Translations under genes and position numbers: made by a program
Part shown: piece after piece, positions 1-64,000 of the stretch
How positions within the stretch are numbered: position 1 is the stretch's first letter
Layout of the letters: each line of letters opens with the position of its first letter
Assembly (NCBI GenBank): GCA_965235115.1
Contig: OZ249436.1
Location: 26,166,001-26,230,000 of the forward strand
Reading direction: 5' to 3'
Source of the DNA: Laetmonice hystrix
Lineage: Eukaryota
DNA length: 64,000 nucleotides
Notes under the pieces: model-generated
Seen by the model: only the letters and a program-made list of their open reading frames with translations
What the model was told of the DNA's origin: nothing
Databases searched by the model: none

Positions 1-302
1 ATCACATCAGTAAACACTTGCCACATTCCTTCAGTAAGACAAGGAGCTGTCAAAAGGTTTCTGAATCTTGTGGAAATTGGTAGTTATATGTCTCTACGGT
101 AGTGTTAAAAGTTTTGAATGTGCACTATCACATTAGTCACCTTGCAATATATGTGGACAGTCATATCATCATCATATTCAAGATGGAAAGGCCATTTCCT
201 TTGAGAAAATGAAAAAAACCTTCATATCTAATGGTGACCCCCCTTAATAAGAAAATACCTTTTCTACAAGTCTCTTCAGTACATGTTTTCTCCCAATTTC
301 AG

Positions 303-516
303 TGTGGAACGAGAGCCGCATGAGGTAACACAAAAAGTAAATGATCTGAGGAACAAGTTGGACCGAGCCAGGGAACAGGTGAAGAAACTCCCAGGAATTG
401 AGCACAGTCAGGAGGAACAGGAACGGCAAATAGAAGTCCTGCGTAAACAGTTGGTCTCAAAAACAGACCTACTGCGCCGTTATAAAAACATGTGCAACTT
501 TGACATACCTAAGTGA
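303..516 (+). CDS. MED9: Mediator subunit 9, last coding exon (upstream exon(s) not identified in this window)
   Basis: Translation ...LPGIEHSQEEQERQIEVLRKQLVSKTDLLRRYKNMCNFDIPK* matches the recalled MED9 C-terminus (human [43 protein letters not shown]). A polypyrimidine tract plus AG acceptor (ttttctcccaatttcag) ends at 302. Confidence 0.88.
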
Positions 517-597
517 ATATTTAACGGTATTTGCACTTCATTAACAGTTTTTCTGATTTTGTTCCCGACTTGTATCTTCACGAATTCTTAATTTACT

Positions 598-1137
598 ATG
601 GATGTCAAATGTGGCGAGGATCAGCATTCTATTTTTAAAAAGGATCCTAAAGAGTGGATGCAGTATGTACACAAGGAAGTTTTGGTAACAACCACCAGAG
701 GCATTGAACACAGTGGTTGGGTTTACACAATCGATCCTGTCTCAGAGACAGTTATACTAGTTAATTTCTGCCACCAAAATGAAAGGAAAGCCAAACTGGA
801 AATGGTCATAGGGCATGCCATTCTTTCAATCACAGTGACAAACGAGGATGTAGAGAGGCATCGAGGGGAGATGGAAAAACTGTTCCAAGCAGAAGACATG
901 CTCAGTATGTCGCCAGATGAACTCAAGAAGAAACGGCACCAGGTGAAATCTTGGCTGATCAAGAACAGGGTGCCTGTAGAACTATGTGGGAGGAATGGAG
1001 ATGTGCTCAACATCTCTGATGCTTTGTTCATTGAACCCCCTTATGGCTCTGACAGCTGTCGAAGTTCAAACGAAATTATTCTCGGCAGAATTCAAGGTCT
1101 TCTAAAAAATATGCCGTCCGATGTTGAGGATTGGTAG
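598..1137 (+). CDS. GEMIN6: Gem-associated protein 6 (SMN complex, Sm-like fold), intronless 179-aa ORF
   Basis: Motifs GWVYTIDPVSETVILV, V+GHAI, WLIKNRVPV and IEPPYG..C.SSNEIILGRIQ.L are characteristic of Gemin6. The ORF is complete from ATG to TAG. Confidence 0.92.
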   Translation: MDVKCGEDQHSIFKKDPKEWMQYVHKEVLVTTTRGIEHSGWVYTIDPVSETVILVNFCHQNERKAKLEMVIGHAILSITVTNEDVERHRGEMEKLFQAEDMLSMSPDELKKKRHQVKSWLIKNRVPVELCGRNGDVLNISDALFIEPPYGSDSCRSSNEIILGRIQGLLKNMPSDVEDW

Positions 1138-1233
1138 GATTGAAAGTCAGTCTGGACAGTTGCATGTAAAATGTGTGATTTTAAGAAAAGGTCATCTGTT
1201 AAGGCATGAACGTGTTTTATGTGTAAATGAGGA

Positions 1234-1239
1234 AATAAA
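1234..1239 (+). terminator. Candidate polyadenylation signal AATAAA
   Basis: First AATAAA downstream of both the MED9 and Gemin6 stops. Confidence 0.45.
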
Positions 1240-2135
1240 AGTGATGAGTGAGCTTGGTCTTTATCACTATTAAATGTATTAACAAGGGATATTATGAAGT
1301 TTAGGGTTGTAATCTTTTTCTGTTTCATTTTTTAACCCTGGATCCATTGTTATTAAATGATGTGTTGGCGGAATTCAAGTAAAATATAGTATATATATAG
1401 GGGTTGGGGAGAAAAATTGGACTGACAGAGGTTGACCTGCAAGTGCTACCCCCTTGATCTGGCAAAAATGTATTTTTCGGGTGGGCCTTAAAATTTTGGA
1501 ACACTCTTTTCTTGACTGTAACTTCTATAATTTTTACCCCAATGTCATAATAATGATGGAACATGATACCATCTTGTTAATTGGAGCATGTAGTACAGTC
1601 TAAAAATAGGGTCATTTTAAAAACTGCATGTCAAATATTGCAATGCTCGACCATGCGTTTTCGGCAGAGTTGGTCCTGCTGTGTCTGGCACACGCTTTGC
1701 TTGACTATAGCTTTTTAGTCCAGTCATTCTATCGCCAAATGGGCTGGACATGGAACAAATTGCAACAGAATTTCTTTTTGTAGAAATGACATCTACATAC
1801 ACCCTAGTAGCACAGAAAAAAAAGTCGAAAAAAAAGATGGGGAAAGAGTTTTTAAAATTGAGTTGAAAATTTGTCTATTTTATCACTTTTTGCAGCTGTT
1901 TTGAGGGGTGCTTTACCTTGTATTTCTTATTTTGTAGGCTCTGTTACTCCTATTTTAGACCAAATAATGCTCAGTCCCAATAAAACAAATCGTTGTCCCA
2001 TTTAAAAAAAAATCAATCTTGGAGAGATTTATAAATAGTTCTCTTCAGTTTTTAAATATTTTATGTCTGAAATCGCTCGGAATTGTGATCTAGTGGAGAA
2101 AGGAAATTTAAAGGGAATAGAAAAGTTCAAACTAT

Positions 2136-3787
2136 TGTGGAGTTCCAGCCCGCTGATCACCAACCACCCTCCCGCCTTAGGCTTTGTGCTTTGACACGAC
2201 TCCCGGTCCCGATGTAAACAATGACTCCCCATGACGTTTAAATCCTTTGATCTTCCTACCTGACCACACAGATGTGTGAATTTACATGTCCGATGACCTT
2301 TCCCATCCATTAGGATAAGTTTAACGACTCGTTTAGTGAGTAAGAGTGACTGAACTAGCACTATTGTGCTTGGTTACGGATTTGACGATGGGCGCCGCCA
2401 TCTTGGATCTCTGGCCGAGAGCCGTGATGTTGACAATTCCATGCACGTACCTAGCGATGACTAAAAGCATTAAATAGAGCATTAAAGTTGATAAAATAAC
2501 TAAGATTTAACGTTGTAGATGTCTATTCTAGCTGCTGGTTAGATATATTCCATGTATTGACTAAACGCGGTACGACGCCAAAGCTGCACTCTTTTGACAC
2601 TGCGGACTAGGTCAACGTTCCAATTTACGCAAGGTGGCGCCACCACTATAAATATCGCGCTCCGCCAAGCGGCAAACAGTGTTAGACGAGACGCTCAGCT
2701 ACTGCAAGCTACTGCTGCCACCTTACGTCAACCACTTCGATTCTCCGTCCCGTATTTTGATCTGATCCAACAGTCGGCGCCACGGTAAGTCAGCGCTGAC
2801 CGCGCTTGTTATCCGGACTTGTGGATGACGCGGACAGACAGAATATGACTGACTAACTGACGATTTGATCGCCTGGATGACATAGGCGGCTGTGGATGAC
2901 AACCACAGAACGGGATGACACCCCATCATGTCAATAACTGACATGACGATGACTGACTGATTGTGGGCATAGACTTTGCCCTGTACATAGACTTGTACAT
3001 ACGTTTGTTTACCTTTGACTAGACATAAGATATTAGTAATTAGACTACCACTGACTTTGTGGGTGACGTAGATTAGACATAGAGGTCTATGACTGTGGAT
3101 GACATGACACTATCTGCGGATGACATGCGGATGACATGACATGTCTTGTGGATGACATGTGGATGACATGACTCGACTTTGCGGATGACATGCGGATGAC
3201 ATGATCTAGATCTGCGGATGACATGACCTGTGACCTATGACACGACTTATGACCTTTGACCCGTAGATGCCTACAGATATACTAGAGCTTGCTCATTCAC
3301 AGTAATAATATTGATAATTGATCTACGTTAGTGTTGTGGAGTACACCACAATATTTTATATAGCAGTCATGGTAATATCTTGTTCTATTAAGCTTGTCAT
3401 AGAAGTTATTGAGTATGAAGACGACCTACTAGTCCTGTACTGGGCTTACATAGTCTAATGATATTGCTGCTTTGTGCTACCTGTTGACGTTGAGACGGTG
3501 AAGGACTGGACTGATGAAGACTTGTCAACGAGATATTGTATCGACGTCAGAAATAAAAGCTCCAACCATTATCTTTTAAACCAAATACCAGCCATTGTGT
3601 GATCTGTCCACTTGTTGTAGACGTTCCACCCAATCCTTATAAGTAGCCTACCTGGTCAATTGTCTAATGTTAACCGCCCAACGTGTTTGGGGCGGAAGTA
3701 GCGAATGCGAGAAAACAGAGTAAGAGCGAGAAAAACACAACGAGAAGTACTACCCATTACATGATTATATGATCGCAGCACGCTACA
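2136..3787 (+). mobile_element. 5' LTR of a decayed Gypsy element (left boundary uncertain)
   Basis: Ends ...GCTACA just before a PBS. Contains TATAAA (~2647), AATAAA (~3552) and an internal GGATGACATG tandem repeat (~3095-3230). The start is placed tentatively at TGTGG. Confidence 0.6.
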
Positions 3788-3794
3788 TAATTTT

Positions 3795-3814
3795 TGGTGT
3801 CGTGTGACCAGGAT
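3795..3814 (+). promoter_or_regulatory. Primer-binding site, tRNA-His-like
   Basis: TGGTGTCGTGTGACCAGGAT lies 7 nt after the LTR-terminal CA and resembles the tRNA-His complement TGGTGCCGTGACCAGGAT. Confidence 0.65.
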
Positions 3815-3837
3815 TGGGTTAGGACAAAATCAACAAG

Positions 3838-5169
3838 ATGGGCAGTTGGCTGGCTAATATTTCTAACTTCTTTGGTTGGAGGACTGTGACGCCTCGGCAA
3901 GGCAATGACTTGACAAAGACTGAAAATAAAAGACCTGACCGTAATGGTTGGATGACTACCGGTACCACACGAGACTCAGGTGTGACGGATGACTTGCCTG
4001 ACTTAGACAGGTTATCTGACGTACATGACTTACCTGACATACGCAACCTACCTGATTTACCTGACTTGCGTAACTTACCTGATGAGCCTAGATGTAGGAC
4101 AAGGGAGGTGACAAATTTGACTATGTTAGAGAGGGATGACAAGTAGGCCTATGTGAGACACGACGTACCTGTGATGGCGTCAACGCCTCACATACATACT
4201 CAAGTGAGATTTCCCCCTGATATGAGAAATGATGAGTCAACCCATGTGACTAGACCAGGGTCCCAGATAGATTTGACTTCTGTAGACGGGAACTTTCCCA
4301 TAGACAGATCTCATAGAAAGCAAAAGGAGCCCATGAGATATAATGGAAAGGGAGATTGGGATGATTACTTGAGCCATTTTCAAGCTGTAGCCCGCTGGAA
4401 TGGTTGGAGTGATGCAGAGTGTGGTATGCAGTTAGCCATTAGCCTAGTAGACGATGCCAGGGAAGTTTTAAGTAGCCTACCATTAGAATGCAGGGGAGAA
4501 TATTTTCCTCTTGTCAGAGCTTTAGAGCAAAGATTTAGTCCAAGTGGAAGGGAATCCAGGTATTCATTAGAATTAATGAGACGGACATGTAGTAGCAGTG
4601 AAGACGTGACTGCCTATGGACATGCTCTCAGACGACTTGCTTCCAAGGCCTATCCTGGAAGATGCATAGACGAGCAGGTGCTCATAGATTTGTATATTCG
4701 TGGGTTACCATCCACAATGATGAAGAGATATGTGCATTCTCAGAGGCCTAGGACACTGTCAGAAGCCATTAACTTTGCGGTGACTTATGAATCTTTTGAG
4801 GATTCCCCGATAGACACAGATGTTAGGAAGTTGAGGAAACCTCAGGGCCAGATAGACGTTAGGCCAGTGTCAACCACAAATCTGCCTAGTAAAACTGACT
4901 TGACGGACAAGGTGTCAGCAAAGTTAGACAAGACAGTGAAGGTACTAGATGACATAGAGCGAAGGTTGAGACAGATAGAGAGTAACAGTAGTGGGCCAAA
5001 CAGTTACAATACAGGTAGACGACAGCCTATGTCTGGATCAAACTCATACAGACAGACTGACAGATCCAATATAGAGTGTTACAACTGTCATGAGAAAGGA
5101 CACATTTCTAGGGAATGCCCTAAAAAGAATGACTATGCTAGGCGACTTTCTGACAGAGGCCAGAACCTG
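3838..5169 (+). pseudogene. Gypsy gag (capsid-like region plus CCHC zinc knuckle), with one in-frame stop and a 3' end interrupted by MITEs
   Basis: ORFs 3838-4146 and 4153-5217 share a frame. Capsid-like YNGKGDWDDYLSHFQAVARWNGW and knuckle CYNCHEKGHISREC are present, downstream of an LTR and PBS. Confidence 0.88.
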
Positions 5170-5437
5170 GGGCCCGTCTTACTAAACATCGTTAAGCCCG
5201 ATCTAGTTAACTTATAGCTAGTTAATAACTAGAAATCGTTATTAACTAGAGCTAGTTAAAACCCGTCTTACTAAGGTCTAGTTAGTAGCGTAACGTATAG
5301 GGAGTGGTCTAGTTAACTTAACGACTGGGGAGGGGGTGCCGCTAACGTTGTAACGTTGTCTGGCTGTCGCCTTGACGACGGCCTAGTTAACCAGCAGTTA
5401 ACTAGATCGTTAATAACGATGTTTAGTAAGACGGGGC
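5170..5437. mobile_element. MITE with ~25-bp TIRs and CWG target (Harbinger-like)
   Basis: GGGCCCGTCTTACTAAACATCGTTA ... TAACGATGTTTAGTAAGACGGGGC, flanked by CTG and CAG. Confidence 0.8.
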
Positions 5438-5440
5438 CAG

Positions 5441-7595
5441 GGGGCCGTTGCATAAAAAGCCGCTATGTGTACGGGTTCCCGTTAAGTGTCTAACGGGTAC
5501 CCTAGCGGGCCAAAGTGTTGCAGAGACCTCAGTGGGAATCCCCGCTAGTGATCAAGTGTTGCAAAGTGCACAGTCGAGCGTGACCCGGCACCCGTTAACC
5601 GCTCCTCGCGGGCTATTTTGAGATGTTTTTAACCTGTACCTCGGGAGGTGCAGGTTAACACTAACGGGAGTCCCGCAAAATGCTGACATGTTTTTTTTTG
5701 GTATCTGCATGAGGTCATCGTAATCATTGGGGCGTCGTAATATGTATATTGATCTAACCATTTAATTTGTGATATCAGTGGCGGCGCTAGGGTTATATTG
5801 GGTGACTCGAGGCAAGATAAAACATAAGTATGAAATATCTCCGTAAGTAATAAACAATCATTTATTGACCATTAGTAAACATATCGCATATTGGCGTCCG
5901 TGTATGTGTAGTGGGTACGGATGGACCATTGTGCGAATTGTAGTATTGCAGCCGTGTCCTCCATGTGAGTTCACCTGTGACAACGCCCCGGAAAATGTGT
6001 GCCTGACTCTGAAATCCGCAAAGAGGAAACATATCGTTGATAAAAACAGTATAGATACATTTCCACATGTCTAAAGGGCGAAACACACACTGAACGCGGG
6101 GTTTTCTGAGCGGCGTATGGGCCATTCTCCAACTTGGGGGCAAATTGCAATTTGCAGACATGGACAATATTTACATCTTGGAGTCTTTTTTTTATCATAA
6201 AACTAGATATGTCATGACTCCAAAACAGAAACGAGCAGCGCACTTTTATACGTTTTTGTAATTTTTTTTCCAACTGCAAATAAGCAACACAAAGTCAATG
6301 TGTCAAATCCATAAAAATCAATTTATTGGTATTTGCTTAATATTAATTTCGACTATTCTTACTCTTTACTTAAGGCTAATTATATGGGAGCACGTCCAAA
6401 ATACTCACAAGAAAATGTTCTGTCATGGAGGTGACTATGTAACGGAGATGATTTTGGTATCATTGGTATCAATGAAATTGAAATAAATGTGGTTCAAAAA
6501 CATTCTATGTGATCTCTTTCACATGCCATTTGTGTTGATCAGTTTCTATGGTTACTTCTGTTTTATAGATGTAACGGAGCTGATGGATGAATAAAGCTAT
6601 AATTTGTTTCTCCACTTTTGTTTAAAATATAGATATGTTGAAAGATTCTTCAAGACGGAAGGTGAACCATGCACCTTTAAGTTCATCTCAGAAAACAAAT
6701 CATTTGATTGGTTCCTTAATTACCTCTAATATACAGCAATAGCTCGAGGATGGCGGCAGTTAGTTGTAACAGAGTTGATAACAAAATTCAGGACAGAGCT
6801 TTGGGGGTTCAACATGATAAAAGTAGATCTATGGATAGAGGGCCTACAAACTAAAATTTTCAGAACACAAAGTTCTAATTCTGTTCAGTTCAACTCTAAA
6901 ACCTGATATGTGTCTAAGATTAGATCTATTATAGTGTGGGACAATTTCACATTGGGGGGGGGGCAAAAGATATTCTCGCCCCCCCCCCTTAAAATTTTCG
7001 GCGCCCCTGATCTTACTTTTCGATCCAGTTATTTGACGCCCACTGGTCATTTGTGAGGCGCGGCATTGTCAACCAGTCGTTCAACCAGTGCACTTGCACT
7101 CGGCCATGCACTGTTTGTAAACACTCCCATACGCAATGGCATTTTCAAAATAACATGTTTGTTCGCGTGACATGTAGGCTCATATGCATTGGGCGTTCCG
7201 TTTCTAACGTTTCTTATGTACAACACTTGTGAGTAGTTCCCCAAGCAATGGATTTCGCGAAAGGTATAAGATTACTAGGAAATACCATGATTTGTCTTAC
7301 CTTGCAGACGACACTGGCGGGGAGCGATAATACGTGTGTTCGGCTTCTTCTTCGGTGTCTCACTGCAGTTGTGTCACGCGCATGTATTTACGGGAATTAT
7401 TAACGGGTTCCCACTATAGTGCGGGGGCCCAAAACATGATTTACGGGGAATGAATTTAACGGGTTTGGCGTTTAGTGGGATCCCGCTAGGTGGTGTTGTG
7501 CAACGCTTTTTCACACTAACTTAACGGGACAGACTAAACGCGACCCCGCTAACCTTCGTTATGGCATAACTAGTGGGATTTTATGCAACAGCCCC
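5441..7595. mobile_element. Non-autonomous TIR transposon with CWG target, probably containing a nested CAGTGG...CCACTG element (~5776-7045)
   Basis: GGGGCCGTTGCATAAAA ... TTTTATGCAACAGCCCC, flanked by CAG and CTG, with subterminal TAACGGG/CCCGCTA repeats at both ends. Confidence 0.78.
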
Positions 7596-7706
7596 CTGGC
7601 CCAGCCAGCAATGACGCAAGGCCGCTAGTTTATGTGAGGACGACCGCAGCTGGTCAGTGTTGGTATGTCAATGGAGTAGTGTGTGACCGTCCCATTGACT
7701 GGCTTA

Positions 7707-9955
7707 TTATCCCATCCCCACGGAGGGGATGGGATTTTGAAATTGTAGTTGTGGGCTGTTGTTAGACACTATGTCTATCGCAGTCATTTTTCAAGATATC
7801 TCAACCAAACTTGGTACACATCTTGACCATGACGAAGTCTGGTCCCACAATGAGTCATGACGTCACGTGACGTCACGTCATGACGTCAATTTTTTGGGAC
7901 ATTGGGGGCCATTTTTAAAGTTCATATTGGGAATTTACAATATCTATCATGGAGTTTTGATCAGGCAAGGGTCCTGTCTCAAATCGACCCTTCATTTGAC
8001 CTTTGACCTTTGACCTTAGGGAGAACTGGCTCCTGGGTCAGAATCCTTTTGAATCGCTACTCCTTCCCCATTTTTTTGTATAATTGGACAATATCTGGTA
8101 GTACCATACTACAACGAAAGGTTCAAACCCCACAAAGAGGGATTAGAGATTTGACCTATATTCACTGAACCACGTGACATTGAAGTTTTGAATGGTGCCA
8201 ATTTTAGATATCTATGGCTAAAACTCGAAGATGCTTGTCTATAAGGGCCATGTTTTTTATTGTACACAGATAGGAAGTGATATGCTCTTTCATTTGGCAC
8301 CATAATTTTTAAGGGTTTACGCCCTATTTACTGAACCACGTGACCTGCAAGTTTAAAGTTAGGTCATTTGAAAGATTCCTGGCTGTAACTCTTGAAAGCT
8401 TTAAGGCAGAGCCATAATTGTTCATGAATTTTATGAAGGGCTTTTAACATCACAAAACATACAAAGAGGGATTAGCGATTTGACCTATATTTGCTGAACC
8501 ACGTGACCTTAAAGTTTTCAACAGCGGTCAGTTTAGATATTTATGGGTATAACTTGTAAACGGTGTCAGATAGGGTCATAGTTACTATTGAACATGAATA
8601 GGAAGTCGATATGGGCTTTCATTTGACATCATTATTTTGTAGGTCACGTGACCTATGACGTCATAACGATGTCACCTATATTTTCCCAGGGCCATAACTT
8701 GTAAATGGTTGAAGATAGAGCCATAGTTACTATTAAACACTAATAGGAAGTCATATATGATCTTTCATTATACACCTTCATTTTCCAGGTCACGTGACCT
8801 ATGACGTCATAAGAATGTCATTGACATTTTCTCAGGGCTTTAACTTGTAAACGGTGCCAGATAGAGCCATAGTTACTCTTGAACACGAATAGGAAGTCAT
8901 ATATGGTCTTTCATTTGACACCATTATTTTGGAGGTCACGTGACCTATGACGTCATAAACGTCACCTATATTTCCCAGGGCCATAACTTGTAAATGGTTG
9001 GAGATAGAGCCATAGTTACTATTAAACACTAATAGGAAGTCATATATACTCATTCATTATACACCTTCATTTTCCAGGTCACGTGACCTATGACGTCAGA
9101 GCAAGGTCGCCAATATGTTCTCAGGTCTATAACTTGTAAACGGTGCCAGATAGGGCCATAGTTACTATTGAACACGAATAGGAAGTCATATATGGTCTTT
9201 CATTTGAGACCATTATTTTTCGAGTCACGTGACCTGTGACGTCATAACGACGTCACCTATATTTGCCCTGGGCCATAACTTGTAAATGGTTGAAGATAGA
9301 GCCATAGTTACTATTAAACAGTAATAGGAAGTCATATGCACCCTTTTATTATACACCTTCATTTTCCAGGTCACGTGACCTATGACGTCATAAGAATGTC
9401 ATTGGCTTTTTCTCAGGACTATAACTTGTAAATGGTTAAAGATTGAGCCATAGTTACCAGTAAACCCTAATATGAAGTCATATATACATGCTCTTTCATT
9501 ATGCACCCATAATTTTCCAGTCACGTGACCTATGACGTCATAGCAAGGTCGCCAATATTTTCCCAGGGCTATAACTTGTAAACTGTGCCAGATAGGGCCA
9601 TAGTTACTATTGAACACGAATAGGAAGTCATATATGATATTTCATTTGGCACCATTGTTTTGTACGTGACGTGACCTATGACGTCATAAGGAGGTCACCT
9701 ATATATTCCCTGGGCTATAACTTGTAAATGGTTGAAGATGCAGCCATAGTTACTATGACGTCATAAGGATGTCATAAATATTCTCTCAGGATCATAACTT
9801 GACACCTTACCTGGCACTTCCCAAACACCACTGCCTATTACAGATGTGTCGGGAAGTGTCTGCCTTGAACGTAACTCTACTCAAACTCAATATCAGAAAG
9901 GACATGTCACCCCGGGGATGGGATCCATCGTGGTCTCGCCACGACATGACTAGTT
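7707..9955 (+). mobile_element. Non-autonomous Helentron-type (HINE/DINE-1-like) element with an internal tandem array
   Basis: 5' palindrome ATCCCATCCCC-acgga-GGGGATGGGAT, a 3' copy of GGGGATGGGAT followed by a stem-loop (TCGTGG...CCACGA) and CTAGTT, and insertion at TT. Confidence 0.75.
8150..9790. repeat. ~146-bp satellite array with alternating A/B units
   Basis: GTCACGTGACCTATGACGTCA (or a one-mismatch variant) recurs at ~8643, 8789, 8935, 9078, 9224, 9370, 9520 and 9666, with more diverged units upstream. Confidence 0.9.
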
Positions 9956-9987
9956 GATACTGGTGCTGCCCCCAATATATTAGACAG

Positions 9988-10724
9988 GGGTGCGTTTCAC
10001 AACCCATTGTCGTGCGTTAACTATAAGCTTGTCGTAAACTTAACGATTAACGACAAGGTCTACGATACCCCGTTGCACAACCCTTGTCGTGCGTTGGCTT
10101 GTCGTGCGCTTGCATATCGCTGTTGCTAACGTCACAAATCTCTCAGCGGAGATCATTGTTCAATACAACGTCGTGGCACCGTGAGCGTAAACCGGATGGA
10201 GCTGTTGTTTATGTTTGCTGCTTATACACAAACACTGAATTTTTTGCCTGGTATATAATAAATACTCCTAATCGTGTTTGAAACACATCATGTGTAGACT
10301 CAAAAGGGTTTTTGCTTCGTTTTGTGTTGTGGCGGTGCCTTGGCCGCCGACGATTGTGACGCCCTCTAACGTTAGAATGCGGCATCTATGCTCGACCGTC
10401 CGTCGACTGTCAGTGAGATGCTCGATCGGAATCAGCCATCCTACTTGGTATTTGGTTCTTTTTGGAAATTTTTCCCCAGGCAATTCTTAAAAGAGGCCAT
10501 ATGAAGCTGAAAACATTAGTATTTACATGCCAGATAAAAGGATTGATTAATTTTTGAGTCGTTACGACAGCTTAAAGACAGGGTCAGAGCTGTCTTTATT
10601 TTGGCCTTGGTTTACGACACCGTCGTACAGATTTTTACGCACGACAGGGGTTGTGAAACACCTCTGTCGTAAGTTGACAGTTTACGATTATTTAACGCAC
10701 GACAAGCGGTTGTGAAACGCACCC
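9988..10724. mobile_element. MITE with 17-bp TIRs and a perfect CAG TSD
   Basis: CAG|GGGTGCGTTTCACAACC ... GGTTGTGAAACGCACCC|CAG. Removing it restores the protease reading frame. Confidence 0.88.
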
Positions 10725-11729
10725 CAGACGTGTCTATTTGAATCTGCCAGCGTGGCAAAGACCGACCTTGCGTCAAAGCAGAGCTCGACTGCGGGCCGCA
10801 GATGGCAATGCACTCAGAGTGCATGGGGAAACCACCCTTGACCTGTTGGTAGGAAATAAATTGTTTAGCTTGCCTGTGACGGTAGCTGACCTTGGTGACA
10901 TACAAGGGATACTTGGTATGGAATTTCTAAATAGGGAAGAATGTCTGATAGATGCCTTCAATGGTAGACTACATTTTTCTGATAGGGAAGTAATTATGCA
11001 CCGTGATGCAAAGACTTAAAGTTGTAGAGTTAGACTTAAGGAATCTCTAGAGTTAGGACCAGATGAGGAAAAAGTTATCCATGGACAAGTAGATGACAAG
11101 AAGTGGTCAAAAACACAGACAGTTGGTGTGGTAGAAGCTGACCCTTCTTTTGTCCATGATAGTGGATTGTTAGTTGCTAGGGCATTAGTTCAGATACAAG
11201 ACAGTTTGTTGACTTTGACAGTAAGTAATTTTGGAGATGAGCCTGTGACGATTCCTGTAGGTACGACAGTAGCCTGGTTAAACACAGTAGATGTAGTTTA
11301 TAAGCAGACTAGTGAGGGCCATGACAGTAGAACTGAACTGCCTTAGTTCATATACAAGACAGTTTGTTGACTTTGACAGTAAGTAATTTTGGAGATGAGC
11401 CTGTGACGATTCCTGTAGGTACGACAGTAGCCTGGTTAAACACAGTAGATGTAGTTTATAAGCAGACTAGTGAGGGCCATGACAGTAGAACTGAACTGCC
11501 TAGTGAGCATGTTGCCTGTGTTTTGGAGGGTCCAGGTGTGGTACCTGAACACTTGCAACCGATGGTTGATTCGGCTGCTGAGAACCTGACGAGTGAGCAA
11601 AGAGACAGACTGCTAGCTCTGATTGCAGCAAATCAGACCCTTTTTGTTGGTCCTGATGGCAAGTTAGGATAGTGATACTTTCTTATTGCCGGGATCATGC
11701 ATAACATGTCACAAACAATGTAGTCTCCA

Positions 11730-11880
11730 GCCGAAATTTGAAATACGAAATCTGAAATTCGAAATTCGAAATCCGAAATGCGAGATCCGAAATGCGAAAT
11801 GCGAAATGCGAAATGCGAAATGCGAGATCCGAAATGCGAAATGCGAAATGCGAAATCCGAAATCCATATTCCGAAATGTC
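11730..11880. repeat. Heptamer tandem repeat (CGAAATG/CGAAATC/CGAAATT)n
   Basis: Directly visible. Related (CGAAATT)n arrays occur at ~28610, ~36028 and ~40100 (reverse) in a dispersed repeat family with the flank GAAAGCCCAGAAGGCT. Confidence 0.9.
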
Positions 11881-13342
11881 AAAATATAAAGCCCCATGAG
11901 AAGGGCTTACATCTGTCCGTCCCAAAGGACTCTCGTTACAGTTGATTCTGAAACATTCGGAGCCGGTCCTGCTAGTCCTTACGTCCATACGGACTCTGAC
12001 CGTCAAGTACAAATACACCAGCGACTGCTATCCTGCCCTATCTATCTCGGTCCTATCGCGCACCTTCGCCTCAAAGTCATGTTTCAGATCACTTTTGGCA
12101 CTGAAACTTGCTGAGAGTACACAATGTATTTTGTTGGATGTTATCTTAGTAGGTGAAATTCTCAGTTTGTTTGGTCAAATTCAGCGCAGCGCAGGCGACG
12201 AGCGGTGACCCAGTTTATCGGGTGTGCATATTTCCGACCTCTATAGTGGATCCGGAACGGACCGCATATAGGTCGCGCTACCTGGCGCTGACGGCACAGA
12301 GTGAAGCAACCCGTTTCGGGTATCCTGAGCGATATAACTTTTATCAGTTCCCGGTCACTCGGTGCACCGCAGATGCTTAGGGAGCCTTCGGACCCGACTT
12401 GCACGTAATCAACCGGACGTTTTATTTGTCCAATAATTATAATCAAGGTCAGAATAGCCATTCTATCACCTCTCCTCTCTGAAAATATCGATTTCATGCT
12501 CCATAGAAGAAGTTTAGTACCAAAACGAAGGCCGCAAAGTTCCGATAACGCACCTCTTCGCAAGAATTGCTGGGCAAACGTCACTCGACAACTAAACGGT
12601 GTTCTGGAAGACACCGTTTAGAAACTGAACTACCTTTGACCAGGGTTTATTCAGTTATTTTGTGCCTGATTAAATACATGGAAGGCTTACACGATGGTCA
12701 CGGGATGGTCTTATGTAGGCTACTCCCACTTTACTCTCCGCCATTACTGCTGCAGCTACCCCACTTCAAGATGGCGACCGAGCTTTCCATGCCGGAAGGC
12801 GGCATGGCCATTCAAGGGGAATTGTGGGATTTCTATGGTTTGGATAGGGTACAGTACAGTTGGGTGTAGCCCTACACTTATTAGAATGAACCATAATCAC
12901 ACGACACAATTTGTTAAATTTAACCAATCTATTTTTCCAGTGTAGCCTTAAAACAGTTAAGAACGCTTTATATGCATTTACTGACATCACAAAGAAGGGA
13001 CCAAAGAATCAAAAACTGACATTTCATACTGACTCCTCTGTTGAAAAAGAACCGCGGATATTACTGGAATGCGCCGTTGCGCATGCGTCTCGAGTCTCCC
13101 ATTCAGTGAAACAATGAAATTTCGTCTGAACTGTAACTGTTATGAGTGGATATTGGTCACTACCCGCTTTGTGTAATGTTTATGCTACTTTAACCTAAAT
13201 TTCCAACATTCCATTCTATGGCACAGCATCTGGTAGATTCATTAAAACAACCCATTGGAGGTGCTGGCCAGCGATGCACCCATTTTGTCCAGGTGCTCAT
13301 TAACATTACGTCATTATAACTAAGTCACGAAGTTTTACAATC

Positions 13343-13900
13343 ATGGACTACTGTGCCATATGCGAAGAACCTTTGGTTGATGATCAGCAAACCGGCACCC
13401 TTCGTGAAAAAGGAAGTCTTGGTGTGAACAAAGCAAGTGAACAGCGTGGGGATGATATCCAGACATCACCTGGACAATCAGTTCATGTTTTGTGTGGGAG
13501 AGACTACTGCAATCAACACATGATAAGCCGTTATTTAAAGACAAAAACAGCAACATCATCTACCCCCAGTCGCAGTCTGCGTTCACAAAGGCCTGGGTTC
13601 AACTTTCGGGAACACTCTCTGTTTTGCAGTCGGCCAGTGGTAGCCTATGTCCAGGAAAGAAGACGGCATATGATGACACGGCTGTGTTTCCAGTTAGAAA
13701 CGATGATTTCCAGGCTTCTGTTGAAACTGCGTCTAAGAACCGTGGTGATGAGTGGGCTCATCAAGTCCAAAATAGGATCAAATTTGCACGAGATCTGCAT
13801 GCCGTAGATGCTGTTTACCACCAAGTCTGCAGCATTAACTTCAGGACAGGGAGGCAAATTCCTTTGCAATACCAGAGTTCAGAGGTCGACCAACAGACGG
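13343..13900 (+). pseudogene. Frameshifted N-terminal fragment of a DNA-transposon protein (Academ-like)
   Basis: Overlapping ORFs give CAIC...VH..C.RDYCN...LRS...FNFREH.LFC and RGDEWAHQVQNRI...DLHAVDAVYHQVCSINFRTG. This pattern is recalled from large transposon proteins of marine invertebrates; the family assignment is tentative. Confidence 0.5.
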
Positions 13901-14546
13901 TGCACGAGATGAAGCATTCCTTAAGGTGGCTGCATATCATATTTGGCCACATTTTTTCTTCTCCTCTTTTTTTTCTCTTTTGTTGCTTAGAACTCCCTCT
14001 CATTAGCTTGTATGCTTAGGAAATCTATCTACCTTTACAATAAAATTTTGTTTCCCAACAGGTGACTATCAATGACCTTGTCCTGAAGATACTGGATGAG
14101 TTCTACCAAGCCCCAAACAAAGTGATGCTGAGGCAGAGAAGCCCAGAATAATACAGACAGCAGCAAGTCTAACGAGGTAATAGGTGTTGCTGGGCAACAC
14201 CAGATCCCATTTCCCATTTATGTACATGACGTGTACATAGGATGTGTACGTGGACGTGTACGTAGCCATGACGTGTCCATGTAATTGACATGTACTTAGG
14301 TATGACGTGTCCATGTACATGACATGTACTTAGCCATGACATATACGTAGCTAAGACTAGACCTGGGGCTTAGTACGGCCATAGCAATGTGGCAGGTGGC
14401 ATTGTACTGGTCAGAAGACCCATAATGCAGCTGTCGTCAACTCGGACAGACATAGGGCCTACATAGGGACAGAGGTTGAATTAGAAGGTCTACAAGCTGA
14501 TTGGTTGGGGGCTAAAGACATGACTTGCTTTATGTTGTCTAAAGCT

Positions 14547-15324
14547 CAGGGTTGCAAGTTTTCCATTAAGTAATGGAAATCCATAACTTTCAGAAAAAGC
14601 AAAAAAATCCACGTTTCTCCCCAAACGTTTATTCTTATTGCCCATTTTGTCCATTATTTATGTACATAATCCATATCATACTGCATTTCGTCTAAAACCT
14701 TTTCAATATTACATCTATACCCTCAATTTATTGATATAGTATCTAATACAGATGAAATCTGCATATTATTTATTATTGGATTCCATTTGTGGCCTATACT
14801 GCCCCTCTTCCTTCTTATTCTCCAAGCAGTGAAGACTTCCATTAAAAAGCTGGCTTTGGGCTCACTACTTCCATTAGAAATCCATTAATGGAAGAAGTGA
14901 ATACAGGAGCAATCCTGATTGGTTAATAATGTGTAAGCAACATTTGTAGAGCAATGGGATGTTGTAAGTTTACTTAATATATTGGTTAATAATGTGTAAG
15001 CAACATTTGTAGAGCAATGGGATGTTGTAAGTTTACTTAATTTAAAAATACTAGTATGATCTACTTAAGGACAAGTGCTAGTGTGAGGCCAAAAATTTGT
15101 TTGAGACAGATTTTTTTTTTAAATTTGCAGATAAACAGAGTATGTTGTCCTCTTTCAAAATTCAGCAAAAAAATGATACCTCACCGGCTTAGTTTTTTTG
15201 TTAGGAGCGTTTGAAGTTGGTATTTTCTTCATGTTAATGAATACAGTTTGCAATATTTTTTTTTTTTTTTTTTTTTTTTAACTTTTTTTTGGTCAGAACG
15301 GTGTTATGACAAATAGAAGTGGTT

Positions 15325-15361
<37 letters not shown>

Positions 15362-15923
15362 TTTTGACTTTGAACATTTTCACTGGCGTAAATGAGCAAA
15401 ACGTGAAAATGTTCAAAATCAAACTTTTTTTTTTTTTTTTTTACCACTTCTATAACTTGGAGACCGTTATGACAAATAGCAATGGTTAAAAAAAAAAAAA
15501 AAAAATTCTAAACAGTAATTAGTAATTAACATGACGAACATATCAATTTCAAACGCTCTTAACAAAAAAAGTAACCTGGTGAGGTATCATTTTTTTGCTG
15601 AATTTTGAATGAGGACAACATACTCTGTTTATCTGCAAAATTTTAAAAAAATCTGTCTCAAACAAATTTTTGGCCTCACACTAGCACTTGTCCTTAAATA
15701 CTTTTGTGGGTAAAATACGTTTAATATTATATCTGGTGTACAAATAATAATTAATCACTGAGAATATCCCATTCTCTGCTGAACACTTAACTCAAGGATG
15801 CTGGCTCAGCACCATGTTTGTTTACTAAGTGCTAAGGACCCGCACATGCTCTGCCAGTATCACAGACATTTACTAATTTCAAATATTTTCCATTAATTTC
15901 ATCCAGACCAACTTGCAACCCTG
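14547..15923. mobile_element. Non-autonomous TIR element
   Basis: CAGGGTTGCAAGTT ... AACTTGCAACCCTG with AAAGCT on both sides, and an internal ~61-bp tandem duplication at ~14917-15040. Confidence 0.75.
15069..15693. mobile_element. Foldback MITE with TTAA TSD (Kolobok-like)
   Basis: TTAA|GGACAAGTGCTAGTGTGAGGCC ... GGCCTCACACTAGCACTTGTCC|TTAA. The arms are complementary over most of the length. Confidence 0.88.
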
Positions 15924-17430
15924 AAAGCTACTGTCCCACTGCGCCGTTTAACGATTCCGTCTGAAAAACGAAGGCGTACGTTTATTGGACGTTGTCATTC
16001 GTTTTTAATTCGTTTTTCAGCTGGTTTTCAGAAGGCGCTAGACGTTGACAGACGGCGCTAGACGTTTTAAACTTTGGACATGTTCAAAGTTTGAAATGGC
16101 CAGCTTCCGATCGCGATTGGCGGTTCTCATATGTTACTCGTTACTCAGGCGGAATCTTACCGGTTTTTAGACTTTTATGGCTGTTGGGCAGGCGGACAGC
16201 TCTTCCGCCTCCAGCCACGGAACGCACCATAATGTTGTGGGCACGGCCCCCCGGCCCATCTATATTAATGTCTTTTATTAGTATATTAATTGTTCATTGT
16301 ATTTTAATCATGTATTGTATGTATTGTATTAGGCTCCTATTGTAGATCTATATCAATTGTATATTAGCCAATTATTATATTGTAATGTATATATTAACGG
16401 TAGTATTTAGAGTGTGTGTATGATGGAAACCTCTACTGGCCTCCTCCATGTATTCCGGTAAGTCGAGTATCGAGGATGTGGGAGAAGAGGGAGCGGTGGA
16501 CGGGAAGTATCGGGTGAGCTGGCATGAGTTGACACGCAATAGCCGCCCCGTTCCCCTGGTCACTTGCCGGGAGGTCCTACAGCCAACTGGGGGTCATGAC
16601 CGACCCCCGAAGCGCTGGCCTCCTGGCGATAGGAAGTGCCAGACGGATCCTGCGGGGAGGTGTCACCCTGTGGTCAGGCCGCTTACCCAATTGCTTCCCG
16701 CGGAAATCCTGCGTCTCTCCGGGGTCATGGCCGGGCACTGGCGCGCGGACGAACGGCTTTGGCCTGTGGGGGGTGACGTAAGGGTATACCCATCCCCACA
16801 GTAGGCCCGGGTGTCCGGCTGGTTGGCAGTCATTGACAGCTGCCAGTATGGGCACGGCTGGGAAGGACCGGATGGAGGACGACCAATAAATAGGGGACCC
16901 ATCATGTAGTAAAGGGAGATTAGATTTAGATTCCAGACAGAGCAGTACGAGATTTCATCTAGTAGATGCAGACAGTTAAGTCTCAGATTCCGTTCAGCTG
17001 AGAGTTGGGAGTAGCCAGCTACTATCGGCAGTTAGATAGAGAGTTGGTAGGCGAGAGGCTGAGGATGCGATTGTAGTTGGAGATTGATAATACAACCATC
17101 ACGGAAAACCAGCTCGTTATGTTGTGATTGGGGGACTGCAACAATATGTCTTTGGAACGGTGAAACCGGCAAGAAAACAGCTGAATAACGTCCAAGAAAC
17201 AGTCACGTAACGAATACATGAGCACCTGATCTCAGGCCAAAGACAGTCCTCGCAACGGTAAAAACGGATGGATACGGATAGAGGAACGTCTATCAACGTC
17301 TAATCACGTCTGAATAACGGTAAAAACGCATACAAAAAGTTAGAGATAAGTGTGAGAAACGCCTTGGCAACGGCCAGACGGGCAGAAACGGACATCCAGC
17401 TGAAAAAGCTTGGGTCCTGCTAGGCCAAGA
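15924..17430. mobile_element. Harbinger-like non-autonomous element, interrupted by an LTR-like fragment from ~16233; further reverse copies at ~27690-28070 and ~54770-55830
   Basis: Terminus AGCTACTGTCCCACTGCGCCGTTTAAC matches, reverse-complemented, the sequence at ~55750-55777. The block AAACTTTGGACATGTTCAAAGTTTGAAATGGCCAGCTTCCGATC is shared with small differences by all three copies. Confidence 0.65.
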
Positions 17431-19494
17431 GCCCTGGCCAGTTTTCGTTCAGTTTCGTGACCATATCAATGAGACTATCTAATTCTGCATAAAATAGTTG
17501 TGTAAGTTAGTACTGAATACAAATCCACTTGTTGTCATGTGCAAAACTTGCACAATTAATAAAAAACGAGAATTAACGTTCGAACTATTTCGTAATCCTC
17601 TCGGCCAATCAGATTACGCATACGAGGGTGTGTGTCCCTCATTATAATAAATAAACATCAATATGACGACCTCGAGACAGGTGGAAGAGGACTCAGCACA
17701 GCCTGAAAAAATGACTTGTTTGCTGCATGTGTTTGTAAAAGAAAAAACTAAAGTGACTCAGTTCACAGCGCTAAGTTGGAAGAAGGCACGCGAGTGTGCA
17801 GAAAGATGGAAAGACCTAAAGGATTGCAGGGAGACGCAAATTGTTTCATGTTCTATGCGCGCCATGACCCAGTTGAGTATGTCAGACTCGATGTCCCAAA
17901 TGTAGTCTACATTTCATTCTCCAGTCGACAATTCTCCTTATAAATAACAGTTTTTAGCAATCAGTTCATTAGTTGGAGGGTATTACGACGAATTCCTGTT
18001 AATTTAAGCACCCGGTTAGAGATTTTTCGCTATGTTTTCGGCCGACCAAATTGGGACTCCCGTATCGGGAAAATGGGCGACTCGGGTCGGGGTGAGTGGG
18101 ACATGGAATCTTGGTCGATATGGCGCACATCGGATATGGAGTCTGACAATATCCAAGGTCACCCATCCGTCCATTTTTACTACAACCTCCCAGGAAGTTA
18201 CCTCTCTTGACCTGGGGTCTATGGGTTATTTTAGGTTCTATAGGCTTTAGGCCCCTATAGCAGCTGTACAGCCCTCCAAGCCTTGGACCAAGGCCCACAG
18301 AAGTCAGAAGTTAGGCTTATGTTATCGGCCTGAGTGGCGGATCCGGGGGGGGGGGGTCGGAGTAACCACTTACGAAGTAGTTTTATCTTTTTTTCTGTTT
18401 GAAAGTTAAAAAACATACACATGCACCGCTTCCTCTTGGCACGCCCTCCCCACTTGACAAACCCCCCCTTGGCGCAAGCCTAGATCTGCCTAACTTTCTT
18501 ACAAAATCGGGGGGGGGGGTTATTATTATTTTTTTTTATTCCAATACAACATTATATGGGGGATCAACACAATACTGGCTGTTCTTTCTCCCCCACGTAC
18601 TGTGCCATTGGCCATTGGGGTTACAGATCAGGTCTAAGGCAGTGGCGTAGCTACCGAGAGCAGGGGGCAGACTTCATACCCCCCTGCACTGGCGGATCCA
18701 GGGGGGTTTAGGGGGTTTAATCCCCCCCCCCTCAGAGCCACCAATATAAGCGCCTACTGGACCCCACCCGTTAGGGCTCCCTTGCTTCGCGAGCTCGGCA
18801 CTGTTGGCCGCTATGGCGTCCCCCCCCCCCTTGAAAAAATCCTAGACCGCGTCTGCCCTGGAAGTATTTTGGGAAAGTTTGGGGAAATTTCTGCGGAAAA
18901 TTTGAAATATCATGGTGGGAAACTGAGCCTGGAAAAAGAAGCCTAATAGCTTATTGCATAATTGTATAACGGGGGGGGGGGGGGGGTTGATATGAGGGTG
19001 AATATCGAAACTGTTATAAAACATTTCTCTGGGATGAAGAAGAGAAAAGTAGCATTGTAATAATACACATTGAAAACTATTAAGTTGTAGGCCTATGTCT
19101 GAGGCTATCATATATGTGTAAATAGCACTTTTATAAATAGCACTTGTCAATGTTGACATGCTATACAAACCAGGGCCGTAGCCTGCCCAAAAATCCCGGA
19201 GGGGCAGGGGCAGGGGCTAGGCTATTTACATTTTCTTCACACGTCAGTAAGTCGCAAAACAAAAGACCCAGCAATAGAGCGTCTAACAATAGCCTATCCC
19301 TGCGACTGGCATTTCAGTGACGTAGCTAGAAATCCACCAATCTTATGCTGAGTTATGGCAGGGTGGCACTGGCAGGGGCCACGCAAGGCAGCTGAGCCTG
19401 AGGCAGCTGCTTCGGCAGAATTTTTTTAAACCGCTCAAATCTAAGCAAAGCTATATTGCTGGCCACTGGCTTCAGCCAAAATAATTAAATTATC

Positions 19495-20390
19495 TTCAAA
19501 CACAGTCGGGGTCAAAGACCCATCTATCTGGAGATGCACCTAAATGTATTAAATTAGGATTTGTAATCAGCCCTGATAAGTAAACATTTCTGCTAAATGT
19601 TTTTGCATACTTTTCTGCCGCAACAGGTTCCGTGTCCACTCCATGCTTCATTACTTTTGTCTGGATATGTTTTTTTTACTAAAGAGCTGAGAAGCTAGTG
19701 ATTCATAATTACCTCTTCTGCTGCATACCCTTTTAAACACTTAAGCACTTAGCCTGTGTTGTCTAAGATCATGCCACTCCTGACTACTACTCTGTCTTCT
19801 TGTCACCTTTTCAATTTCTATGCACTGGTTGACACCAAGAGAAAGACTCTCAAGAAGACATGTTTCCCCGTATGAAAGAGGACCATGAAAACGACAATGG
19901 AGTGCTGGTGGGATGAATGAAGGTGAATTATGACCAGCAACTGTAATGATGTCTGATGAAGCATCTGCAGATGGAATAGATGATAACTGATATGAAAGTA
20001 CACTTCCTCTTGGAACTTCTCCATATGTAGTGTTCACATACTGGATTTTAGATGGTGGTGTCCATAACTTACGTTAACCACGTTAACGGTTAGGCCCAGA
20101 GCCAGACAGTCACAGACACAGGACAGGGGACTAGTCTGTAGTCAGTGGTAGACTACCGGATAATAAAAATTACCTTTGAATCCATGGACATACTGCTCCA
20201 GAAAGAACTTATATCCCCTCTGTGAAGTTGTGTGGATTCCGCTGCACTGTTCCATATAGGCCTCAAGCATAGTCGCGGTGAACCGTGGAACGGCCACGAG
20301 GTTCCCATGCTATACCGTCACCGTCAACGCCATTTTGAAAATGTTTGCTAGGTCAGCCTCGTTCTGGACTCGGCGTGAATAAGGTCAATA
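19495..20390 (-). pseudogene. Degenerate YqaJ/lambda-exonuclease-domain gene of a DNA transposon (ISL2EU-like)
   Basis: Minus strand reads TRRQSSSQEWHDLRQHRLSA*, MKHGVDTEPVAAEKY and NPNLIHLGASPDR (YqaJ motifs) with a stop and a frameshift. An upstream exon-like piece RGYKFFLEQYVHGFK ends at a GT donor at ~20173. Confidence 0.72.
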
Positions 20391-20524
20391 CAATAACATG
20401 TTTATTTCTTAACTGGAAGGGCATGCTGTAAAAATTAAAAGATGTCAGCATGCTGTCCAATAACTTTAGAATTTATTTGCCCCACAGCTCATAACCATAC
20501 ACCATTATTGACCAGTAATACTAT

Positions 20525-21470
20525 TGTGGCGACCCTGACTATGGATGTCAGGGTCTGCGGGCACAGGCTCCGTGTTCGTATGTCTTACTTCTCGTTGTGT
20601 TCCTAAATCTTACCTGATTACCTGATCTTATTGGGGATTGAGACGGTGTGGCTGGAGTGGGGGATAATGGACTTAAGGTCTTAAATATAGGCAGAAGGAA
20701 AGTGACACACAAAACAGTATTATGAATGCTATAGATAATATTGTATTCAGTACATGGTTCCTAACCCGTTGTGGTTGCCGACTTACCTGACCATGTGTGT
20801 GCAGACTATTATAAAAGATAACTTACTAGGTATTAAGGTATTTAGCAAAAACACGGATGGGGAAGGACCATCCCCGATGGGAGGTGGAGAGCGCCACTCC
20901 TTTGGGAGGCGAGCCAGATACACCAAACACACACCGCCGAGCAGCAGGGTCAATCCGGCGCAGCAGACAGCACTGGGTAAGAGGGCCCGGCAGGGATCTA
21001 TCAGTCGCCAGTCGTAACCGGGCCAGATATGCCAGAATGCTCCTCTTTGCCGCTGGACTTGGGCGAATCTCTAGAAGAACCAGTGCTGCCAACTGCGCTC
21101 AATGCCGCTCCCACGTCTGCTGCTCGACTGCTGCTCGGGCGGGGGTGGTGTTGGCTGCCGGCCCATTGGAGAGGGTGGATCACTCTCCCCGATTTCAAGC
21201 CGTGCAGCCCGTCTTAAAGGAGGGCTGCAGCCAATGGGAATGGTGACCAATGGGAAATGTCCCCAACCCCGGCACTTCAAGGGGTGGCCAACAGGAGATC
21301 GGATCTCCAGGATCTCCATATGGCCACGCCCACGCACGGACGGTCTGGACGCTGCGGGTGGGAGGGGGCACTCCCACGGTCACCAAGTCCAAAATACTGA
21401 CATACAAAGTTTGGAATAAAATACACTAACTTACATTATTACACACACACATAAACCCAGAATCGCCACA
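20525..21470. mobile_element. Probable solo LTR
   Basis: Inverted termini TGTGGCGA ... TCGCCACA, ~946 bp, no coding domain. The flanks (CTAT/TCAT) do not form a perfect TSD. Confidence 0.55.
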
Positions 21471-21957
21471 TCATGCTATCAAACGACTCAATTCAGTTGG
21501 CAAATAGAGTTTTCTCGCTTAATTCACAGTGAGATGAGCCACAGTGTGAGCAGGGGGATGACCTTATAGTAGCCGAGGTCACGCCGCTTGCTCTGGCGGG
21601 AAATGGATAATTAGTTCCTTGAGTTGCTGTAGATAAGAGCATTCGCTGACCCTATACCCAGCTGTTTTATGTCCTAATCTGTAAACCATTATAATGTCAC
21701 GCACCCCCTTGAGGCACAAACAACACTTTTCCTGCGCAAAAACACCCGAAGACCCTGGCGAAAAAAGGTGGAAAGGGAAGAAAATCCTTTAATCTTGTTT
21801 TCAATAGTATACAAAATCGGTTTTAGCAGGAAAAGGCTGCATAATGGATAGTGTTTTAGGGAGCTATCAACATACGAATAGTCTATATTGCCCTGGAAGT
21901 GAGTGGGGATGTCGGCATGTCGGCAACTAGGCCCTAATCGTCACGGCGAAAACATGG

Positions 21958-22980
21958 AACTAGATACGTTGTGGTGATACCACAATGGATCCCATCCCCG
22001 GGGTGTCCCGTCCAACATGTTAAGAGAAGCGATAACAATGGTGCTATCATGCACCCGTGACGACGTATAAGTCTTAGAAGATGCAAATTATGTCATTATG
22101 ACAAATGAAAGAACATATGTAACTTCCTATTAGTGTTTAATAGTAACTATGGTTCTAACCTCAACCATAACCATTAACAAGTTATATCCCAGTTCTCCTT
22201 AAGGTCAAAGGTCAAAGGTCAAATGAAGGCTCAAATTTAAGTATGACCCATGCCTAATTATAGCACCATGATGGGTTTTGGAAATTCTCAATATGAGGTT
22301 AAAAATGGCCTCAATGTACAAATCACGTTTGACGTCATGACGTCATGACGTGACGTCATGACTGAATGTATGACCTGTCTTTGTCAATGTCATGGTCAAG
22401 GTGTGTATTCAAGAACAATTATGGCTCTGTCTCAAATCTTTCAAGAGTTACAGCCAGGAATCTTCTAAATTTTAAAACTTTAATACTTGCAGGTCAACTG
22501 GTTCAGCGAAAATAGGTCAAATCCTTAGAAATAATGGTGCCAAACGAAAGATTATATCACTTCCTATTTGTGTACAATAATAAACATGGCCCTTTAACAG
22601 AAGCATCTTCGAGTTATCGCCATAGATACCTAAACTGGGCACTGTTCAAAATTTCAATGTCACGTAACTCCGCGAAAATAGGTCAAATCGCTTATCCTTG
22701 GATAACTATTGGGAAGCTCTTGTCAGAGAGTCGTTCTGCCAAATATTGCCAAATATAAAGCTTTATCAAAAAATGAAGAAGTAGGGATTTAACCGATTTA
22801 CGACCTAGGACCCAGTTCTCCTTAAGGTCAAAGGTCAAACGAAGGGTCAGTCTTTGGCAAGACCCTTGCCCAATCCCCTTGTCTTGATAGATATTGTAAA
22901 TTCCCAATACGAACTTTAAAATTGGCCCCCAATGTCCCAAAAATTTGACGTCATGACGTTACGTCACGTGACGTCATGAC
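21958..22980 (-). mobile_element. Truncated reverse copy related to the Helentron-type element at 7707-9955
   Basis: Begins AACTAG, stem-loop, ATCCCATCCCCGGGG (reverse of the 3' end). 22420-22980 is homologous to the reverse of ~7850-8430. Confidence 0.75.
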
Positions 22981-22984
22981 ATAA

Positions 22985-23720
22985 AAAACAGTAACTGCTT
23001 TTTACTTGAAAATCCAAGCACTTACTCACATCTGTATGCATAAACTCCTAGTAAAAGCTTTTGCTAAAAAGCATCTACTTGTAGATGCATCGGCTTGTAC
23101 TCTGCGACGATATATTGATAAGTAGATTGGAGTGATTGGAGCAAAAGCAATAAGTAATTACTTTGTATGCTTTTACTTGAAATGAAGCAAATGCTTCAAA
23201 TCATATGCATAAAACTGAGCAATTGGCCCAACATTCCAAGCATTTACTGAGGAATCTCAAGGTAGCTCCAGACCTACCTTGACTGTTGACTAGACAAGAC
23301 GTGGTCATTCACTTCAAGGAAAATGACAGCTTTTATGCAGTTGGGTCGCAAGAGGAAAGTCTACCAGCATCGACAGAATGAGGCATGATCGACATATCGT
23401 GAGGAATTAAGATTTTTATGAGGAAAATGTGACATGAAATTGAACTGTCTGCACCGAGTGCCCACAGCTATTTTTGTCATGGAACGCTTGCACGCCTTCA
23501 CCAATGTTGCATCACCCTTAGTGAGTCTCCTGAACCGAGAAGCTAATGGTTGGTAAATAAGGAAATGCTTGTCAAGTATGAGCATTTGCTTTCAAGTAAA
23601 AGCAAAATGTTATGCATCTGAAATCAAGCTTATGCTTTTACTTCTACCTTTTGCTTGGAGCAATTGCTTTCACTTTTAGCTTTTGCTAGAAGCATCTGCT
23701 TCCTTTTTATGCATATGACC
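22985..23720. mobile_element. MITE remnant with inverted subterminal AAAAGC/ATGCAT repeats
   Basis: Mirror-arranged repeats (TATGCAT, AAGCAATTGC, AAAAGC) at both ends. The left TIR was not identified. Confidence 0.45.
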
Positions 23721-24494
23721 CAATGATAGGCGGGGATGATGCATGGATGGATATTCTCCTCTCGGTTGGGCTTGTTTCATCTGGGCCAGGTCTGGACTCT
23801 GTCCCAACGTGGCTGCACTATGTCCAGTTAGCACAGCTGGTTTGCCGCAACCCAAAGCCGAAGTTGTACAGTCATGTGTCCCGTAAGGACAAACTGTTGC
23901 ACGAATGCAGTATTGCAACTTTTCATCCCAAGCTGCAGATGATTATAAAATTCCGGCAGTAGGTATCTGGAGGTGAGAGAAACAGATTCCCATTGAGATA
24001 TTGAGATCCGTTTTCAAATGTAAAGTGACCTGGGATAGGTTCCTCAGTCGCGCGCCTAAGTACCTGGCTTAGAACAAGTAAGGCAGTGCTCATTCCCCAA
24101 AATGGGCTCCTCAGTCATCGAAAGAGTCACGCACAGCTAGGCACGGACCAGCTTAGCTCAGTAATGCCGTATCTTATTATACCTGGCCATGAAAGTGGAC
24201 CAAACCGAATGCACGAGGCAGCGATTCGTATTTTCAGTCACACCATGCAGAGTGAACCTGACTCACCCCACGTTCACATTGGAGGCTTGTTCCGACGCCT
24301 ACCTGCTGTTTCGGGTGGCCACCTGTATATGAACGCACTCGTCCGACATAACTTAGTCGCGTAAGCCCCCCGAGTTACTTCGGGCAAATAGGGGGCATAG
24401 CTATGTCGGTAGACTACTTACGTCGCGTAACTTCAATCTGAACGCTCGCTTGCCGACATAGTCCACATAGTGCACCAGAGGGCGCCGGTGCATT

Positions 24495-25145
24495 GATGCC
24501 GTGAAAGTGACCATGGCCAATAATACGGCAGGTACCAAGCACAATACTATGCTGCCGTATTTTGGGCCTTGCCGTGAAGGGCAAGTACCTTGCACTATAC
24601 CCCCAATGCCAGGTTTGCCTTGTATGAGGCCCAGCTCGTCATTCGCATCGAAAGGTTTAAAGCAAATGCTAACATTAATGAAAAGTTGGACGATGACCCG
24701 AATTTCGGGTTTCATAAATTTAAATATTGACGTAGCTGACACATAATGCATAGACAATCAGTAGACAACCCAAATAAACGATCGTTTTTTCCCTGCTGCT
24801 AGAGCATGGTGTATGCAGGCTGACAAATATAAGGAAGGAGGAATAAAGGGAGGAGAAAAGAGGAAGAAAGGGAGGAGGAGGAGGGAGAACGGAGGAGGCA
24901 ACGGAGAACCGGACGAACCTGGACTTAATTACATCCTTGTTGCGACTTGGCAAAAATACGGCAAGGTCACAAATACGGCACCTAAGCTGCCGTGAAAGTG
25001 GCCTGCCGTGAAAGTGGTCTGCCGTATTAGTGGCCATGGTCACTTTCACGGTAAGCCCCAAAATACGGCAGCCTAAGTGTCGTAAATGTGGCCTTGCCGT
25101 GAAAGTGGTCATGGCCCAAAATACGGCGGCCACTTTCACGGGAGG
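24495..25145. repeat. Clustered direct and inverted GCCGTGAAAGTGGCC / AATACGGCA repeats, probably transposon subtermini
   Basis: The motif recurs at ~24498, 24989, 25005 and 25096, and inverted at ~25040 and 25128. Confidence 0.6.
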
Positions 25146-28100
25146 ACACCTGTCCCTGGTCAATAATACTTGCACCGATATCTTGACATTAGGTCAGGTT
25201 GGGTCTTATTGGGTCCTTGTCGCTTTATTGACAAAACAGAAGTATAATACATGTACTCTGCGACGATATATTGATAGTATGTAAAGGGTCGCCTCTGTGT
25301 TAAGCCTCCTGCTAAGTCTATATCAAATTACAGGTCTTCCTACAGGCATCTGGACGAGTCCACGATTAATATTGACAGCAGATCTAGGAAGGTGGGGTCA
25401 TAAGACGTGAGCGTGTATTGATTGGACCGGTGACAATTCAATTCAATACTTCATTACGGATAACAATGATCCATATAAGTTTCTAGACTTTAACTCTTAA
25501 CTACAGGGACTATTGCTATTTTAATCACAGTACAGGTGTACCAAGTGTAACATACCCCCCCCCCGGTGTACCCCCCCCCCCCCCGGTATAGTTCGATTGT
25601 ACTTTCCAATTGTTTAATAAACCATGCCGTACGTCCGGGTTTCAACTAACAAAATAGTTAGTTCAGCCATTCTCTTATGTCGGGTGGAATTCCAAAAACA
25701 TACCTTTTTAAGGCATTTAGTTATTAATATATCTCTTTAAAAATGAAAAATATCAATTTTTCACAATTCAGTGAAGGAACTACATCATGTAGTCATAAGT
25801 CAAGCAAAAATAATCGGAAATGCCTTAAATACTCCACAAAATACGACTGAAATATTCTTGAAATATGTATTTTATAAAAACAGAACAAAAAAGTATTTCT
25901 GTATAATTATTTCATTCATTCTTCGGGGTATTTCAAGTTTGTTTAGACCCTATAGGGGTGCTCTTCTGAAGGACTGTTGCTATAAACGTTTACACCGGGG
26001 AACAAGTCGCTGCTTGATCTCATTTGTGAAGGACATTCTGTAGGCCATTCAGAGAGACTAAGCATGATTCTGGCGGAGGCCATCAACATCACCCCGTCCA
26101 CTAATCGTTTATATGGCAGAGAGCAAACAGTTAATATCGAGAATGGCAGTGGATTCTGGAACGGAGAAGGCAAACCACACGTGCTGCTGCACCTGGCGCA
26201 TGGCAGCAGTGCGTGCCGAGCCACATGGCGGGGGGGGGGGGGGGGGGTCTGTACATAGAAACCCAGTGGGGGAGGGAAGCAAGGCAGCCATCCGGTCGGT
26301 CAGTCGGTGCTATAAAAGAACGGAAGAAACAGTGCAGTGGTGCCTGCCAACCTACCTACAGCTATGCAGCCATCGGGCTGGGGCAATGTCAGCGCTGGAT
26401 GTTCTCCAGTGTGAGCCGATCACAGCAGCCGATTACAGCACCAGAACTGTACAGGGAGACGGGGTTAGGGTGGGCACCAGGACGCACCCGGCAGACGGAG
26501 ACGCCATGCCTGTCTACAGGTGACCCCCCCCCCTCCCCTCCACCACCACCACCATCACCACCTCACCCGATACCAAACCCATTATGCCTATATGCCAGAC
26601 ATGGACGCTAGGGCTCCAGAAGTTCAACATGGCCAGCTAACCGAATCCCGATCCCTCCCTGGCCCCATGCAGTGGTCAGCAGTTCAGCAGTGACCGCCTA
26701 CAAACAACATGGTCTGCATCATCTAGGGACTGGAGCCTGGGTTGGAATTGGGACATGCCGGTTGGCATTGGGACATGCCACCTGATACCCAACCTACCTT
26801 TAATGGACTCGAGTACAGGAAGGTCGTATAGCTGGTGTCCAGTATAGCTTACATACGCCACCAGGTAATTATGTCAGCGTATTGATTATGAGGCAGGTAA
26901 GTCCTAATCACAATGAAAACGTTTGTATGTCATTCAACACGTATGATATTAGGAAAAATCATAAATTCTCATTTTGTTAGAGCCACCCGTAAGCAGAGGT
27001 GGGTCTGGGGCCCCCTTGGGCCAAGGGCCACGATCTTGCGGGAAGGGGCTTTATTTTTAGGGAAAATATCTTGAAATCATGTTCTTTTCATATACAGTCA
27101 GACCTCGTTAATCCATGCTCCACTAATCCGTTTTCCTCGACCCCCCAATGGTAGTAATCCTTGGGGACGATTTTCTTTTAGCTCATATTGTACCCAGTAA
27201 TCCAGAAACCCTAGTTTCCGAATTGAAACGCACCATATTGGAATATTTCTATTCATATACCCGAACGCCATACTCTCAACGATAGCAATCGGCCTTGAGC
27301 AAAGATGGTATGCCGAGATATCTCGGGTGGAGGCATGGAATAGTTCTGCCGGGGTGGCGTACTGTAGCTCCCGCCGTACTGTACATTCTGCACGGCCATC
27401 TACCCGGCTTGGAGCCATCACAGACCGGGACTTAGATGCAGAAAGTCCCGTCAGTAAGGAGTTGACCTGTCGGTGTCCTGCCAGGATATAGCCGCGCACA
27501 TAACAAGGCATACATCCAGCTAGTTTGACCGCAGTTTTCAATTTTGGTCACAGGAAACGTAGGCCCTATACTTAGGCACACGCGACACGGGGCACGCCCA
27601 GAATGATGTTGTTTTTTTTTTTAAATCCCGTACAATGTATGTGATACAGGATACAACGGGTATACATGAACGGTATACATAGAAAAGCATAAGTAACGTC
27701 TAAATACGTCTGAGAAACGTCTGCTTAAGTATGAGTAACGTCTTCATTCAGCCCAGCTTACAGAACATCGAACGCCTGATTAACGTCTGCTTAAGTATGA
27801 GTAACGAACAAAACGGCTGAAATACGTCAATCACCATTCAGTTTCCGTCTTTGAAAAGGCCAAGCTCCGCATATGAGACATATGAGAACCGCCAATCGGG
27901 ATCGGAAGCTGGCCGTTTCAAACTTTGAACATGTCCAAAGTTTAAAACGGCTAGCGCCGTCTGTCAACGTCTAGATACGTCTGAAAACCAGCTGAAAAAC
28001 GAATTAAAAACGAATGACAACGTCTAATAAACGCACGCCTTCATTTTTCAGACGGAATCATTAAACGGCAAGTCACGGCCAGAGACCAGCTGCCGAACTG

Positions 28101-29870
28101 CACTCTCGCGGGATATGCCGAGATTAGGCACCAGCGGGCATTATGAGCGGGTGACTGTAAAATGTTTGTATAAATAATTGTACTTTGCTTATTATATTAG
28201 TACATGTTGTAGTACTATTCTATTTTACACATATATTTGACACTGAACAAGACCAGTTACATAGGGTTGTCATCAATATGGAATGCCCCTTCTTAACAAC
28301 TTATTATCAAGTTGACCATAGGAATCAACCCGCAACTCGACAACAGTTTAACAAATGCTGGCCCAATTTCAGCTTATTCCAATTTATCTAATTACATAAT
28401 TTTTATTTCGGTTATATTTGATAAATATCCTTCGCCTCCCGTGACAAGTGATGGCGGGGGAAGGTATAGGCCGGTAGGGGGCCCATGAGTTGTGCTGCCC
28501 CGGGGCCGGCCCTGGCTGTCGATGCCACTGCTCAAAGGGCACTTACCTACAGAACAGGCGCGGATACAGGACTGCAAAGGGGGTATGTACGAAAGCCCAG
28601 AAGGCTCATGCGAAATTCGAGATTCGAAATTCGAAATTCGAAATTCCATATCTGATCTGACCAATCGGAATTCTTGTTGCATAGATCTATGCCCTATACC
28701 TAGATCTCTTTTAAGCCCCTTGGACGAAGGGACTCAGAAAGCTGTTTTAGGCACGGCGCGGCCTTTGCATTTAGGTCTTATAGCCTAAGCTGCTTAGGTC
28801 TAATCAATGCACGCAGTTAATTAGGCCATGGCCTAAAGATATAGCTATATCCTCGTAGGCCTAGTGGTGGGCTTTATCTCTCCTATAGCCTAGGCCTATT
28901 AAAGCAGTTTAAAACTTAAATATTAGGCCTAGGCCTATAGACCATTCTAGGCCTAGGCTAATCTAACGTAGTAGGGCTAGGCCTACTAATCAAATTCGCA
29001 AATTAGGCCCAACGCCTGGGCGCTTAATTACGTGTAGATCTAGGCCCCCATATAGCCCTATGCTAATTAAAGACTATAAGCCTATGACGCAGTCACTGGC
29101 GCCGATTACGACCCGATTGCCCCATTCGGGCCTATAGACCATCTAGGCCTAGGCTCATTGGCCGTGTTATCTGATTGGTCGATTTCATGGTCGATTTTAT
29201 GCAAGCTCTCCTAGCATTGGTCAAATCAGATTTCGAGAATCAGATGACACGGCCAAATAATGAGCCAAGGCCTAGATAGGTCTATAGGCCTAGGCCTAAT
29301 ATTAATATTTAAGTTTTAAACTGCTTTATTAGGCCTAGGCTATAGCACAGATAAAGCCTGCCACGCATGTATTGTATACAAAGATATCGCTATAGAGTCG
29401 GCCTAATGGGGTACTATACGCCAAAACACTCGGAAGGTGGCGCTTCCACCAACTAAGCCATCCAAAAACGAGGTTGCCATTGTAAAGGATAGGGTGGCTA
29501 CCATCAAGCCACGATTACACTTCTTTCGGGTCGTTTGTAATATTCAGACATCGTGAAAAGTGCAGACATATGTCTCTTTTGTTTTCGACATCAAACGATA
29601 CCTAATTTAAAAGATGACAAAAATTTGAAAAACCATTATTTGTATCAATGTTACCGGTTCGAGGCTAGACCTATTGTCAGAACCAATCAGCCTAGCGCCA
29701 GTTAAAAGAAATGCAAAGCCATGTACTCACAACAGTTCGGTGTCAACCAGGGGAGAAGAAAAAAGATTCGAAGAACGGAAGTGGGTAGGAATACAAACTC
29801 GGCGACATCCGCTAAGATCCGTGTTACAACGTAGTCCCGAAACCAACACCAGACGGCAGTACTGGCGTAA

Positions 29871-29887
29871 TCTCTTTTTCCTTCCTT
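29871..29887 (-). promoter_or_regulatory. Polypurine tract
   Basis: Minus strand AAGGAAGGAAAAAGAGA lies 3 nt before the 3' LTR. Confidence 0.85.
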
Positions 29888-30093
29888 GAAGGAGCAAACA
29901 GTCCCTCATTCAGTCTAGGTATGCAGTCTATGGACTGACAGATACGTAACCACTGTCTCAGACGTTGAAGCATAAAAGGGGTCTTGTCACATGTAAATTC
30001 AATCACAGCATTTTTTTCTCTTTTTCTTTTCCTTTTTCTATTTTTTTTTTTTGTATTTTCCTATGAACGATCACTTATTACTATCGTGACCAC

Positions 30094-33000
30094 CTATGAT
30101 AGCTCGTAATCCATCAACCGTTTAGGTGGTCGACGGATTCGGTCAGAACGTCTTAGTGACTGGCTGACTGTTGTCGCTTCTGTAGAATGATCACTGTCTT
30201 CAAAGTGATCTATAGGGGCCTCTATGCTCTGGCTGACCTCATTCGGAATACTACTGTCCTCTATAGGCTGCGCTACGGTCGAGAGATCTCTTTCGATCCG
30301 ATGTGGAGGCATAGCTATATCGACAGGTACGACAGGTGGTTGAGGCGGTTCAGTGGACTGTAAGGGGTACTCAACGATGTCATCTATACTATTGTCATCA
30401 TTGACACTGCTTGTGTCTCGCGAATTTAGCAAGTAACTATGGTCGACATGGGGAACCTTGTAGCATTCTGAAGACTTTACTCTATACGATGTGCTCCGTA
30501 GTTGTGAACCCACAAACTTGCGGATATTGCACCATGATCCTTCAACACGGACCACGAGATATCGATTTCTCGCCTGGGACTTGTTGCGATCGCTGTAAAG
30601 ATACACCAAATCTCCAACCTGAAGATCAGCTGAAGGGTTAGCCCTCCCTCTAGGTGACTTTGAGATTTCACTATGGGCGTGATTAGATAAGCGTTGCTGA
30701 TGTTTTTTGATAATAATCTCACGATCATTGAAGGGTATTTGTGCGTTGGAAAATTGATCGCGATGTGTCCATAACTCCCTTGCTGATAGGCCTTGAGACC
30801 GAATACGGGCATTAAGTTGAGCAGTGGCGATGGCTAGCTCTACTGGTGTAACAGTACCCCCTCTAGGCTCATGACGTAAAAGCTCATCTTGTAACTCTTT
30901 GATAGCTTTTTCTGCGATTGGGTTTTTGTTAAGGTTTTTAACTCGGCCAATCTCTACACAGATCCGATTCTGTCGTAGTACAGCATCATTGGACAAAGCA
31001 GTAAACCCAGGGGCAGGATCAGTTCGAATGACAGCAAGTGGACCATCCAATGGCCGCATCTCAATACACAGCTTTATCAATGCATCGCGGAGGGTCTCAC
31101 TGCGCTCGTTTTCCACCAAGCAAGAGCAAGTGAATGACGTAGTACACTCCCTGAGAACAAGAATAAATTGACGCTCTCTCCTCATGATGTCTGCTGCAAA
31201 AGACACCCCGATGGTCTCTGGTGGTTCAGAGGAAGACTGTTTCACGACTGAGTTAGGTACACTTTGCAACGAGCAACACTGGTGACAACTGCAAGTAACT
31301 TGATCCACATGCTTGTCCAAGTCTAGAGCAAAGAAATATCGTTCAGCTACCAGCTTTAATTGGTGTCTCGTGGGGTGATTTAGTTGTATATGTAGGGCTG
31401 TTAGCAAACCAGTCACTACCTGCCGTGGCACAATTATGCGTTCTCGGACTGACGCTAGAGGTTGTTCCTGTCTGACCACTAACAGGCCATCTTTTGCAAT
31501 GGTGGCGACACCTAAATAGCGCTTAATGTCTCTGATGTTGGTCAACTTCTTCGAGGGTCTCGTCCCCTGAATGAGGTGAGCATGAGTCCGACGTAAGTCT
31601 GGACACTCTGCTTGACAGGCTAGCCATGCTGTCCTGTTTGTAAATGGTATACGGCTCCTACCTTGGAGTACATCTTGTACAGTTACCTGAAGCACAGGAG
31701 AATCTTCGGTTTGGTTTATGAAGGTGCAAACCTGACATGATAGGTCGTTGCATTTTTGAGCGTTGCGACTTGCGAAGTCAGAAGGAATATTAGCCACACC
31801 CGCTAGATGCCGAACTGACGCTTGATACCGGCTGATCATAGATAAGAAAGTGGAGACCCTTGGGCTAGAGGAAAATTCCCCACGGCATAACTTTTCATAT
31901 GCTTGGACGCATGGTTTGCTGTCGGTGAGGATGCACGCATGATGTTTGGATTGTATTATGTAAGGACTGAAATGTTTTGTAGCGACCGCTATAGAAAGAG
32001 CCTCTACTTCACATGGAATCCAAGTAGCCTGGCGGCCACGTAACTTCGCACTGAAAAATCCAGCCAAACGTAGTACACCATCCTGCATAACATAGAGAGT
32101 AGCACCGATGCCATGATTCTTCACTGCTCCATCGGTAACAATCCACAGTTGATCTTTTGGTCTTGGGAGGACAATAGTTTTGTTGGAAACTAAAGTTTGT
32201 TGCGCACGCGAGAAGGCAGCACGGAGCTCATCTGACCACGAAATGTCCTCATAAGACTGTTTTCCGGCCACCGCATCATCCAAAGGGGATAAAATTGATG
32301 CGCACCCAGGAATGACACGAGACAACACCTTATAAGCTCCTATGAAGGACCTCAAGCCTTTGACTTTTCCAGGAATGCTACAGCTCGCAAGAGTTGAAAT
32401 ACGATGGTGACTGGCACGTATGGAACCGAGCTGCCATATCCATCCAAGAATTGTGGTGGACTTTGGACAAATAACTGTTTTAGATGCAGATAGCTTTAGG
32501 TCAGCCTTGCTCAAGGCGTCTAGAACCCTACCCCAGCTCTGGAGGAGTTCACTGGGAGAGTTTCCCCCACAGTAAAGATCGTCTGCGATCTTGACAACTA
32601 TGCCTTCCTCGACCAAGTCTCCTAGTACCCTGCACATCAGCTCTTCAAGCGCTGTCTCTGAACCCGGCATACCCATGGCCGACCTTGCGTAGACTCGAAC
32701 CCCTTTAAATGGAGTGGCAACTCCGCAAAACTTCATCGACTCCTTTGATAGGGGAATCTGATAAAAAGCATTTGTGAGATCAGTAGTTATGATGTACTTC
32801 CACTGTGCTATACTACGAAGTGTGGAATCCACATCAGGAAGGAGTGACGGTTGAGGCTTGCTGTACCTTCCTACATCGGCGAAAGCAGTAACCAGTCTGA
32901 ACCCACCATTTCGCTTCTTAACGAGGAAGGACGGATTCAAATACTCCACTGCTACGTTCACATCCTCAGGGCGGACAAAAACACCCAGCCTCTCTAGCTC

Positions 33001-35061
33001 GTCGAACTTCTGTTGGAGTTCGACGAGTTTATCCCTTCCATACTGAGGAATCCGACCTTTACGCTGGGGCGGAAGCACTGGGCCCATGTTAACCTTGGCC
33101 TGAAAAGGACCATTCGCTCCATTATAACCGGTGATGTCAGGATTAAATACATGATTATGCTTGTTAAGCAAGGCTAGGAACTCCCCTTTCACTTCTGCAG
33201 TCAGTAGGTTGTCAGGATCCACGACTACGTGTTCAGAAAAACTGTTTCCTGATGCGGTTTTAGCTTGTTTGACAGAAACTACGTTGTCCATTTTCGACAC
33301 TTTGTCAGCAGGTAAGATAGGAACATAAACAGATTGAACTTGACAGAACTGCTCGTTGCGCCTTAGTACTCGGGGTTCAGAGTCCAAATTGGGAATACGT
33401 AGCTTGCCCCCAACACTAGAAATGATGGCAGGATACGGCCAAATTTGTGAAGTTTTGACACTTCTGTTGAGAGGAGAGTCCGTACGCGGCTCTAACGCAA
33501 AGATGTCACCCTCAGATCCGATCTGGTCAGGTAGCTGGACCTCAACATACTCACCTGGCCACACTGTGGTAGCATGGCTTGGGGCTCGTAGAACGCATGC
33601 TCTCCTTACGGTATGGCAACCTTGCTCATTGCCAGAAGAACCATAGGGGTACACAGTTCCATCTCCAATCATTACCTGTCTCTTAGCCGGACGAATAGAA
33701 ATGTCATTTACCTCCATAAATGGGGTCCCAGCTAGAATGTCTACATCTAGATCCTCTACGACCAGGCCTTCGAACTGAAGTTCAAGATGGTCTCGAGTGA
33801 CAGTTAGAGCAGTCTCGCCAATGACCTTCAGAGGAGACGAACCATCAGCTTGGTGAGCACACTGGGAGCTACTTTTTACATCGATCCCTAAGAGTCTAGC
33901 TGTTGATGCTCGGATTAAATTACCAGTTGCACCGCTATCTATGGCAATCCGTGCAGTGTGATGTCGGTAGAAAGTATCAATGTAAGGGGATAGGCGTGTC
34001 TGAACTCTGAGTACTGATGACATTGACTGTTGCCGGACATCTACACCCGCGTCTTTTTCCACAAGAGAACAACCAACTTCTTCATCCGCATTTGGTTCTT
34101 CAAATATTTGAGCCACTTGTCGAGCCCTCAGCATATACTTACGATCCTGTTCAGGAAGAAATTCACACTCACTGAGAAAGTGTGAAACCTCTGGTCGACC
34201 AGCTTGACTACAAAGTGGACAACGCCTCTCAGCTTGTCTCCCTCCTTGAAGTTGAAACTTAGGTGACTGACTCGCGCGCTGACCGAAGCGGCTACCCCCG
34301 CCTCTCCTTGTTTGGGGGTAAGGACGTCCTGCACTGGCTCTCATTATTTTGGCATCTTCACATGATTTTATTTCGTCGATCAAGGAATCCAAGGCTTGAG
34401 AAATCTCTGGCTTGATTGATGCAAGAGTTCGAGTTCTTAACTCTGTTCCATAACGTTGCTTTACAAGTTTCGGAAGTTGAGGATCTATTAATCTCAACCA
34501 TGTAAGGACAACCATATTCTCAAGCGTAGGGGAAACCTCTTCATCTTCTTGTATGGCTTCACCATGATGTGTAATTCCTCCATCCCTTTTGACTAAGCTG
34601 TCGTCAATGAAAGCACACAATCGCTGGTATAAATCTTCTGGCCTCTCATTGGGCTCCAGTTGTATTTCATTGAAATCAATGAAGTGTGCACCCGTCAGCT
34701 GGAAACCAAAATGCAGACGTATAGCCTGCCATATGCTCTCGATGGAAGTGGAGTTCTTGACAATGGTGCTCCGTGAGATAATAGGACAAAAGTTTGCAAT
34801 CTGCCCAAGCATTAACTCGAGCATATGGACCTTCTGTTGAGCGGTACGTCTGTTTGCAGCAGGAACAGACTCATCATCATCGGTGAAACCACGTAGGGGT
34901 GTAGCCTTAGACTTCTTCTGCCATCTTGAACCATCCTCGAGATACGGTGCAAAGTTGTCATCTAACGATAGTGTATATAACAGGTTTTGTCTCCAAGCTT
35001 CAAAAGAAGTAACAGTCTCTGTTTTTGACAAACACCATTGCTTTGGTGCTCGCATCGCCAT
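30094..35061 (-). CDS. Gag-Pol polyprotein, 1655 aa (Gag, protease, RT, RNase H, integrase)
   Basis: Protease IDSGA...ILAG; RT DLTNAFYQI, MGMPGS, IADD; RNase H VTDGA..E..TDS..D; integrase HxxxxH..CxxC, then D(ADIM), D(TDPAPGF), E(AEKAI). The domain order is Gypsy-type and there are no stops. Confidence 0.95.
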   Translation of the reverse strand: MAMRAPKQWCLSKTETVTSFEAWRQNLLYTLSLDDNFAPYLEDGSRWQKKSKATPLRGFTDDDESVPAANRRTAQQKVHMLELMLGQIANFCPIISRSTIVKNSTSIESIWQAIRLHFGFQLTGAHFIDFNEIQLEPNERPEDLYQRLCAFIDDSLVKRDGGITHHGEAIQEDEEVSPTLENMVVLTWLRLIDPQLPKLVKQRYGTELRTRTLASIKPEISQALDSLIDEIKSCEDAKIMRASAGRPYPQTRRGGGSRFGQRASQSPKFQLQGGRQAERRCPLCSQAGRPEVSHFLSECEFLPEQDRKYMLRARQVAQIFEEPNADEEVGCSLVEKDAGVDVRQQSMSSVLRVQTRLSPYIDTFYRHHTARIAIDSGATGNLIRASTARLLGIDVKSSSQCAHQADGSSPLKVIGETALTVTRDHLELQFEGLVVEDLDVDILAGTPFMEVNDISIRPAKRQVMIGDGTVYPYGSSGNEQGCHTVRRACVLRAPSHATTVWPGEYVEVQLPDQIGSEGDIFALEPRTDSPLNRSVKTSQIWPYPAIISSVGGKLRIPNLDSEPRVLRRNEQFCQVQSVYVPILPADKVSKMDNVVSVKQAKTASGNSFSEHVVVDPDNLLTAEVKGEFLALLNKHNHVFNPDITGYNGANGPFQAKVNMGPVLPPQRKGRIPQYGRDKLVELQQKFDELERLGVFVRPEDVNVAVEYLNPSFLVKKRNGGFRLVTAFADVGRYSKPQPSLLPDVDSTLRSIAQWKYIITTDLTNAFYQIPLSKESMKFCGVATPFKGVRVYARSAMGMPGSETALEELMCRVLGDLVEEGIVVKIADDLYCGGNSPSELLQSWGRVLDALSKADLKLSASKTVICPKSTTILGWIWQLGSIRASHHRISTLASCSIPGKVKGLRSFIGAYKVLSRVIPGCASILSPLDDAVAGKQSYEDISWSDELRAAFSRAQQTLVSNKTIVLPRPKDQLWIVTDGAVKNHGIGATLYVMQDGVLRLAGFFSAKLRGRQATWIPCEVEALSIAVATKHFSPYIIQSKHHACILTDSKPCVQAYEKLCRGEFSSSPRVSTFLSMISRYQASVRHLAGVANIPSDFASRNAQKCNDLSCQVCTFINQTEDSPVLQVTVQDVLQGRSRIPFTNRTAWLACQAECPDLRRTHAHLIQGTRPSKKLTNIRDIKRYLGVATIAKDGLLVVRQEQPLASVRERIIVPRQVVTGLLTALHIQLNHPTRHQLKLVAERYFFALDLDKHVDQVTCSCHQCCSLQSVPNSVVKQSSSEPPETIGVSFAADIMRRERQFILVLRECTTSFTCSCLVENERSETLRDALIKLCIEMRPLDGPLAVIRTDPAPGFTALSNDAVLRQNRICVEIGRVKNLNKNPIAEKAIKELQDELLRHEPRGGTVTPVELAIATAQLNARIRSQGLSARELWTHRDQFSNAQIPFNDREIIIKKHQQRLSNHAHSEISKSPRGRANPSADLQVGDLVYLYSDRNKSQARNRYLVVRVEGSWCNIRKFVGSQLRSTSYRVKSSECYKVPHVDHSYLLNSRDTSSVNDDNSIDDIVEYPLQSTEPPQPPVVPVDIAMPPHRIERDLSTVAQPIEDSSIPNEVSQSIEAPIDHFEDSDHSTEATTVSQSLRRSDRIRRPPKRLMDYELS

Positions 35062-35268
35062 GGTATGCTAAGTGTATGACAAACCTGGACGATAATTCAG
35101 CTAAACTACAACGTAGATCCTCTCTGCTCACGTACTACAGATTTAGTACGGCGTAGTTGACACTACCAACCAACGTAAGGAGGTGAACTGCTCGTCTTCT
35201 GACAGTGACGTGGCTTGCACAGATAAAGATGTGTAAGTAAAGAGTTCTTGGAGGGAAGTAGCTTCGTT

Positions 35269-35286
35269 ATCCCACCGCTGCCACCA
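35269..35286 (-). promoter_or_regulatory. Primer-binding site, tRNA-Leu
   Basis: Minus strand TGGTGGCAGCGGTGGGAT directly abuts the 5' LTR and matches the recalled complement of a tRNA-Leu 3' end. Confidence 0.85.
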
Positions 35287-37619
35287 CGCCAGTTAAAAGA
35301 AATGCAAAGCCATGTACTCACAACAGTTCGGTGTCAACCAGGGGAGAAGAAAAAAGATTCGAAGAACGGAAGTGGGTAGGAATACTGTAAACTCGGCGAC
35401 ATCCGCTAAGATCCGTGTTACAACGTAGTCCCGAAACCAACACCAGACGGCAGTACTGGCGTAGACTAGCGTGACATTCAAAATGGCGGAGTTCCAGCTG
35501 TCACTTCAACTTTTGTAACTATTGGAATAACATGCAAATCACGCCAAATGAACACCTAACGTGGCGTAGGTATCTGAAATGTGATATTTCATGAAATACC
35601 CCTCGTACAGAACTGAAGACTTGTCTATTATCTTTAGTCTACGCCCATAAGGTACTGTCGGCAGTGAGCAGGGACAATGTTTTGATCACGTGACTTGATT
35701 GTGCCGCAATATAGCCTAGACGTCTAGGCTGCTAAAAGACCTTCAGTTCGTCTATTCAGACTTAGCACAATCTTCTATGTCTCGATGTCGTGATGCTTCT
35801 TCTGTTAATGGCTGCTACTATGCTCACAATCTGTGATAAGCTAACGTGTGGTTCAGCAGAGCCTCCAGTCAGGCTGAGCCAAGCCTATCCAGGCCTACTG
35901 CATGGCGTAGTTGCTGACAGCGCCACCTGTCGGATTAGTTCTGAAAGTACCCCATTAACTGCGTGCGTAGATTAGACCTAAGCAGCTTAGGCCGCGCCAT
36001 GCCTAAGAAACAGCCTTCTGGCTTCATTCGAAATTCGAAATTCGAAATTCGAAATTCTATATCTAATCTCACCAATCGGAATTCTTGTTGCATAGGCTAT
36101 AGATGTGGATCTATAGGCCTACACCCTTGTACGAAGGGAGCCGTTTCTATAGCCTAGGCACGGCGGCCTACGCTAATTAGAATCTAGGCCTAATAGACTT
36201 TTTAGGCCGAGGCCTCGCCTATAAGCTGCTTACGCACGCAGTTAGGCTATCTTCGTAGGTCTAGACGTAGGCGGGCTTTAGGCCTGTCTCACAGGTTCCT
36301 CTGAGTCCTAGCCAAGGCCGGATCCAGGATTTTTTTCGGGGGGGGGGGGGGGCACAGGTGTATGGGTGGATGAATGGACCCATATACCTACCTGACATGG
36401 GCAAGGGTCAGTAGGCCTATGGGGGACCAGAACCCTGCTTTTGAAAAAAATCGGGGGGGGGGGCTGCGCCCCCCTAAATCCGCCACTGCTAGCCTAGCCT
36501 AATGGGGTACTCTCAGAACTAATCCGACAGGTGGCGCTGTCAGCAACTACGATATGCAGTAGGCCTGGCTAGGCTTGGCTCAGCCTGGCTGGAGGCTCTG
36601 CTGAACCACACGTTAGCTTATCACAGATTGCGAGCATAGTAGCAACCATTAACAGAAGAAGCATCACGACATCGAGATATAGAAGATTGTCCTACGCCAC
36701 GTTAGGTGTTCATTTGCATGTTATTCCTAGTTATTTCAATAGTTACAAAAGTTGAAGTGACAGCTGGAACTCCGCCATTTTGAATGTCACGCTAGTCTAG
36801 GCTGATTGGTTCTGACAATAGGTCTAGCCTCGAACCGGTAACATTGATACAAATAATGGTTTTTAAATTTGTTTTCATCTTTTAAATTAGGTATCTTTTG
36901 ATGTCGAAAACAAAAGAGACATATGTCTGCACTTTTCACGATGTCTGAACATTACCAACGACCCGAAAGAAGTGTAATCGTGGCTTGATGGCAGCGACCC
37001 TATCCTTTACAATAGCAACCTCGTTTTTGGATAGCTTAGTTGGTGGAAGCGCCACCTTCCGAGTGTTTTGGCGTATAGTACCCCATAGGCCTAGGCCTAA
37101 AGCAGTTTAAAACTAGGCCTAAATATTAGTAAATTTATTAGGACCTAATCTAGCCAAGCCTCAGCCAGTGAGGCTTACGACCACTCCCAGCATGCATCTC
37201 TCTGATCTAGCCAGGTCCCCTGCTCTACGTATACGTAACATGGCAGACGCGTCTGTTAGGCAGGGTACCAGGCTACTCTCTGACCCGGGAGGTCAAAATA
37301 GCCGCGATAGGCAGAGAGCGAAATTCATCAATTACAGACTTTGTGCTGCCCTATTATGTCTCATTGTGCTTTCCAAGTTTGTAAATTAGTGAGATAACTT
37401 ACTTTAAGTGGGTTTATCAATATTTAGCCCAGATAGGCCTAGGCTATATGGGCAGGATAGGGGTTTTCATGGTGGTCCAACCCAGTCGGCCCGAACCACG
37501 TTTGATATTTGTGGCCCCGATCGCCTCCACTATAGCACAAGATCTCGTGGAGAGAAGAATCTCTATGCATAAAATTATTTTGCCGTGATCAGCTGGTTGA
37601 CCAAACAGTAGTCATTCGT

Positions 37620-39245
37620 AGCGTGGAAGGTGGGGCATAACGGAACCATTAATTTTGACACTTTGTAACACATTTGTGCTTACACTCAGGATCCTCATAT
37701 CCACGGATCCAATACATGCTTACGTCATCTTTAGAATAATAATGATGAAGAGTACCATACCTATCAACTTACTGATATAATGGACAAAATATTTTTTTCT
37801 GGCAGAGGACCACTTTGCCCCATGGGTCGGGTAATATGGCACCCCCCTATGGGGCAATATGGAACCCCCTGTTCCGTTTTGCCCCAGCTAGATCTAAATC
37901 TATAAAAGAATACCGAGGTCTTAATGAAAACAAATGGTTTTGACAGACAACAATATTCAAAAATGGTTTAATTCACCATTCACTAACTTAGTTATTGATC
38001 AAGCAGAACCCTCTTCATACCTTTTAGATGAAGAAAACCTCAGAATGGAAAAAAATAAAATTGTGTTTAGATTTTCTACACTATAGTCCTTTTAATGAAC
38101 ACTAGTTCTGAATAGGCCTAAACTTCTTATCTATAAGTTAACTCCAAAGCCATTTTTCCAACTATTGATCGTAATATGTTGAGACTGGCTTCATAAAACA
38201 TGCAGCCGTTGGATGTAAGTGGGCGGAGTGTCCATCTAAGATCAACAGGACGGGGTTTTCGATTGCGGGGGAAAAAAAGAGATTTTATGAATAAATTTCG
38301 GCTCCAATTTCTTCGAGAAAACATAATCTGGCTCCTTCTGTGGTTGAAAGAAATATACCAGAAAATAGAAAGAAATTTTCTGGCTCTGAAATTGTGCGAA
38401 AAAAATATTCTTCTAAACCAAATCTTCCTAACCCCCCCAATAAAGTTAAATGGTTGGCCCCTAAGGCTAGTAACAGTGTAGGCCTAAGTGTAGGCCTAAG
38501 TGTAAAACAATCAAAAGTCAACATCCTATTTCCCTTCTGACAGGAGAATTGGATAATTATTAAAGAAAATATTTTCGAGATTACTTTTGGCCTAATGGAA
38601 TGATAATAATCAGCAGGTGGGGCAAAATGGAACACCTGGGCCCGGTTTTTAGTTCGTCATTTTACCAATCTTAAGACTGGAATTTTAAGACTGACTTGTG
38701 TTATGGTCTCTCATTGGTTGACTTCATTTGAAGGACCAATTAGAAGCTCTGAAACAAGAGTTCCGTCTTAAGATTTGAATCTGAAGACTCGGTTTGCAAA
38801 CTAAATACCTGGGCAGGCGGGGCATAATGGAACACGGGTCCATTCTGCCCCATCTCATAATGGACCATTTTGCCTCAAGGTCATTTTAGTCGACTGGGAC
38901 TCCACAGCCAGAAATCGGCTGGGAAGCTGTCGATCATGAATATTCTTTGATTAGGCTAACTGAAACATTATCTTCACAGGCAAGGTTAGGTTTTTCGGAA
39001 TCTCTGATCATAATTGGAACTACCGATCTCAGAAAATGTGCTTACCCTATATCAGGAGGGTCAAAATTATTTGTGCCTCTCAATATCCTGCCACGTTGTA
39101 CGTCTGACCTGGATATTTTGACGTTATGCCCTGGTGGCTAGACTCTATAATTACACAAAACGTCGCAAGGCGGCAGCACCTCCAAGGTATAGATCTAAAC
39201 AAATTCCACTTTGCCCCATGGTTCCATTTTGCCCCACTTTGCCTA
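37620..39245. mobile_element. DNA-transposon remnant with GGGGCAAAATGGAAC repeats, with a small CWG-type MITE nested at ~38637-38816
   Basis: The motif occurs in both orientations at ~37630, 37850, 37875, 38618, 38820 and 39222. Confidence 0.5.
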
Positions 39246-39305
39246 CTGGGTAGCGTGGCCTGCTTATGATCCGAAGGCCATGGGTTCGCGCCCAACCATA
39301 ACCAT
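39240..39305 (+). mobile_element. Possible tRNA-derived SINE head fragment
   Basis: A-box-like GCCTACTGGGTAGCG and B-box-like GGTTCGCGCCC at tRNA-like spacing. No complete cloverleaf. Confidence 0.3.
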
Positions 39306-39384
39306 TGGTTTTTTGGTTGTTGTTTTCCCTCATTTTTCAAAAAGGGTAAAGCCCGACCATCGGCCGATCATCGCAGAACGTTAA

Positions 39385-39870
39385 GGCCCGGCCACACAGA
39401 GCCGACTACCCCCAACCCGATGGTCGGAGGCCCGGGGGGTCCAAATCGGCCAACTACTCAGTCAGTCTGATATATGCCCAACCATGCCACGCTGAATGCG
39501 ATCCGAAAGTCGGGAGTGGGATGCCACACTAGCGACACCACTCGTGACCAGTATAGGCCTATACTATTGTAACTATTCATTCCCCTAGCGGTATACGTTC
39601 CAACTCCGCCATGTTGTTTGTGTTGTCCCGCTCGCAGGGTATCTTGGGAGTCTGGTCGGTAGGTATGCCACACAGGCCCGACTAGGCCCGACCAGACCAA
39701 ACCGTTTGGTCGCTCATCTTGTGCAGGACAAGATGAACGACCGACTGGTCAGTCGGTGAAAAACACCCGACTACGGCCGACTGACCATGCCAGACAGGGC
39801 CAACTACCCCCGACTCGACTCCCCCAGACCATCGGGTCGGGGGTTGTCGGCCGCTCTGTGTGGCCGGGCC
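39385..39870. mobile_element. Harbinger-like MITE nested in another palindromic element (~39348-40003)
   Basis: TIR GGCCCGGCCACACAGAG ... CTCTGTGTGGCCGGGCC with TAA/TTT flanks. Outer inverted CGACCATCGGCC repeats are present. Confidence 0.75.
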
Positions 39871-40539
39871 TTTAATTATAGTTGCAGTGATCCGGCCGTC
39901 GGCTGACCGATTGCTGAGAGTTAGGCCTAAGTGACGTGAATTTTGACCTGACGTCGAGCGATGGTGGGCCGATGGTCGGCCGACGGACCGGCCTTTGCTT
40001 TAAAGTATAGCTACAGGGAAGTCAATCAGCATAACATTATCTGATTGGTCGATTTCATGGTAGATATGCAAGCTCTCCTAGGATTGGCCAAACGAGATTT
40101 CGCGAATTTCGAATCTCGAATTTCGAATCTCGAATTTCGAATCTCGAATTTCGAATTTTGCATGAGCCTTCTGGGCTTTCGTAGGTAGGCTATGCCCTCA
40201 GCGCCAAATGCGCGAGGCGAACAGGGTCTGCAGGGTCTGGGCTGGGCACCTCCCTCAGAAAAATGTTTGAATTTAGAAGGCAAAAAATGCTATTAAATTG
40301 TGACAGAATGCAAACGTTTCTCAAGGAATTTAGGCCTAGTCTATAGGCCTAATTTTTGTAACTTCTTCAAACTAAGGGTAGCATGTGACCCAAGAGGGGG
40401 TCGAACCGCCTCCCTCTAGTTCCGCGCCTAGAACAGGAGTGCGCCCCCCAGCTTCACCCTCGTCTAATCGGGCCATTTAGCCCAATAATTTTTTAATTAC
40501 ACGTTGTGTGTCAAACAAAAGGTATAGTATGCCTATATA

Positions 40540-41813
40540 CGGGTAGTTTCCGATCGGTAGTACGACAGGTTCCCGAGTGTCCTACGAAAATTGTCCGTTC
40601 AAAGAAAATTATTGAAGACTGATGGGCAACTACTCGTTGGAATGTTGTCAAATAATCGGCAACTGGTCGGCGATTTATCGGCGATAATGAACGACTAGTT
40701 GCAGATTAGTTGCCGATGTTCGTATGGCGCTCGGCAGTCTCTGGAGGAATCGCTCAGTAGGCCTATTCCACAAGCTGTTGAAGACGAAACATCCCAACAT
40801 GGTTCTGCCATTTCAACCAAGACAACTACAGATGCTGGGATTGATGCTGCAACACGAAGAGGAAAATGACGCTGCTGCATTGGCTCTTCTGCTGTACCAG
40901 AGAAGAAGAAGGAGAAGACGGAGAAGTTCTGGATGAGGCCATGGATTTTGGATGTGAAAGAGCCGACTAACGGCAGGTCGTCTTTCTTGCTGGTCTCTGA
41001 GCCTGGGACTGCTGGAGAGGTTGGGGTCTCCTCTGACTCTATGGTTTGATGGTGACCACCTTTAGTCTCCATCACCAGGGGCCCTTCCCTCTCTTCCTGG
41101 TCCTCACTTGGCACTTGTTTGGGCTTGGGAATCAGGCTGCCATCACTGTTATTGTCTGTCTGGGCTCGTCTAGCTCTCTTACCCTTGCCCCTCGCCTTCG
41201 TGGAGACTCGATTGGGCATGGTTTTAGTATGTTGGATGTGAAAGAGCAGACAGGTCGTCGTTCTTGCAAGGTGAAAAGGGAATGGTTGTCCACTGTGCAC
41301 ACCAATTTATACTGTCCTGTTAAGTGGTCCACGAACGGTAGACGACAGATCAGCGGGTAGTTGTTGTTGGTTGGCCAATGGTCGGCGATTGTTCGTGTGT
41401 ATTTCGCCAACTGAAGGTTGAACCAGAAGGTTTTTGATGCAGCAGCATAAACCTCCAGCCGATCAAAATGCTCGAACAACCACTTACCGAACACTGGTAA
41501 CCTTTTACAGACTACTAAAAATCTGTACATACAACCTCTGACAACCAACTACCGACCAGTGGTTATCAGCAGTTGTGGACCATTTGCCAACATTCCCACG
41601 AACGGTCGCTCATCAGTCTTCAAAAATCTTTGATGATCAGACAATTTTCGTACGACACTCGGCAACCTGTCGTACAACCGATCGGTAACTAATTGCCCAA
41701 TGAAATTTCTTGCAGATTTCAGGTTTTTGATCGTCAGTGGTTGTCGTTGGTCGCAGCTTTTTTTGGTTGTTGGAAGTCGGCGGTTGGTCGTACCTCTTGT
41801 GTGACTGGGGCTT
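40540..41813. mobile_element. Internally deleted PIF/Harbinger element retaining the 5' ends of both convergent genes
   Basis: Plus strand ALALLLYQRRRRRRR then (frameshifted) KFWMRPWIL resembles a Harbinger transposase N-terminus. Minus strand MPNRVSTKARGKGKR may start the partner gene. Inverted subterminal blocks lie at ~40543-40600 and ~41640-41692, and the right end is GTGTGACTGGGGC. Confidence 0.62.
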
Positions 41814-42404
41814 GAAGATGTTAAGTTGTTATGAAGTCGTTCTCCACCGTGATGTTAAATGTAAAGGAAAGCTAGCTGGGGTAACAGAGCTCTCTCGCTT
41901 GTGCTGAGAGGCCACACACACAAAGTCCCAAACACTTGCATTGAGTAATCCACTGTCCACGCTTTATTCCAATTCCTAGTGAGGAATGGAATATTGCTGA
42001 CTCGATCACTCCTCCCATTTCAGGTATATCGCATCGCGCACTTCAATCTCCCGATTTCTTAAGCGTCACTTTTTATAGGGGTGACCGGCCAGGAGCAACA
42101 TAGGCGCTGACATCATTTTCATCCAATCAAGTGGATAGTGTACGTGTCGGTGATCTGTGGTCAGCGCCTGCCCCCTTGTGTGTCTGAGGCCTGCTCCTCC
42201 TCCGCCTGTGGGCGGGGTTCGGTCAGCACCCTGTGTGTATGGACCCGTGTGCCCGCAAGGCAACCTTGCGACAGTGAGCCATCCCGATTCACGACCATGA
42301 GGACCATGTTATGTGTATGATGTGGTGTAGGTAGGTCAAGTGGCACCTGATTATCTGGTTTTCACTGTTCTAGCCAGGTGTCATCCTTGCGATGATCAAC
42401 AGAT

Positions 42405-42685
42405 TAAATATAATTCGAAATTTGAATTAGAATTAGAATAGAAATAGAAATGGAATAGATTAAAATATAGAATTATTAATTAAATATAGATATATATATA
42501 TATAATATTAATTAAATATAGAATATAGAATTATAGAATTATAGATTAATTATAGAGCTAATTAAATGAACCTTAAGTATACAATTAAGTATAGAATTAA
42601 ATATAGAATTAAATATAGAATTGTAGATATAGATTATAAATATAGAATTATAGATTAAATAGAAAATATCAGATTAATTATAGGT
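42405..42685. repeat. AT-rich low-complexity repeat, (AAATATAGAATT)-like
   Basis: Directly visible. Confidence 0.8.
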
Positions 42686-43261
42686 TGCAATGAACTCGAG
42701 GCAGCCTCAAAATGAAACCTAGATAATTGTGTACCTATTTTTGTAATCAAGTTTTTCCTTTTAATGTGCTGGGAGGTCTGTCATGGTAGGAGACAAAAGG
42801 TTTATTCCTCCAAGAAATGGCCAGACAACAATTTTTGCTTTGATTCCAGTTTGCTTTGAATGGGCTGGGAGGCCTGTCGTGGCTTGAGACGAAAGGTGTA
42901 TTCGTCCAAGAAATGGCCAGACAACATCATGGCCATTTCACTTCACTGGATACTGAATGGATGTGACCTTTATAATAGGCCTACATTAATATCTATCTGA
43001 AAAAGACTGGACGTGTTTTGTATTTATTCTTTTCTTCAAAGTTGATTTTGCTTAATTCCTTTGTATTTACACGTAATCCATAAAAATGACGCCCTCTGTT
43101 TCAGGTATATAAGTCACCCTTTACAGTACTGGACTGCGTTCTCTTGGTTCAGGAAAGAAATTACAACACCTATTTACAAATAATGATGAGTTTCTGACGA
43201 TTTTTTGACGAATTGACTAGTTTACCTTCGTCAGACAGGGCGTTCTGAGTACCCAAATCTA

Positions 43262-45920
43262 CACTGAAATTTTAGGTCGTCAAGGATTCGTCACATGCTT
43301 GTCAAAGTAACAAGTTTAGCCTTGTCAAGGACACTGACAAACTATTGACAAGGTCATTCTCACAAACTCGTCATAAAGTCCGTTGTAACTGCTTAGAATG
43401 TCGCTTACTTGACACGTGTTTTACACTTTCGTAATGGATGCCGACGGGAGTTAGAGGACACGAAAGAAGGTAAGCACTGCTTACAGTAGGCCTAATCTAA
43501 ATAATCTGGTATATAAATGGTGTTATATTGTGTCAGATTATCTGTATATAACAGCAGAATGTTCTTTAGACTTGGGTGGGATGTTAATTTTTGTAAAGAA
43601 TAGAAGGATGCCCCTAAAATTTATTGATTGAAAATAGGCCTCTTGCAAAAAGCCCGACAGTAGAGGCCTTTGGCTTTGTCTGGTATGAGAGTTTTGGCGG
43701 GACGGAATAGGGGGAGGGCCTAACACTGATTAGGCCTGGGCTAGGGTTTAGGGAATTCTTGGATCCGCACCTGGTTATAGCCTGATATAGGGGGGGGGGG
43801 GACAAATAATAATCGAGCCCTTTTTTTTTGACAAGGTGACGAGTTAAAACTTGTTGTTTTAGGCACCGTCAATTGACAAGCCAAAACTTGTTTATTTGAC
43901 GACCTTTTGACAAGTCTCTAGTTGACAACTTTTTGACGAGTTACAGTAGTTTTTGACAAGGTGACGAGTTAAAGCTTGTTGTTTTAGGCACCGTCAGATT
44001 GACAAGCCAAAACTTGTTTATTAGACGACCTTTTGACAAGTCTGTGTTTTAGGTGTACTCCTTTTTGGGTGCTTGGATTGGGTAGGCAAAACTACTCAGA
44101 TTGGCGAATATTTAAGTAGTTTTTGCCCGCTGAGATTTTCTATGCAGGGTAGAGAAGTAATGTTGGCTTGGTCCTCCAGGCCGTAGGGGCCAAAGTGGGG
44201 ACACTGACGCTAGTACACTGAAAACTTTAGGACGTCAAGGATTCGTCACATGCTTGTCAAAGTAACAAGTTTAGCCTCGTCAAGGACACGGACAAACTAT
44301 TGACAAGGTCATTGTCACACACTCGTCCGTTGTAACTGCTTAGAATGTCGCTTACTTGACACGTGTTTTACACTTTCGTAACGGATGCCGACAGGAGTTA
44401 GAGGACACGAAAGAAGGGAAGCACTATGCTTACAGTAATCTAAATAATCTGGTATATAAATGGTGTTATATTGTGTCAGATTATCTGTATATCATAGCAG
44501 AATGTTCTTTAGACTTGGGTGGGATCTTAATTTTTGTAAAGAACAGAAGGATGCCCCTAAAATTTATTGATTGAAAATAGGCCTCTTGCAAAAAGCCTGA
44601 CAGTAGAGGCCTTTATCTGGCATGACAGTTTTGGCGGGACGGAATAGGGGGAGGGCCTAACACTGATTAGGCCTGGGCTAGGGTTTAGGGAATGTAGGCT
44701 ATAAATTAGGTCCGTGTCTGCTTCATTACATCATTAACACAACCAGTATAGTAGACAGCGTGACATTGGATGATCTAATTTTTTTAGCCTAAAGCTCATA
44801 ATTTACATCAATTTAGTTTCTGCAACTTTTTTTTTGCTTGTTCAGGGGTCGGGTGGCAGTCCTGATGTTACACAGGCGCGGATCCGCCCCCCTAACTTTT
44901 ATTTTACACCAGATGCCAGGAAATCACATCTAAGCCTATCTTATTTTGAGAATTTTCTGTGGACCCCCCCCCCCCCCCCCGCAGAAATTCTTGGATCTGC
45001 ACCTGGTTATAGCCTAATATAGGGGGGGGGGCAAATAATAATCGAGCCCTCCTCACATTTTGGGGGCATGAACCCCCAATTCCTCAGTTCCATCACCCCT
45101 GTTAATAAGTACCCCTGTCTCATTTTGTTGTAACCAGAACCTTCCCGGTCATTTTTCTGTTCTTTTAAAGTAATCTTCCAGTTTACCAAAAAATTTAGAT
45201 AGCCTCCTCGAATTAACAGGGTCGGCCAAGATAAGTAAGGCCAGTTTCTTTAAATGACATGAAAATTGAAGGTCCAGAACATATACCGGTATTAACATTT
45301 TACTTGTGTATTTCAGGAGTGAGAAGGCCGTGGAAGAACAAGCATGAGCAAATCGTGTGCAAAAAGCTGCAGAGGCTTACTGTGAGTCTGTCGATGTATT
45401 GCAGTAAAAAAGAACTATTTCTTCACATGTACTATACAGTTAGTGAACTAATATGGACGTGTTTAACGTGAGGGGAGGGTTCTTTGATTTTATATTTCAT
45501 GGAAAAAAAAGAGTAGTGACTGTTGATGATGTCTTAAAGTTAAAAAGACAAACTGGTTATTGTATTAGTTATAAAGGATATCCCAGCGTCAAAGCAGTGT
45601 ATATGGAAAACGTGAAATATAGGGATTTTACTATCTCCATCTGTCAAGTTGTTTGTTTTGTCTGACAAACCTTTAAATAGTTTAATTAAATGTTTTTCTT
45701 CTCAGTGTGTTGCAGGCGTTTTTTTTTCTTTTCAGACATTGGCATGGATAACAGGTCCATGATTTATGCAGGGTATCCAGTCTAGTTTTTGACAAGATAT
45801 AGTGTTCTCGACAAGTTTTTGACAAGGTGACGAGTTAAAACTTGTTGTTTTAGGCACCGTCAATTGACAAGCCAAAACTTGTTTATTTGACGACCTTTTG
45901 ACAAGTCTGTGTTTTCAGTT
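43262..45920 (+). mobile_element. Two tandem copies (43262-44055 and 44216-45920) of a CACTG-ended non-autonomous element (EnSpm/CACTA-like)
   Basis: Both start TA|CACTGAAA, share ~480 bp of 5' sequence and end in TTGACAAG/TGACGA subterminal repeats. Copy 2 carries extra internal sequence. Confidence 0.72.
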
Positions 45921-47754
45921 AAGGGGCACTGGAAGTCTCTGATCTGCCGAGCTGAGGAGTTTCACCTCTCTTTACTCGTTGGTATAAGCGAAACCTTAGA
46001 GGCTGTGTCGTTTAGCTCCTAAATTATGCAGTTATGGTTGACCAACCGGAAGATTGCAACCGCCGCCGCCGCCGCAGCAGCAGCAGCAGTAGCAGCCATG
46101 GGCCGGCAGGCACCTTGTCAGGCTGTTTCGGTCGGTTGACATCAGCTCCTGCCTGTGGGTTCTGCCAAACAGACAGAGTTGGGGACAACGTACTGACCAG
46201 CCCCGACTACTACTACGACGACGACGACGACGACTACTACTACGACTACTACTACATCACCATCATGTACGACAACTACCAACTAGTCACCATGATTGCA
46301 TGCAATCATTCATCCCATTTCCCCTTTGTCAATCAGTGTCACAGGCCTAGGGCTAGGAAACATTACAAAGATGAAGGGCTATTATTATAATGTACTTGAC
46401 GAAAATTATGATGAAATTTCTGATGATTATCTGGATCATGATGTATTATATTATTTAAAATCTGATGATAACAATGTCAAACGTTCAGATATTTTCAAAG
46501 TAGAAGGTACATGGTATCACCTTGTAGTTATGTACCATTCTTTAAAGGAATGCTTTTCTTGAGTTAAATCATATTTAGAATTGAAGAAGGCATAATTCTA
46601 CAACCCATGTTATTTGTTTAACATCAAACAGTTTATATTATATTGTCAAAAAGAACTTTAATGCAGATTCATAGTCACCGCCATTGGCGCACCGCGCGCC
46701 CTCTTGCGGCAATAATAGCAATGACTTGGCTACATCTTTGACTACGTCACGAAGGGACTCACTCAGCCCTGGATTATGCCTCGGCCCTCGTTAAACAAGT
46801 GTTGACAAGTAGGCGGTCTGCTCATGTAGCGACCTGATAGTTTAAATAGGGACCTGTTAAATAAGTCTCGGCAATGATATCTAGTTCTATAGTGTATTTA
46901 TTTTAATAGTGCCCCACAAAAGTGAGAGGGGTTCGTCAGAACCCTCGGAACCCCCGCCCCCTCCCCCGGCTACATCCATCATCCATAGGCATAGCCATAC
47001 CCATAGCATTAGCCTAGAAGGAAATAGGCCGAAAATATGCCCTAGCCGGTTTCCAAGATAATATAAGCTATGGAGGTAGGCCCTACACGTATTTAGGGCC
47101 GTATCTAGAAATTTCTGAGACTGGGGGGGGGGGGGGGCAGCAGTAGCAGTAGGCTACTACTAGTAGGCCCTAAGCCCCCCCCCCCCCCGGCTAAGTCCAG
47201 CCTGGCTGAGGGTTATCATTTTGCAGTGTGTCTATGTCAGACTACGGCGCACCTAGCTAGGTCGACCCCCCCCTTACAAAATATTTTTTTATGCAAAATC
47301 CTGCATCACCCCCCCCCCCCTCAATGGCCTTAGACTTAGTATGGGTGTCTGTCCTCGGCCCGGTGTGCAGCTTGGCGACGGAGTTGGCGGGGGCGGCTTG
47401 CTACAGAGTAGGCCTGCTACAGGCCGGTCACGCCCACGGGTTGTCTCGGAAAACCGGTCTTTGGTAAATACTCCCCCCCCCCCCTCAGAATGTAAAGTGT
47501 AAATTGGTGGTATATTGGGCCGTTTGCCTCCTCCTTCAGCCAATTTACTAATCACTGCCACTGCACTGGTGACTGGACGCAGTAGAAATACTAGAATGAG
47601 ATTAGGCCTAGTAGATCTACGGGGCCTAGACTAGTCACTAGACTGCACTCTCGACTCTAGTCACAGCAGAAAAGTGGTCTAGGGCCTAGGCCTAAGTTTA
47701 GTTAGTCACAGAAAAAATCGAGACATTCACACTATGCGGGTAGAATAATATTAA

Positions 47755-50487
47755 AGGGTTACAAGGATCTGAATTACTACTTTAAAGAATTGAAAAGTAA
47801 TATAACTGTAGATTACTAAACCATCCAGTTTTTTGTCCGTTTTGCGCCTATTTTATTATTAAAAAGCCCGTTTTCGTTCACCTGCACTGTATCATCCCGA
47901 AGCAAATAGCCTAATGCCAGAAATTGAGTCACGTGACCGATGACGTGTCAACATGTGCAGGGCTCGGAAACATGGCCAACATGGCATCTAGATCTACGGA
48001 GAAGACCGATAGTTTCTGATGAGATACATTACTATTAGTGGGGATGGGGAATCCAATGCAAGCCTAGGTTCAGATCTAGGAAATGTTGTTGAGCCATAGG
48101 CCTAATCTATATCGAGTTAAACCAGACTAGAGGTCTCAGACTCAGCAGAATCGGATCATGAGAACGTCGAAGACGAAGCCCTCGAAGTTGAATGGCTTGA
48201 TCTTGACTTGATCACATTGGTCAATGAATCTGTGCCTGCTGTAACAAACTGTTAGTATCCCCTTTAGTTCATTAACACGTCTAGGTACTAAGGTAGGTAA
48301 TTACAGCAGTAGGTTGTTGTCTAGGCTATTTACCGTGGTAGCTAATCCTCGCTAACCCGAACCGGGCACTGACACTCGCTCGCGCGGCTGGCATCATGGC
48401 ATGCATGGCTGCGTGTCATACACTGCGCGCCCCAGGCGGGCCCCGCCTTGTTTTTCTGGCATTAGTCTTCTTCCCACCACGGCGGCCTCCATATATTCTG
48501 GTCCTAAATAAACTAACTATAGGTAGCCTATAGAATCTAGATATTGATTTTTCCCTTTGGCATAGGCATAGCCTTGCTAGATCATTGCCTAGATTGTGTG
48601 CAAGTTGACAACTTACTGTTGAGGGTCTGCAGTCGCTGAGCCGAGCCAGCCTCCGAGGCTGTGACTGCGAGCCCGGGACGTGGGCAACCTGTCCCGGCGG
48701 ATAACGCCTACCATCTACCCTATAGGCTATAGGACTAGATTTCATTTGTTTCTGGAAGAGCATGCCCCAGGGCTGTAGTGTGAACCCCTGTGCAACCGCA
48801 CAAAATTGTCAACATAGCCTATGACTATGTTAACCGTCCCCGCTTTGCCTCGCCAGCTAACTAGTCACCGGGACGACAGTCGACGGTGTCTAAAACACTC
48901 CTGGCAACTCGTTCACGGCAGACCCTGGACGGGGCCGTGGGTAGACTAAAATCCTGTCCGAATTTTGTCAAAACTCAGAATGATGAATGGGGTTGGGTTG
49001 GGTGGGATGGATAATCTTTTGCTTGCCTTGGTCATTTACTCTTGGGTTAACATGTTAGGACAGACTGCTTGGACCTTGGTCGAGTTTTGTGCCTGACCGG
49101 CTGACGGGAGACCGGTCCTGGTGTGTTGGAGTACACCACTAGTAACTTTTAACAAATACGGTTTTATACATCAGTTTTAGCTAGTCACACACTTTCCTAT
49201 GTTAGAGTATCCAAACCAACAGCAAGCCTTAGCCAGAAGGGCAGCAGGTACAACTACAGAGTCATAAATCATTCGCCTACAAGAGGAAGGTTCAGCAGGT
49301 ACAGCAGAAAAGCAATAACTCATCCACCTTACCAGCCCAAACCCCTCCACAGGTTCAGGTAGTGCAGGCTTAGTCACGAACCAAGAAAATCCCCCGAAAA
49401 GCTGGTAGATATATAGACGCGCAACCTTGCAGTAGTCGTATGTGGTTTTAACTTGGAGATGAGCAGACGTGGAGTTCTCTCGCTCAGCACTTAGCTTTCT
49501 CATCATCCCGCACTTGGGAGGTTTTCAGCATTCAGCCTTTGCAATAGGAGATCAGTACGGAAACAAGACTTTGCAGATTCTTCGGAATTACTGAGAAACG
49601 TTTAGGATTCAGACTTTCGGACATTACACATCACAGCTACTAGGGGAGTTCAGAGAAAGGGAGGTGAGAGTCAAAACTTGTAGCGTATGTGAACATCACA
49701 CTTGTACTTTACTTCAACTTCAGAGGAGACACTTGTACTTTACTTCAACTTCAGAGGAGACACTTGTACTTTACATCTACCGCGAGGAGATATCTGTACT
49801 CTACACACGGACGGACTCTACATCCGGATTGTCTTAATAAATGATTGAACCTTCGACCGCTAGTCATCCCTCAGTCTGAGTTGGACCCCATCTCACGAAG
49901 CCATACGATCAGAGCCTAGCTTACCCCTACGTTTAGAAGACATTATCGGGAAAACCCTCTCGCAATAGCCAAAGCTCTACCCCAACATCGAATACCCATT
50001 TAAACGACAGAAACCCCAAAACCCTAAACAAAGGCCCGATACACTGGCATGCTGGTTTGGCCAACGATACACGCCCACATGATTGTCCACGCTTCTCTTA
50101 CCACAACATTGCGGCACACCGCCATCTATTCACTCGTTTACTCCACTCATTGCCCTTGACACCTGAATTTACCTCCGTGGCAATGGAATTTGAGGATGAT
50201 CATGTCAGGCATATCCCGAAAACAACACACGGCCGACTTTAGCCTACTACGGTCACAGTCATAATGGCGGCTCTGCACATGTTGACACGTCACACACCGG
50301 AGTTTACCGAAGATTGCCGAGGATTAGTGAGATTCCAAGATTGTCATATATGGAGGTATAAATGTGTGTATATTTAATAAAATGCATTTATTTTCACAAA
50401 GCTTGCAGGGGATGATTTACAATAAGTTTCAACGATGCTCTTTCAAAAGAAAAAAAAGTACCATTAATTTCAGATCCTTATTACACT
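47755..50487. mobile_element. Kolobok-like TIR element with TTAA TSD
   Basis: TTAA|AGGGTTACAAGGATCTGAA ... TTCAGATCCTTATTACACT|TTAA, with inner inverted TGACGTGTCAACATGTGCAG at ~47941 and ~50273. Confidence 0.72.
48774..50049 (+). mobile_element. Possible solo LTR nested in the Kolobok-like element
   Basis: TGTAGTGT ... ACACTGGCA ends, a 31-bp tandem repeat at ~49699-49800 and AATAAA at ~49836. It shares GGAGTACACCAC with the LTR at ~3338. No clean TSD. Confidence 0.45.
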
Positions 50488-51027
50488 TTAATAAATAGTC
50501 TGAGCACAGCATGTGGATCGCTGTTGGAACAAACCCACTTTACTTTAGCTTAGCCTTAGTTTAGGCCTACCTCGACGCATGTTGTGCACCCACCTCTTCA
50601 GAATTACAGCCTACAGGTTTTATTTTAGAGGGGAAAGCATGAAAGCTCTTTTGTTGATCCAAATTCTTAACCTTTCGGTTGTTACAACCCCACTGCCGCA
50701 CAAAGTCCTGGAATACTCCTTGTTGTGGGCCGAACTCGCGGTAAGTTTAGCTAGTCTACGCCTTGAGTCTACGCTGTAACGTTAGGCCTAGGCCTACCAA
50801 AGTTGTTGTCCCTTCGTGACGTCACTACCAGCATTTTGCCAGGTGGCAGCTATAGTTCTGTAGATTTCCGCAAGGCGTCAGCATGCGTCCTTTTTGCAAG
50901 ATGGCGAAAAGACTATCAACTACTAAGTCCCGTTTCTGATTAACAATCATTAATTACAAGTGCAGTCTAAAAATATGAATATGGTATAGACGGGCTCTAG
51001 TACTATCAAGTTAACATCTGATAACTC

Positions 51028-54000
51028 AACTAGAAATTGTTCAGTCCGAACAGGACGTCTCCCCTTTTTTAAAGTAATGACATCATATAATTTTTGAGAG
51101 AGGACTAATTAGTATGAAAGTAGTGTGTTGCAAAAGCAATGATATAGCTATGGCAGATTTTCTATGCGAAAGAAAAGATTAACTAGTTGCGAGGTGCCCA
51201 GGGCACAGGTATCCCATTCACCAGTCAATGGTGTTAAAATCGGAAATTAGGTCAACTTGGCCGCCATCTTGGATTTTTCAAATTCTGTTCAAATGGGTCA
51301 AGTTTTCCATCCTAACCCCAATGGTGAAAACCAGACGTTGATATCTTTAACCGTTTTAGAGATATCACTGATTTTTTGTTAAAAATGACCTAAAAGGGCC
51401 AACTTTGAAGAGCCATAACTTGGAAACTATTGATTTTAGGGGAGCCATCTCGGTGTCAGAGACAGCTGACCTATTACCCAATCCAATGGTGTTAAAATCG
51501 GAAATTAAGTCAACTTGGCCGCCATCTTGGATTTTTCAAATTCAGGGAAAATGGCTCAAGGTTTTCATCCCAAACCCAATGGTCAAAACCAGACATTGAT
51601 ATCTTTAACCGTTTTCGAGGTATCACTGATGTTTGGTTGAAAATAACCTAAAAGGGCCAACTTTGAGGGGCCATAAGATGGAAACTATCGAATTTAGGGG
51701 AGCCATCTCGGTGTCAGAGATAGTGGACCTATTACCCAATCCAATGGTGCTGAAATTGGAAATTAGGTCAACTTGGCCGCCATCTTGGATTTTTCAAATT
51801 CGCTGAGGATGGGTCAAGTTTTTTATGCTAAACCCAAAGGTGAAACCCAGACATTGATATCTTTAACCGTTTTCGAGATATCACTGATCTTTGGTTGAAA
51901 ATTACCTAAAAAGGATGGGGTCACGTGACAGCATTTAAATTGAAAACTCATATATGATTTTCCATATGAGTTTAATAGGAACCATGGACCCATCTGGCTC
52001 TGTTTCTAAGTTACAGCCATCTTAAAATACCAATGACGTCATAGGGCAACGTAGGGTCACGTGACCTAACTAAAAATGGTGTCATTTGAAAGGCCATATA
52101 TGACTTCCTATGGGTATCACTAGTACGTATGGGCCTATCTGGCTCTTTTTCCAAGTTACTGCCAGCTGAAAACACTGATGACGTCATACAGCCATATATG
52201 GTCACATGACCTAATTAAAAATGGTGTCATTTGAAAGGCCATATATGACTTCCTATCTGTCTACAATAGTAACTATGGGCCTATCTGGCTCTGTTTCCAA
52301 GTTATTGCTAATTGAAAATACCGATGATGTCATAGAGTCACGTAGGGTCACGTGACCTAATTAAAAATTGTGTCATTTTAAAGGCCATAATGACTTCCTA
52401 TCTGTCTTCAATAGTAACTATGGGCCTATCTGGCTCTATTTCCAAGTTACTGCTAATTGAAAATACTGATGACGTCATAGAGTCACGTAGGGTCACGTGA
52501 CCTAATTAAAAATGGTGTGATTTTAAAGGCCATATATGACTCCTATCTGTCTTCAATAGTAACTATGGGCCTATCTGGCTCTATTGCCAAGTTACTGCTA
52601 GCTGAAAATACCGATGACGATAAGGTATGTATGTATGTGGGTAAGGGTGTGGGTGTGTGTGTGCGATGTGCTGGCTGTGGTAAAGGAGTTGGTGGTTGTT
52701 GGTGGAGCGTGGAAGTGTTATGTAACTCAGTTGTGGGATCTGCGGTGGTGGGGTATGGAAATACCGGCGACGACATGCGAGATGCGAGAAGCGACATGGA
52801 ACCGAACACTGTCAATTTAGCACATAGAATGTTTCTTATTGACACCGACATCACGATCCACTGCTCAATTAGTGCCTATTTAACAATAATTTTGGGGCTA
52901 AAGTGAAAACTAACACTAACCGTAGGCCTAACCTTTACCCTAACCCAAACACACTGTCTCGCATCTCGCATGTCGTCGCCGGTATTCCATAGGTGGGGGA
53001 CGGGCGGCCGGCCCGTGTAGGGGTTTGGTGGGGAGTTACCACGGCTGAGAAGGACGCCTGACTGGGGATTGGCGGGAGTTGCTAGGGACAACGGCTGAGA
53101 ACAGGCGCACAGGCCAGTGACTGGGAGCGGGCCCGCTGGCGAATTTTTTTCCCACGCTAGTTCTGGATACTCATTAGCATACAGCCAATCAGAAACAAGT
53201 TGTTTACGCGCTGTGTAAGCCGCATAAGTCGGAAACTATTAACTGTAGAGAAAAACACTTAATGTAGCGGTTGTAGGGAAAGACCTGGAGATTCTTCTCC
53301 ACCAAGTTTCATAAAGATACGGTCAGGGGTTTGGGATATATAAAAGGCTTCTCTAAGGTTGGCACGGTACTGAGGTCAAAGGTCATGAAGTGCTAAAAAT
53401 AGCAAAATCCCGAGAAAATATCCACAGTTGTCTTTTCCCCAAATTAGGACTTTCTAGCCCCGGTAGTTTTTGAGCTGACGTCAAGTAAGCGCCCAACCAC
53501 TTCGAAAATGTTGAAGGTCACACAGAGGTCATCTGGGGTCACAGGAACGTGTCCTCCGGGAAATCTAAATTTGGCACATAGATGACCCTGCTGACCAAAT
53601 TTGATGTTATTCCAGCCAGTATTTTCCGAGTTATGGCTTTGGCAAAAAAATGGCACGTGCCATTTTTTTTAGATCAGCCGCCATCTTGAAAGTTCTGGGT
53701 CAACCAAACTGGTTTTCGAACTTGTCCAAGCCCCGGATGAAAGAAGGCCGACATACCAATTTTGGATCGATTCAGGCTATTTTTCTCGCGTTATCGTGAT
53801 CACAGCACAAGTTGGCACATTCGTGCCACAGAAGAGGTCAAAGGTCAAATGGCACTATAAGTAGAAACAAAGATTTTTCAGAAGGTTCTGTCGGGCAATT
53901 TCAAATTTGATAACTCCCTCTCTAACAGTGGCCGAGTTATTCCAAAAAGAAGAAAATAAAAGAAACAAAGAAAGAAAGAAAGAAAGAGAGAGAGCGGTCA

Positions 54001-54052
54001 GAAACAGCGTGCAAAACAAAACGTCTCCCCCAGCTGGGGGGAGACGTAATAA
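51028..54052 (-). mobile_element. Helentron-type element (second family) with nested arrays and insertions
   Basis: Left end AACTAG, hairpin, ACGTCTCCCC; right end ACGTCTCCCCC-agct-GGGGGGAGACGT-AATAA; (GAAA)n at ~53965. Contains 258-bp units (~51225-51910), ~146-bp units (~51920-52620) and a small TIR element at ~52754-52990. Confidence 0.75.
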
Positions 54053-55865
54053 GCAGGAGAAGAGTGTTCCTTTAATTACTTTCATACCTGTGACAGCTAT
54101 AATGATTGTAATTTGACATGTCAGTCGTGGCAGGCATCATCTTACTGTTAAAGTTACTTTTGAAATGACATTCTACAAGGTCAGATATAAACGCTATTAC
54201 ATTTCGGAACTGACATAACTGAATAAGCCATATTGGAGTTACGAGTGCGCATGCTCGGCGATTCGACCTTGACCAAGGTCACGACTGACAGACCCAAACA
54301 AAAGGCCAGGGAAGCGTGTTCAACGAGTGTCAATCCTACTTTTCCTACTCATTAGCGCATTTCATCAAAATTTATCGGGCCCAACTAAAAACTAATAACT
54401 AAAAACATTTTTCATAGCGGTGAAAATATTAATCTTTAGGCATGGCAAGTTTCATAATGATTTATTGCTAAGTTTATCAAATAAGACTTTGGATACACCA
54501 ACTCAGTCTCCTGGCAGACAGGGCCGTTCGCCGCGCACACATGACCGACCTGCGAGCCAGTCACGGTGGAGAGAAAGTGAGCTCAGGTCCGTCAACACGA
54601 CCCCCTCTCCCCCGCCTTGCTTCCTGTCAGTGCCCCAGGCTCGTCCTGTCTCGACTTTTTGTCATTACTTTTCTTGGCTAACTACTGCTCCAAAATATAT
54701 GAAATTTATGGCTGAAATCGGCCGCAGGAGGGTGGGGCCGAGCATCGCGGGAGAAAGGCATGGCATGGTTTCACCGTTCCATAGAGGGTATGGTGCGTTC
54801 CGTGGCTGGAGGCGGACGAGCTGTCCGCCTGCCAAACAGCCATAAAAGTCTAAAAACCGGTAAGATTCCGCCTGAGTAACGATGAAAACGGCAAAAAACT
54901 GCCAGAGTAACATATCAGAAGCGCCAATCGCGATCGGAAGCTGGCCATTTCAATCTTTGAATATGTCCAAAGTCTAAAACGGCTAGTTCCGTCTGTCAAC
55001 GTCTAGATGCGTCTGAAAACCAGCTGAAAAACGAATGAAAAACGAATATTAAACAGGAACTGTCACAGATGTGTTAAAATGTGGAATAGTGGCATACACA
55101 TGTCTTATTTAATGCCCATAATACATTCCAGACTGCTCACGGGGGAAAAAAATTCCACAAGCACTTTATAGCCTTTTTTGCCAAATGGACACAGAAAGGT
55201 TCAAATTGCGCGCGAATTATGTTAATGAGGTTGTGACGTCAAAGTGAGAAGACAACCGAGAGGAAAATGGCGATCACAGTGGTAAACACGGGTGAGGACA
55301 GTGCACTCCTCCCCCTCCTCCTCGTTTAGATCCTCGTCTGACTTTGAAGATTTTGTGCTACCAGTGGAGCAGGATAATACTGAAGTCAGTAAAGATTATC
55401 ACCAACAGGCAGAACCGATGGGGCAGTGTCACTGGCTGACGGGGGAAGGGGAGGCATGGCTGGACTAGTCTGTCAACTGCATGCAGTTGCTGACGGGGCC
55501 TGTCCACCAAGTCCACCGTTCTCGCTTTGACGTCATTATCTGGCGCGGGTTTTGAATGGCATTTCGTTTCTAGGGCCGTTGCTATGGGCCGTTCTAATTA
55601 ACGGGTGGACATAATAAAACGCAATTAACGAATTTTATTCCTCTACCGTATTACATTCAGTACATATCATGAGATGCCTTCTAAATGACAGTGACGGTAC
55701 ATCTTTAAAGTCCAATAAACGTACGCCTTCGTTTTTTAGACGGAATTGTTAAACGGCGCAGTGTGGCAGTAGCTTTAGAGATAAGTGTGAGAAACGCCTT
55801 GACATATCCAGCTGAAAAAGCTTGGGCCCTGCATACCTAAAACTTCTCACAACAATAATTTTTAA

Positions 55866-57045
55866 AACTAGTGTCAAGGTGCCATGGGCACAGGTATCCC
55901 ATTCACAAAATGAGAGGAATAAATTCTTGAGGAATAGTGATTTTTTTCACATTTTGACCCATGAAGGTCAATGGCCAGAAGTCAAACTGATGATCAGATT
56001 TGAGAGGGGACCATTTACCATCAGTATGAAGTAGAAAGAGCATGTTAACTTCCTATCCATGTTCAATAATAACTGCAATATATAAATGGTGAAAACCAGA
56101 TATTGATATCTTTAACCATTTTTGAGATATCATTGATCTTTGGTTGAAAATAACCTAAAATGGCCAACTTTGAGGGGCCATACCATGGAAACTATTGATT
56201 TTAGGGAAGCCATCTTGGTGTCACAGACAGTTGACCCATTACCCAATCCAATGGTGCTGAAATAGAAAATTGGGTCAACTTGGCCGCCATCTTGGATTTT
56301 TCAAATTCGAGGAAAATGGGTCAAGTTTTCCATCTTAATCCCAATGGCGAAAACCAGACGTTGATATCTTTAACCGTTTTAGAGATATCACTGATTTTTG
56401 GTTGAAAATGACCTAAAAGGGCCAACTTTGAGGGGCCATAACATGAAAACTATTGATTTTAGGGGAGCCATCTCGGTGTCAGAGACAGCTGACCCATTAC
56501 CGAATCCAATGGTGTTAAAATAAAAAATTAGGTCAACTTGGCCGCCATCTTGGATTTTTCAAATTCGAGGAAAATGGGTCATGTTTTCTATCCTAACCCC
56601 AATGGCGAAAACCAGACGTTGAAATCTTTAACCGTTTTAGAGATATCAATGATTTTGGGTTCAAAATGACCTAAAAGGGCCAACTTTGAGGGGCCATAAC
56701 ATGAAAACTATTGACTTTAGGGGAGCCATCTCGGTGTCAGAGACAGCTGACCCATTACCCAATCCAATGGTGTTAAAATCAAAAATTAGGTCAACTTGGC
56801 TGCCATCTTGGATTTTTCAAATTCGAGGAAAATGGGTCATGTTTTCCATCCTAACCCCAATGGCGAAAACCAGACGTTGATATCTTTAACCGTTTTAGAG
56901 ATATCAATGATTTTTGGTTGAAAATTACCTAAAAGGGCCAACTTTGAGGGGCCATAACATGAAAACTATTGATTTTGGGGGAGCCATCTCGGTGTCAGAG
57001 ACAGCTGACCCATTACCCAATCCAATGGTGTTAAAATCAAAAATT
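55866..57045 (-). repeat. Helentron-type fragment with a 258-bp tandem array (~3.7 units)
   Basis: GGCCAACTTTGAGGGGCCATA at 56162, 56420, 56678 and 56936. The end AACTAG...GTGCC.TGGGCACAGGTATCCCATTC is shared with ~51181. Confidence 0.88.
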
Positions 57046-57323
57046 TTAATCTTGAATGAAGACGTAATCAAATGGGTCGTTTTGGCGCCAAGAGTATGGC
57101 CATTTGATCATGTATCCGTTCAGCAGTGTTTTACCGGTAGTCGGTGTAACGCTATGGAGAAGTGGCGCTGTGGTCGTCGAGCATGGCAGGGTTACCACAC
57201 AGACGTTGCATCAACGATCCCCCCCCCCCCACCCCCCACCCCCCACCCCGCCCGTCTGCGTGTGCCGGATAACCGCTTGTAGGCGTTATTGGTGTGGTAA
57301 ACGTCAGGATTCAGAGTGTTAAA

Positions 57324-57661
57324 GGTGCTATTCGTGAACAAAAATTCAATTTTTTTATTTTTAATTTTGTTGACGTTTATGTGATCCCACCATCATGGAA
57401 ATAGATTCACAACAAAGGAAATCAAAATTTTTCATGGATAACGGCACAAATGGGGCTCTCTCAGAAGGCCTGTGGAGACCCTGACACGCCCCACCATAGG
57501 AAATGGCTCTATCTCGGTGCGCACCGAGATAGGTTTCAAATGCTGCACACAAACTAATAGAAGGTTTATCAGGCCAATGGTATCGGTAGGAATTGTTTCT
57601 AGTACTATGTGCACAATGTATGATAGGAGAAATGCCATTCTGTGCGAGACGAATAGCACCT
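57324..57661. mobile_element. MITE with TTAA TSD (Kolobok-like)
   Basis: TTAA|AGGTGCTATTCGT ... ACGAATAGCACCT|TTAA. Confidence 0.8.
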
Positions 57662-58542
57662 TTAACACATCAGAAGGACTTATAGCCATATTCCAATAGG
57701 TTTATGGGGCGAGGAGAGGGCCATTGTTGGTAGAAATGTAGGCCCTTATACTATATTTTGGATTTTCTACTTTTTTGTTTGGAAGTGGGAGTGGCAACTG
57801 TGTACTGTAGGCTGTAGGAAGGAACAAAAATATCGGGGGGGGGGGGGGGGCAGAAGTGACGTGATAAAGACTTCCCATATGGGTCTGCATTGAGGCTGCG
57901 GTCATTATAGGCCCCTTATAGACTCTATTGGGGGAGGGGGGGGGGCATCAGCCCTGTCTGCTCCCAGCTTAAATTATGTGGGGGTGTGGGTGGGGGTGGG
58001 GGGGGGGGGTGTGGGTGCGGGGGGAGGGCATTTTGGAAGCGGACAAAAAGTGCATGTATGAAATACATAGCCTAACGATATACAATTGAATTGGGGTCTA
58101 CTTGAGGTTGAAGTTTTCCTCTTATGCCGTTATACAGAGAAAGGTAATACGTATATACAATGTATAGGCCTAATTATCCACTTTATTGTGTGCATTTGTA
58201 TTATTATTTCAGAAGTATGATCACACCCAAAGTTCTGGCCATCAGATTTAATGGTTTCGTCGTGTACTGACGTGGAGACCCCATATACCCTCACCAGGGA
58301 CTCTAGACGTATACTAATTACACCAACATGCACAAATAAGGAACACATAAAAAACTGCCAATTTTTATTGTAATTTTAATACAAACGGCATAAATCTCAA
58401 CGGAACATCACAAAGTCTGAAGAGGTAAGGAAAGAAACATTCCACGGGTGTTGGCGCCCCATGCCGGACGCAGCGCCCCCTAATGGCTGACCGAAGAGGC
58501 GGATGACTTAGAATGTGCCTGGGGTTGAATCGAGTGGTACCA

Positions 58543-58571
58543 TCACTTTGCTGTCATCATCGTTACGAATT
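58543..58571 (-). CDS. Calmodulin-like protein, last coding exon (EFVTMMTAK*)
   Basis: ttcag|AATTCGTAACGATGATGACAGCAAAGTGA. It has 29 coding nt, the canonical size of the last calmodulin exon, and is in phase with the previous exon. Confidence 0.9.
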
Positions 58572-59329
58572 CTGAATGGAAAAACATGACGGGTGCATGA
58601 ACATAATTTTATCATAGGGAAACATGACTGGTAGGCCCTATATAGGGTAGGGCAGGGCAATAGAAATAATCTAAGAACATCAATGAAACGTAAAATGACA
58701 GATTATAAAGATTGAACTAGAAACTCTGATTGCCAAGCAATACAGGTAGGATCCCATTTCCCCAATGGTTTTCTATCATTACCTACATTTTTCTCTCCTT
58801 TTTAAAATTTGACTGTCCTGTGATTCCGCCAACTGTTCCACAGGTATACTTGACACTGCCGCGCCGACATTACCTCTGGAGGTTATTTTCATTTACATGG
58901 ATATTTACTAAGTACCCCTTTGACAATTATGAAATAGTATAGTCCTTAAACCTGTTGTCAGCATCATGAACAATTGACACGGATATCAAAAAGCGCCCTG
59001 CCAGGTCAGTGTCACACAAGGCCAATGGGTGTGAATGTCATCCACACCAGGCTTTTGACTCGAAACGAAGTGCAACTGACCAAAAGTTTGGCATGTCACC
59101 TTAATTCCACAGCCAACAATCAAAGTATTCCTTTATTCAGCTCTCCTCCCATGTAAGATTCAAAACCATACGTTAGACAGTTACACCTACAGTTCAAAAC
59201 CAGAGTTAATTCAGTTATGTCAGTTCTGAATACACATATTCCTCCAACCCCACCCTGACTGGGAGGAAAGGGGGAGTATCCAAAAACATGTATTAGACAG
59301 TTACACCTACAGTTTAGTTCCAAAAAAGA

Positions 59330-60590
59330 CCTAAACAATCAGTGGTATACATGAATCTATACACTTTACAATAATTACAACAATTATTGTTGTATTTGCA
59401 TATGGCTATCTTAAAACTGTTTCAAGATAGAGCCCATCAAAATCAAATTACATATTTCATCATCAATACAAAATTATTGTCTATTGATAAATTTATGAAA
59501 AAATCTATGCAAAGTTACCAATCGTTAATAGCAGCACAAATCTGGTGAACAAATACACGATTCCTATCTGACTGAAGCAATTTACCAAAAAAATGTCAAA
59601 AGTGACAAATTTTAAAGTCACGTGACTCTCTTAATATAAAATTCCTTATTTCTAAACGCCCCCATAAAGAGCCACCTTATGAGACTCTTCAGACTCTTTA
59701 GTAACTAAAGACATGTGTTTTTTATGTAATGTTAATGTTAGAAAGGTGTCCTTCCTACATTTAAAACATTTCCTATCTTGAAGTTCTAACAGACAAGTCA
59801 GGTAAATTCATCTCTTTCAACCGGTCACTATGCAACCACATGGAAACTGACCTGATTGAAACTGGCAACCAAAGATTTTCCATATTTGTGGTACTAAAAT
59901 TATGTAGGCCAGAGACCCTGACAGGGGTTGCCAGAAACTGACCCTTCCCAATGCTTCCCGCCAAAATACCATGGAACACCAAAGGCCTGCTGCCCAGCAG
60001 GCGCCCAGCAAGTGGTCCCGTCGGCCTGGTACAGCAAGTCTGTGATGTGGAGACGGTGGTCAGAACTGATAGGGGGCACTGGAAGTCTCTGATCTGCCGA
60101 GCTCAGGAGTTTCACCTCTCTTTATTCTATACTCGTTGGTTACACCTACAGTTATAAATACAAAGGCCCAGCTATTGATAGTATTGAAATGATACAGAAG
60201 CGAGCTTTTAGAGTAATATATCCTGGGACCACGTACCACCAGGTACTCATTGATGTAAACCTACCAATGTTGTTGAACAGACGGAAAGATCTATCTAAGA
60301 AGTATTTTAACGAAATGACGAAGCCATCACATAAACTAAACCATCTGGTACCAGAAGTAAGATCCATACCATATTCTTTGCGAGAATCTAATATTTACCC
60401 ACTAATTAAGGCAAGAACAAATAGATTTAATAATTCCTTTATTCCGTGGGCTTTACGCAATTACCAATGTGAACAATAACTGTTTTTGAATGTATATAAT
60501 TTTTTTTTCTTATGTATTATGTACTATGTATTAAGTATTATGTACACATATGTATGTTATCTTAATCCAACCTTATGGTTGCTAATAAAA

Positions 60591-60623
<33 letters not shown>

Positions 60624-61195
60624 TATCTTATCTTATCTTATCTTATTCAATTTAGTCTGTTCCCAGCAAGTGTCCACCAACCCACCCTGACTGGGAGGAA
60701 TGGGGGAGTCACCGCGACCCCGACCTTATCAGTAGCAGTTACGTAACGCTGCCGACCCCGGGCGGCTATTCAGAGCCGGTGGTCTGTATACACAGAGAGC
60801 CGACCGTCCAGAGTGACAAACATTTTTTTGTGAAGACTATACCGATTAAAGCTTACAGTTCTGACCATATTACCTTTCCAAGAAAAGAACTAAACGATCA
60901 GTGGTATACCAGACTCTATACACTTTGTAACTGTTATGTGTAGATGGCTATCATACACACGTTTCAAGATAGAGCCTGTCAACGTCAGATTACATATTTC
61001 ATCATAAATAAAAGGATATTGGTAAATTTATGCAAAAAAATTATGCAAAGTGACCAATATTTAATAGGAGCACACATCCAGTGACCAAATATATGATTCC
61101 TATCTCGTTGAAGCAATTTTAGCAAAAAGTGCCAAAAGTGCCAAATTTCTAAACGTCCCCATAAAGAGCCACCTTATGAGACTCTTCAGACACAC
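59330..61195 (+). repeat. Diverged direct duplication inside the calmodulin intron (~59330-59700 and ~60890-61195)
   Basis: Shared ATCAGTGGTATAC...GTTTCAAGATAGAGCC...CCCATAAAGAGCCACCTTATGAGACTCTTCAGAC. Confidence 0.8.
60160..60645 (+). mobile_element. 5'-truncated LINE 3' end (CR1/L2-group-like) with a (TCTTA)n tail
   Basis: IEMIQKRAFRVI...PSHKLNHLVP...YSLR...RTNRFNNSFIP is a typical post-RT C-terminus. It is followed by a 3' UTR, AATAAA (~60584) and a pentamer tail. Confidence 0.82.
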
Positions 61196-61787
61196 TTTGC
61201 CTACATATTGCCAAATATCAAGGGAGGAGATGCAATTTAAGCTGTTTAACATCTTTGACCTAGATCTCACAAAGGTCAAAAGTCAGAGGTCAAATTCACG
61301 ATTAATGCAAGTGCCTAATTAGGAACTATCATGCAGATTGCTCCTACTTTTCCAGAAATTCAAGAAATGAGCCCTCCTTTGAGAAACTTTAACACGTCAT
61401 AAGTCATTGACGTGACGTCATATGACGTAATCAGTCAATAGCTGATCATTTTAGTGGATGATCAATGTTCCCTGCAAGTTTCATGACGATACCTCCATAA
61501 ATAACCGAGATACACCCATAGTCTTACTACGCCAATAATCAGAAGAAGAAGAAGAAGAAGAAGAAGAAGAAGAAGAAGAAGAAGAGTGTAGATAATTATG
61601 AACAAAAAAACACAAATCTCACCTTTCCGCATGTGTTTTAGGGGTTGAAATATTTGGCATATTAATCCGTTTTGCCCAGGTACCTGGGCAAAAAGGATCT
61701 TTGCTCCGGGCAAAGAGGGTCAGTTCCTATGTTAGGGTAGATTCTAAAAATAAGTTTACCTATAGAGTTAGGTTCAGGTTCTCTCAC

Positions 61788-62030
61788 CGTTATAGTTTAC
61801 CATGCCGTCCCCGTCCAGATCAGCTTCCCGAATCATCTCGTCCACCTCCTCGTCCGTTAACTTCTCTCCCAAATTTGTCATCACATGTCGGAGTTCAGCA
61901 GCCGATATGAAACCGTTGCCGTCCTTATCAAATACTCTAAATGCTTCTCGTAACTCGTCTTCACTGTCTGTGTCTTTGATCTTTTTTGCCATCATGTGCA
62001 GAAACTCTTCGAAATCTATGGTGCCATTTC
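61788..62030 (-). CDS. Calmodulin-like protein, internal exon (EF-hands II to IV)
   Basis: [81 protein letters not shown]; 243 nt, bounded by ttgcag| and |gtgag. Confidence 0.95.
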
Positions 62031-63523
62031 CTGCAATGAAAACAGATAAGTGGGCCCTAATGCGTAGTGTCCAACCATCCTGATTTCGTTGGGATTTCCC
62101 CCATTTTGCTTGAAAATCCCGAATCCCGATGCAATCTCGATCGGGATAGGAAACTTTATTTTTGAAGATCTGCTCACACGAAGATATTTGTGTCAAATTA
62201 TAGGGGTCTAATACTTGTCATACGAGGAAACGAAACACTTAAATTGGATATCCAGGTGAAGTCTTATTTTATTGCAATAACATTTTTTAGGCAACAAGCC
62301 TAAAATGACGATCAATTTACGCCTTTTTGACAGAAATATTCGTCTGAGAGCTAGTGCTGGAAAGGGTGTTTCAGGACCTCCACATTTTAAAGATTTCTCC
62401 TACAATTTAAATCCCGATTTGGGAAGGTCCATATGTTGGACACTCTGGATTAGTGTTTACTGTTTCTTCGCACGCAGTTACATACGGCCTTGTTCGATCA
62501 GGCGAGAAAAGTATATTTTATTAGAATATAGTTGTGCATTCGGGAATCCTCGGCCATATCTTCGAAAGTAGCCTCGGTGAAATAGGTGCCATTTTGAGCA
62601 TTGCATCGCGGGTACATTTAGCCGGGACTCTCGACAGCATGGCAGTGCTTGCAGTATTTTGTCTGCATCAGGCATGGAAGCAACTAAAATAGGCCTACAA
62701 TGCTTTCCCCGAAGTCAGTGGGCAATATTACAATAGTATCATGTTATGATACAACTTAAATTACAACATGATTACAAGTAGTCCTACCATGTGTCGGGCC
62801 AGTGTCGTACATGGGCGTGGCCATATTGCTTCCCAGAATTTGATAAATTACCGTATTGACGCCCATTTAGGTAAATTGGGTGATTCATTTTTCTTCTTCA
62901 AACGTTCCCCTTCATACCAGAAATTTATATTTGCACATACAACGCCGAAGGAGCAGGTGTCAATAATGCACTACTTCCTGGCTCGATGGGATATGACGGT
63001 TCACTCAGTGCCTCGCTACACACCTCCATTTGGCCGTGTATCTGGTTGCCAAACATGGCCGCTATTCCACCCGAGGGTATATTCGAATAGCAGGAAGTGA
63101 CGTCATATGCCCGAGGGAGTCCCGAATGATCGTTTTATGATATCTTTTTTTTCAGTACAGATGTATTTGATACAGTGGCCGGGAAGCGAATGATTTCCCC
63201 CCGAACCTTTCGTGCTTTCGAAGGAATACAAATGTATAGGTTTAGCCTAGGCCTATATATAGTTGACTTAGACATCTGTTTGAACAGATACAAAGGGCTC
63301 GGGTCCTTGCAGCCACCTGTTTAACTCAGTTTTTCGTTTTTCTAAAGAAGACGGATCACCTTTTAATGTGTTCCACTCAATTCGTGAGACTTGGCCTTTT
63401 GGTATTATTTCAACACAATCTTTGTATCTATGATAGGTCTGACTTTGCCTCTCCATCGTGGACCCCGAGGCGGATTAATATTATAAGGAAGTGGTTAGCT
63501 AGGTGTCCGTCTACTATACCTAC

Positions 63524-63667
63524 CGTCAGCGTCCACCTCGTTGACCATATCCTGTAGTTCGGGTTCGGTCGGGTTCTGACCCAGTGACCGCATAACGGTG
63601 CCAAGCTCTCCTGCACTGATAGAACCATCGCTGTTCTTGTCAAACAGAGAAAAGGCCTCCTTAAATT
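63524..63667 (-). CDS. Calmodulin-like protein, exon encoding EF-hand I and the start of II (5' exons presumably beyond the window)
   Basis: [48 protein letters not shown]; 144 nt (canonical size), bounded by ttcag| and |gtagg. Confidence 0.95.
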
Positions 63668-64000
63668 CTGAAATACACACATATTATCGTCGGTGAGACA
63701 CACATTCGTGTATTACAATAACGAGAAGCGTTTTACACACGTTCGCTAAACTTTGGGTAGAGACTATTCGTGGAGCTCCAATGGTTATTTAGGCCTACTT
63801 CTCCTCGAATTATTTTTAAATGAATACTTTTCAGGGTACATCCATATGCATTGCTTCCACTAACCCTATTTTGTACGTCACAGAAATCGTATTCAACCTT
63901 CGATCCCTAGACCCATCTAGTACCTACACTATACCTGTCTGTACCACCTGTCGAGAATGTTGGAAAAAGCGGCACACTGATTTTACCAAATTCGTACTAG

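Follow-up and report, generated by a model that had tools for sequence, protein, structure and literature searches.

Introduction

The footprint of Tc1 is TACATGTA. Upon excision, Tc1/mariner elements leave 2 to 4 terminal bases between two TAs, e.g., TACAGTA or TACTGTA in the case of Sleeping Beauty (available part of PMC6943129). For Passer, a pogo element, footprints of 0 to 4 bp and a preference for regions of transcription start sites are described in the accessible sections of PMC9976928. According to the available text of PMC7386202, Fot and Fot-like elements are placed in fungi, protists, and algae, not in animals; one red-algal Fot-like entry features a GGGGG TIR motif, and the term "PHD" has no match in the main text as accessed.

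Here, we describe the word TAGGCCTA, which is scattered over the window, i.e., the entire 64,000-nucleotide stretch of Laetmonice hystrix DNA analyzed, and which very probably represents the excision footprints of a pogo-superfamily clade with G-R-G ends, as judged from sequence comparisons. The mechanism of such Tc1/mariner/pogo footprints is already known; novelty lies in the scale, the donor clade, and the possible PHD-guided targeting. The impact of DNA transposons is usually gauged via surviving copies, whereas here a few hundred detectable ends apparently face approximately 1.7 x 10^5 exact scars. A literature search for TAGGCCTA or a comparable genome-wide excess returned nothing relevant within its coverage, most subscription journals and the Repbase reports, where the elements may be catalogued, lying outside it; PMC4700943 contains no AGGCCT/StuI passage.

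Results

Abundance and spectrum of the words. The initial annotation had reported about 40 exact TAGGCCTA words together with 7-mer variants. The exact count is indeed 40 (4144 to 63790, overlaps included, with four tandem pairs among them), against 0.8 to 2.6 expected from Markov models of order 1 to 3, and related words comprise TAGGCTA (13), TAGCCTA (20), TAGGCCCTA (5), and TAGGGCCTA (2). The genome-wide count against background that had been proposed as a check likewise revealed an excess, with 168,757 copies of TAGGCCTA versus 3,469 of the reversed word, a control that contains CpG and whose count may therefore be too low; in a 464-kb genome sample, 157 copies were seen and 8.7 expected (order-3 Markov). 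The mean density in the whole genome is one per 3.7 kb, the window being about 2.3 times richer. Overall, the scar series has the form TA-G(1-4)-C(1-4)-TA, ranked G2C2 >> G2C1 > G3C2 > G4C2: genome-wide, the G2C1 and G1C2 words amount to 92,745 (reversed control, 35,932), G3C2 and G2C3 to 19,570 (2,284), and G4C2 and G2C4 to 6,042 (533), and TAGGCGCCTA is hardly above background (276 versus 172 in the control). The G3/G4 variants could also stem from later slippage. TAGATCTA occurs 37,955 times (reversed control, 9,864) and TACATGTA 79,253 times (control, 28,579). In the sample, the mixed words TAGGTCTA and TAGACCTA were counted 14 and 23 times, each versus 6.7, and TAGGACCTA plus TAGGTCCTA once versus 3.2 expected.

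Polarity of the insertions. Two sister repeats had been claimed to differ by exactly this indel, and the copy at 43487 does possess six additional bases where its sister shows a plain TA at 44436; they are missing from 19 of 20 distinct homologues, which identifies them as an insertion. The suggested alignment of further repeat copies uncovered polarized insertions of TA to TAGGCCTA as well as inherited copies (Table 1). The window copies are not each one independent event: 14 of the 40 are common to most homologous repeat copies, and the word at 38479 is a 12-bp tandem duplication; for 19 of the 40, fewer than two homologues were available for judging polarity. Among 79 private insertions of 2 to 14 bases in the fetched repeats, 11 of 16 six-mers convert TA to TAGGCCTA, 4 of 11 five-mers convert TA to TAGGCTA or TAGCCTA, and one eight-mer converts TA to TAGGGGCCTA, scar-type events thus making up 15 of the 27 private insertions of 5 to 6 bases. 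De novo insertions recur at unrelated TAs, three of them within a single 500-bp repeat copy. Insertion at a pre-existing TA with duplication of the TA is consistent with an IS630-Tc1-mariner/pogo footprint. No segregating scar was seen in the contigs of one sample among the 12 of 197 indel rows listed.

As had been noted from the letters alone, the young LTR element, which serves as an internal negative control, is free of TAGGCCTA (0 among 309 TAs), and so are the two host coding stretches located (Gemin6-like, 592-1137; EF-hand, 61774-62217), the latter being a weak test. In a 146-bp satellite family, pattern matches at TA were as frequent as in the control (4 versus 4), and the GGCC scar was absent. 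An apparent TA-GAC...GTC-TA element at 35462-36799 was rejected as an internal part of a larger MITE.

Table 1. Positions of scars and host elements within the window
Feature	Position	Strand	Basis
Field of 40 TAGGCCTA with variants of 7 and 9 bases, TA-G(n)-C(m)-TA	4144..63797	.	Word counts, spectrum
TAGGCCTA whose TAG is an in-frame stop in a Ty3/gypsy gag-like frame; polarity not fixed	4144..4151	+	No homologue
TA-CGA...TCG-TA non-autonomous element with nested insertions	28590..40181	.	22/40 words, mostly inherited
Young Ty3/gypsy-type LTR element, 5.8 kb	29696..35461	-	Word-free
Non-autonomous donor-family copy, 1.62 kb, inserted at TA	37625..39243	.	Terminal G/C runs both damaged
Scar missing from high-depth contig of host repeat	39554..39561	.	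Six letters absent in contigs of 3/3 runs, one sample
Private 6-base insertion at TA	39922..39929	.	Absent from 4/4 homologues
6-base indel at TA, polarity not fixed	40758..40765	.	Absent from 1/1 homologue
Private 6-base insertion at TA of a TA-CAC-ended repeat	43487..43494	.	19/20 distinct homologues without insert

A matching candidate donor family. The genome contains a matching candidate donor, namely, pogo-superfamily transposons with predicted HTH_psq domain, DD35D triad, and C-terminal PHD finger, whose ends read TA-GGG...CCC-TA or TA-GAG...CTC-TA. They were found by fetching weak DDE_1 matches with long frames. Among ten such loci, both G ends were identified in two of autonomous type, L234 (3,484 bp, TA-GGG ends, open 655-aa frame) and L229 (about 3.07 kb, TA-GGGG ends, open 712-aa frame), one candidate end in L227, L233, and L235, and no G end in the other five; the donor had not emerged from blind TIR and boundary scans covering about 0.9 Mb. 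The proteins span 600 to 950 aa, combine the Pfam domains HTH_psq (5 of 6 proteins) and DDE_1, and carry the PHD finger in the C terminus; the catalytic spacing is 35 in four and 36 in two of six proteins (D-35-D in L234), and the TIRs comprise approximately 25 bp. DDE_1 with a DDxD triad, TIRs, and TA duplication are those of the pogo superfamily, and HTH_psq together with DD35D agrees with Fot/Fot-like elements. In a tree of donor, CAG-ended pogo, and database proteins, the donor groups with database proteins of molluscs, annelids, and arthropods and is separated by a long branch, with a weak support of 78/100, from the CAG-ended DD29-30D pogo elements. No solved structure matching the transposase core was found.

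Three TIR pattern scans yielded 75, 139, and 202 ends (controls: 3, 2, and 6); the few hundred donor ends detected are a lower bound. Inspection by hand of 100 listed ends out of the 139 showed that 78 start with TA-GG (55 GGGG, 15 GGG, 7 GG, and 1 GGC), the lone GGC end being that of the damaged window copy. Among the first 100 of the 202 rows, also sorted by hand, 46 ends are GAG and 54 GGG, 11 of the latter deriving from one tandem array; the two types of end are roughly balanced at present, yet TAGGCCTA exceeds TAGATCTA 4.4 to 1. MITEs of the donor type are up to 99% alike. Duplication of the TA is evident in one host repeat with 41 copies, 34 empty and 7 filled, the far ends of the filled copies reading CCC-TA followed by the same host flank. 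Contrary to the initial annotation, which had located no donor in the window, one member is present there. The TIR pattern matches both of its ends despite their damage, it shares 95 to 96% identity with three copies that are mutually 99% alike and have perfect TA-GGGG...CCCC-TA ends, and in six distinct empty paralogues of its site, one TA or a point variant thereof is present.

Association of scars and donor ends. The inserted bases, i.e., the G(n)C(m) and GATC series, match the terminal 1 to 4 bases of resident TA-duplicating elements with GGG(G) and GAG ends. For three of 78 G-ended ends, the TA occupied belongs to a TAGGCCTA already present (expectation, about 0.3). Of 30 G-ended ends, 6 have a scar no more than 40 bases away (expectation, 0.27), or 4 of 26 if two loci chosen after the scar was spotted are excluded; the comparison ends gave 2 of 40 (CAG) and 1 of 40 (AT-target MITEs). 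T is depleted and G raised upstream of both scars and donor ends, the preceding G being more prominent at the elements (42/78) than at the scars (31%). Sites were observed filled and empty, and none in the full set of empty, filled, and scarred forms: neither the 41 copies of the host site nor the six empty paralogues of the window donor site contained a scar, with under one expected at the genome-wide rate, and a pattern scan for the latter site, in which the first letter of the pattern excluded empty copies, returned none. Of the 28 TIR pairs detected in an outside test on 80 metagenome loci with transposase homologues, 19 start with TA-GGG and none with TA-GAG. In this test, 59 non-redundant loci (224 kb) hold 74 copies of TAGGCCTA versus 1.6 to 2.8 expected, from a number of host species that may be small, and TAGATCTA is not enriched there (1 versus 1.3 to 2.0).

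Several other candidate donors were considered. In Tc1-like loci (PF13358) and in the 30 best pogo loci (PF03184), the ends, where found, read CAG or TAC/TAG and fit TACATGTA, not TAGGCCTA; the CAG-ended Tc1/pogo elements thereby match the separate excess of TACATGTA. AGGG...CCCT MITEs/ISL2EU were rejected, as they duplicate AT, with A before 20 of 20 and T after 19 of 20, versus A...T flanks in 9 of 157 scars. For PF13613 loci, no ends were located within reach. A search for Zator (GG ends, 3-base duplication) and PF07592 TP36-type elements gave no match, with the control also silent; the scars have a 2-base duplication.

Discussion

Proposed origin of the scars. The donor element inserts at TA and duplicates it, as the filled and empty paralogous sites show. 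By analogy with Tc1/mariner/pogo biochemistry, excision would cut the non-transferred strand about 2 bases inside each end, generating TA-GG and CC-TA. The G(n)C(m) series suggests that end joining with both overhangs kept would then yield TAGGCCTA, joining minus one base TAGGCTA or TAGCCTA, and joining with one or two more Gs of the terminal run kept the longer words. The GAG ends observed in sister families would account for the co-occurring TAGATCTA, and hybrid copies may have given rise to TAGGTCTA and TAGACCTA. Re-targeting of scars and their carriage inside other repeats, both seen here, produce tandem and clustered words; regional clustering may stem from local hopping or from a bias toward particular chromatin, and the C-terminal PHD finger may steer the transposase to H3K4-methylated promoter chromatin. 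The earlier proposal of a TA-targeting cut-and-paste element is thus supported by a fitting donor family, except for its GGC...GCC ends: G-run ends are favored because the spectrum is TA-G(1-4)-C(1-4)-TA, and the donor ends read GGG(G) or GAG. Its alternative, an uncharacterized process that inserts bases at TA, need not be invoked. For a few hundred ends to have left 1.7 x 10^5 words, however, turnover would have to be very long or very fast.

If the scars came instead from another, unseen element that ends in GGC...GCC and is cut with a 3-base overhang like Sleeping Beauty, the 8-mer (pairing of the GC ends) and both 7-mers (three-base pairing) would follow neatly, and the G-ended families found seem few relative to the number of scars. 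Such an element is nevertheless highly improbable, as it leaves the G3C2 and G4C2 words and TAGATCTA unexplained, is at odds with the near-background count of TAGGCGCCTA, and has no counterpart among Tc1, CAG-type pogo elements, TIR scans, and filled/empty comparisons, the damaged window copy providing the only GGC end. We give even less credence to a host process that adds bases at TA breaks, be it TdT-like untemplated addition of G or addition of a partial repeat by telomerase. As two-ended G addition predicts, the lengths on the two sides behave almost independently in the G(n)C(m) counts, but GG-CC and GA-TC are symmetric and the mixed words much rarer, as with inverted repeats; T before the TA of scars is depleted (0.18 versus 0.27 in the 464-kb sample), the opposite of a TTAGGG primer; an integrase would still be required for TA duplication; and elements with exactly such ends are present.

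The inherited words and the tandem duplication in the window would also fit a few ancestral words copied inside repeats or by slippage, as would the one TAGGCCTA per unit of a satellite located where C1 begins, and a selected protein-binding site near promoters could be read from YY1-like motifs, which occur near 22 of 144 TAGGCCTA versus 6.1% of random TAs (E-box, CRE, and ETS motifs display no association). Tandem arrays, however, hold only 13 of the 157 sampled copies, the flanks are almost random across 16 combinations, and insertion occurred repeatedly de novo at unrelated TAs; copying multiplies scars and does not create them, which makes this explanation very unlikely as well.

Implications. 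If the words are excision footprints of the G-ended pogo clade, the scars add up to about 1.0 Mb (6 bases for each of 168,757 words, including chance and co-amplified copies), which corresponds to 0.16% of the assembly. Together with the share of scar-type events among private 5- to 6-base insertions, this scale would make excision a leading source of small insertions, and the pattern is best read as a known side effect of transposition that has become a major source of such insertions in this genome. Scars can add stop codons and can mislead motif searches; with donor open frames, TIRs, and MITEs in hand, the reading of over-represented words as footprints is directly testable. A broader view, which we regard as conceivable though rather doubtful, is that a little-described, widespread animal clade of PHD-finger pogo elements reads H3K4-methylated chromatin and hops into and out of promoter-side DNA about a thousand times per surviving copy. 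It would thereby be a sequence-specific insertion mutator responsible for much of the regulatory DNA, and the terminal bases of resident elements would predict which TA-palindrome-TA word dominates a genome, making that word usable as a record of past transposition.

Comparison with known systems. The PHD finger of RAG2 directs V(D)J cleavage to H3K4me3. The donor would resemble RAG2 in coupling a DDE nuclease to a PHD finger as putative reader of promoter chromatin; unlike in the RAG2 system, the predicted finger resides on the transposase itself. A transposase with such a finger would exemplify chromatin-guided DNA transposition in nature. Set against the available portions of the cited papers, the scars share with Tc1/mariner footprints the TA duplication around 2 to 4 element-terminal bases and end joining after staggered cleavage (PMC6943129), but differ from that canon in the G/C runs retained, the main class of 2+2 bases, and their build-up, within a natural genome, to approximately 1.7 x 10^5 inherited copies. 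Fot/Fot-like elements (Gao et al. 2020, PMC7386202) likewise combine HTH_psq, with or without HTH_Tnp_Tc5, with DDE_1 and DD35D and have TA among their duplications, whereas most Fot elements feature TAA duplications and 40- to 60-bp TIRs, in contrast to the shorter TIRs and the PHD finger of the donor. Passer has in common the TA target, DD35D, the short footprints, and the bias to transcription starts, but possesses BrkDBD/HTH_Tnp_Tc5 and, according to supplement rows, CCGTA-type ends, which would leave TACCGGTA (PMC9976928). Finally, the footprints of Triticeae Stowaway MITEs are also historical, with 1 to 4 TIR bases in TA duplications and re-insertion into old footprints; unlike here, they concern single plant loci with a mariner-like partner and no genome-wide word excess in the part of that report available (PMC1925063).

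Abundance and spectrum of the TA-flanked words

The word TAGGCCTA (TA-GGCC-TA) occurs 40 times in the window, with 0.8 to 2.6 occurrences expected under Markov models of orders 1 to 3, which bears out the initial annotation (about 40, with 1 expected); among 8-mers with at least 8 occurrences, it is the most over-represented after poly-G and poly-C. The genome-wide count and Markov background that the annotation had called for agree: in the 627-Mb animal assembly (35 contigs; the window is C1:26,166,001-26,230,000), TAGGCCTA is present 168,757 times versus 3,469 for the reversed word, a control that, as for other G/C words, holds CpG and may run low. A 464-kb sample, composed of the window and 40 stretches of 10 kb (8 picked beside rich regions), contained 157 copies versus 8.7 expected. 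In some fish genomes, TAGGCCTA, TAGGCTA, and TAGCCTA are probably very common as well.

Denoting a G run followed by a C run between two TAs as G(n)C(m), the genome-wide counts, again versus possibly low reversed controls, were 92,745 versus 35,932 for G2C1 plus G1C2 (the 7-mers), 19,570 versus 2,284 for G3C2 plus G2C3 (the 9-mers), 6,042 versus 533 for G4C2 plus G2C4, 276 versus 172 for TAGGCGCCTA, 37,955 versus 9,864 for TAGATCTA, and 79,253 versus 28,579 for TACATGTA; G2C0 and G0C2 were not enriched in the 464-kb sample. Counts of TAGGCCTA per 1-kb bin are over-dispersed (variance/mean, 1.9) and rise and fall together with those of the 7-mers, the 9-mers, and TAGATCTA; TACATGTA shows no such co-variation. 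The spectrum and this co-variation thus suggest that a single group of TA-duplicating elements, ending in G-G-G or G-A, lies behind the TAGGCCTA series. They also point to its separation from the CAG-ended Tc1/pogo elements, which fit TACATGTA. Because TACATGTA is in excess and TACAGTA/TACTGTA are not (81 versus 84 in the sample), the scar that the CAG-ended elements leave behind is of the 2+2 kind rather than the 7-mer known from Sleeping Beauty. Many such elements, including L119 and L044 from this genome, match the TACATGTA excess. Further words enriched in the sample, TACCGGTA (14 versus 3.5), TAACGTTA (18 versus 6.0), and TAATTA (283 versus 169), may be scars of other families.

TAGGCCTA is an insertion at TA

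In the repeat at 43.26 to 43.76 kb, six extra bases at 43487 are unique to the window copy among 29 distinct copies, confirming as an insertion the indel that had been noticed between two sister repeats. In copy L008 of this repeat, three further TAs have private insertions, GGCC at two of them and GGC at one, and in yet another copy TA has become TAGATCTA. Across the repeats compared in this way, 79 private insertions of 2 to 14 bases passed a filter of at least three distinct empty copies and at most 20% of copies with the insertion. TA became TAGGCCTA in 11 of 16 6-mer insertions, 7-mer variants accounted for 4 of 11 5-mers, TAGGGGCCTA for an 8-mer (n = 1), and TATA for 15 of 24 2-mers. Of the 40 window words, 14 are inherited inside repeats, the one at 38479 is a tandem duplication, and 19 had fewer than two homologues for comparison.

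Long open frames held 3 scars per 4,184 TA versus 157 per 31,151 overall, a comparison in which age and selection are mixed, since such frames are mostly young transposons. YY1-like motifs lay near 22 of 144 scars (versus 6.1%) and poly-G/C tracts near 50 of 144 (versus 16%), with P values inflated by scar clustering; E-box, CRE, and ETS motifs showed no proximity excess to scars.

Features in the window and elsewhere in the genome (TA indels and other elements)
Position	Feature	Observation
39554	TA indel	Missing from a deep contig
39922	TA indel	4/4 homologues without insertion
40758	TA indel	1/1 homologue without insertion
43487	TA indel	19/20 homologues without insertion
13304-14019	Two overlapping Cys/His-rich frames	No Pfam match; look like a gene from a large DNA transposon, split by a frameshift
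28590-40181	TA-CGA...TCG-TA element	Subterminal arrays of ATTCGARATTCG; TACGCGTA scars not enriched (0 versus 1.4 expected, 464-kb sample)
29406-37080	AT-GGGG...CCCC-AT MITE, ISL2EU type	Inverted arms of the MITE are long; it has been rearranged around the LTR element
29696-35461	LTR element	Terminal repeats CG...CG instead of TG...CA; TAG of the empty host site duplicated, 3 bases being unusual for Ty3/gypsy
C1:26032115-26103566	Transposase locus, HTH_Tnp_4 (ISL2EU/Harbinger type)	Tandem copies of ~7 kb, 60-130 kb left of the window
C1:19565-90405	Satellite at contig start	Unit ~850 bp, one TAGGCCTA per unit
C4:40509656-40510492	Tandem array	Units of ~47 bp, a G-ended TIR in each

Probable donor transposons

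Instead of the GGC...GCC ends that had been proposed, the TA-duplicating donor group has ends of GGG(G) and GAG types, with one hybrid GA...CC copy; TIR-pattern ends outnumbered controls in three overlapping sets (75 versus 3, 139 versus 2, and 202 versus 6). Element L234 (contig C10; 3,484 bp, TA-GGG...CCC-TA ends) has an open 655-aa frame with an intact D-D-35-D triad, and L229 (contig C7; TA-GGGG ends, three or four near-equal matches) one of 712 aa. The donor proteins combine HTH_psq and DDE_1 with a C4HC3 PHD finger containing two invariant Trp; Pfam PHD matched all five proteins at E <= 0.002, in two of them above cut-off. The solved PHDs nearest to this finger include those of PHF13, PHF23, PHF2, CXXC1, and BPTF, which are H3K4me3 readers. 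In this genome, the clade is represented by at least 100 matches at E <= 1e-20 (324 candidates, 99 scored); in the database it has 1,364 homologues, the named ones being from molluscs, one annelid, and arthropods. Several homologues, among them P0021, P0028, P0034, and P0035, carry an additional domain, PF02338 (OTU, as one database names it). Within one TIR family (n = 78), the terminal run comprises four G in 55, three in 15, and two in 7, as if the ends eroded during transposition or repair. A GAG-ended MITE (L177) lies ~5 kb right of the window.

The donor duplicates TA, as demonstrated at two sites. One host site is empty in 34 and filled in 7 of 41 copies, the far end of filled copies reading CCC-TA followed by the matching host flank. 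The 1.62-kb window copy (37,625-39,243), with three sisters 99% alike and with perfect ends, occupies a site at which six distinct paralogues have one TA or a point variant of it.

The donor may target promoters, in view of its PHD finger and of the TSS bias of Passer (PMC9976928).

Links between donors and scars

The TAGGCCTA excess is real and very probably reflects footprints left in large numbers by the excision of pogo transposons that have G ends and a PHD finger. By hand count, 3 of 78 TA-GG ends occupied the TA of an existing TAGGCCTA (~0.3 expected). Of 30 G-ended ends, 6 had a scar no more than 40 bases away (0.27 expected); after removal of two loci chosen once the adjacent scar was known, the figure was 4 of 26 (controls, 2/40 and 1/40). 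At 80 loci in contigs of other organisms, TIR pairs were detected at 28, of which 19 (17 families) start with TA-GGG and none with TA-GAG, and no pair was found at 52. The 59 non-redundant loci among these, possibly from few host species, held 74 TAGGCCTA (1.6 to 2.8 expected), 53 7-mers (15 to 17), and 8 9-mers (<1), with TAGATCTA not enriched (1 versus 1.3 to 2.0).

Other observations speak against this reading. No site in three states (empty, filled, scarred) was found among the 41 host-site copies or the six paralogues of the window site, and no segregating scar was seen among the indels listed from the contigs of one sample. GG scars are 4.4 times commoner than GA scars, against near-equal ends today (GAG 46 versus GGG 54, first 100 by hand), and G precedes TA at 54% of donor elements versus 31% of scars. 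Since the donor ends found, numbering hundreds, are a lower bound, the ~10^3 scars per donor element are an upper bound.

Relation to known systems

Two to four terminal bases between duplicated TAs are an established footprint type (PMC6943129, PMC9976928, PMC1925063); no report of TAGGCCTA as a footprint was found in the open literature. The donor shows the domains that define Fot-like elements in PMC7386202, the text of which places this family outside animals. Of the 162 HTH_psq rows in supplement 3 of that paper, the 30 considered are all fungal, and the others could include animals; a red-algal Fot-like row has a GGGGG end motif. In its mode of action the donor resembles a pogo element, and it is assigned to pogo, not to the Fot-like family.

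Follow-up and report, generated by a model that had tools for sequence, protein, structure and literature searches.

The only internal stop codon of a Ty3/Gypsy-like gag in the window (the whole 64-kb stretch of DNA analyzed here) originates from TAGGCCTA, a TA-anchored insertion of six letters at position 4144. This copy of the gene gained the letters, and the direction of the change is supported by a divergent copy that serves as outgroup. The insert and others like it are probably excision footprints of a TA-targeting cut-and-paste DNA transposon, Tc1/mariner-like and with ends of the form 5′-GGC...GCC-3′.

The window reads GAC AAG TAG GCC TAT GTG at 4138–4155, with TAG (4144–4146) in phase 0 as codon 103 counted from the ATG at 3838. 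When 3838–5217 is translated with TAG as X, this symbol appears only at residue 103 and at the terminal residue 460. This result confirms the observation of a sequence-only reading of the same DNA, in which the single internal stop in gag is a TAG that disappears on deletion of GGCCTA. The gag product contains a zinc knuckle (PF00098, residues 413–429) that scores 26.2 bits, above the cutoff of 20.8, and a match to the Ty3 capsid-like family PF19259 (residues 241–321, E 0.00016) that scores 21.6 bits, below the cutoff of 29.1. Thirteen relatives with 36–62% identity carry PF03732/PF19259/PF00098.

The likeness to Ty3/Gypsy gag consists of the capsid-like region, the CCHC knuckle, an LTR end, and a primer-binding-like site just before the ATG. 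The CA at 3787 is the putative LTR end, and the TGG-starting stretch at 3795 the putative primer-binding site. Contig depth is higher over 3668–3779. In contrast to Ty3/Gypsy elements, this copy is broken by the stop at codon 103 and by nested insertions, and a self-comparison of the window revealed no second LTR; a second copy of gag was not found in the window either. Of a pol for this element, only the protease-like remains listed in Table 1 were seen, which probably represent its continuation beyond the nested insertions. Between gag and these remains (5165–10740) lie nested inverted-repeat insertions with arms at 5170/5438, 5434/7602, and 9974/10738, and a 146-base satellite at 8548–9756. 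In a gag copy that is disrupted elsewhere too, the stop at 4144 is of little consequence.

Table 1. Coordinates of the inserts and of the retroelement parts in the window
Feature	Position	Strand	Description
TAGGCCTA	4144..4151	.	TA-anchored 6-base insertion private to this gag copy; the stop consists of the first three bases
TACCGGTA	3957..3964	.	Second TA-anchored 6-base insertion in gag; phase 2, frame stays open
TAGCCTA	3644..3650	.	5-base insertion at a TA within the LTR-like part of this copy
Independent TAGGCCTA site	43487..43494	.	Paralogue at 44436–44437 (92% identical repeat) has TA only
Ty3/Gypsy-like gag, capsid-like region and CCHC knuckle	3838..5217	+	Broken by the 4144 stop; beyond about 5165 it passes into an inverted-repeat insertion
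3′ part of putative 5′ LTR	3500..3812	+	Ends CA at 3787; from sequence, and 3787 is also where contig pieces and loose ends break off
Protease-like remains with stops, 158-base tandem duplication	10741..11672	+	Recognized by eye; no Pfam match

Other copies of the family were compared with the window over 3500–5160 (1661 bases) by means of contigs from four public runs (X1–X4), all from one sample. This comparison covers the contig pieces listed, 48 further pieces not being among them, and contig depth in it does not equal copy number. The six letters at 4144 are left out at depths of 291/291 in X1, 282.2/282.2 in X2, and 313.1/313.1 in X3. The corresponding figure for X4 is 0/4; here the listed contig reaches no further than 4145, a position in the TA common to both states. 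The main family contig, with a depth of about 250–290, lacks the six letters, and so does a divergent contig (about 90% identical) that differs by 16 other letters over about 170–190 bases and has a depth of about 27–32. No substitutions are listed in the contigs between 4136 and 4154. Since the main and the divergent contig both lack the six letters, the window carries the derived state. Since the other copies differ from it by a six-letter gap, the event is an insertion instead of a point mutation or a readthrough signal. The sequence-only reading had argued for insertion over deletion and had proposed the comparison with other copies that is reported here; its own argument, that the stop cannot be ancestral, is indirect, and it is the other copies that settle the direction. 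Around residue 103, two protein relatives of the gag product (P0002 and P0003) vary too much for the change to be polarized, and a metagenome scan for gag copies returned nine loci, all of them distant or knuckle-only matches.

The six-letter allele at 4144 is known from the window sequence alone and is present in none of the listed contigs of the four runs (one sample). This absence is expected, because contigs drop minority variants and the private substitutions of this copy are missing from them too. These substitutions number about six in the 1661 bases (3770, 3897, 4458, 4470, 4482, and 4993), next to a single 3-base loss at 3663.

Two more inserts distinguish the window copy from the contigs. 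The six letters at 3957 are left out at full depth in X1–X3, in the main contig only, as the divergent contig skips this region. The five letters at 3644 are left out at depths of 399.2/399.2, 393.9/393.9, and 533.2/533.2 in X1–X3, respectively. These two inserts are polarized by majority only. All three insertions private to the copy, spread over about 500 letters, are TA-anchored duplications. TA starts at 111 of the 1661 positions of the compared stretch; if 4144 is set aside as a selected site, the two remaining inserts are both TA-anchored, for which the rough chance is 0.004. Two of the three TAGCCTA words in the compared stretch, at 4440 and 4473, are native and not inserts. Expressed as rates, about 2.7% of the TA sites in the copy were hit and 0.36% of the bases were changed (3 versus about 6 events). 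At the implied rate of three inserts per six substitutions, an estimate drawn from three events, transposition would have to be very heavy.

The consequence for the protein depends on where the target TA falls in the reading frame. A six-base TAGGCCTA scar produces a stop only if a codon begins with the target T, and in the other phases it adds Gly-Leu or Arg-Pro. In gag as it stands, 16 of the 95 TAs are in the stop-making phase. The insert at 3957 adds two residues at codon 40 and no stop, so that both possible effects of six added bases are present in this gag copy, a stop at 4144 and an open frame at 3957. The five-base form of the scar leads to a frameshift. The earlier suggestion that the process can create nonsense codons without shifting the frame holds for a six-base insert, but is arithmetic and is silent on effects in host genes.

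A difference of the same kind is visible at a second locus. The paralogues at 43487 and 44436 differ by the same six letters as the window copy and the other copies at 4144. Among the in-window paralogue indels, 1 of 13 over 3042 aligned columns is of the scar type, in a comparison that has no outgroup.

The word itself is much more common in the window than expected by chance. TAGGCCTA occurs 40 times compared to 0.68 expected, a count that none of 100 shuffles reached. Its single-mismatch neighbors have counts of 0–7, compared to 80 for the word itself with both strands counted. The flanks of the 40 sites are unrelated and share no fixed consensus base. A series of related words was compared with 200 order-2 Markov simulations of the window. 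TAGGCCTA (40 observed, 1.26 expected), TAGGCTA/TAGCCTA (33 observed, 8.31 simulated), and TAGGGCCTA/TAGGCCCTA (7 observed, 0.62 simulated) all exceed every one of the 200 simulations. They continue to do so after removal of a motif-rich foldback cluster, with counts of 23, 23, and 7. Words that would derive from 2-nt GG or from GGG ends are at background in the same simulations (TAGGTA class, 33 versus 27.9; TAGCTA, 14 versus 13.5; TAGGGTA class, 7 versus 7.5; TAGGGCCCTA, 0). The unpaired join TAGGCGCCTA occurs 0 times in the window, with 0.05 expected. In total, GGC-type words amount to 73 per 64 kb, or about one per kilobase.

Two further words stand out in these simulations. TAGATCTA occurs 9 times compared to 1.15 simulated (at 6824, 6921, 16343, 28682, 29035, 37889, 39190, 47612, and 47989) and is probably a third scar type, seen here as a word and not as an indel. 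TACCGGTA occurs 3 times compared to 0.36 simulated, and 3 of the 200 simulations reach this number. The 5-base partners of both words are not enriched. On the footprint model, TAGATCTA and TACCGGTA would be scars of other families.

The foldback cluster is a composite element with nested inverted repeats (28600–29695 plus 35463–37120). It holds 17 of the 40 TAGGCCTA words, several of them as tandem TAGGCCTAGGCCTA. This element may be a repeated target, or else a native carrier of TAGGCCTA.

What we observe is insertion, its direction, duplication of the TA, independence from the flanks, and an enriched series of words; from these we infer the transposon, its ends, the length of its overhangs, and the repair route. 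The following sequence of steps would account for the scars. A transposon that targets and duplicates TA would have inserted at a TA in gag and excised later. Cleavage a few bases inside the element would leave each flank with an identical 3-nt 3′ overhang (GGC), and end-joining of two such overhangs could proceed in three registers. Two-base pairing (G:C/C:G) would give TA-GGCC-TA, full overlap with a central mismatch would give TA-GGC-TA or TA-GCC-TA, and a one-base overlap would give TA-GGCCC-TA or TA-GGGCC-TA. At 4144, where the target T would have been the first base of a codon, the scar would read as a stop and leave the downstream frame intact. The insert at 3644 would be a scar of the same family, and that at 3957 would be a scar of a CCG-ended family. 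The three enriched GGC/GCC word classes match the three joining registers of GGC overhangs, with the largest excess for the register that pairs perfectly; this register model was fitted after the counts had been seen and is not a biochemical test.

These steps are modeled on Tc1/mariner elements, which are described as duplicating TA and as being cut a few bases inside their ends with 2–3-nt 3′ overhangs (PMC6943129, PMC3878927). The footprints consist of the terminal 2–4 bases of the element between two TAs (PMC6943129, PMC3878927). The inserts described here share some of these traits. A duplicated TA is found at 4144, at 43487/44436, at 3644 (TA-GCC-TA), and at 3957 (TA-CCGG-TA). The core is fixed and independent of the flanks over 40 sites. 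Finally, the products fit the repair of 2–3-nt 3′ overhangs, and GG-only, GC-only, and GGG words are not enriched. Highly stereotyped scars are not universal, since excisions in rice are mostly messy: 8 of 94 left just two target copies and the rest carried deletions or filler (PMC4423477).

A first alternative to an excised transposon is an insertion that involves no resident element. An enzyme would cut at TA and add fixed letters to both ends before joining them, as could be imagined for a transposase or nuclease that has been domesticated and works with templated fill-in, or for telomerase-like addition of G after TA. The very high density of the words (73 of the GGC type in 64 kb) speaks for this possibility, as does the failure to find a donor in the window; in addition, the usual telomere repeat of animals contains TAGG. 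The missing donor is weak evidence because 64 kb is a small part of the genome. Against this alternative, there are at least three different cores (GGCC, CCGG, and GATC), which do not fit one telomere template but do fit several transposon families, and the GGG-type and GG-only words are not enriched. We consider an element-free origin unlikely.

The search for a donor of the proposed GGC-ended family covered the window. No convincing element bounded by TA-GGC...GCC-TA inverted repeats was found in the 64-kb window, and the element-filled state of any scar site was seen neither in the window nor in the contigs of the one sample. No transposase family was detected among the 20 ORFs scanned with Pfam (20 of the 63 listed ORFs or parts). 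The best lead is a 529-base segment at 24547–25075 with 31-base inverted arms that are 90% complementary and with TA on both sides. One end of this segment starts with GGC and the other with TGC, and it sits among further repeats with ill-defined boundaries, which makes it a weak candidate for the scar-making family. An apparent TA-CCGG...CCGG-TA element at 52762–52984 was discarded as the inverted repeat continues outside of the TAs, which are therefore not element ends. Similarly, the TA-GGCA pair at 28748/36005 lies inside a longer inverted repeat and was rejected as a pair of element ends. Alignment of the diverged copies at 28655, 36065, and 35945 for different scars at one TA was uninformative, with a column identity of 59% that is too divergent for this purpose.

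The perfect palindrome formed by TAGGCCTA could also point to hairpin opening of the hAT type or to repair templated by local flanking DNA. This origin is contradicted by the occurrence of the same core at unrelated flanks (4144 and 43487), and we regard it as very unlikely. hAT footprints are described as random (PMC3878927). It is extremely unlikely that the six letters are an assembly or consensus error in the window copy and absent from the animal. None of the listed contigs carries them, but contigs drop minority variants, and the six private substitutions of the copy are missing from the contigs as well. Moreover, an error process would not be expected to produce three TA-anchored words of different sequence here, nor 40 occurrences of TAGGCCTA across the window.

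The opposite direction, ancestral letters that the other copies lost by slippage between the two TAs, is hardly credible for 4144. Direct repeats of 2 bases could in principle mediate such a deletion, the 43487/44436 pair comes without an outgroup to fix the direction, and P0002, a protein with 62% identity, shows no more than a gap of one residue near 4144, in a variable region. At 4144 itself this direction is contradicted by the main contig and the divergent contig (about 90% identical), both without the six letters, and the family could not have spread with an ancestral stop ahead of its capsid region. Finally, we can dismiss a simple C-to-T nonsense change and a conserved programmed-readthrough TAG, either of which could yield a TAG with nothing further in its favor: the other copies show a six-letter gap instead of a substitution, neither CAG GCC TAT nor a conserved TAG, the patterns by which the sequence-only reading could have been overturned, occurs at 4144 in any listed contig, and the stop precedes the capsid-like region instead of marking the gag-pol junction, where stop-codon readthrough is known.

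Canonical Tc1/mariner footprints include TA-CAG-TA/TA-CTG-TA of Sleeping Beauty and those of Frog Prince, Himar1, and Hsmar1 (PMC6943129, PMC3878927). The inserts resemble them in the duplicated TA and in the short fixed core between two TAs, and TAGGCTA/TAGCCTA form a reverse-complement pair of 5-base scars like TACAGTA/TACTGTA. In contrast to Tc1/mariner footprints, the core is GGC/GCC/GGCC instead of CAG/CTG, the most common product adds six bases instead of five, no element with such ends was found in the window, and the words are as dense as roughly one per kilobase of genomic DNA. The likeness concerns the footprint, and membership in Tc1/mariner is putative. Six-base footprints are known from Tc1 (TA-CATG-TA) and Minos, where a four-base core plus the second TA preserve the frame. 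Unlike those, the core found here begins with G and thereby turns a TA at the start of a codon into TAG. Other groups with TA-containing targets are Zator, Sailor (DD82E), and PIF/Harbinger-related elements, and the ends of Zator and Harbinger start with GG. Zator makes 3-base duplications (PMC10045372), and Sailor duplicates TATA and has ends that start with GT or CC (PMC8533490). The sites described here have a 2-base TA duplication and no third fixed base, and Zator and Sailor fit less well as donors.

A literature search, conducted largely without subscription papers, returned no account of TAGGCCTA as a genome-wide scar among the matches listed. A bolder and rather unlikely possibility is that, in this animal, fixed TA-anchored insertions with several cores occur with a frequency similar in magnitude to that of point substitutions, by way of an undescribed GGC-ended transposon group or an element-free cut-and-fill enzyme. 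If so, these insertions would be a main route of gene inactivation in this lineage, by stops at codon-start TAs and by 5-base frameshifts, and would also introduce two-residue insertions into proteins. For the host, the stop at 4144 changes nothing; its value is that of a polarized event among near-identical copies. It provides a before-and-after record in which insertion at TA gives rise to the abundant TAGGCCTA, as well as to TAGCCTA and TACCGGTA, and in this copy does so almost as often as substitutions occur. The locus thus contributes an event polarized by an outgroup, a copy with two scars besides this one, and a pattern of joining registers from which donor ends can be predicted; the scar spectrum predicts ends of GGC and a stagger of 3 nt. 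If the process operates genome-wide, transposon scars would be a leading source of small insertions in the lineage, one that standard indel models miss.

Several other features of the window were recorded. In the TA-rich sequence at 3641–3642, three bases from the scar at 3644, the contigs that represent other copies depart from the family sequence, and one of them continues with a sequence starting with CAGGG, as if a small TA-targeting element had inserted. The segment at 13304–14200 contains degenerate frames with cysteines and histidines but no Pfam match, and these are possibly the remains of a gene associated with a DNA transposon. A young and intact Ty3/Gypsy-like element (29696–35463), with LTRs that are 98% identical, interrupts one arm of the foldback element. 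Its ORF (30094–35067, − strand) encodes 1657 amino acids with protease, RT, RNase H, and an integrase zinc finger. The LTRs appear to end in CG...CG instead of TG...CA, and an apparent 3-base TAG repeat flanks the element. It contains 0 GGC-type words in 310 TAs compared to 5.5 expected; this depletion was not counted in support of the scars, since 63 of 468 windows of equal size are likewise empty. Near the start of the window, a single-exon Gemin6 gene (592–1137) immediately follows the last exon of a neighboring gene (301–516) on the same strand, at a distance of less than 80 bases. A lophotrochozoan host is indicated by the best named matches of this Gemin6 gene, which are from bivalves and an annelid, with 53–57% identity.
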